Virus record (IMG/VR): IMGVR_UViG_3300010970_000218
Coordinates: 1 to 11,878 of that record
From: a virus
DNA length: 11,878 nucleotides
Direction: 5' to 3' (one strand)
In this document: in pieces, positions 1 to 11,878 of the stretch
Layout of the letters: each line of letters starts with the position of its first letter
How positions within the stretch are numbered: the first letter of the stretch is position 1
Made by a program: the position numbers and the translations under genes
Notes under the pieces: model-generated
The model's database searches: none
Seen by the model: the letters and a program-made list of their open reading frames with translations, nothing else
Told to the model about the DNA's origin: nothing

Positions 1-55
1 AAATTTTAAATTATTATGGAATCAAAGTTAAGTTAAGTTGAGTTGCTATCCATTC
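1..55. repeat. Terminal direct repeat, copy 1 (identical to 11824..11878). Most simply the overlap left by assembling a circular molecule.
   Basis: The 55 nt 'aaattttaaattattatggaatcaaagttaagttaagttgagttgctatccattc' occur at both contig ends. I compared them base by base. Confidence 0.95.
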
Positions 56-283
56 ATAAGCAGCCTGGTTAATATCTAAAGTTTGTCCCCAAATATCATA
101 TTCAGGATCTGTAATTGTCAAATTTCCTTCTGAAAGTAAATTTCCACTTGTTTCAGAAGTATAAATTGACCAATAAAAGGTAGCACTATCTTGCAAATTA
201 TCATTAATTATATAAGAATTTAGATAATTTCCTGTTTGTACTGATCCATTAACCCATATTTGCACTGGTTGTATCTGTTTCAT
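14..283 (-). CDS. Hypothetical 89-aa protein directly downstream of the fibre gene (possible fibre accessory protein).
   Basis: ATG at 283..281 and TAA at 16..14. The start lies 10 nt after the fibre stop. No motif recognised. Across the junction it is followed 19 nt later by the ATG at 11817. Confidence 0.6.
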   Translation of the reverse strand: MKQIQPVQIWVNGSVQTGNYLNSYIINDNLQDSATFYWSIYTSETSGNLLSEGNLTITDPEYDIWGQTLDINQAAYEWIATQLNLTLIP

Positions 284-293
284 TTATTTGTTT

Positions 294-1778
294 TTATACA
301 TTAAGCAAAGCAATTTTATAATCTGTTCCATCCAGGTTTATAATTAAATGTAATCCAGAAGAACCTCCAGCACTTGCAGAACTTTGACCATCAATGCGCA
401 AAGATCCATTCAAATACAATTTTTTACCTTGATCTGTGGTAGAACCAATTAATACATTTTGTGTATCTGCTTTTACTCTCATAGCCTCAGCAAGTGTTTG
501 TAAAGTTGTACCCGTTGAACCTTTATCACTTGTAGTAATAATAACATCACCACCAGCAGCATTACCAGTACCTTTACCACCAGCAATAGTAACATTTCCT
601 CCAGAAAAATCTGTTCCAAATGCACCACTTCCATTAATTGTATAGGAAGTACCAGCACCAGTTGTTTGAACTAAATCACCACGCAAATTAGTAATACCAG
701 AACCAAAATAAATTTCAGTAATTGGTCTAACTGATGAACCTGAAACAAAAGTTCCATCAACAGAATAGGAAAAATTTCCTATTGCAATAGCATTAACAGA
801 TGAACTTGTAGCAACTGATCTTACACTATTTCCTATTGCAATAGCTTGAAAATTAGAATTTGCATTTCCAAGTGAAACACCATCCAAAGAAATAGCACCA
901 GGACCGACAGCTGTTCCACCAGTTGAAGTAACACTATTACCAATAGAAACACCACCTCCTGTACTTGTTGCACCCCCAACGGCTACACCACCAGCACTTG
1001 AAACACTAAAACCAATGCCAACACCAGTAACACTACCACCAGTTCTACCAACTAAAATTGATCTAAAACCTACACTTTGTCCTTCATTCAATATATGTAT
1101 TGAAATATTTTCATTTGTTCCAGTAGCAAGAATATCACCAGCCAATTTCATAGTTCCAGTAACTTGAAATTTTTGTCCGCTATCTGTTGTTGATCCTAAT
1201 ATTAAATTATTTGCAGTAGATATTCTAAAAACCTCACTTGCATTAATTGTTTGCCACATACCAAACAACATTGCACCTGATGATGCAGTGCTAATGCAAA
1301 ATTGACCAGCAGCAGAACCCTGTATAAAATTATTTGTTGCAGTAGATAATCCAATTACAAACCTTTGCGTTCCACCACTCTGGGCATTATCTAAACGCAA
1401 ACTTGGTGAATTGGCACCAAATATTTGTATTCCATTGTCAGCACTGGATGAACCAACAATAAGTTTACCAGATCCGCTACCTATTGCAGCAGTACCAATG
1501 TAAGTTGTACTGGTAAATGACAAACCAAAACCACCATCTGAAACAGTCCTGTTTCCAGTTAATGTATCATTTGCAGTATATATCGTGTTTCCACCACCTC
1601 CACCAGATCCAGCTATCTGATTCCAAGCAGATCCAGTATCTCTAAAAATTCCATATGGACTATCAGTAGCAATAAATATTCTGCCAACAATACCAGCAGC
1701 TGGTCTGTTTGCAGTCAGATCAGAAAAGAACATTGGAGTTCCCTTTTGATTCAAAATGGAAAGATCCAGTGTTATCAT
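294..1778 (-). CDS. Receptor-binding fibre/spike protein, Gly/Ser/Thr/Asn-rich, with YadA-head-like (Hep_Hag-type) repeats.
   Basis: 494 aa. The N-terminus 'ANRPAAGIVGRIFIATDSPYGIFRDTGSAWNQI' is followed by a 'GSGGGGGN' hinge. Repeated motifs include 'FQAIAIGNSVRS' and 'VNAIAIGNFSYS'. ATG at 1778..1776 overlaps the upstream stop (TAATG). Confidence 0.65.
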   Translation of the reverse strand: MITLDLSILNQKGTPMFFSDLTANRPAAGIVGRIFIATDSPYGIFRDTGSAWNQIAGSGGGGGNTIYTANDTLTGNRTVSDGGFGLSFTSTTYIGTAAIGSGSGKLIVGSSSADNGIQIFGANSPSLRLDNAQSGGTQRFVIGLSTATNNFIQGSAAGQFCISTASSGAMLFGMWQTINASEVFRISTANNLILGSTTDSGQKFQVTGTMKLAGDILATGTNENISIHILNEGQSVGFRSILVGRTGGSVTGVGIGFSVSSAGGVAVGGATSTGGGVSIGNSVTSTGGTAVGPGAISLDGVSLGNANSNFQAIAIGNSVRSVATSSSVNAIAIGNFSYSVDGTFVSGSSVRPITEIYFGSGITNLRGDLVQTTGAGTSYTINGSGAFGTDFSGGNVTIAGGKGTGNAAGGDVIITTSDKGSTGTTLQTLAEAMRVKADTQNVLIGSTTDQGKKLYLNGSLRIDGQSSASAGGSSGLHLIINLDGTDYKIALLNV

Positions 1779-2167
1779 TATATGTAAAGTTTTCTAATTA
1801 CGATTAATTGATTTCCTGTATTAATAGGAGTTGCAAAAGTTAACTGATATTGTGTAGTATCAATTTCACCCCTATTACCTGAAATTCTCAAAGATTGATT
1901 TGGAAGCAATGGCACTTCTGCAATTACTAAATTTGTAGTTCCAGAATTGATAAAAGTAATATCATTACAATCTGATCCTATGTTTGCAGTAGTATAAAAT
2001 ACCTTTGTTTCAACATAATACCTTTGATAAGGTTGCCCTGTAGACTTGGAAAACTTGTTTTCCTGTTCGTACATTGCCCTTTCAGATGCCTTTTTAGTAT
2101 ATGCTAATTTCAACTTGTCGGCTGAAATTTCATCCTCAATATTTATTTGTAAATGTTTAGGCTTCAT
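1778..2167 (-). CDS. Hypothetical beta-rich 129-aa protein (probably virion-associated).
   Basis: The ORF track starts at GTG 2185. The first ATG is at 2167..2165, 11 nt after the upstream stop (2179..2181). The C-terminal half 'ITFINSGTTNLVIAEVPLLPNQSLRISGNRGEIDTTQYQLTF' looks like a small beta-sandwich. Confidence 0.6.
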   Translation of the reverse strand: MKPKHLQINIEDEISADKLKLAYTKKASERAMYEQENKFSKSTGQPYQRYYVETKVFYTTANIGSDCNDITFINSGTTNLVIAEVPLLPNQSLRISGNRGEIDTTQYQLTFATPINTGNQLIVIRKLYI

Positions 2168-2178
2168 TTTAATTTTTT

Positions 2179-2478
2179 TTAGCACATATCAGGAAATTGA
2201 CCAACACCACGAAGGATTGATCCTTTGCTTAAAGCAGCAGCAGTTTGTTTAGCTGCTTTTTTTTGTTTAGCAGTCAAGACCGCTTTTTTTACCACTGGAG
2301 CAACTTTTTTAACTGCCTTGCTAACTTTTTGTAGCAAAGATGGTTTTTCAAATTGTTCAGCAGTTATTTTTTCAGGTGCTGGTACTTCCAGCTTATAAGT
2401 TGCAGTCTTTTTTTTCATTGATAGCAACAAAATTGCACCACCAGCTAACAGGATATAAATTAACCCTTTGTTTTTCAT
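2179..2478 (-). CDS. Small membrane protein with an N-terminal TM helix and a Lys/Ala-rich histone-H1-like tail.
   Basis: TM segment 'GLIYILLAGGAILLLSM', then 'KAVKKVAPVVKKAVLTAKQKKAAKQTAAA'. ATG at 2478..2476 overlaps the upstream stop (ATGA). Confidence 0.65.
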   Translation of the reverse strand: MKNKGLIYILLAGGAILLLSMKKKTATYKLEVPAPEKITAEQFEKPSLLQKVSKAVKKVAPVVKKAVLTAKQKKAAKQTAAALSKGSILRGVGQFPDMC

Positions 2479-2867
2479 TTTCTACTTTTTAAATATGTTG
2501 CTATCAAATAAGCAGCTACACCATACAACAAAATTACTTTGCCATATTTTTCAATGTAGAACGAGACAGAACCTTTTTCTTGTTTTTCTACTTTTTCAAT
2601 TTCCTTTTTTTGTTGCTCAATTGCCTGTTTAACATCTCCTGAAAACTTAAAACTATCAGCAGTATGTAAAACAAAATAAGGCTTATTATTGAAGTCTATA
2701 AACTGCCAATATACTTTACCACCTCTTTGAATATAAGAGTAAACTTGCCCTACTGGTGATCCAGCAGTTATGGTTCCAATTTTTACCAATGATGAATTTA
2801 ACCTTGTCAAATCCTTTTTGGCAAATAGTGTTTTTCCAATAATCTTATCAGCAGTTATTTCTGGCAT
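2475..2867 (-). CDS. C-terminally membrane-anchored 130-aa protein with a possible SH3-like N-terminal domain and a Lys/Glu-rich linker.
   Basis: 'IGTITAGSPVGQVYSYIQRGGKVYWQF' is SH3b-like (weak). Then 'EQQKKEIEKVEKQEK', then C-terminal TM 'VILLYGVAAYLIATYL'. ATG at 2867..2865. Confidence 0.6.
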   Translation of the reverse strand: MPEITADKIIGKTLFAKKDLTRLNSSLVKIGTITAGSPVGQVYSYIQRGGKVYWQFIDFNNKPYFVLHTADSFKFSGDVKQAIEQQKKEIEKVEKQEKGSVSFYIEKYGKVILLYGVAAYLIATYLKSRK

Positions 2868-2868
2868 A

Positions 2869-3609
2869 TTATTTTCTTAACATTTTCAAAAGAAAGTTGA
2901 ATTGCATTTTATCTGTTTCAGCCATTTCACAAAGTAGTTCCAGGTCAGATGCTAACTGATCATCAACTACTTTAAGTCTTTCAATAGCATCGTAAATGCG
3001 TTCTTCATTATCTATTTCGGTTTCATTTGTCATTGTTTCCGTTTTTTCTATTCCAGCAACGTGCGTTACCTTTTGAGTAGGTGCAAATAAACTGGATAGT
3101 TGTGAAAGTATCATTGTCTGTATTTGTGGTGATTTCATTAAACCAGCCAGGAAGTTTTCTTCTTCTGGTTCATCATCATCCTCCTCCTCATCAATTTCTT
3201 GCTGCATTTTTAGTGCTGCTATTTCAGATCTCAAAGCATTAATTTCATTCATCAAATTAGGTTGACCAGCATACCCCATTTGATTCATTGGTTGATATGA
3301 AATAGGATTAAATGCAGTTGGTCTGAAAACACATACAACCATTGGTTCATCCTTTCTTGTATAATAACCGCATTTGGGAACTTTTGGATAAATATTTAAT
3401 GTGTATGTTGCTTCTATTCCTTGAGATTCGGCAGCTCTTATGTTAGCTTCCAATTTTTCCCTGGATATATTTTCATCATTTTCAACATTCAAAAATATAA
3501 ACCTTCCTTTTGAATCAGTAACAGACCAAAAATGAGTTGGAGCATTACGATCATACCAATCCATCACATCAGAAGTTCCAACAATTCCAGCATTATTAGG
3601 ATTCGCCAT
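2869..3609 (-). CDS. Hypothetical 246-aa acidic protein (candidate scaffold/assembly factor).
   Basis: Globular N-terminal ~100 aa, helical 'NEINALRSEIAALKMQQE', acidic run 'IDEEEDDDEPEEE', and a helical acidic C-terminus. Sits just downstream of the capsid candidates. ATG at 3609..3607. Confidence 0.55.
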   Translation of the reverse strand: MANPNNAGIVGTSDVMDWYDRNAPTHFWSVTDSKGRFIFLNVENDENISREKLEANIRAAESQGIEATYTLNIYPKVPKCGYYTRKDEPMVVCVFRPTAFNPISYQPMNQMGYAGQPNLMNEINALRSEIAALKMQQEIDEEEDDDEPEEENFLAGLMKSPQIQTMILSQLSSLFAPTQKVTHVAGIEKTETMTNETEIDNEERIYDAIERLKVVDDQLASDLELLCEMAETDKMQFNFLLKMLRK

Positions 3610-3615
3610 ACAATT

Positions 3616-3640
3616 ATATTAAAGGTGAAGGAAAAGTGAA
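3616..3640 (-). promoter_or_regulatory. Intergenic motif copy A. Minus-sense it reads TTCAC-TTTTCC-TTCAC-CTTTAATAT, ending 6 nt before the ATG of 2869..3609.
   Basis: The plus strand reads 'atattaaaggtgaaggaaaagtgaa'. The first 15 nt are identical to copy B (6236..6250), and the distance to the downstream ATG is the same. Confidence 0.6.
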
Positions 3641-3644
3641 TTTA

Positions 3645-4067
3645 TTAGGCATAATAAACCCCAAAACAAACACTAAAATTACCAGCACTGATAGAACTAT
3701 ATGCAGTAGGAGTTTGGATATAAGACTTGCTCCAGATGATCTGTTGACCAGCAAAAGGTGTAATATCAAAACTAAAAGCTGCAGTTGCAGAATTTGAAAC
3801 AACCCTGTTTAGTTCAAGTACAGGAATACGATTAACAGATTCTTTATCATTGTAGTAAAGAACCAAATAAGTTGTTTTCAAGTTTGCCAGGGAAAGCAAA
3901 GCATTTCCAGACAGAACACTATTTGTAATGGTGTCAGTAGTATAGCAAACCAAATTAAGCAAAGATACAAAGCGAAGTTGTGGCTGGTCAGGGAAATAAA
4001 ACCTGGTTCCAGTAGATGATTGAGGAACAACGCACTCAATAAATTCGTAATTCTGAACTTTGTTCAT
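3645..4067 (-). CDS. Candidate small jelly-roll capsid protein (second capsid protein or vertex/penton protein).
   Basis: 140 aa, beta-strand-patterned, few charges ('TRFYFPDQPQLRFVSLLNLVCYTTD', 'TTYLVLYYNDKESVNRIPVLELNRV'). Immediately downstream of the MCP candidate. ATG at 4067..4065. The fold assignment is inference only. Confidence 0.4.
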   Translation of the reverse strand: MNKVQNYEFIECVVPQSSTGTRFYFPDQPQLRFVSLLNLVCYTTDTITNSVLSGNALLSLANLKTTYLVLYYNDKESVNRIPVLELNRVVSNSATAAFSFDITPFAGQQIIWSKSYIQTPTAYSSISAGNFSVCFGVYYA

Positions 4068-4151
4068 TTTTTTTCTATTTGAATATAAAAAATAGGGCTT
4101 CTATGTTTAACGTGGCATCACCCATTCCATTTCAGAAGTTTACTAATATAA

Positions 4152-4814
4152 TTAGCGAACCGGAGTGATATTCTGCCCGAGGATTCCGCGGAAAATTACC
4201 ACAATTCTTGGGGCAACTGATGCCTGAAGTGTAGAAATTGCACCTGGAAGCTCAAGAGTAACCACGTTATTTTTTGATCCAACCAATACAATGTTTGGCT
4301 CTACTGGATAGTATCCAAATTCAGTTGCATCATTCTGATCAATAGTTGTTGCAGTTGCAGCAGCACCTTGTTGAGTTTGCGGAACGTACAAATGCCTGTA
4401 AAGATCCCAAGCTGGAACGATTTGGCGATTATTTACAGTAACTGACAATTTACCATTGTACAAATTATACAAAGCAGTAGCAGCACCTGAAGTGGTGAAA
4501 GCTGAAGCATTTGGATAAGTGTAAAGAGGAAAAGCAGTAGTAGTGGATGAAGCTGGGATACTTACGAAAACGCCTATGCTCGATACCACGAACGCATCCT
4601 GAAGATTCAAAAGTTGATTCGTTGGATAGTTAGTATTAGCACCGGTGCTATTAACCAGAATGGGAATTTGGTATGAAGTAGTAGAAGTTGACATTGCTAC
4701 TTCAGAACGAAGATAAGACTGGCTGAGAACCGCTTGACCAGCAGAAAAACCAGCATTGTTAACAAGATTTTTGGCATTGTCAAATATTAGCCTTTGCCCG
4801 TGTTGTGTTGCCAT
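4152..4814 (-). CDS. Candidate major capsid protein of single-jelly-roll size (220 aa).
   Basis: No Cys, and rich in Ala/Thr/Ser/Asn/Val with alternating beta patterns ('AFVVSSIGVFVSIP', 'NGKLSVTVNNRQIVPAWDLY', 'NNVVTLELPG', 'RIVVIFRGIL'). It looks locally GC-richer than its neighbours. An 84-nt spacer follows it. No homology search was possible. Confidence 0.45.
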   Translation of the reverse strand: MATQHGQRLIFDNAKNLVNNAGFSAGQAVLSQSYLRSEVAMSTSTTSYQIPILVNSTGANTNYPTNQLLNLQDAFVVSSIGVFVSIPASSTTTAFPLYTYPNASAFTTSGAATALYNLYNGKLSVTVNNRQIVPAWDLYRHLYVPQTQQGAAATATTIDQNDATEFGYYPVEPNIVLVGSKNNVVTLELPGAISTLQASVAPRIVVIFRGILGQNITPVR

Positions 4815-4840
4815 TTTATTTAATTTTTACTTTGTTTAGA

Positions 4841-5269
4841 TTAATAAGAATATTCTTCATCCATTCCAGCAATTACGGAAAGATTGTCCTCACCATAACC
4901 AGCAATAACAGAAAGATCATCTCCAGCCATTACACTAACTGGAATTTCCATTGCTTCATCAATGGCACCCAGAATGTTAGTTGCTTGAAGCAGTCCAAGA
5001 CCACCAGCAGCTACCATACCATCACCGATTGACTTACCAAAAGATCCTTTTACAAATTTAGGAAGGAAAGCACCAATAGCCACAACTGCAGCAGATTTGA
5101 TCTTTGCATCCAAATTAGGAAGAATTTTACCAGATGAAGTCAGAACCCTTGCAGCAGCAGCACCAGCAACAAGACCAGCAGCATCCATAATAAAAGACTT
5201 TCCGATTGCTCCCATTTTGCGAGATTTCCTACGACGGCTGGGGGCAGACCTCTTTTTTCTTTTAGCCAT
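4841..5269 (-). CDS. Protein with an Arg/Lys-rich N-terminal arm, a Gly/Ala-rich hydrophobic core and an acidic repeat tail (putative DNA-binding internal/membrane virion protein).
   Basis: N-terminus 'MAKRKKRSAPSRRRKSRK'. Hydrophobic segments 'AAGLVAGAAAARVL' and 'AAVVAIGAFL'. C-terminal tandem 'DDLSVIAGYGE/DNLSVIAGMDE'. Confidence 0.6.
   Translation of the reverse strand: MAKRKKRSAPSRRRKSRKMGAIGKSFIMDAAGLVAGAAAARVLTSSGKILPNLDAKIKSAAVVAIGAFLPKFVKGSFGKSIGDGMVAAGGLGLLQATNILGAIDEAMEIPVSVMAGDDLSVIAGYGEDNLSVIAGMDEEYSY
4866..4931 (-). repeat. Imperfect 33-nt tandem duplication (2 units) inside CDS 4841..5269, encoding the 11-aa D-x-LSVIAG repeat.
   Basis: Unit 4866..4898 'ccagcaattacggaaagattgtcctc...' against unit 4899..4931 'ccagcaataacagaaagatcatctcc...'. 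Confidence 0.7.
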
Positions 5270-5314
5270 TTTATTTTATTTTTTGTTGTTTTTCGGAAAA
5301 CTATTCCAAGATTT

Positions 5315-6229
5315 TTATAACATACCATTTTCAGCAAAGCTATAATGGGAGTCTTTTGTTATTATAATATGATCTAAAATGTTAATATTATGAGTACTTG
5401 CGGCTTTTATTAATTGTTTAGTCAATTTTTCATCTGCTTCAGATGGTCTTAAATTTCCAGAAGGATGATTATGGCACAAAATTAAACTAACTGCACCCAT
5501 TTGTAAAGCACCAGCCAAAACCAACCTAACATCAACACTAACAGAACTTATTGAGCCAATACTATGTACATAAACACCTAAAACTTTATTTGCTTGATTT
5601 AAATATGCAACTGCAAAAAGTTCCTGTGTTTCAATTTTATTTTTTCCAATAAACCTTTTAAAAATTTCGGATCCATCAGTAGAACTTTTTATAGTATCAC
5701 TAATTGCTTTTTTTCCTCTTGTTACTCTTAATTTGACTTCAGGTACCAAATTTTTTAAAGTGCTTAATTTTCCAACACCAGCAACAATAATTTCTTTTCC
5801 AAATTTATATCCTGAAAGGCTAACAAATTCAGAAGGAATTTTTGCACCAATTTTGCTAAAATTAGCAAATGTTCCATTTTTAGATCTTGTTACACGATAC
5901 TCATTTTTTGCAAGTTTTCTGTAACCTTTTTCATCTTTATAACGTGTATCTCTATTTAAATAATCACCAACTTTTTTCTTTTTAACACCTGAAACCACTT
6001 TAATATTTACATTGTGGCTTTTTGTGTCTTTATGTGATCCAGTTACTTTTTTGGCAACTGCTTTCTTTTTTGGTGCAGTTTTCTTTTTTGGTTCAGCCTT
6101 CTTTTTAACGGCACCTACTTTTTTTCCGTAAATATGTGCAAATGCTTCCTTTAAAGAAACACCAGTTTTTTTTCTATATTCAATAGCCTTTTTAAACTTA
6201 TCCTTTGCTATCTTTTGTGCCTGTGTCAT
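5315..6229 (-). CDS. radC: RadC-like JAB/MPN (JAMM) domain protein with a Lys-rich histone-H1-like N-terminal extension.
   Basis: The C-terminal domain 'ELFAVAYLNQANKVLGVYVHSIGSISSVSVDVRLVLAGALQMGAVSLILCHNHPSGNLRPSEADEKLTKQLIKAASTHNINILDHIII' matches the RadC/UPF0758 signature (E..., HNHPSG, PSxxD, DHIII). The N-terminal tract is 'KKKAEPKKKTAPKKKAVAKK'. Confidence 0.8.
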   Translation of the reverse strand: MTQAQKIAKDKFKKAIEYRKKTGVSLKEAFAHIYGKKVGAVKKKAEPKKKTAPKKKAVAKKVTGSHKDTKSHNVNIKVVSGVKKKKVGDYLNRDTRYKDEKGYRKLAKNEYRVTRSKNGTFANFSKIGAKIPSEFVSLSGYKFGKEIIVAGVGKLSTLKNLVPEVKLRVTRGKKAISDTIKSSTDGSEIFKRFIGKNKIETQELFAVAYLNQANKVLGVYVHSIGSISSVSVDVRLVLAGALQMGAVSLILCHNHPSGNLRPSEADEKLTKQLIKAASTHNINILDHIIITKDSHYSFAENGML

Positions 6230-6235
6230 AATTTA

Positions 6236-6260
6236 ATATTAAAGGTGAAGTGAAAGTGAT
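6236..6260 (-). promoter_or_regulatory. Intergenic motif copy B. Minus-sense it reads ATCAC-TTTCAC-TTCAC-CTTTAATAT, ending 6 nt before the radC-like ATG.
   Basis: The plus strand reads 'atattaaaggtgaagtgaaagtgat'. It shares 'atattaaaggtgaag' and 'aaagtga' with copy A at identical spacing to the ATG. Confidence 0.6.
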
Positions 6261-7462
6261 TATTTTTTGCGACTGATCAAATAAATTACCAATGCACCAC
6301 CAATAACAATGGGCAAATAATTCATTTTTTTAGTTCCGTCAGCATTTACATTTTCTGCCTGGTTAACAATACTTTCAATTTCATCCTGTGAAGCCTGTTC
6401 TATTTGGGCATCTGCTTCCAGTTTCTTTTCAACCACATTTTTAACCTGTTTAGCTAAAACTTGTTTTCCAACTTCGGCAACTTCCTTAACATCAATTCCC
6501 AACTTTGAAAGAAATTCAGCCAATTTTATTAAAATAGGTGCAGCAGTGGCAGCAGCAGCAGCAGTGCCAGTGGCAACTACTCCCACCTGACCTTCAGAAG
6601 CAAATTCAACATCAGATCCAAGCAACCTTTTCTTTTTTGCCCCCTGTTCGGTTTTTCTCAAAAGTTCATTTGGATTTCCGCCCAGGTTTTTCCACCAGTT
6701 TTGTGTTTCATCTGCTTTATTTGTAAAAGCATTTTTCAACTTTGTAGCCAAACCCATAAAGTTAAGACCTACCAGAAGCAAAAATGATCCCCTTGCTGGT
6801 GCCAGGGCAATTTTCAAAACTATTTTCTTTTTTTCTTTAGGCTTGGCAGCTGGTGCAGTAGCTTTAGCAACTGGTGCAGCAGCTTTTTTAGCAGCTTTCT
6901 TTTTAGATGCACCAATACCTGAAACTGAATATAGTGGCATAGTTGGTTCTTTATCTATTTTGTGATAATATGTTTTCCTTTCATTAAATTTTGATAGCAC
7001 AGGATCAATAAAGTATTCATTTCCATCTTGATCCTGGATAACTGCAAAAACGTGGTGCGGAATTTCATCTAAAAGTCTGTAACTGGCAAAACGATAATAA
7101 ATAGTATTATTTATTAAATTTTTGCGTTTTAGACTGTCTAAAATGCCCATAATAAACAAAGCATAATTTTTGCAGTCATTTTTTCCCAAAGATAAAATTG
7201 CACTTGGGGACATAATCCTTTGTGCCTTGTCAGATTCTATTTTGTACCGAACATTTTTCTTGAGAAATTCAAAAAGTTTCTTTGCAGTTTGAATACCATT
7301 ACCTGCATAAAAATCTTGGCTAATTTTATCGTATTCACTGGCATAAAGTTTGTGAGCTGAAAGCATTGCAGAAATAATATCTGGGACCTGTTGATCTCTA
7401 ACAAGAATTTTTGAGTTTCCCCCAAAGGGCTTCAATCTTCCCAAAAGTATATTTTTCTGCAT
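6260..7462 (-). CDS. Transglutaminase-like (Cys-His-Asp) peptidase-fold protein with an AKP-rich linker and two TM segments.
   Basis: 'LGKNDCKNYALFIMGILDS' supplies the Cys, 'IPHHVFAVIQDQDGNEYFIDP' the His and Asp. Linker 'SKKKAAKKAAAPVAKATAPAAKPKEKKK'. TM segments 'FLLLVGLNFMGLA' and C-terminal 'LPIVIGGALVIYLI'. ATG at 7462..7460 overlaps the upstream stop (TAATG). Confidence 0.55.
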   Translation of the reverse strand: MQKNILLGRLKPFGGNSKILVRDQQVPDIISAMLSAHKLYASEYDKISQDFYAGNGIQTAKKLFEFLKKNVRYKIESDKAQRIMSPSAILSLGKNDCKNYALFIMGILDSLKRKNLINNTIYYRFASYRLLDEIPHHVFAVIQDQDGNEYFIDPVLSKFNERKTYYHKIDKEPTMPLYSVSGIGASKKKAAKKAAAPVAKATAPAAKPKEKKKIVLKIALAPARGSFLLLVGLNFMGLATKLKNAFTNKADETQNWWKNLGGNPNELLRKTEQGAKKKRLLGSDVEFASEGQVGVVATGTAAAAATAAPILIKLAEFLSKLGIDVKEVAEVGKQVLAKQVKNVVEKKLEADAQIEQASQDEIESIVNQAENVNADGTKKMNYLPIVIGGALVIYLISRKK

Positions 7463-7878
7463 TAAATTAAAGCTGCTTTATAGTCAAAAGGTACTACAAT
7501 ACCATCAAAATTGCCTGTTCCCTTAATTGTGTATTTTAACCCCTTTTTCAGCCATCCTTTTGAAGTGATTAGCTGGAGTATTCCAATAGTAGGTGAAGCC
7601 TGTATTTTCAATTCAGATTCAGACCTGGCAGCAATTTTTTGTTCACCAAAACTGGAAAAATCAGCAACCAATTTATCTCCCAAGTAAACTTCACCAGTAA
7701 TGGCTGAAACCTTTGCAGTTTGTCCAGTTGGATTTTGAACACCAAAAACCAATTCAAATTTTTTATTGGCAAAACGCAATTTTTTAAATATCAATTTTGT
7801 TTTTGCAGCCAACTGACTTTTGCCTAACAAATACCATCCAGTTAGACCAGCCAAACCAATTAAAATCCAATTTCTCAT
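7462..7878 (-). CDS. N-terminally anchored LEA_2/WHy-like beta-sandwich protein (138 aa).
   Basis: The ORF track starts at TTG 7905, which lies inside the -7 promoter box. The first ATG is at 7878..7876. TM segment 'NWILIGLAGLTGWYLLG'. 'FELVFGVQNPTGQTAKVSAITGEVYLGDKLVADF...LKYTIKGTGNFDGIVVPFDY' follows the LEA_2 pattern (NPN-like strand, Y-x-l-x-G, ..PF). Confidence 0.45.
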   Translation of the reverse strand: MRNWILIGLAGLTGWYLLGKSQLAAKTKLIFKKLRFANKKFELVFGVQNPTGQTAKVSAITGEVYLGDKLVADFSSFGEQKIAARSESELKIQASPTIGILQLITSKGWLKKGLKYTIKGTGNFDGIVVPFDYKAALI

Positions 7879-7902
7879 TTTCAAAATTTTCAAATAATAA
7901 CC

Positions 7903-7934
7903 CAAAATTACTGAAAAATATTCAAAAAACCAAA
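7903..7934 (-). promoter_or_regulatory. Bacteroidota-type promoter for the long structural/lysis operon: -33 TTTG (7934..7931), 20-nt spacer, -7 TAATTTTG (7910..7903).
   Basis: Minus-sense the region reads 'TTTG GTTTTTTGAATATTTTTCAG TAATTTTG'. This is a perfect match to the TAnnTTTG consensus, about 25 nt upstream of ATG 7878. Confidence 0.5.
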
Positions 7935-7936
7935 CA

Positions 7937-7978
7937 TTAGGTCAAAGTAGGTCAGAAAGTGGGTCAGTTTATAGGTAC
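7937..7978 (+). repeat. Phased direct iterons (T)AGGTCA / GGGTCA / TAGGTAC, including two adjacent 12-mers (C/G)AAAGT(A/G)GGTCA.
   Basis: TAGGTCA at 7938..7944 and 7948..7954, TGGGTCA at 7960..7966, TAGGTAC at 7972..7978. Spacing is 10, 12 and 12 nt. The tandem 12-mers are at 7943..7954 and 7955..7966. Confidence 0.7.
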
Positions 7979-8007
7979 ACCCGCCCCCCTGTAAGGGGGG
8001 CGGGTGT
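7977..8007. other. Perfect 13-bp GC-rich stem-loop (ACACCCGCCCCCC / TGTAA / GGGGGGCGGGTGT). Candidate origin, packaging or strand-switch structure.
   Basis: Arms 7977..7989 and 7995..8007 are exact reverse complements with a 5-nt loop. Eleven of the 13 pairs are G:C, in an AT-rich genome. No T-run follows on either strand. Confidence 0.75.
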
Positions 8008-8043
8008 CCTACCCCCTTTCCTGAAACCTTTTGTCCAGGATAA

Positions 8044-8062
8044 AAACTGACCTAAACTGACC
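8044..8062 (+). repeat. Two copies of AAACTGACC at 10-nt period, the reverse complement of GGTCAGTTT at 7962..7970. These are inverted iterons on the far side of the GC hairpin.
   Basis: 'aaactgacc' at 8044..8052 and 8054..8062. 'TGACCTA' at 8048..8054 is the reverse complement of TAGGTCA. Confidence 0.7.
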
Positions 8063-8075
8063 AAAATTCATCTAA

Positions 8076-8096
8076 TTCACTTTCCCTTCACCTTTA
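8076..8096 (+). promoter_or_regulatory. Motif copy C, TTCAC-TTTCCC-TTCAC-CTTTA. It is the only copy oriented on the plus strand.
   Basis: The plus strand reads 'ttcactttcccttcaccttta'. Positions 8078..8091 are the exact reverse complement of 8369..8382. Confidence 0.6.
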
Positions 8097-8102
8097 GCAA
8101 TT

Positions 8103-8127
8103 AAAAAAGGGGCAAATTGCCCCTTTT
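8103..8127 (-). terminator. Rho-independent terminator after CDS 8154..8342 (symmetric, so potentially bidirectional).
   Basis: The plus strand reads 'aaaaaaggggcaaattgcccctttt'. Minus-sense this is GGGGC-AATTT-GCCCC followed by T6, about 30 nt after the stop. Confidence 0.75.
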
Positions 8128-8153
8128 ATGTTTGTTTGCAGTGTTAATGTTTG

Positions 8154-8342
8154 TCAGGATGCCTCTGTGAGGTATTCTCTGGCCTCAAATTCCTTCGTTC
8201 TCTTGTCATATAGGTTCACATACCATCCACCACTTTTAATGGCAAATTTGAGGATATTTTGAACGTTGTTGATATTCCTATATTTTCTTGGCTGAATGCC
8301 AGTTTCAGGTTTAAAAAAAATAATGGCAGTGTAAAGTTTCAT
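8154..8342 (-). CDS. Hypothetical 62-aa basic protein in its own hairpin-to-terminator cassette.
   Basis: ATG at 8342..8340 and TGA at 8156..8154. Sequence 'MKLYTAIIFFKPETGIQPRKYRNINN...'. No motif recognised. Bracketed by the 14-bp inverted repeat 8078..8091 / 8369..8382. Confidence 0.55.
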   Translation of the reverse strand: MKLYTAIIFFKPETGIQPRKYRNINNVQNILKFAIKSGGWYVNLYDKRTKEFEAREYLTEAS

Positions 8343-8368
8343 TTTGTTAGAAATTTTCTATTTTTGTT

Positions 8369-8383
8369 GTGAAGGGAAAGTGG
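8369..8383 (-). promoter_or_regulatory. Motif copy D. Minus-sense it reads CCAC-TTTCCC-TTCAC, 26 nt upstream of ATG 8342.
   Basis: The plus strand reads 'gtgaagggaaagtgg'. This is a 14-nt exact inverted repeat with copy C. Confidence 0.6.
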
Positions 8384-8412
8384 TTTTTCGTTAGGAAGAT
8401 CATTTGTCAAGG

Positions 8413-8434
8413 TAGGATCAGGCGACTGATCCTA
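8413..8434. other. 9-bp hairpin (TAGGATCAG-GCGA-CTGATCCTA) overlapping the stop codon of the ATPase gene.
   Basis: Arms 8413..8421 and 8426..8434. Minus-sense there is no T-run, so it is not a canonical terminator. It may be an attenuator or processing structure between the ATPase gene and the 62-aa gene. Confidence 0.5.
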
Positions 8435-9391
8435 TTTTTGTTTATACAATTCACCAGATTTTACGATTGATCCATCCAGCAACCAGTCTTTAACCAATTT
8501 TTTACAGGTAGTTGATCCCTTGCCAGTAAATTCTTCCAGGTCAGCTAAAAGTTCAGTATATTTTCTGGGCTGGTATAATATCCTGTTTATTAGGCTGGTT
8601 TTTTCCATTCCAAAAATATATGTTCCAGACTTTTCCTGTGTGTTGTTTGCCTGTGTCCAGGATGATCCAGAATAATAAATTGAAATAGGGTTAAATTCAT
8701 CAGATGAACGCAGAAAAGTGGCTGAAAGATCAATAGTTTTATTTTCCTTATTTTTTTCAATCTTTAAAACTGATTGTGCTTTTCTATCCAGGTAGGAACC
8801 AATATGCCCAATACTATTTTGTTCCTTTTTACCCAAATGTAAAACGCAAAGGATAAGTAAATTGTGGATCTTGGTAATTTTCTTCAGCCATTGAATTAAA
8901 TAAAAACTTTGTTCTACTGAATTAAAATCTGAAATAAGATCCAGGATTCCATCCAGCACTAAAATTGAGCAGTCTGGATTCTCTTGCAAATAAATTTCAA
9001 TCATTTGCTGAATCTCATTAGGACTGTCCTCTCTAAATAAAAAACTATCAAAATTATGGGGCAAATAATCAGTTATTATTTGCGTTCTAATCCTATCCAA
9101 TACCCTGTAATAATCAAAATCACTGCTTTCAGTGTCTATGTAACAAATTCGCTTCCTGTCTGGTGGAAAGTTAAGTTTCATTCCAAATATATCCCAGGTA
9201 GTAAATGCGGAAGCAATGGCACTGGTGATAAATGTACTTTTACCCGCTTTAGGTAATCCCTGGAAACAAACAAATGACTGCAAACAACCTATATTTTTAC
9301 CATCAATAGTAAAAATTATATTTTCATCTGGTGGCTGGTAGTTTTGCTTGAATTTCCTGGATAACAATTTTTCGTGTAGATCATTTGTCAT
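8432..9391 (-). CDS. RecA-fold P-loop ATPase, RepA/DnaB-like (AAA_25-type). Putative replicative helicase and the only NTPase in the genome.
   Basis: Walker A 'GLPKAGKST'. 'RICYIDTESS' is a catalytic-Glu strand as in DnaB/RepA. Walker B 'CSILVLDGILDL'. 'LLILCVLHLGKK' is sensor-like. The ORF track starts at TTG 9403, and the first ATG is at 9391..9389 (MTNDLHEK...). Confidence 0.65.
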   Translation of the reverse strand: MTNDLHEKLLSRKFKQNYQPPDENIIFTIDGKNIGCLQSFVCFQGLPKAGKSTFITSAIASAFTTWDIFGMKLNFPPDRKRICYIDTESSDFDYYRVLDRIRTQIITDYLPHNFDSFLFREDSPNEIQQMIEIYLQENPDCSILVLDGILDLISDFNSVEQSFYLIQWLKKITKIHNLLILCVLHLGKKEQNSIGHIGSYLDRKAQSVLKIEKNKENKTIDLSATFLRSSDEFNPISIYYSGSSWTQANNTQEKSGTYIFGMEKTSLINRILYQPRKYTELLADLEEFTGKGSTTCKKLVKDWLLDGSIVKSGELYKQK

Positions 9392-9404
9392 TGGTTTACA
9401 CAAT

Positions 9405-9668
9405 TTAAATTATTATACTACTTTCCTTTTCTCCTTTAGTTTCAATGTATGCACAAAATTCATCAGCTATGTTGTAGGACTGCCTTATTAAGTATGAAAT
9501 ATCCTCATCAGATAGATCCTCAACTTTGTTTTTTCTTAATTGTGCTGAAAGGATATTAAGTGCAGTTATTTCCAGTTTTGACATTCCTGCCATCAGGATC
9601 ACCTGACCAAATTTGTCCTGCATTGGGTGAACTGGCATTGCTGGTAGATCTTTGTTTCTTTGCGACAT
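9405..9668 (-). CDS. Hypothetical 87-aa protein, first gene of the replication-type operon.
   Basis: ATG at 9668..9666, preceded by an A-rich leader. It ends 13 nt before the ATPase ATG. No motif recognised. Confidence 0.6.
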   Translation of the reverse strand: MSQRNKDLPAMPVHPMQDKFGQVILMAGMSKLEITALNILSAQLRKNKVEDLSDEDISYLIRQSYNIADEFCAYIETKGEKESSIII

Positions 9669-9738
9669 TTTTTTATTTTATTTATTGTTGATTTTACAAT
9701 AGTTCTAATTCAATAAGTTTATAACCAATTTTTTTTAC

Positions 9739-9838
9739 ACTTTTCACAATTTGTTTTTTTATTGAATTATTTAAAGTCAAACAATAAGGGCAAAGTGGTT
9801 TCCCGACTTTGCCCCTGTATTGGGTTATTGTGAAAAGT
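9739..9838. repeat. 12-bp perfect inverted repeat ACTTTTCACAAT (9739..9750) / ATTGTGAAAAGT (9827..9838) bracketing terminator 9788..9814.
   Basis: The arms are exact reverse complements. The core CTTTTCAC/GTGAAAAG resembles the TTCAC motif family. Confidence 0.65.
9788..9814 (-). terminator. Rho-independent terminator after CDS 9848..10069.
   Basis: Minus-sense: GGGCAAAGT-CGGGAAACC-ACTTTGCCC, followed by TTATTGTTT. The stem is 9 bp. Confidence 0.7.
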
Positions 9839-9847
9839 TTTGAGCAA

Positions 9848-10069
9848 TTAACGCACTTCATTGTTTCTTTGTGTGTTGCGTTCTTTTAATATTGCTTCAT
9901 ACTTCACAAAATCTTCCATTGCATACTTCATAGAATATTTGCGTAAAAAATAGATCTTTGAAATTCCTTCACTGGGATATTCAGTTGTGGAAAGCAAAAT
10001 AAAGGGTTCATTGGCAGAAATAAAAACTTCAAAAAAATACTTTGTTCCATTAATTGTGTAAGGCTTCAT
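9848..10069 (-). CDS. Hypothetical 73-aa protein.
   Basis: ATG at 10069..10067, 1 nt after the upstream stop. TAA at 9850..9848 is followed by a terminator. No motif recognised. Confidence 0.55.
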   Translation of the reverse strand: MKPYTINGTKYFFEVFISANEPFILLSTTEYPSEGISKIYFLRKYSMKYAMEDFVKYEAILKERNTQRNNEVR

Positions 10070-10070
10070 T

Positions 10071-10319
10071 TTAAAAATTTAATTTAAGTTCTTGAATTTG
10101 GTTTTCATATAGATCAATACTTTCCTGAATCAACATTCTCATTTCATTAACCAATGATATATCAGTATCAATCTGTATTATTTCATACCTATTGCTTCCA
10201 ATATCAAAACTAATTTTAATATTTTGATATTCACCTTGATAACGTTTTAAATTGTTAATCTTGTACTGAATATGCTCAATTTCAAGCATTGTTTCCCTCA
10301 AATTGTTGAATAGTTCCAT
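10071..10319 (-). CDS. Hypothetical 82-aa coiled-coil-like protein (trimmed from the 115-aa ORF-track model).
   Basis: An internal ATG at 10319..10317 (MELFNNLRETMLEIEH...) begins 4 nt after the stop of ORF 10324..10515, which removes a 95-nt overlap. The longer start cannot be excluded. Confidence 0.5.
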   Translation of the reverse strand: MELFNNLRETMLEIEHIQYKINNLKRYQGEYQNIKISFDIGSNRYEIIQIDTDISLVNEMRMLIQESIDLYENQIQELKLNF

Positions 10320-10323
10320 AAAA

Positions 10324-10515
10324 TTAATTGTTTTGCATTTCGGCATATCTACCAAAATGATAGCCAATGTGAAATAAATGTAATTCTGAAGGATAAAAAA
10401 TTTCAATCCTTCCCCCATCCAATTCAGTGAAAGGAATGTTCCGATTCGTTAAAAAGGTCATCAGACCATACAGGTAATTGTGAACGATTATTGACTTTTC
10501 TTTTTTTTCTAACAT
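10324..10515 (-). CDS. Hypothetical 63-aa protein.
   Basis: ATG at 10515..10513 immediately precedes an A8 run. It overlaps the 3' 92 nt of ORF 10424..10633 in another frame. The gene model is uncertain. Confidence 0.4.
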   Translation of the reverse strand: MLEKKEKSIIVHNYLYGLMTFLTNRNIPFTELDGGRIEIFYPSELHLFHIGYHFGRYAEMQNN

Positions 10516-10633
10516 TGCTAAAAAATTTAAGAATTGATAAAATTTGTAAAATGACCAGTAGGCAAATTGCAGTTGGGATGCCTATTAATACCAGATAAAT
10601 AACTGATATTACCCAAGCCAATACCCTGATCAT
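10424..10633 (-). CDS. Hypothetical 69-aa membrane protein (two hydrophobic segments followed by a basic stretch).
   Basis: 'VLAWVISVIYLVLIGIPTAICLLVILQILSIL', then 'RKKRK'. ATG at 10633..10631 overlaps the stop of the 24-codon ORF (ATGA). Confidence 0.5.
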   Translation of the reverse strand: MIRVLAWVISVIYLVLIGIPTAICLLVILQILSILKFFSNVRKKRKVNNRSQLPVWSDDLFNESEHSFH

Positions 10634-10704
10634 AAATTATCAGCAAAGCATAAAAGAATAGCACCCAGAACAATAAGCAGAATTTGAATAGCAGTTTTTT
10701 TCAT
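10630..10704 (-). CDS. 24-codon hydrophobic mini-ORF (MKKTAIQILLIVLGAILLCFADNL), absent from the ORF track.
   Basis: Translated by hand. ATG at 10704..10702. TGA at 10632..10630 overlaps the next ATG by ATGA. It is the first ORF after terminator 10791..10819. Confidence 0.35.
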   Translation of the reverse strand: MKKTAIQILLIVLGAILLCFADNL

Positions 10705-10790
10705 TGTTTTTCGTTTTAAAAATTGTTAATAAGTCATTTGTCAATGCGAACTTAAATAACTTTTATTGAATATTCCAAATTTTTAGGCAT

Positions 10791-10819
10791 AAAAAAAGGG
10801 AGAAATTGAAATTTCCCCC
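10791..10819 (-). terminator. Rho-independent terminator after the lysozyme gene, marking the end of the long operon.
   Basis: Minus-sense: GGGGGAAATT-TC-AATTTCTCCC (10-bp stem with 1 mismatch) followed by T7. It lies 30 nt after the stop at 10849..10851. Confidence 0.7.
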
Positions 10820-10848
10820 TGTAACACCTCTATTTATGAACCTATAAA

Positions 10849-11349
10849 CTATTTTAAAAACAATTCCCGTTCCAATTTTCGCCTGTTTGTTAGTCCCTTA
10901 ACTTCTTTTCCCTGTACTTTGTTCCACCTTAAAAACTGATCTGCTACCAGTTTTTTATCTGCTCCCTGGTTAAGCAACCTTAACAATGTGCTGGAACCAA
11001 ATGCACCAGTTCCAATATTATAAGCCAAACTGGTAATTGCTGCCATTTGATTTGCAGTTACTGGAACCTTAATAAGACCTTTTATTTTCTTTTCACGTTC
11101 TGCAACATCCATTTTTAGCCATCTTTCAGCAGTTGCCAGGTCTATTTTATCCCCTGGCTTAATTGCTTGTCCTGTATCTTTATTTATCGTGGAACCGAAG
11201 CCAATAGTCCAAATATTACCAGTGTCAGGATATGCGGTTAATTCTAACCCTTCAAACTTTTTTATAATATTTAATGCACTCACTTTTTTTCCAAATAAAA
11301 GGATAAATAAAACGGCTAAACCAATATAAATTTTTTTCTTATTGGACAT
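10849..11349 (-). CDS. GH24 (T4/P22/lambda-type) lysozyme endolysin with an N-terminal hydrophobic signal/anchor.
   Basis: 'FEGLELTAYPDTGNIWTIGFG' gives the E-x8-D-x5-T catalytic signature. N-terminus 'KKKIYIGLAVLFILLFGKK'. The ORF track starts at GTG 11352, and the ATG is at 11349..11347. Confidence 0.8.
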   Translation of the reverse strand: MSNKKKIYIGLAVLFILLFGKKVSALNIIKKFEGLELTAYPDTGNIWTIGFGSTINKDTGQAIKPGDKIDLATAERWLKMDVAEREKKIKGLIKVPVTANQMAAITSLAYNIGTGAFGSSTLLRLLNQGADKKLVADQFLRWNKVQGKEVKGLTNRRKLERELFLK

Positions 11350-11500
11350 CACTGTCTTTTGCTAAAAAACCAGTAATAGCAGCAGCAATACCAGCAATAA
11401 TAGTAATCCAGTTTTTCTGTGCAATACCATCCATAATTAAAGATCCACCAGTAATAGATCCAAAAATTGATGTTTTGATGTTCTTAAGTATTCTTTTCAT
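11339..11500 (-). CDS. 53-aa two-segment membrane protein (second holin/antiholin candidate), absent from the ORF track.
   Basis: Translated by hand: MKRILKNIKTSIFGSITGGSLIMDGIAQKNWITIIAGIAAAITGFLAKDSDVQ. ATG at 11500..11498, 1 nt after the holin stop. The 3' end overlaps the lysozyme start by 11 nt. Confidence 0.5.
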   Translation of the reverse strand: MKRILKNIKTSIFGSITGGSLIMDGIAQKNWITIIAGIAAAITGFLAKDSDVQ

Positions 11501-11501
11501 T

Positions 11502-11684
11502 TTACTTTTTTTTAAGTTGTTTAAGTCCTACCAATATTGAGATAGTACAGGAAATTGTACTGGCACCTAAAAAGACAATATTTGCCAATTCAGATATATT
11601 TTGCACTCCCAGTAGGGAAAACAAAATTGTGCTAAATGTAGCAATGTGTGTTGGATCAGTTTGTGTCTGCATTGTCCTGTTCAT
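11502..11684 (-). CDS. Holin candidate (60 aa, two TM segments, basic C-terminus) with a possible dual start.
   Basis: 'IATFSTILFSLLGV' and 'IVFLGASTISCTISILVGL', then 'KQLKKK'. Met1 (11684) and Met5 (11672) are separated by N-R-T. Position is upstream of the endolysin. Confidence 0.55.
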   Translation of the reverse strand: MNRTMQTQTDPTHIATFSTILFSLLGVQNISELANIVFLGASTISCTISILVGLKQLKKK

Positions 11685-11817
11685 ATTTAAACTTTTCAGC
11701 TATTTTGTTAAATGCCTGGATAGCAGTAAAAGATTCATCTATTTTAGAAAAAACACCTTTACTGGTAGCAAGATCCAAAATAGCTTTAATAATTTCAAGT
11801 GCTTGTCTTTCGTTCAT
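11656..11817 (-). CDS. 53-aa helical soluble protein, absent from the ORF track.
   Basis: Translated by hand: MNERQALEIIKAILDLATSKGVFSKIDESFTAIQAFNKIAEKFKYEQDNADTN. ATG at 11817..11815 and TGA at 11658..11656. It overlaps the holin start by 29 nt, or 17 nt if the holin starts at Met5. Confidence 0.45.
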   Translation of the reverse strand: MNERQALEIIKAILDLATSKGVFSKIDESFTAIQAFNKIAEKFKYEQDNADTN

Positions 11818-11823
11818 TTTGTT

Positions 11824-11878
11824 AAATTTTAAATTATTATGGAATCAAAGTTAAGTTAAGTTGAGTTGCTATCCATTC
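11824..11878. repeat. Terminal direct repeat, copy 2 (identical to 1..55). It contains a duplicate of the 3' end of CDS 14..283.
   Basis: Exact 55/55 identity with 1..55, giving a unique unit length of 11,823 bp. Confidence 0.95.

Follow-up and report, generated by a model that had tools for sequence, protein, structure and literature searches.

IMG/VR record IMGVR_UViG_3300010970_000218, a stretch of 11,878 nts analysed here at full length (the window; GC content 34%), raises the question of what kind of virus can be encoded by so small a genome. The first-pass annotation described a phage-like genome lacking every classical packaging or replication hallmark. Its list of absences is borne out at the profile level, as no terminase, portal, HK97 capsid, tape measure, polymerase, integrase, FtsK/HerA ATPase or HUH Rep was found by Pfam and PHROGs scans of all proteins and NCBIfam scans of ten. 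However, the phrase "every hallmark" was too strong, since the window encodes a jelly-roll capsid-type protein and a helicase accompanied by an iteron and hairpin origin.

Genome form and gene layout

Positions 1-55 of the window match positions 11824-11878 exactly, hence the unit is 11,823 bp. Similarly, 14 related IMG/VR contigs each end in an exact overlap with their own start (69-127 nts), giving units of 11.7-12.9 kb, and the start points of related contigs are circular permutations of a single gene order. The junction of the window is flanked by g23 and g01; in 47 of the 48 relatives holding both genes, it is bridged by continuous sequence on which g01 follows g23 at a distance of 14-53 nts. 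The window is a complete circular genome, as the first-pass annotation had proposed from the end overlap.

All credible genes lie on the minus strand (Table 1), again as first described. The original count of 24 genes is right after two corrections (orf63 and the start of g06), but there is also a 25th gene, a micro-gene of 24 aa whose amino-acid sequence is conserved in over 40 related contigs. The true start of g06, called as a 115-aa ORF, is placed at 10319 because the N-terminal extension contains stops in 32 of 32 relatives. The overlapping g05 is stop-free and conserved in 32 relatives. The zinc-ribbon protein g08 gave weak treble-clef and GATA zinc-finger matches and a match to PHROG 15404 (E 4e-5).

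The circle consists of two co-directional operons, early and late, separated by two intrinsic terminators, one at the end of each. The early operon (10703 to 8154) contains the gene for a RepA/DnaB-type helicase together with eight genes for small proteins. From about 7878, the late operon runs across the assembly junction to 10849 and contains the structural genes, the fibre gene and the lysis cassette. A scan of both strands of the window for the Bacteroidetes promoter consensus returned a single match, with 1.22 expected by chance; the count is not above chance, so only the position of the match is suggestive. The core of the 23-nt motif, TTCACCTTTA, occurs one to three times in 13 of the 14 relatives checked.

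Table 1. Features of the window, in order of position
Feature	Position	Strand	Description	Basis
Terminal overlap	1..55	.	Assembly signature of 11,823-bp circular molecule	Exact 55-nt match
g23	14..283	-	89-aa acidic protein, downstream of fibre; variable	ORF; no family match
g22	294..1778	-	494-aa Gly/Ser/Thr-rich fibre or spike	Conserved N-terminus, variable remainder; no family match
g21	1778..2185	-	135-aa conserved protein, just upstream of fibre	In structural module of distant relatives; no family match
g20	2179..2478	-	99-aa basic protein, N-terminal hydrophobic segment	Hydropathy; conserved in 34/39 relatives; no family match
g19	2475..2867	-	130-aa protein, C-terminal hydrophobic anchor	Sequence; conserved in 37/39 relatives
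g18	2869..3609	-	246-aa protein; beta-rich N-terminal half, strongly acidic helical-looking C-terminal half (43 D+E)	Composition
Motif copy A	3620..3642	-	Conserved 23-nt motif, AATTCACTTTTCCTTCACCTTTA; 11 nt upstream of g18 start codon	Repeat search
g17	3645..4067	-	140-aa all-beta protein, always directly after capsid gene	Synteny and homology in all distant relatives
g16	4152..4814	-	220-aa candidate major capsid protein; N-terminal helix, then eight-strand single jelly roll	AF2
g15	4841..5269	-	142-aa protein; Arg/Lys-rich N-terminus (MAKRKKRSAPSRRRKSRK), then Gly/Ala-rich hydrophobic stretches	Sequence
g14	5315..6229	-	Lys-rich N-terminal region, then RadC-like JAB/MPN domain with intact H-x-H...S-x-x-D motif	
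Motif copy B	6240..6259	-	Conserved motif; 11 nt upstream of g14 start codon	Repeat search
g13	6260..7462	-	400-aa protein; N-terminal transglutaminase-like (papain-fold) domain, Ala/Lys-rich linker, C-terminal hydrophobic anchor	
g12	7462..7905	-	LEA_2-like beta-sandwich, N-terminal hydrophobic segment; first gene of late operon	
Promoter-consensus match	7903..7934	-	TTTG-N20-TAATTTTG, Bacteroidetes-type	Directly upstream of late operon
Origin-like region	7940..8062	.	Iterons and GC hairpin	Beside helicase gene
Motif copy C	8074..8096	+	23-nt motif between early terminator and iterons; orientation opposite to A and B	
Intrinsic terminator	8103..8127	-	AAAAGGGGCAATTTGCCCCTTTTTT; closes early operon	27 nt past g11 stop
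g11	8154..8342	-	62-aa basic protein, last gene of early operon	Conserved in 36/39 relatives and in L086
g10	8432..9403	-	RepA/DnaB-type (RecA-fold) replicative helicase	Pfam, PHROGs, motifs from alignment
g09	9405..9668	-	87-aa early protein	ORF, relatives comparison, family scans
g08	9694..9861	-	55-aa CxxC...CxxC zinc-ribbon protein	Sequence
g07	9848..10069	-	73-aa early protein	ORF and relatives comparison
g06	10071..10319	-	82-aa helical early protein, revised start	C-terminal part conserved
orf63	10324..10515	-	Conserved 63-aa early protein	31 near-full matches, median identity 86%, one with stop
g05	10424..10633	-	69-aa early protein, one strongly hydrophobic segment; overlaps orf63 in different frame	Hydropathy
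Micro-gene	10629..10703	-	24-aa hydrophobic micro-protein MKKTAIQILLIVLGAILLCFADNL, first gene of early operon	Stop overlaps g05 start (ATGA)
Intrinsic terminator	10797..10820	-	Closes late operon	3' of endolysin gene
g04	10849..11352	-	GH24 phage lysozyme (endolysin), N-terminal hydrophobic signal/anchor segment	Pfam, PHROGs, hydropathy
g03	11339..11500	-	53-aa Gly-rich hydrophobic protein, holin-like candidate	Sequence, position; 39/39 relatives
g02	11502..11684	-	60-aa membrane protein, holin-like candidate	Hydropathy; 37/39 relatives
g01	11656..11817	-	53-aa helical protein, first gene past assembly junction	39/39 relatives; beside g23 in 47/48

A candidate capsid protein and its neighbours

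The high-confidence AF2 model of g16 (pLDDT 92.4, pTM 0.89) was compared by Foldseek with PDB and BFVD, and capsid proteins predominate in both searches. The best PDB match is an SPV1 capsid protein (E 1e-3, prob 0.99), and circovirus, P23-77 VP17 and iridovirus/PBCV capsid proteins are among the further fold matches. The PDB matches are weak (TM 0.35-0.41), and the best BFVD match reaches E 8e-6 with TM 0.5. Jelly rolls are found in pentons and receptor-binding proteins too; from this one predicted fold, g16 is likely to be the capsid protein. The AF2 model of g17 was unusable (pLDDT 45). At 50% identity the g16 family forms 799 clusters, and at 90% more than 1,200; g16 itself has no PHROGs match.

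The adjacent g17 is the most conserved protein (median 95%). It could serve as a penton or as a second protein of the capsid. The window could be read as a vertical single jelly-roll virus (realm Singelaviria: P23-77, SH1-like) or as a bacterial counterpart of the Portogloboviridae (SPV1), in which g16 and g17 would be the two capsid proteins. Viruses of these kinds have a small and a large capsid gene as a pair, which the neighbouring small beta-rich genes recall. The top PDB match to SPV1 fits this reading, as do P23-77 VP17 at ranks 13 and 27 and SPV1 VP4 at rank 18 in BFVD. However, TM-scores are low (0.18-0.41), g17 has no profile similarity to g16, and a monomer model does not show how the barrel is oriented in the capsid. 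Moreover, the FtsK/HerA-type packaging ATPase, a core gene of Singelaviria, was not found in the family scans, and the genome falls short in size by a factor of 1.5 to 2.5. We regard such an affiliation as unlikely.

In the tail-less phage that we favour, the capsid would be assembled from g16, g17 would contribute the penton or another capsid component, and the acidic g18 would act as assembly factor. A structural module of seven genes (g12-g13-g15-g16-g17-g18-g21) is kept in relatives with a capsid protein only 32-45% identical. Within it, g18, which has no family match, may be a scaffolding or assembly protein. The gene g15, directly upstream of the capsid gene and conserved in all distant relatives, also has no family match; its product may be a genome-binding, membrane-associated core protein whose Arg-rich N-terminus would condense the genome. 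The first gene, g12, matched Pfam LEA_2 below the cut-off (E 2e-4), a family that its relatives match as well, and its true start is probably the ATG at 7878. The wider family also conserves g13, which matched Pfam DUF553 above the cut-off (E 4e-5) and whose homologues in relatives match Transglut_core; it may be a virion-associated enzyme helping to breach the cell wall during entry. In contrast to this module, g14 (Pfam RadC E 3e-35, PHROG 10276, NCBIfam RadC) is an accessory gene of the sub-lineage of the window: its RadC domain was not found in distant relatives, and only the N-terminal part occurs in L086.

The many small TM proteins first annotated agree with a crude hydropathy scan, in which several proteins have hydrophobic segments and which suggests that the virion probably contains a membrane. 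Both g19 (Pfam matches sub-threshold only; none in PHROGs or NCBIfam) and g20 are candidate virion membrane proteins, and g12, g13, g15, g19 and g20 could all be membrane-anchored in the virion.

The annotated fibre, g22, is a probable receptor-binding protein. In the distant relatives L086 and L088 its conservation is limited to residues ~2-63, and K1-lyase_C or tailspike-like domains occur in the gene that takes its place in L077 and L078. Together with g21, which may be a vertex or fibre-adaptor protein, it would form the vertex fibre. The neighbouring g23, present in 39 of 39 long relatives with a median identity of 62%, is possibly fibre-associated. The lysis cassette first annotated has a phage lysozyme (g04; Pfam Phage_lysozyme E 5e-41, PHROG 7 endolysin E 4e-52) preceded by small hydrophobic proteins; release would proceed via the holin-like proteins and this signal-anchored enzyme.

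A lysis cassette could also be carried by a plasmid-like element or satellite that borrows helper particles, in which case its capsid would not be made of the jelly-roll protein. The lack of a packaging enzyme, the many uncharacterised proteins and a helicase family known otherwise from plasmids and integrative elements of Bacteroidales are compatible with such an element. However, the 14 closed relatives vary little in size, the seven-gene late module keeps its order, and the genome has both a fibre or spike gene, with tailspike-like domains in relatives, and a holin-endolysin cassette. In addition, no partition, mobilisation, integrase or toxin-antitoxin genes appeared in any family scan, g16 was unmatched in 72,556 plasmid records, and no integrated copy was found among 185,579 species (one genome per species). 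A plasmid or satellite is thus very improbable.

Replication module and packaging

The RepA-like ATPase of the first-pass annotation, g10, matched Pfam AAA_25 just above the threshold (30.4 bits, cut-off 27) as well as PHROG 239 primase/helicase. It carries Walker A (GLPKAGKST), Walker B (ILVLDGILDL) and conserved HL..K...GH motifs, followed by an extra C-terminal region of ~90 aa; profile searches against PDB sequences gave no match. It is 30% identical to the primase/helicase of Flavobacterium podophages, and its homologues occur in Bacteroidales plasmid records and, next to a gene for primase, in an integrative element of Bacteroidales. Neither an initiator nor a primase was identified in the genome by family scans.

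The origin-like region contains two copies of GGTCAGTTT (8044-8062), a GC-rich hairpin (7972-8011) and the inverted repeats AAACTGACC/TTTCTGACC/TTTGACC (7940-7970). The predicted DNA fold of 7900-8140 has a z of -7.8, and nine stem pairs of the hairpin stay paired via changes on both sides among 17 relatives. The GGTCAG/CTGACC repeats flank the hairpin in helicase-bearing relatives, whereas the corresponding intergenic region lacks them in all four of the Rep-encoding relatives that were checked. Replication could begin in the 250-nt inter-operon gap, where the inverted GGTCAG iterons flanking the hairpin would be bound by an initiator, either the extra C-terminal region of the helicase or a small early protein. 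The g10 helicase would then unwind the DNA for synthesis by host primase and polymerase. Such a layout is nearer to IncQ-type strand-displacement origins than to a rolling-circle nick site. Alternatively, the hairpin could act in a transcript or in packaging.

More distant relatives are circles of 10-12 kb that retain the structural module. At the helicase position, L076 encodes a Rep_1, while L075, L077 and L078 encode Rep_trans/Phage_CRI and phrog_20614 proteins, the L078 Rep resembling that of ssDNA Cellulophaga phages. Hence relatives with the same structural module use rolling-circle initiators in place of the helicase, which indicates that the replication module has been swapped. In the complete circles examined, L078 and L079, no called gene gave an ATPase-family Pfam match. 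As no packaging ATPase was found, we propose that enclosure of the genome would need no ATP-driven motor, a situation known from FLiP and microviruses.

Standing among known phages, host and lineage

The structural proteins matched none of 50,697 phage records (megablast, tblastn), a collection without KC821605, the inferred accession of phi48:2, and did not match phi18:4/Omtje. Comparisons with each FLiP protein by BLAST, HMM and hhalign were equally empty, and a full-text literature search aimed at such a tail-less group returned no paper describing one. These results uphold the earlier suggestions that the genome conforms to the templates of neither PM2 nor FLiP and that it may represent an undescribed or poorly described tail-less lineage.

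An alternative reading places the window within the FLiP group (Finnlakeviridae, phi48:2-like), as a diverged membrane ssDNA phage whose double jelly roll can no longer be recognised. The group shares with the window the host phylum, the circular genome, the one-strand layout and the lack of a packaging ATPase (PMC5894146; FLiP map). The size range of the group, up to 17 kb, also covers the window genome (PMC5894146), and the initiators of L075, L077 and L078 are of the type that defines it. According to the literature phi48:2 belongs to this group, whose members have an M13-like Rep and an MCP with a double jelly roll (PMC5894146, PMC13269007), both of which the window genome lacks. Furthermore, the 220-aa g16 folds into a single eight-strand jelly roll rather than two, and no chain described as FLiP or PM2 is among the best 50 PDB fold matches listed for it. 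With the empty FLiP comparisons, the lack of a PHROGs match for g16 and the lack of an HUH Rep, membership of the FLiP group is unlikely.

The host is most likely a freshwater member of the Bacteroidota. All detectable g10 relatives are in Bacteroidota elements. Two related contigs were binned in freshwater "uncultured Bacteroidetes" MAGs and one, RGZB01000169, in a "Proteobacteria" MAG, binning of small high-copy contigs being unreliable host evidence. The g10 relatives, the two Bacteroidetes bins, the 34% GC and the promoter consensus upstream of the late operon were counted toward a Bacteroidota host; GC in the wider family ranges from 29 to 54%.

The window is a real phage genome, and its family-level lineage is apparently undescribed. 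We conclude with fair confidence that it belongs to an uncultured tail-less phage, probably icosahedral and probably membrane-containing, which most likely infects a freshwater Bacteroidota host. Its virion could contain ssDNA or dsDNA with nearly equal likelihood. Sixty-eight loci of the family were found in IMG/VR; the lineage is large, abundant in metagenomes and common in freshwater ones, and sits in IMG/VR without a name.

Genome and gene content

The window represents a genuine and complete genome, from a tail-less phage. Its first and last 55 nts are identical, which leaves a unit of 11,823 bp with 33.9% GC, and an exact overlap of this length is the typical trace that a k-mer assembler leaves of a circular molecule. 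A search with the 220-aa product of g16 identified 68 related IMG/VR contigs. Fourteen of these have exact end overlaps of their own (69-127 nts), giving units of 11.7-12.9 kb. The contigs start at different points, their gene order is always one circular permutation, and the sequence runs uninterrupted from g23 to g01, with a spacing of 14-53 nts, in 47 of the 48 contigs holding both genes. Some relatives are over-length: a 16.6-kb contig (L033) carries the micro-gene described below twice, 11,903 nts apart, and three contigs of 24.5-24.8 kb correspond to about two units. These fit concatemers or an assembly running round a circle. Together, the overlaps of the relatives, the permuted starts, the bridged junction and the over-length contigs make a circular topology, or its circularly permuted equivalent, well supported at the sequence level, and the 11,823-bp circle proposed in the first-pass annotation from the exact 55-nt overlap holds. 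Four distant relatives are also closed as circles, of 10.6-11.6 kb, and GC content across the wider family ranges from 29% to 54%.

Every credible gene in the window lies on the minus strand. The first-pass annotation had counted 24 genes on one strand, which was confirmed after two corrections based on conservation, and a 25th gene was added. The 63-aa orf63 has 31 near-full matches with a median identity of 86% and is interrupted by a stop in one only. The upstream extension of the 115-aa ORF (g06) is interrupted by stops in all 32 relatives, hence its start was moved to 10319. It is worth adding that g05 and orf63 overlap by 92 nts in different frames, both of which are open in relatives. 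The 25th gene is the micro-gene, whose amino-acid sequence is kept in over 40 related contigs, and whose stop overlaps the start codon of the next gene in an ATGA junction.

A second intrinsic terminator splits the circle into an early and a late operon (see table). The Bacteroidetes promoter consensus, TTTG-N(18-22)-TAnnTTTG, is matched once in the window, directly upstream of the late operon; one match being the chance expectation, only its position is suggestive. A 23-nt motif, AATTCACTTTyCyTTCACCTTTA, occurs in three copies, two of which precede the start codons of g18 and g14 by exactly 11 nts. Its core, TTCACCTTTA, has one to three occurrences in 13 of the 14 relatives checked, and the motif may be a late regulatory site. 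Finally, a 13-bp stem-loop followed by a T-run is present on the non-coding strand between the helicase gene and g11.

Coordinates of window features and composition of the structural module
Feature	Position	Strand	Description
Micro-gene	10629-10703	-	MKKTAIQILLIVLGAILLCFADNL; 24 aa, hydrophobic, first early-operon gene
g05	10424-10633		overlaps orf63
orf63	10324-10515	-	63 aa
Early operon	10703 to 8154	-	micro-gene, g05, orf63, g06-g09, helicase, g11
Late operon	~7878 across junction to 10849	-	structural genes, fibre, g01-g03, lysozyme
Second intrinsic terminator	10797-10820	-	just after lysozyme gene
Stem-loop with T-run	8409-8438	+	13-bp stem
Intrinsic terminator	8103-8127	-	first element of operon gap, in coding-strand order
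23-nt motif, inverted copy	8074-8096	+	second element of gap
Two GGTCAGTTT repeats	8044-8062		third element of gap
GC-rich hairpin	7972-8011		fourth element of gap, within 34% GC genome
Inverted repeats	7940-7970		AAACTGACC, TTTCTGACC, TTTGACC; fifth element of gap
Promoter consensus match	7903-7934		upstream of late operon
23-nt motif	6240-6259	-	upstream of g14
23-nt motif	3620-3642	-	upstream of g18
g14	5315-6229	-	RadC-like, intact JAMM-type motif HNHPSGNLRPSEAD; inside late structural operon
g12			module position 1; LEA_2-like
g13			module position 2; transglutaminase-like, membrane-anchored
g15			module position 3; Arg-rich N-terminus and hydrophobic stretches
g16	4152-4814		module position 4; capsid candidate
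g17			module position 5; neighbour of capsid candidate
g18			module position 6; C-terminal half acidic
g21			module position 7

All window proteins were scanned against Pfam and PHROGs, and ten of them against NCBIfam. In Pfam, g04 matches the GH24 phage lysozymes (E 5e-41), g14 a RadC-like JAB domain (E 3e-35), g13 a transglutaminase-like domain (DUF553, E 4e-5, above threshold) and g10 the AAA_25 family (30.4 bits for a cut-off of 27), while the LEA_2 match of g12 is just under threshold and is also found in several relatives. The lysozyme has a hydrophobic segment at its N-terminus and is preceded by two small hydrophobic proteins, which are candidate holins by hydropathy; the lysis cassette recognized by eye is thus confirmed. 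Distant relatives lack the RadC domain, which makes g14 an accessory gene. Its N-terminus, of about 150 aa, is histone-like and rich in Lys, Ala and Pro, and its product is possibly a packaged or anti-defence protein.

The same scans revealed no terminase, portal, HK97 capsid or tape measure protein, and no DNA polymerase, integrase, FtsK/HerA ATPase or HUH endonuclease, in agreement with the list of hallmarks that the first reading had not seen. RNA-gene scans of the window found no tRNA and no Rfam family. The broader statement that the genome lacks every classical hallmark can be kept for those named, but the genome is less bare than first thought, now that it can be assigned an operon structure, a helicase, an origin and a candidate for the capsid protein.

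The structural module and its capsid candidate

The product of g16 has no family match in Pfam or PHROGs. Nevertheless, its homologues form at least 1,200 clusters at 90% identity (E < 1e-3) among the matches listed, and 799 clusters at 50% identity in an exhaustive scan at the same threshold, mostly from contigs of 10-14 kb. An AlphaFold model based on a 90-sequence alignment (28-69% identity) reached a pLDDT of 92.4 and a pTM of 0.89, and consists of an N-terminal helix followed by eight strands forming a single, not a double, jelly roll. The top Foldseek match in the PDB is a capsid protein of Sulfolobus polyhedral virus 1 (SPV1; E 1e-3, probability 0.99), followed by circovirus capsids, VP17 of P23-77 (a weak match, E 2e-2) and the double-barrel capsid proteins of iridovirus and PBCV-1; no chain labelled FLiP or PM2 is present among the best 50 PDB matches listed. 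Among predicted viral structures (BFVD), the best match is I1ZBH9, an unnamed protein of 211 aa (E 8e-6, TM 0.5), with CRESS-virus capsids and SPV1 VP4 ranking lower. These fold matches are weak in absolute terms, with a TM of 0.5 at most. Because the class of proteins matched is consistent despite the weak TM, the model argues for g16 as the probable major capsid protein (MCP). The g16 profile has no match among PDB sequences, and g16 has none in 72,556 plasmid records.

SSIP-1 has structural proteins of 210 and 211 aa, and because of its length I1ZBH9 was considered a possible SSIP-1 structural protein. This identification was not supported, hhalign comparisons of g16 with gp45 and gp46 being negative.

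The 140-aa g17 always comes next after g16 and, with a median of 95%, is better conserved than any other protein of the group. Its model, built from a shallow alignment of close homologues, is unusable (pLDDT 45), and hhalign detected no profile similarity between g17 and g16. It may be either a penton or a second capsid protein.

Distant contigs were fetched through g16 homologues of 32-45% identity, and iterative HMM searches were run over all fetched loci. In all fetched distant loci, seven late genes are found in a constant order: g12, g13, g15, g16, g17, g18 and g21. A fibre or spike gene comes after this module, with K1-lyase_C or tailspike-like domains in some members. In distant members, the window fibre is conserved over its first 40-60 residues or so only; a short conserved N-terminus with a variable remainder is the usual arrangement of an anchor domain carrying an exchangeable receptor-binding part. 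The hydrophobic late proteins hint at an internal membrane, for which they are only suggestive, and such a membrane in the virion is probable. In one helicase-bearing relative, L074, a caspase-like Peptidase_C14 protein is encoded at 6246-6962 (E 2e-16). The early genes of this contig (8363-10244) lie on the opposite strand, hence not every member of the family has all its genes on one strand.

Helicase, origin-like region and exchange of replication genes

The sole P-loop protein of the window is g10, encoded in the early operon. It has an additional C-terminal region of about 90 residues and the motifs expected of a RepA/DnaB-type helicase (Walker A, Walker B and conserved His/Lys), which are invariant across homologues of 28-65% identity. 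The protein belongs to the RepA/DnaB-type (AAA_25) helicases, and the earlier description of a RepA-like ATPase is supported by the AAA_25 score, the motifs and tblastn matches annotated as primase/helicase. All detectable relatives of g10 reside in Bacteroidota elements. By tblastn, they include the primase/helicase of Flavobacterium podophages, proteins of Olleya and Flavobacterium phages, and proteins in Bacteroides, Phocaeicola, Parabacteroides and Prevotella plasmid records annotated as 'AAA family ATPase' or 'bifunctional primase/helicase'. Neither single-sequence nor profile searches with g10 matched a PDB sequence, and no primase or initiator was recognized in the window.

Human-gut contigs deposited as 'Bacteriophage sp.' were rejected as relatives of the window because they have the helicase alone in common with it. 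One of them, L001 (MT836017; 7237-9249, 12608-13768), carries an integrase, excisionase-like genes, ParA/ParB, a DarB-like protein and a primase gene adjoining the g10-type helicase. No homologue of the seven-gene structural module was found in L001, whose genes suggest a fragment of a Bacteroidales integrative element despite its deposition as a phage.

No part of the genome is more structured than the 250-nt gap between the early and the late operon, which, folded as single-stranded DNA, has a z-score of -7.8 against shuffled controls. In 17 relatives, the outer stem of the hairpin is constant, while its inner stem varies freely and always pairs, with nine pairs changed on both sides. In helicase-bearing relatives, the hairpin is flanked by GGTCAG/CTGACC repeats, which do not occur at the corresponding intergenic site in the four Rep-encoding relatives checked. 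The repeats and the hairpin would hence fit a cognate origin. GC skew, negative nearly throughout the window, is uninformative on the origin because it is confounded by one-strand coding. The putative origin recalls those of IncQ-type replicons (e.g., RSF1010), with their iterons, hairpin priming sites and RepA helicase. The RepA-type hexameric helicase family (AAA_25) is common to both; the likeness of the origins, each with iterons and a stable hairpin, is architectural only, and the RepB-type primase and RepC-type initiator of IncQ were not recognized in the window. Strand-displacement replication of the IncQ kind would yield single strands without a nickase.

In relatives without the helicase, a rolling-circle initiator occupies exactly the genomic position of the helicase. 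Two kinds of initiators occur among the capsid-module relatives that carry one (L075 to L079). The 7.4-kb contig L076 encodes a Rep_1 protein at 2295-3275 (E 2e-11, HPHYH motif), while L075, L077 and L078 encode a Rep_trans/Phage_CRI-like protein matching phrog_20614. The Rep of L078 matches a single group in the phage collection, the replication initiation factor of the ssDNA Cellulophaga phages phi18:4, phi12:2, phi12a:1, phi48:1 and Omtje (21% identity, E 3e-10). No ATPase-family Pfam match was obtained among the called genes of L078 and L079, both complete circles, suggesting that, as in FLiP and microviruses, no packaging ATPase is needed by the capsid module. ATPase-free packaging was also raised by Yutin et al. 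for the FLiP and Odin groups (PMC5894146). On gene content, one conserved ATPase-free capsid module is accompanied by rolling-circle initiators in some members of the family and by a replicative helicase in others.

In favor of ssDNA in the virion of the window phage are the Arg-rich g15, the placement of the genes on one strand and the relatives that carry a Rep; the replicative helicase and the iteron origin speak for dsDNA. The sequence does not decide between the two, whose chances are close to equal.

Relationship to known phages and significance

By megablast, the whole genome has no match in 50,697 phage records, so that no near-identity to a classified phage, which would have refuted the proposal of the first-pass annotation, was seen. 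In the same records, g16 alone has no match by tblastn, nor do 20 proteins joined as one tblastn query, although joining may cost sensitivity. The structural proteins have no match in PHROGs, and full-text searching of the literature, in an incomplete library, found no published group with this combination of features. These results support the earlier suggestion of an undescribed or poorly described tail-less lineage. The 'Charybdis' elements were discarded as a different group, archaeal and of 4.6 kb.

The closest group in lifestyle and architecture is the FLiP group (Finnlakeviridae and relatives). Bacteroidota hosts, a small circle (9.2 kb for FLiP), genes on one strand and no packaging ATPase are common to this group and the window. 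FLiP is tail-less with an internal membrane, which was shown for FLiP and is predicted for the window, and it has a virion-associated cell-wall enzyme, here predicted. The Rep_trans/Phage_CRI-type initiators of the group are also those of L075, L077 and L078. However, the FLiP MCP is a 311-aa double jelly roll, whereas g16 is a 220-aa single one, and the window has a helicase and an iteron origin where the FLiP group has an HUH Rep. Comparisons of the window with all FLiP proteins by BLAST, phmmer and family HMMs were negative, hhalign of the g16 family with the FLiP MCP gave a probability of 0.2, and no Rep_trans/Phage_CRI (M13-like) initiator was found in the window in any family scan. With both the FLiP-like double jelly-roll MCP and the M13-like Rep absent, the window falls outside the FLiP group. 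Phage phi48:2 is placed in the FLiP group in the literature (PMC5894146, PMC13269007) and would by this placement have the double jelly-roll MCP and the M13-like Rep that the window lacks.

The candidate 'Obscuriviridae' (phi18:4, phi12:2, phi12a:1, phi48:1 and Omtje; 6.5 kb) are ssDNA phages of Flavobacteriia that, like the window, have a small one-strand circle without packaging ATPase. Their structural gene of about 240 aa, followed by a gene of about 140 aa, and their virion glucosaminidase echo the layout of the window family. In contrast, their genomes are about half the size of the window and their Rep is missing from it; the family HMMs gave no significant structural-protein match to phi18:4 or Omtje proteins.

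Portogloboviridae (SPV1) and Singelaviria (P23-77, SH1) provide the best available fold matches to g16, with a TM of 0.41 at most, and no link in sequence was found between their capsid proteins and g16. Their virions, as predicted for the window, are tail-less and contain a membrane, and their capsid proteins are small jelly rolls. Their hosts are archaea or Thermus, and their dsDNA genomes are of 17-31 kb. Singelaviria encode two capsid proteins and a dedicated ATPase for packaging; such an A32/FtsK-HerA-type ATPase is absent from the window, which argues against a placement there. Among the Corticoviridae, PM2 is comparable in size (10-kb circular dsDNA), circularity and a tail-less membrane virion, the last predicted here. 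The MCP of PM2 is a double jelly roll; the phage also encodes the packaging ATPase P9 and an HUH Rep, and its operons run in both orientations. No PM2-type MCP, P9 ATPase or HUH Rep was found in the window by Pfam, PHROGs or tblastn, and, the defining genes of both PM2 and FLiP being absent, the earlier view that the genome fits neither template is upheld. Similarly, family scans revealed no mark of Caudoviricetes (HK97-fold MCP, portal or large terminase), the capsid candidate being a jelly roll, and Pfam and PHROGs revealed no F-type capsid or phiX-type Rep of Microviridae, whose genomes are of 4-7 kb versus 11.8 kb.

Three lines point to Bacteroidota as the host phylum: the relatives of the helicase, two bins labelled 'uncultured Bacteroidetes', and the composition together with the promoter match. 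The bins come from species-representative genomes, where related contigs were found as four small MAG contigs, two of them so labelled. MAG isolate names, read as lake projects, suggest a freshwater label. No integrated copy was found in the scan of these genomes, and the window has no integrase. One related contig was binned with 'Proteobacteria'; given this bin and the spread in GC content, the Bacteroidota assignment is not safely extended to the whole family.

The window phage hence appears to be a small tail-less jelly-roll phage of Bacteroidota, from an abundant lineage without a name or an isolate. A tentative reading, which we consider somewhat less probable than its contrary, is that the lineage constitutes an undescribed group, of family level or higher, of bacterial viruses with a single jelly-roll MCP, an internal membrane and no packaging ATPase, in which the capsid module is paired alternately with two types of rolling-circle initiators or with a helicase and an iteron origin. 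Under this reading, the capsid protein would be unrelated in sequence to those of microviruses, FLiP and Singelaviria. If true, the group would straddle the divide between ssDNA and dsDNA viruses and would provide a natural test of whether the capsid module dictates the packaged nucleic acid.

Tail-less phages of Bacteroidota are represented by a handful of isolates (FLiP, phiCjT23, phi48:2 and phi18:4), and hundreds of diverged capsid clusters with many closed genomes in public metagenomes mark a gap in phage diversity. A shared capsid module beside either HUH initiators or a helicase bears on the exchange of modules between ssDNA and dsDNA viruses, a question first raised by FLiP, and the complete ATPase-free circles exemplify encapsidation without a motor at 10-12 kb. 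The capsid candidate, the seven-gene module and the origin are markers with which the lineage can be found, classified and eventually isolated.

Follow-up and report, generated by a model that had tools for sequence, protein, structure and literature searches.

To our knowledge, capsids with a vertical single jelly-roll (SJR) architecture are limited to a few viruses of extremophiles, namely SPV1, the haloarchaeal sphaerolipoviruses, and Thermus P23-77. The debate over whether the double jelly-roll viruses and the Helvetiavirae share a common origin turns largely on them (PMC8812541). SPV1 (Portogloboviridae) has an SJR major capsid protein (MCP), VP4, that forms hexamers, an SJR penton, VP10, and no packaging ATPase (PMC8459092, PMC8812541). 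The Helvetiavirae (Singelaviria) encode a small SJR protein next to a large one, VP16/VP17 in P23-77 (Matshushitaviridae) and VP7/VP4 in the Sphaerolipoviridae and Simuloviridae. The Finnlakeviridae (FLiP and phiCjT23) and the candidate Obscuriviridae (Cellulophaga phages phi18:4 and Omtje) are characterized by small circular genomes (6.5-9.2 kb), genes on one strand, Bacteroidota hosts, an internal lipid membrane, an RCR Rep, and a peptidoglycan hydrolase in the virion/lysis module, and they lack a packaging ATPase (PMC11946311, PMC9719478, PMC8812541). Here, we describe a freshwater phage genome in which two adjacent genes, ORF220 and ORF140, probably constitute a jelly-roll capsid module.

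The window, by which we mean the whole stretch of DNA analyzed, is 11,878 nucleotides long (IMG/VR record IMGVR_UViG_3300010970_000218, positions 1 to 11,878). A terminal-repeat check found an exact 55-bp direct repeat, 1..55 being identical to 11824-11878; the window is therefore a complete circular genome of 11,823 bp. Homologues of ORF220 occur mainly on circular contigs of 11-13 kb from freshwater lakes and form more than 1200 clusters at 90% identity, with at least 799 cluster representatives at 50% identity (E<=1e-3); the ORF140 family comprises 184 clusters. The phage is a member of this large uncultured freshwater family with circular genomes of ~11-13 kb. All homologues found are nameless or labeled hypothetical protein, and no paper on the family was found in the literature. 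The ORF220 and ORF140 families had no match in Pfam, PHROGs, or NCBIfam, PDB sequence and profile searches with both proteins were empty, and neither megablast nor tblastn (threshold, E<=1) matched the window family to INPHARED. Two candidate groups, the Charybdis elements (10.1101/2025.08.03.668216) and the gut Vinavirales (PMC9502842), are distinct from this family. The features referred to below are as follows, with the basis of each call in brackets.

1..55, no strand: assembly-overlap repeat of the circular genome (identical to 11824-11878)
14..283, minus strand: o89, small acidic beta-rich protein, 3′ of the fibre gene (sequence)
294..1778, minus strand: predicted fibre/spike, 494 aa, Gly/Ser/Thr-rich (sequence, conservation)
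1778..2185, minus strand: o135, beta-rich core protein (its stop overlaps the fibre start)
2179-2478, minus strand: o99, small membrane protein with N-terminal transmembrane (TM) segment (sequence)
2475-2867, minus strand: o130, small membrane protein with C-terminal hydrophobic anchor (sequence)
2869..3609, minus strand: o246, scaffold/assembly-factor candidate (sequence, conservation)
3645..4067, minus strand: ORF140, second predicted SJR shell protein, 140 aa (AF2 and Foldseek)
4068..4151, minus strand: ORF220-ORF140 spacer, 84 nt, an A-rich leader (z -1.78)
4152..4814, minus strand: ORF220, predicted SJR MCP, 220 aa (AF2 and Foldseek)
4841..5269, minus strand: o142, third member of the conserved core trio, 142 aa (conservation tracks ORF220 and ORF140)
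6260-7462, minus strand: transglutaminase-like (TGase-like) protein, 400 aa, C-terminal TM segment (Pfam DUF553)
7462-7905, minus strand: o147, N-terminal TM segment and weak LEA_2-like beta-sandwich (Pfam, sequence)
8432..9403, minus strand: AAA_25 or DnaB-RepA-like helicase, 323 aa (Pfam AAA_25, 3.6e-7)

ORF220 and ORF140 are real genes, and their conservation and synteny are far beyond chance. An earlier sequence-only reading had singled them out as two adjacent small ORFs poor in cysteine and charge, a description that holds: both lie on the minus strand within 3645-4814 and are conserved, with no Cys and 19/220 charged residues in ORF220 and 3 Cys and 16/140 charged residues in ORF140. 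Seventy-one loci keep the gene order o142-ORF220-ORF140-o246, as do the very distant genomes L079 and L081, and the ORF140 homologue follows the ORF220 homologue in every case, these two included. Identity comparison across relatives identified o142, ORF220, and ORF140 as the most conserved block of the genome. ORF140 is the most conserved protein among near relatives (95-96% identity versus 87-90% for ORF220); the two are nearly equal in mid-range relatives (82% versus 83%), and ORF140 falls to 37% versus 51% at long range. It is present as a tandem duplicate in one relative (L071) and possibly in L081. A terminator or attenuator ahead of ORF140 would indicate lower expression of this gene; the 84-nt spacer contains neither an attenuator nor a terminator-like hairpin. 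Codon bias was set aside as an expression proxy; the strongest T3 bias of all genes in the window is that of ORF140 and o142, a pattern that was not reproduced in four distant relatives.

Structures were predicted for both proteins as monomers with AF2 and compared using Foldseek, a check that the earlier reading had proposed. Both are predicted to adopt jelly-roll-type beta-sandwich folds, and their structural neighbors are mostly viral capsid proteins. The ORF220 model (pLDDT, 87.4; pTM, 0.84; all five models at 84-87) displays an N-terminal helix at residues 4-20 and eight strands, B to E at 29-40, 47-50, 74-85, and 122-127 and F to I at 130-137, 168-178, 183-188, and 203-214, with a short helix after strand F. 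ORF140 was modeled at pLDDT 84.5 from a shallow alignment (Neff, 1.6), and only 2/5 models were confident. Foldseek searches of the PDB returned nothing at E<=1e-3 and no close relative for either protein. The most probable match for both is the SPV1 chain 6oj0_A, which is VP4 or VP10 (prob 0.99 and E 8e-3 for ORF220; prob 0.91 and E 8.6e-3 for ORF140), with TM-scores of 0.40-0.47. The matches that follow for ORF220 are weak and mostly to viral jelly-roll capsid proteins, the FLiP penton 8a06 (prob 0.33) among them. In BFVD, ORF140 matches two unnamed proteins, A0A345N0K5 (TM 0.78) and A0A345MR68 (TM 0.71).

Judged from their sequences, no other ORF in the window appears to encode a credible double jelly-roll MCP. 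As had been claimed, the only ORFs long enough are the fibre (494 aa), the TGase-like protein (400 aa), the AAA_25 protein (323 aa), and a protein with a RadC JAB domain (304 aa), which are the only four above 246 aa. An MCP of the kind found in the prokaryotic Bamfordvirae (Tectiviridae, Corticoviridae, Autolykiviridae, and Finnlakeviridae) was likewise not found. The earlier reading had also named 2869..3609 as a possible alternative seat of the capsid fold. Its product, o246, has an N-terminal alpha/beta domain, an acidic linker (43 Asp+Glu in all, with an EEEDDDEPEEE run), and a helical C-terminus by sequence, is conserved at 51% where the MCP is at 83%, and had no PDB or Pfam match; it looks like an acidic, largely helical assembly factor, unlike a capsid protein.

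The flanks of the pair are also as the sequence-only reading described them, with this acidic protein downstream and o142 upstream. The o142 sequence starts MAKRKKRSAPSRRRKSRK and comprises an Arg/Lys-rich N-terminus, Gly/Ala-rich hydrophobic segments, and an acidic tail; homologues were found in L079 and L081, and the protein probably links membrane and DNA. Hydrophobic anchors are present in at least five virion-module proteins (o147, the TGase-like protein, o142, o130, and o99). The conserved pair of o147 and the TGase-like protein stands at the start of the module (6260..7905), and the genome carries a lysis cassette of phage lysozyme and holin-like proteins. The fibre is conserved over its N-terminal ~60 aa and hypervariable beyond. 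The adjoining o135, which may in fact be translated from the ATG at 2167, has a conserved core of ~85-90 aa throughout the family (L069, L071, L079 [91 aa], and L081 [92 aa]). Since it overlaps the fibre gene and is conserved family-wide, o135 could be the true penton or an adaptor, and we consider it a candidate vertex-associated protein. Both o135 (62%) and the fibre diverge faster than ORF140 and ORF220. Profile-profile comparison of other virion proteins with the ORF220 and ORF140 families was null.

No FtsK/HerA-type packaging ATPase was found in the window with Pfam or PHROGs, in agreement with the earlier reading. The only P-loop protein is the 8432..9403 helicase, which also matches a PHROG primase/helicase (9.4e-7) and appears from sequence to belong to an exchangeable replication module rather than to serve in packaging. 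The complete relative L079 contains no genuine P-loop protein; L079 and L081 have HUH Rep genes in place of the helicase, and relatives of the phage carry RCR Rep and SSB. Human-gut contigs sharing the helicase (L072) showed no obvious common gene order with the window. The genome bears signals of a bacterial rather than an archaeal virus, namely phage lysozyme, holin-like genes, and a lack of SD motifs. The Bacteroidota-type host that had been suggested is weakly supported by the match of the helicase to Flavobacterium phage primase/helicase, by one relative on a Bacteroidetes MAG contig, and by the finding of no SD motifs in the window, but another relative lies on a Pelagibacterales MAG contig; the host search turned up just three MAG contigs, and their taxonomy conflicts.

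From these data we infer a capsid role for the pair, hexamer and pentamer assignments, a vertical orientation of the rolls, and an internal membrane. ORF220 is likely to be the MCP. Its distant homologues have two N-terminal TM helices, which point to an internal membrane; sequence variability mapped on the predicted loops gave no clear partition by orientation. The explanation that we tentatively prefer, slightly favored and at least as likely as a shell of two MCPs, is an MCP (ORF220) with a penton (ORF140). The two genes would then supply the capsid shell of an icosahedral phage that lacks a tail and probably has an internal membrane. ORF220 would form hexameric capsomers from a single jelly roll as SPV1 VP4 does, its N-terminal helix facing the lipid membrane and, in relatives, anchored in it, and the smaller single jelly roll of ORF140, probably an ancient paralogue of ORF220, would form the pentameric vertex. 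The vertex would carry the fibre (294-1778), perhaps via o135; DNA would be held to the membrane by the basic and hydrophobic o142, assembly would be aided by the acidic o246, and the phage would, like SPV1 and FLiP, encapsidate its genome without an FtsK/HerA ATPase. An icosahedral shell requires a pentamer former, and beyond ORF220 the only ORF in the window with a predicted jelly roll is ORF140. The fibre varies past its conserved N-terminus as expected for a vertex spike. At 133-150 aa across its family, ORF140 would be of typical SJR penton size; the FLiP penton 8a06 has 147 residues, and in the model of HCIV-1 VP9 the last residue is 146 (PMC6414509).

In predicted structure, the Portogloboviridae come closest. 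Besides the shared best structural match, they have in common with the window phage an SJR-only capsid (predicted here), a circular genome, and the lack of a packaging ATPase (PMC8459092, PMC8812541), and the internal membrane of SPV1 may have a counterpart here. SPV1 differs in its hyperthermophilic archaeal host (Sulfolobales), its 20-kb genome, its T=43 shell, and a VP1 nucleoprotein core with A-form DNA, whereas the window phage has 11.8 kb, a fibre gene, bacterial signals, and relatives on bacterial MAG contigs. The two share no sequence similarity, and their structural likeness is weak (TM 0.40-0.47; E ~8e-3). The genome also resembles those of the Finnlakeviridae and Obscuriviridae in the traits given above: small and circular, coded on one strand, with a peptidoglycan hydrolase and without a packaging ATPase. 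In Omtje, a gene for a 241-aa structural protein is followed by ones for 141 and 146 aa. However, the FLiP MCP is a double jelly roll and ORF220 a single eight-stranded roll in the AF2 model, and where those phages encode an RCR Rep the window genome has a helicase. No homology to phi18:4 or Omtje was found by tblastn of INPHARED at E<=1, and four Omtje structural proteins reached prob <=0.4% in hhalign comparisons.

A shell of two co-assembling vertical SJR MCPs is a possible alternative and only slightly less likely. ORF220 would be the large, tower-bearing protein and ORF140 the small one, their heterodimers would build pseudo-hexameric capsomers as in P23-77, SH1, and HCIV-1, and the penton would lie elsewhere, with o135 as a candidate. 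The two adjacent genes for a large and a small SJR, by predicted fold, have a size ratio like those of VP17/VP16 (291 and 173 aa) and VP4/VP7, and ahead of the pair stands the gene of a membrane-associated protein, the place that VP15 has in P23-77 (PMC12429598), with further membrane proteins in the virion module. P23-77 is also a bacterial virus with a small circular genome (PMC6414509). In the Helvetiavirae it is the penton that diverges along with the spikes, whereas the two MCPs remain conserved (PMC6414509); ORF140 keeps pace with ORF220 or changes more slowly while o135 and the fibre diverge, which favors two MCPs, although at long range ORF140 is the faster of the pair. The tandem duplication in L071 and the family-wide conservation of o135, which is translationally coupled to the fibre, fit as well. 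When the profiles of the two families are aligned greedily, the alignment runs collinearly and keeps the register of secondary structure predicted independently for each, with 43 strand-strand pairs versus 9-20 in 12 block-shuffled controls and 11 in a reversed control, and it pairs the conserved residues Q32/Q5, E38/E11, F75/F33, and G210/G136. This register suggests an old duplication, but it is suggestive only, because the alignment score is at background: hhalign of ORF220 against the ORF140 family scored 12.9, no better than unrelated proteins or shuffled controls. The sequence-only reading had proposed two SJR capsid proteins; the folds agree with that, whereas the idea that both are major, in the manner of P23-77, found no echo in the VP16/VP17 profiles (hhalign, prob <=0.13%), and VP17 appears at Foldseek rank 16 for ORF220 (prob 0.15-0.18) and outside the top 50 for ORF140. 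Also against two MCPs, the large-then-small gene order is the reverse of that in P23-77, a third jelly roll for the penton is only a candidate (the o135 core being ~85-90 aa), and the FtsK/HerA ATPase near the MCP genes, a Helvetiavirae hallmark (PMC8812541), is missing, the P-loop protein here being a replication-module helicase. Helvetiavirae genomes are further set apart by their size (17-30 kb versus 12 kb) and by the helicase or HUH Rep that makes up the replication module of the window family. The fuller proposal of two paralogous vertical SJR MCPs, one anchored in an internal membrane and with no packaging ATPase, seems to us rather unlikely.

We regard as improbable that ORF220 is the MCP and ORF140 a minor shell part, either a cement or decoration protein or a membrane-proximal organizer. 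The fold assignment of ORF140 draws on weak matches, which include the trimeric cement proteins of tailed phages Pam1 (7eel_H, E 0.1) and KHP40 (7dou_4). A cement or decoration protein is, as a rule, variable and not essential, whereas ORF140 is universal in the family, adjoins the MCP gene, and is extremely conserved, and this reading leaves the penton without a protein. Still less probable is that there is no such icosahedral module. The two proteins would then either be membrane-associated components of a virion that is pleomorphic or enveloped, like those of plasmaviruses or pleolipoviruses, or form an ssDNA capsid of horizontal jelly rolls, similar to a microvirus but larger. In favor of this reading are the TM hairpins in ORF220 homologues, a weak BFVD match (prob 0.84, TM 0.40) between ORF140 and a pleolipovirus protein, and the RCR Rep and SSB of relatives. 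In phiX174, J is a basic DNA-binding protein, F a large SJR capsid protein, and G a small SJR protein forming pentamers at the vertices; Microviridae are not known to have a packaging ATPase. The window recalls this J-F-G order of basic protein, large SJR, and small SJR and has an acidic scaffold-like protein. Microviridae, however, have Phage_F-type capsids, genomes of 4.4-6.5 kb, and T=1 shells, whereas the window has 11.8 kb, no Microviridae family match in Pfam or PHROGs, a fibre, membrane proteins, and an endolysin/holin cassette. With a genome twice as large and an MCP half the size, T=1 would be impossible; a T=1 shell of 220-aa subunits would be too small for 11.8 kb. The mainly icosahedral structural neighbors, the fibre with its conserved anchoring domain, and the lysozyme and holin-like lysis cassette argue against this reading.

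If the assignment of ORF220 and ORF140 to the capsid is correct, the family would represent a bacterial lineage of mesophiles whose shell proteins are all SJR, that does without a packaging ATPase, and whose replication modules are interchangeable, and it would widen the known distribution of vertical-SJR architecture. Freshwater viromics would gain a group of small tailless phages that is common yet so far unannotated, and the at least 799 clusters at 50% identity provide many sequences for testing the duplication scenario. Should a two-MCP, ATPase-free shell prove true, the family would be a bacterial "missing link" between a portoglobovirus-like ancestor with one SJR MCP and no ATPase and the Helvetiavirae with their duplicated SJR MCP and ATPase, and it would probably merit a taxon at the family level or higher, outside the current families of Varidnaviria and Singelaviria.

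The first 55 bases of the window recur exactly at its end; the window therefore holds an entire circular genome of 11,823 bp. Every credible gene is encoded on the minus strand, including those of the predicted capsid module (ORF220 and ORF140, named like the other ORFs by length in amino acids).

Features of the predicted capsid module and of other long ORFs
4152-4814, minus strand: ORF220, 220 aa
3645-4067, minus strand: ORF140, 140 aa
6260-7462, minus strand: transglutaminase-like (TGase-like) protein, 400 aa, with a C-terminal anchor, conserved across the family
5315-6229, minus strand: RadC-like protein, 304 aa, with a RadC JAB domain and a Lys-rich N-terminus
8432-9403, minus strand: AAA_25/DnaB-RepA-like helicase, 323 aa, matching Flavobacterium phage primase-helicases

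As the sequence-only reading had described, ORF220 and ORF140 are poor in Cys and low in charge (no Cys and 8.6% charged residues versus three Cys and 11%), with an Arg-rich protein upstream (o142, 4841-5269; N-terminus MAKRKKRSAPSRRRKSRK) and an acidic one downstream (o246, 2869-3609; 43 acidic residues). No terminator was found in the A-rich, 84-nt spacer between the two genes, and no Shine-Dalgarno-like motif was found 5′ of any of the 23 gene starts in the window; this and their A-rich leaders are consistent with Bacteroidota-type translation initiation but are not proof of it. Strong terminator-like hairpins stand at module boundaries, at 8105-8127 (after o62, ahead of the virion module) and 10797-10820 (separating the early genes from that for lysozyme). 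A repeat of ~40 nt (3607-3646 and 6227-6266, minus strand; 78% identity, exact core CTTCACCTTTAATAT) sits immediately 5′ of the o246 and RadC-like start codons and may be a promoter or operator.

The structures of both proteins were predicted and compared with the PDB using Foldseek. The ORF220 model, built on a diverse alignment of 115 sequences, has a pLDDT of 87.4 and a pTM of 0.84 (all five models at 84-87) and comprises eight main strands, preceded by an N-terminal helix (residues 4-20) and with a short helix following strand F. The ORF140 model, built on 121 rather similar sequences, has a pLDDT of 84.5 and a pTM of 0.79 and was confident in only two of five models. Neither protein had a PDB match at E ≤ 1e-3. 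Viral jelly-roll capsid proteins dominate the best 50 PDB matches of both, which include circoviruses, major capsid proteins (MCPs) of the double jelly-roll type from iridovirus and chlorovirus, the FLiP penton, P23-77 VP17, picorna-like and plant virus coat proteins, and phage cement proteins. The highest-probability match of each is the same one, chain 6oj0_A of Sulfolobus polyhedral virus 1 (SPV1), with probability 0.99, E 8.4e-3, and TM 0.40/0.47 for ORF220 and probability 0.91, E 8.6e-3, and TM 0.40 for ORF140. In BFVD, ORF140 has two good, nameless matches (TM 0.78 and 0.71). ORF220 is predicted with moderate to good confidence, and ORF140 with moderate confidence, to be a single jelly-roll (SJR)-type β-sandwich of the viral capsid kind, and we consider it very unlikely that they form something other than an icosahedral capsid.

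The proposed lack of a double jelly roll is also supported. Only four ORFs in the window exceed 246 aa (494, 400, 323, and 304 aa), and their identities as fibre, TGase-like protein, helicase, and RadC JAB protein account for them; ORF220 was modelled as one jelly roll only. The fibre is conserved solely in its first ~60 residues, with the N-terminal pattern RPAAG..GR.F..T..PYGI.RDTGSAW (window 1600-1778); in the distant genome L079, a distinct 136-aa protein (7694-8104), encoded ahead of a 700-aa protein, starts with this domain. The RadC-like protein sits within the virion module and is replaced or shortened in relatives. o246 is assembly factor-like: its conservation is poor, its linker acidic, and its C-terminus helical.

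The identity of the 323-aa protein as a helicase agrees with the claim that a packaging ATPase is missing. Its relatives, 29-35% identical, occur in MT836017.1 (L072) and seven other human-gut "Bacteriophage sp." records; these human-faeces contigs are unannotated, 4-25 kb long, and have no obvious gene order in common with the window. The helicase module is replaced by a REP_ORF2-G2P rolling-circle initiator in L079 (197-1195), which has a 127-bp terminal repeat, and by Rep_1 and SSB in L081 (1913-2260 and 4856-5998), another distant genome. Replication modules are thus exchanged within the family, while the virion module remains syntenic in all three genomes. Because the helicase module is replaceable and no genuine P-loop protein was found in L079, lacking a packaging ATPase is characteristic of the family, as it is of SPV1 and FLiP (PMC8812541).

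ORF220 and ORF140 are real genes of a large family. Homologues of ORF220 form >1200 clusters at 90% identity among 8000 candidates; at 50% identity (E ≤ 1e-3) there are 799 representatives, almost all of them 210-300 aa in length. Those of ORF140 form 184 clusters, and the homologues of both are all named "hypothetical protein" or nothing. Most of the contigs carrying them measure 11-13 kb, and metagenomes of stratified freshwater lakes are the source of many. Gene order is invariant in 71 loci: o147, TGase-like, a variable position, o142, ORF220, ORF140, o246, small membrane proteins, o135, fibre, and o89. The core of o147, TGase-like, o142, ORF220, ORF140, and o135 is retained even in L079 and L081, where ORF220 identity is only about 30-45%. 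This phage family is very large and unannotated; no description was found in the literature searched, coverage of which was incomplete, so an earlier one is possible.

Profile-profile comparison of the ORF220 and ORF140 families was statistically null (probability 0.2%), its score of 12.9 being not above what unrelated virion proteins and the shuffled controls gave. A greedy alignment of the two is collinear over all strands and matches the independently predicted secondary structures, with 43 strand-strand and 8 helix-helix pairs (strand pairs in controls: 9-20 in twelve block-shuffled, 11 in reversed). Conserved residues align with conserved residues (Q32/Q5, E38/E11, F75/F33, and G210/G136). 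The collinearity and paired residues suggest, without proving it, that the two share a jelly-roll subtype and may stem from an ancient duplication.

Of the sequence-only reading, two SJR capsid proteins stand, as predicted folds; its two-MCP architecture is possible, but our tentative preference is an ORF220 MCP with an ORF140 penton. No icosahedral shell can do without a pentamer-forming component. ORF140 is of a size to suit a penton and is the sole other ORF in the window with a predicted jelly roll, and the conserved core of o135 (1778-2185) is just about 85-90 aa. SPV1, the closest structure, has one SJR MCP and an SJR penton (PMC8459092). Two MCPs would fit the conservation of ORF140, which among near relatives is the most conserved protein (95-96% where ORF220 is at 87-90%) and in the mid range is level with ORF220 and o142 at 82-83% (o135, 62%; o246, 51%; fibre diverged); in Helvetiavirae, it is the pair of MCPs that is conserved, the penton diverging along with the spikes (PMC6414509). 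Also in favour of two MCPs, o135 overlaps the start of the fibre gene and is conserved across the family. The ORF140 gene is also tandemly duplicated in one relative, L071 (6039-6491 and 6495-6944; mutual score, 81 bits each), a lineage-specific event, and L081 may hold a second copy at 10264-10710, which has an FPxxP motif and matches only at E 0.025. Against two MCPs, ORF140 falls to 37% identity where ORF220 is at 51%, and the predicted jelly rolls number just two. Another minor shell role for ORF140 is unlikely.

The module belongs to neither Portogloboviridae nor Helvetiavirae, because it has no sequence similarity to either, no packaging ATPase (a Helvetiavirae hallmark), a bacterial context, and a genome much smaller than that of SPV1. 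In ecology and genome it is similar to FLiP and the candidate Obscuriviridae, which are small, one-strand-coded, lipid-containing Bacteroidota phages with a Rep and without an ATPase (PMC11946311), whereas the FLiP MCP is a double jelly roll. The ssDNA phage Omtje belongs to the candidate Obscuriviridae, and its relative phi18:4 has a lipid membrane. In Cellulophaga phage Omtje_1 (4157-5766), a 241-aa structural protein gene is followed by 141-aa and 146-aa genes and then a glucosaminidase, a layout resembling L081; no sequence similarity to Omtje proteins was detectable. L071 (1-10700, 10755-15851) lies at the end of a 40-kb contig from a "Ca. Pelagibacterales" MAG, adjoining hemH, hemE, maf, aroE-like, and coaE, with no integrase or tRNA seen. 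A prophage and an assembly/binning chimera are both possible, and this location conflicts with a Bacteroidota-only host range.

Among the matches listed, 16 distant ORF220 homologues (P0259, P0293, P0315, and 13 others) are extended N-terminally by 50-100 aa, with two hydrophobic, TM-like helices placed ahead of the amphipathic helix, which points to a putative MCP directly anchored in a membrane in many lineages. Hydrophobic anchors also occur in o147, TGase-like, o142, o130, and o99 of the virion module; all these features would fit a shell that rests on an internal membrane and has the N-terminus of its MCP at the base. If ORF140 is a co-MCP, the closest way of working is that of Helvetiavirae. 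Otherwise it is that of Portogloboviridae, with an SJR-only shell, a membrane, and no ATPase, as read here from sequence and predicted folds.

Follow-up and report, generated by a model that had tools for sequence, protein, structure and literature searches.

A conserved, covarying hairpin between opposed GGTCA iterons is a candidate replication origin in a group of abundant small freshwater viruses

The Rep helicases of SaPIs, pathogenicity islands of Staphylococcus aureus, bind penta- or hexanucleotide iterons via a C-terminal winged helix. Shortly downstream of rep, these iterons flank the origin centre in opposed orientation, two or more per side (PMC9371898). For the Sulfolobus plasmid pRN1, the origin candidate is a stem-loop of ~100 nt past the rep terminator, which is essential for replication and requires an intact stem (PMC4234260). 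Here, sequence conservation of the stem-loop is low, its structure is highly conserved and the flanks are conserved as well. The authors proposed that the winged-helix replication protein assembles at the stem-loop, and origins of this type are also present in some phages (PMC4234260). In oriV of the IncQ plasmid RSF1010, the RecA-fold helicase RepA acts at an origin with iterons and the hairpin priming signals ssiA and ssiB, inverted repeats which act only once the DNA is single-stranded (PMC8567376).

The locus described here is present in the IMG/VR record IMGVR_UViG_3300010970_000218, which was analyzed over its whole length of 11,878 nucleotides (the window). With its 55-bp terminal direct repeat, the window represents a complete circular contig (11,823 unique bases) and belongs to a group of very abundant freshwater viruses of ~12 kb, whose putative capsid protein alone falls into over 1,200 distinct clusters at 90% identity in the public databases; none of these clusters is annotated. 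All credible genes lie on the minus strand, called the gene strand in the following. The early block comprises a lysis cassette, several small proteins, a 62-aa protein and an 87-aa protein whose gene is translationally coupled to that of a 323-aa ATPase. The block closes at a hairpin-plus-T-run terminator, T1 (AAAAAAGGGGCAAATTGCCCCTTTT, 8103-8127), which occupies the same position in all relatives and, since it is symmetric, can act in both directions. The late block begins at 7880 and its products are membrane, RadC-like, putative capsid and fibre proteins. Both blocks are separated by a gap of 273 nt (7881-8153), which is the largest non-coding stretch, as a preliminary description of this DNA had noted. 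Within this gap, the early-operon terminator is followed by a module of iterons and a hairpin and then by the promoter of the structural operon.

A megablast search of the whole window against GenBank phages gave no match, as did tblastn searches with the 220-aa and 400-aa late proteins, and no PDB match was found for the 220-aa protein. Since no relative at the level of DNA or late proteins is present among cultured phages, annotation cannot be borrowed from them. Contig binning and the relatives of the helicase point to Bacteroidota as hosts, and the genome is probably the double-stranded one of a small circular Bacteroidota virus. The module is read here as a replication origin (oriV) of the self-loading-helicase kind, for which we estimate a probability of about one half.

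The iterons of the module are GGTCA pentamers. On the promoter side, three GGTCA(A/G) units (7940-7967, minus strand) are present, which start at 7940, 7950 and 7962 on the plus strand with a spacing of 10 and 12 nt and read TGACC on the gene strand. Four repeats had been counted here in the preliminary description; the fourth (TAGGTACA, 7972-7979) turned out to be the base of the hairpin. On the far side (8021-8062, minus strand), the gene strand carries the units I1 to I4. I1 is GGTCA at 8062-8058 and I2, 10 nt apart, is located at 8052-8048 (TGACC at 8058 and 8048 on the plus strand). I3 is degenerate in the window (GGACA at 8036-8032, TGTCC on the plus strand) and is GGTCA, i.e. TGACC on the plus strand, in nearly all relatives, while I4 contains one inserted base (GGTTTCAG at 8028-8021, CTGAAACC at 8021-8028 on the plus strand). 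Beyond I1 lies a conserved purine box (8068-8097, gene strand AAAGGTGAAGGGAAAGTGAATTAGATGA), which reads AAAGGTCAAAAAGAAA in relatives at 49-53% helicase identity. Its degenerate units GGTGA, AGTGA and GATGA at 8068, 8077 and 8088 extend the 9-11-nt phasing of I1 and I2.

Per side, GGTCA is thus present three to four times and the two sides are opposed, which is the short opposed-iteron arrangement of the SaPI Rep/ori type. Genome-wide the pentamer is not enriched (19 occurrences, 14.2 expected), and it is therefore the local arrangement that stands out. The pattern GGTCA-N5-GGTCA occurs twice in the window, where 0.01 would be expected, and both copies lie inside the module on opposite strands. 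Chance is excluded as an explanation of this arrangement. Phased and opposed pentamers of this kind indicate that the module is probably recognized as duplex DNA.

Between the two iteron sets lies the central hairpin (7972-8011). The preliminary description had recognized its perfect inverted repeat, taken as 13 bp with a TGTAA loop; it actually comprises 14 bp (7977-7990 with 7994-8007) and a GTA loop (7991-7993). Eleven of these 14 apical pairs are G-C, in a genome with a GC content of 33%. The stem is extended by TAGG (7972-7975), which pairs with CCTA (8008-8011) across the bulged T7976 (A on the gene strand). Below this, a basal helix of nine pairs (about 7955-7963 with 8012-8021), built from the spacers beside the inner pentamers, closes a one-sided internal loop of 8 nt (7964-7971, gene strand TAAACTGA), which contains ACTGA from the first inverted pentamer. 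The whole folded element of about 70-75 nt spans 7955-8021, and folding of the 151-nt region gave z-scores of -7.2 for the minus and -6.9 for the plus strand in comparison to shuffles. In this fold, the pairing partner of each canonical pentamer is longer by one base, so that bulged duplex sites arise only in the folded form. Apart from the corrections given above, the hairpin and the opposed GGTCA repeats of the preliminary description are real, and every element it had listed is in place.

A scan of IMG/VR with the ATPase yielded 80 contigs of 4-16 kb with 62-96% protein identity, and matches in protein databases extend the family to about 49% identity on contigs of 11-14 kb. Every one of the 67 relatives covering the region carries the module, including those with 49% helicase identity, and in all 67 loci its position is fixed between the terminator of the 62-aa gene and the first late gene. 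Conservation in related contigs had been put forward as a check in the preliminary description, and no relative with the flanking genes but without the module was found. The hairpin is likewise present in 67 of 67 relatives, with a ΔG of -11.4 to -23.3 kcal/mol (median -18.1). On the gene strand, the purine box (GGTGA, AGTGA) is followed by two GGTCA units at a distance of 10 nt, a third one 16 nt on, a GGTTCAG unit with the inserted base and the hairpin, after which CTGACC, CTGACC and TTGACC at 12- and 10-nt spacing lead to the promoter match. The same order, around a quite different stem (TTAGCTTTGA), is retained at 49-53% helicase identity. Across 43 distinct sequences, I1 and I2 as well as R1 and R2, the two inner units of the promoter side, are invariant and the outer units vary in some, among them the promoter-proximal one (TTGTCC, CCGACC).

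Relatives of the helicase from the human gut and Bacteroidales (30-35% identity), which carry different repeats in two opposed sets, were considered as independent support and dropped. Their annotated representative is an NBU-like mobilizable element with an integrase, a Toprim protein, MobC and a relaxase, and the repeats may therefore be an oriT.

Covariation was analyzed in the alignment of the 43 distinct sequences for the apical stem, the 4-bp extension and the 9-pair basal helix. Here, 94.7% of the cells are paired (83.1% in shuffles), 99 cells show double changes (25 in shuffles) and the covariation score is 0.286, compared to 0.068 for shuffled alignments, of which 0 of 500 reached the observed value; slid registers scored 0.06-0.12. 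Compensatory changes are present in at least four pairs of the apical stem and in one TAGG/CCTA pair. In the stem variants ACACCCGCCCCCC, ACACTTGCACCCC, ACACAGGGCACCCC, TCAGGGGTATAC, TCACTTTCCCC and AAAATAACCC, the opposite arm changes to match. The basal helix contains compensatory pairs as well (CG 33, GC 5, UA 3 and UG 1 at one position; AU 22, CG 11, UG 3 and UA 1 at another), and at a third position a T·T mismatch, seen by inspection of the alignment, is replaced by G-C in 8 sequences. Besides the pairs, the imperfections are also kept across lineages, i.e. the T·T mismatch, the 8-nt one-sided loop and the bulged A on the 3' arm, which recurs in every variant inspected (GTGT-A-CCTA, GTGA-A-CC). 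This persistence argues for selection for a specific fold rather than simple homogenization of a palindrome.

The alignment therefore supports a hairpin that is under selection for intrastrand pairing. Template-switch correction of quasipalindromes could yield some of the compensatory changes without selection, notably in the perfect part of the stem. A further pairing of the outer units I1 and I2 with the opposite set was proposed by RNAalifold. Since it is confined to invariant columns, with one flanking pair of a single variant type, only the covarying helices are reported here.

The sole replication-type gene found in the window encodes a homologue of RecA-fold replicative helicases (323 aa, 8432-9403, minus strand). 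The protein matches Pfam AAA_25 and a PHROG of primase/helicases, and its AF2 model has a mean pLDDT of 88.5. Structural matches obtained with Foldseek are RadA/Sms, KaiC, RAD51 and DnaB in the PDB. Among viral models, they are replicative helicases and the helicase part of prim-pol or Toprim fusions (primase-helicases), and no packaging ATPase is among these viral matches. Sequence searches of the PDB, with the single protein and as a profile, gave nothing useful. The predicted fold is that of RecA and not of AAA+ superfamily 3, and a prim-pol domain, as in the replication protein of pRN1, is not present in the protein.

Residues about 268-322 of the helicase (nt 8435-8602) are predicted by AF2 to form three helices and a beta-hairpin, resembling a winged helix. 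Within this domain, Lys301 of the predicted third helix is the same in all 33 homologues compared, and Gly294, Lys295, Lys305 and Trp307 are at least 90% conserved, which matches the invariance of the pentamer target. A Pfam scan of the domain alone gave no match, so that its predicted shape is what suggests DNA binding; on this basis the domain is a candidate for the iteron binder. The helicase gene is the nearest upstream gene of known type and lies about 430 nt from the module. In between, the 62-aa gene and, in relatives, also cargo genes are found. Searches with Pfam, PHROGs and NCBIfam detected no primase, HUH Rep, integrase, relaxase or terminase among the tested ORFs, which include part of the small ones, and a RepC-like or primase-like protein was likewise not detected among the ORFs scanned.

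The conserved 62-aa gene (8154-8342, minus strand) is always located directly upstream of T1 and the module. The AF2 model of its product (pLDDT 92.8) displays a beta-beta-alpha-beta-beta fold, for which a structure search gave no neighbour (best E = 0.24). The protein can therefore not be assigned as iteron binder. A terminator scan of the region calls only T1 and a hairpin at 8409-8438, which overlaps the stop codon of the helicase gene and covaries too. In its imperfect variants, A·C on the gene strand corresponds to G·U on the plus strand; furthermore, a T-run follows on the plus strand, and the hairpin folds 5-9 kcal/mol better there. Due to these plus-strand features, it resembles an intrinsic terminator of an antisense transcript opposite the 62-aa gene. 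In addition, a perfect inverted repeat of 14 nt, CACTTTCCCTTCAC at 8078-8091 (the purine-box core) and GTGAAGGGAAAGTG at 8369-8382, brackets the 62-aa gene and T1, and its copies change in concert among relatives. Together, this hairpin and the 14-nt repeat hint at a single region of replication control, which may span all of 7900-8445.

The reading as an origin is favored since the module is kept in every relative covering the region, even with a different stem at 49-53% helicase identity, and since a stem selected for pairing is combined with the pentamer logic of a duplex-binding site. Its location argues in the same direction, since within the main non-coding region the module follows the replication gene block and a terminator. 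Finally, the helicase has replicative structural neighbours, and SaPI and pRN1 serve as precedents.

From this anatomy, we infer a mechanism in which the helicase would bind the pentamers and melt the centre, the hairpin would form in vivo and the module would act as an origin. Here, the RecA-fold helicase would recognize GGTCA through its C-terminal winged-helix-like domain. With the pentamers in helical phase and opposed on either side of the centre, helicase assemblies would load on both sides. After opening of the centre, each strand would fold back into the conserved hairpin, which would create the bulged-base duplex sites and expose the 8-nt single-stranded loop with its CTGA. This folded form would stabilize the open state and might provide a single-stranded entry or priming site, the role of the AT-rich unwinding element in other origins. 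The sequence (T/G)GGTC resembles the recognition sites of T7 primase, and CTG the site of E. coli DnaG. A tentative extension, possible rather than probable, is that in a double-stranded genome the GC-rich hairpin replaces the AT-rich unwinding element and that the bulged iteron duplexes, which exist only in the folded form, represent a conformational switch read by the helicase.

Some observations speak against an origin. The cumulative GC skew, which the preliminary description had proposed for locating a switch point, is monotonic because all genes lie on one strand; it gives no such point and is uninformative. A GC-rich centre is unusual for an unwinding element, the helicase gene is separated from the module by about 430 nt with intervening genes, and no primase is encoded. 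Furthermore, the repeats could serve mainly as operators of the adjacent promoter.

Such a control of the late promoter is the main rival and would be compatible with an origin, whereas a single-strand stage, packaging or recombination and an RNA element are less likely. In the reading as promoter control, a small early protein would bind the GGTCA units as an operator or activator array, and the hairpin would be incidental or an insulator. A match to the Bacteroidetes-type promoter of the structural operon (7903-7934, minus strand) is indeed present where the late promoter had been placed beside the first iteron, with the -33 TTTG at 7934-7931 (CAAA on the plus strand), a distance of 20 nt and the -7 TAATTTTG at 7910-7903 (CAAAATTA on the plus strand). 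The three promoter-side units lie upstream of it at 10-12-nt spacing, the last one ends 5 nt before the -33 TTTG, this geometry is fixed in all close relatives, and several small early proteins have an unknown function. However, the covariation of the stem and the basal helix, the conserved bulge and loop as well as the second, opposed repeat set about 100 nt away would be left unexplained by an operator array. In addition, no helix-turn-helix regulator was detected among the small proteins scanned, and the promoter is a consensus match only. As the main role of the module, an operator array is rather unlikely. Nevertheless, coupling to the late promoter stays a reasonable idea since in all relatives the -33 box directly adjoins the last repeat. 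The last three pentamers of the putative origin are located directly upstream of this box, and it is plausible that their occupancy, in addition to its role at the origin, also tunes late transcription.

Less probable, and to be regarded as improbable overall, is an element of a single-strand stage, in which the virion would contain ssDNA of gene-strand polarity and the 75-nt hairpin would be a complementary-strand origin and/or a packaging signal. The position of this long, imperfect hairpin in the main intergenic region, immediately past a terminator, is reminiscent of filamentous phages, all genes lie on one strand and the N-terminus of a 142-aa late protein is rich in arginine. In three lineages G·T wobbles are present, on the gene strand only, and no A·C was seen. 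When the two strands were compared, the more stable fold was that of the gene strand in 45 of 49 sequences (RNA parameters, mean -2.6 kcal/mol) or 33 of 49 (DNA parameters, mean -0.6 kcal/mol), which is a weak preference obtained from related sequences.

On the other hand, no HUH Rep or other known initiator of ssDNA replication was found among the tested ORFs, and the replication gene is a homologue of ring helicases typical of dsDNA phages. Rolling-circle origins of the pMV158/pT181 type depend on an HUH Rep and on a conserved nick motif within the loop or beside it. The module shares with these origins and with the hairpins of ssDNA phages a hairpin with nearby direct repeats in the main non-coding region, but its loop is short (3-5 nt) and variable (TTACA, TAAA, TATA, TAGAA, TAC) and therefore holds no conserved nick motif. 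Moreover, C5 DNA methyltransferases and further cargo for DNA modification are encoded in relatives between the genes of the helicase and the 62-aa protein, and rare variants on the gene strand (C>T 0.082, G>A 0.118 per site) display no signature of deamination; the T-rich four-fold sites (0.48) and the monotonic GC skew are neutral on this question. The methyltransferase cargo, the missing C>T excess and the helicase type are indirect signs, which favor a dsDNA genome. Of the earlier proposal of an origin and/or packaging signal, a conserved functional element in a gene context that fits an origin is retained, while neither its framing as an ssDNA replicon nor a packaging role is supported. 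A variant in which ssDNA is packaged without an HUH Rep, and a ring helicase recognizes the folded iteron hairpin as both complementary-strand origin and packaging handle, is highly doubtful, and to our knowledge no ssDNA phage replicates in such a mode with a RecA-fold ring helicase.

Opposed repeats around a palindrome are also typical of packaging sites (pac/cos-like) and sites of site-specific recombination, where they would be the recognized feature, and several partial contigs end in or near the module. The neighbouring cargo hot spot and hairpins hindering assembly, however, likewise show clusters of contig ends. The scanned ORFs include no terminase, integrase, protelomerase or relaxase, and among 185,579 species genomes no prophage copy was found, the single match being one short MAG contig; such a site is quite improbable. 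Two related ideas were rejected, a telomere resolved by a protelomerase, since the contig is circular and no such enzyme is encoded, and a partition site, since no ParA/ParM-type gene is present. The least probable reading is an RNA element on read-through early transcripts, e.g. a second terminator, an RNA primer structure or a site for processing, for which the slight gene-strand preference with RNA parameters and the RNA-level selection suggested by the neighbouring stop-codon hairpin could be quoted, but which is opposed by the location past a canonical terminator and before the next promoter, by the lack of a T/U-run after the hairpin on either strand and of a conserved promoter upstream, by an Rfam search with nothing relevant (one sub-threshold match, on T1) and by the phased, opposed pentamers, which point to duplex DNA. 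For the same reasons of location, missing U-run and promoter, and phasing, the module is read as a DNA element working as a duplex and, transiently, in a folded form.

With the module read as an origin, this virus group gains a concrete origin fragment and a candidate initiator, which form a basis for replicon or vector construction and for the study of its replication. Independent of this, the module represents an unusually clean case of covariation for secondary structure at the DNA level within an iteron array. If the origin reading is true, it would show that a structured GC-rich hairpin can serve a self-loading RecA-fold helicase in place of an AT-rich unwinding element.

In comparison to the known systems, the SaPI/PICI origins share the penta- or hexanucleotide iterons with at least two opposed units per side, the location downstream of the helicase gene and the use of one protein as both initiator and helicase with a C-terminal winged helix, which is a prediction for the virus. 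In contrast, SaPI Rep belongs to the AAA+ SF3 helicases and the virus helicase to those with a RecA fold (SF4-like), the centre is AT-rich in SaPIs and a GC-rich covarying hairpin in the virus, and the viral repeats are separated from the helicase gene by the 62-aa gene and a terminator. Iteron binding, demonstrated for SaPI Rep, would be the expected property of the virus helicase. With pRN1, the virus shares the order of rep gene, terminator and stem-loop, a structure that is conserved while its sequence is not, conserved flanks and a (predicted) winged-helix domain in the replication protein. However, ORF904 of pRN1 is a fusion of prim-pol and SF3 helicase in an archaeal host, phased opposed pentamers have not been described there, and the requirement for the stem was shown by experiments with pRN1.

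The IncQ plasmids resemble the virus in their RecA-fold helicase and in iterons adjoining hairpin-forming inverted repeats. RSF1010 differs by its iteron-binding RepC and its primase RepB', neither of which was found in the virus, and by ssiA and ssiB being two separate 40-nt signals instead of one palindrome between opposed iterons. An origin-binding helicase together with inverted short boxes and a central palindrome is also known from oriS of Herpes simplex virus with UL9 and from the SV40 core origin with large T antigen, and for oriS an intrastrand hairpin between the boxes has been reported to be recognized during initiation. Both viruses infect eukaryotes, their helicases belong to SF2 or SF3, the centres of their origins are AT-rich, and no relationship of sequence or protein exists. 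Since the helicase is of the RecA fold and not SF3, the centre is GC-rich and not AT-rich, and a separate initiator or primase is missing, the viral locus appears to be a variant of the SaPI, pRN1 and IncQ themes rather than a member of one of these families.

The stop codon of the helicase gene (8432-9403, minus strand; a 323-aa RecA-fold replicative-helicase homologue) lies within a second hairpin at 8409-8438 on the plus strand, which consists of the arms TAGGATCAG and CTGATCCTA and a GCGA loop and is followed by a T-run on the plus strand. Its stem covaries among the relatives. Here, A·C mismatches of imperfect variants on the gene strand correspond to G·U pairs on the plus strand, and RNA of the plus strand folds better by 5-9 kcal/mol. 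The hairpin reads as an intrinsic terminator at which transcription antisense to the 62-aa gene would end. Combined with the bidirectional terminator of the early operon at 8103-8127, it leads to the prediction of a countertranscript approximately 300 nt long.

The last gene ahead of the origin-like module of GC-rich hairpin and opposed GGTCA iterons is in all cases the 62-aa gene (8154-8342, minus strand). Its product is highly conserved (PRKYRNINN...GGWYVNLY) and was modeled with confidence as beta-beta-alpha-beta-beta (pLDDT 92.8), while structural and family searches returned no match for it. The gene and its terminator are bracketed by a perfect 14-nt inverted repeat at 8078-8091 (CACTTTCCCTTCAC) and 8369-8382 (GTGAAGGGAAAGTG), in each copy of which degenerate GGTGA/AGTGA units occur twice at a spacing of 11 nt. 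In relatives, both copies change in concert (CACTTTTCTTTCA, CACTTTCTTTTCA and CACCTTTTTTCA).

Between the helicase and the 62-aa genes, corresponding to 8343-8431 of the window, the relatives L002-L077 harbor a cargo hot spot, whose content differs from one relative to another: a C5 cytosine methyltransferase, another methyltransferase-like gene, an HNH protein, a PAPS-reductase-like gene, a 278-aa zinc-finger protein or a glycosyltransferase-like gene, all named from motifs read in the translations (e.g., GGFPCQPYS) and not from a family scan. Downstream of the hot spot, the 62-aa gene, the terminator and the module remain linked in these relatives.

A 55-bp terminal direct repeat (1-55 and 11824-11878) shows that the contig is circular and closed, with a length of 11,823 bp. 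At the contig end of the relative L011 (9200-9418), the sequence past the terminator hairpin is the reverse complement of the preceding stretch; this is a fold-back chimera, an assembly artefact at the hairpin.

In public metagenomes, the putative capsid protein of 220 aa (4152-4814, minus strand) is represented by at least 1,202 distinct clusters at 90% identity. Among the matches listed, nearly all contigs carrying it measure no more than 14 kb, with a few of 17-22 kb, and all lack annotation. In genome collections it matches only one short contig, which belongs to a freshwater Bacteroidetes MAG (L081). The virus group is abundant and uncharacterised. Of the late proteins, the 142-aa (4841-5269, minus strand; beginning MAKRKKRSAPSRRRKSRK) and the 304-aa RadC-like JAB protein (5315-6229, minus strand; lysine-rich in its N-terminal half) have strongly basic N-termini and may be internal DNA-binding proteins. 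The 55-aa early protein (9694-9861, minus strand) carries a zinc ribbon of the form CxxC...CxxC, for which the treble-clef and GATA-type matches are weak, and is possibly a nucleic-acid-binding protein of the replication block.

The closest annotated relatives of the helicase (~33% identity) are found in L088 (NZ_OY725959.1, a 15.7-kb 'plasmid' of Bacteroides finegoldii) and L084-L086, within NBU-like mobilizable elements encoding an integrase, a Toprim protein, MobC and a relaxase. These elements also contain opposed repeat sets, located downstream of the Toprim gene, which may represent oriT rather than oriV.
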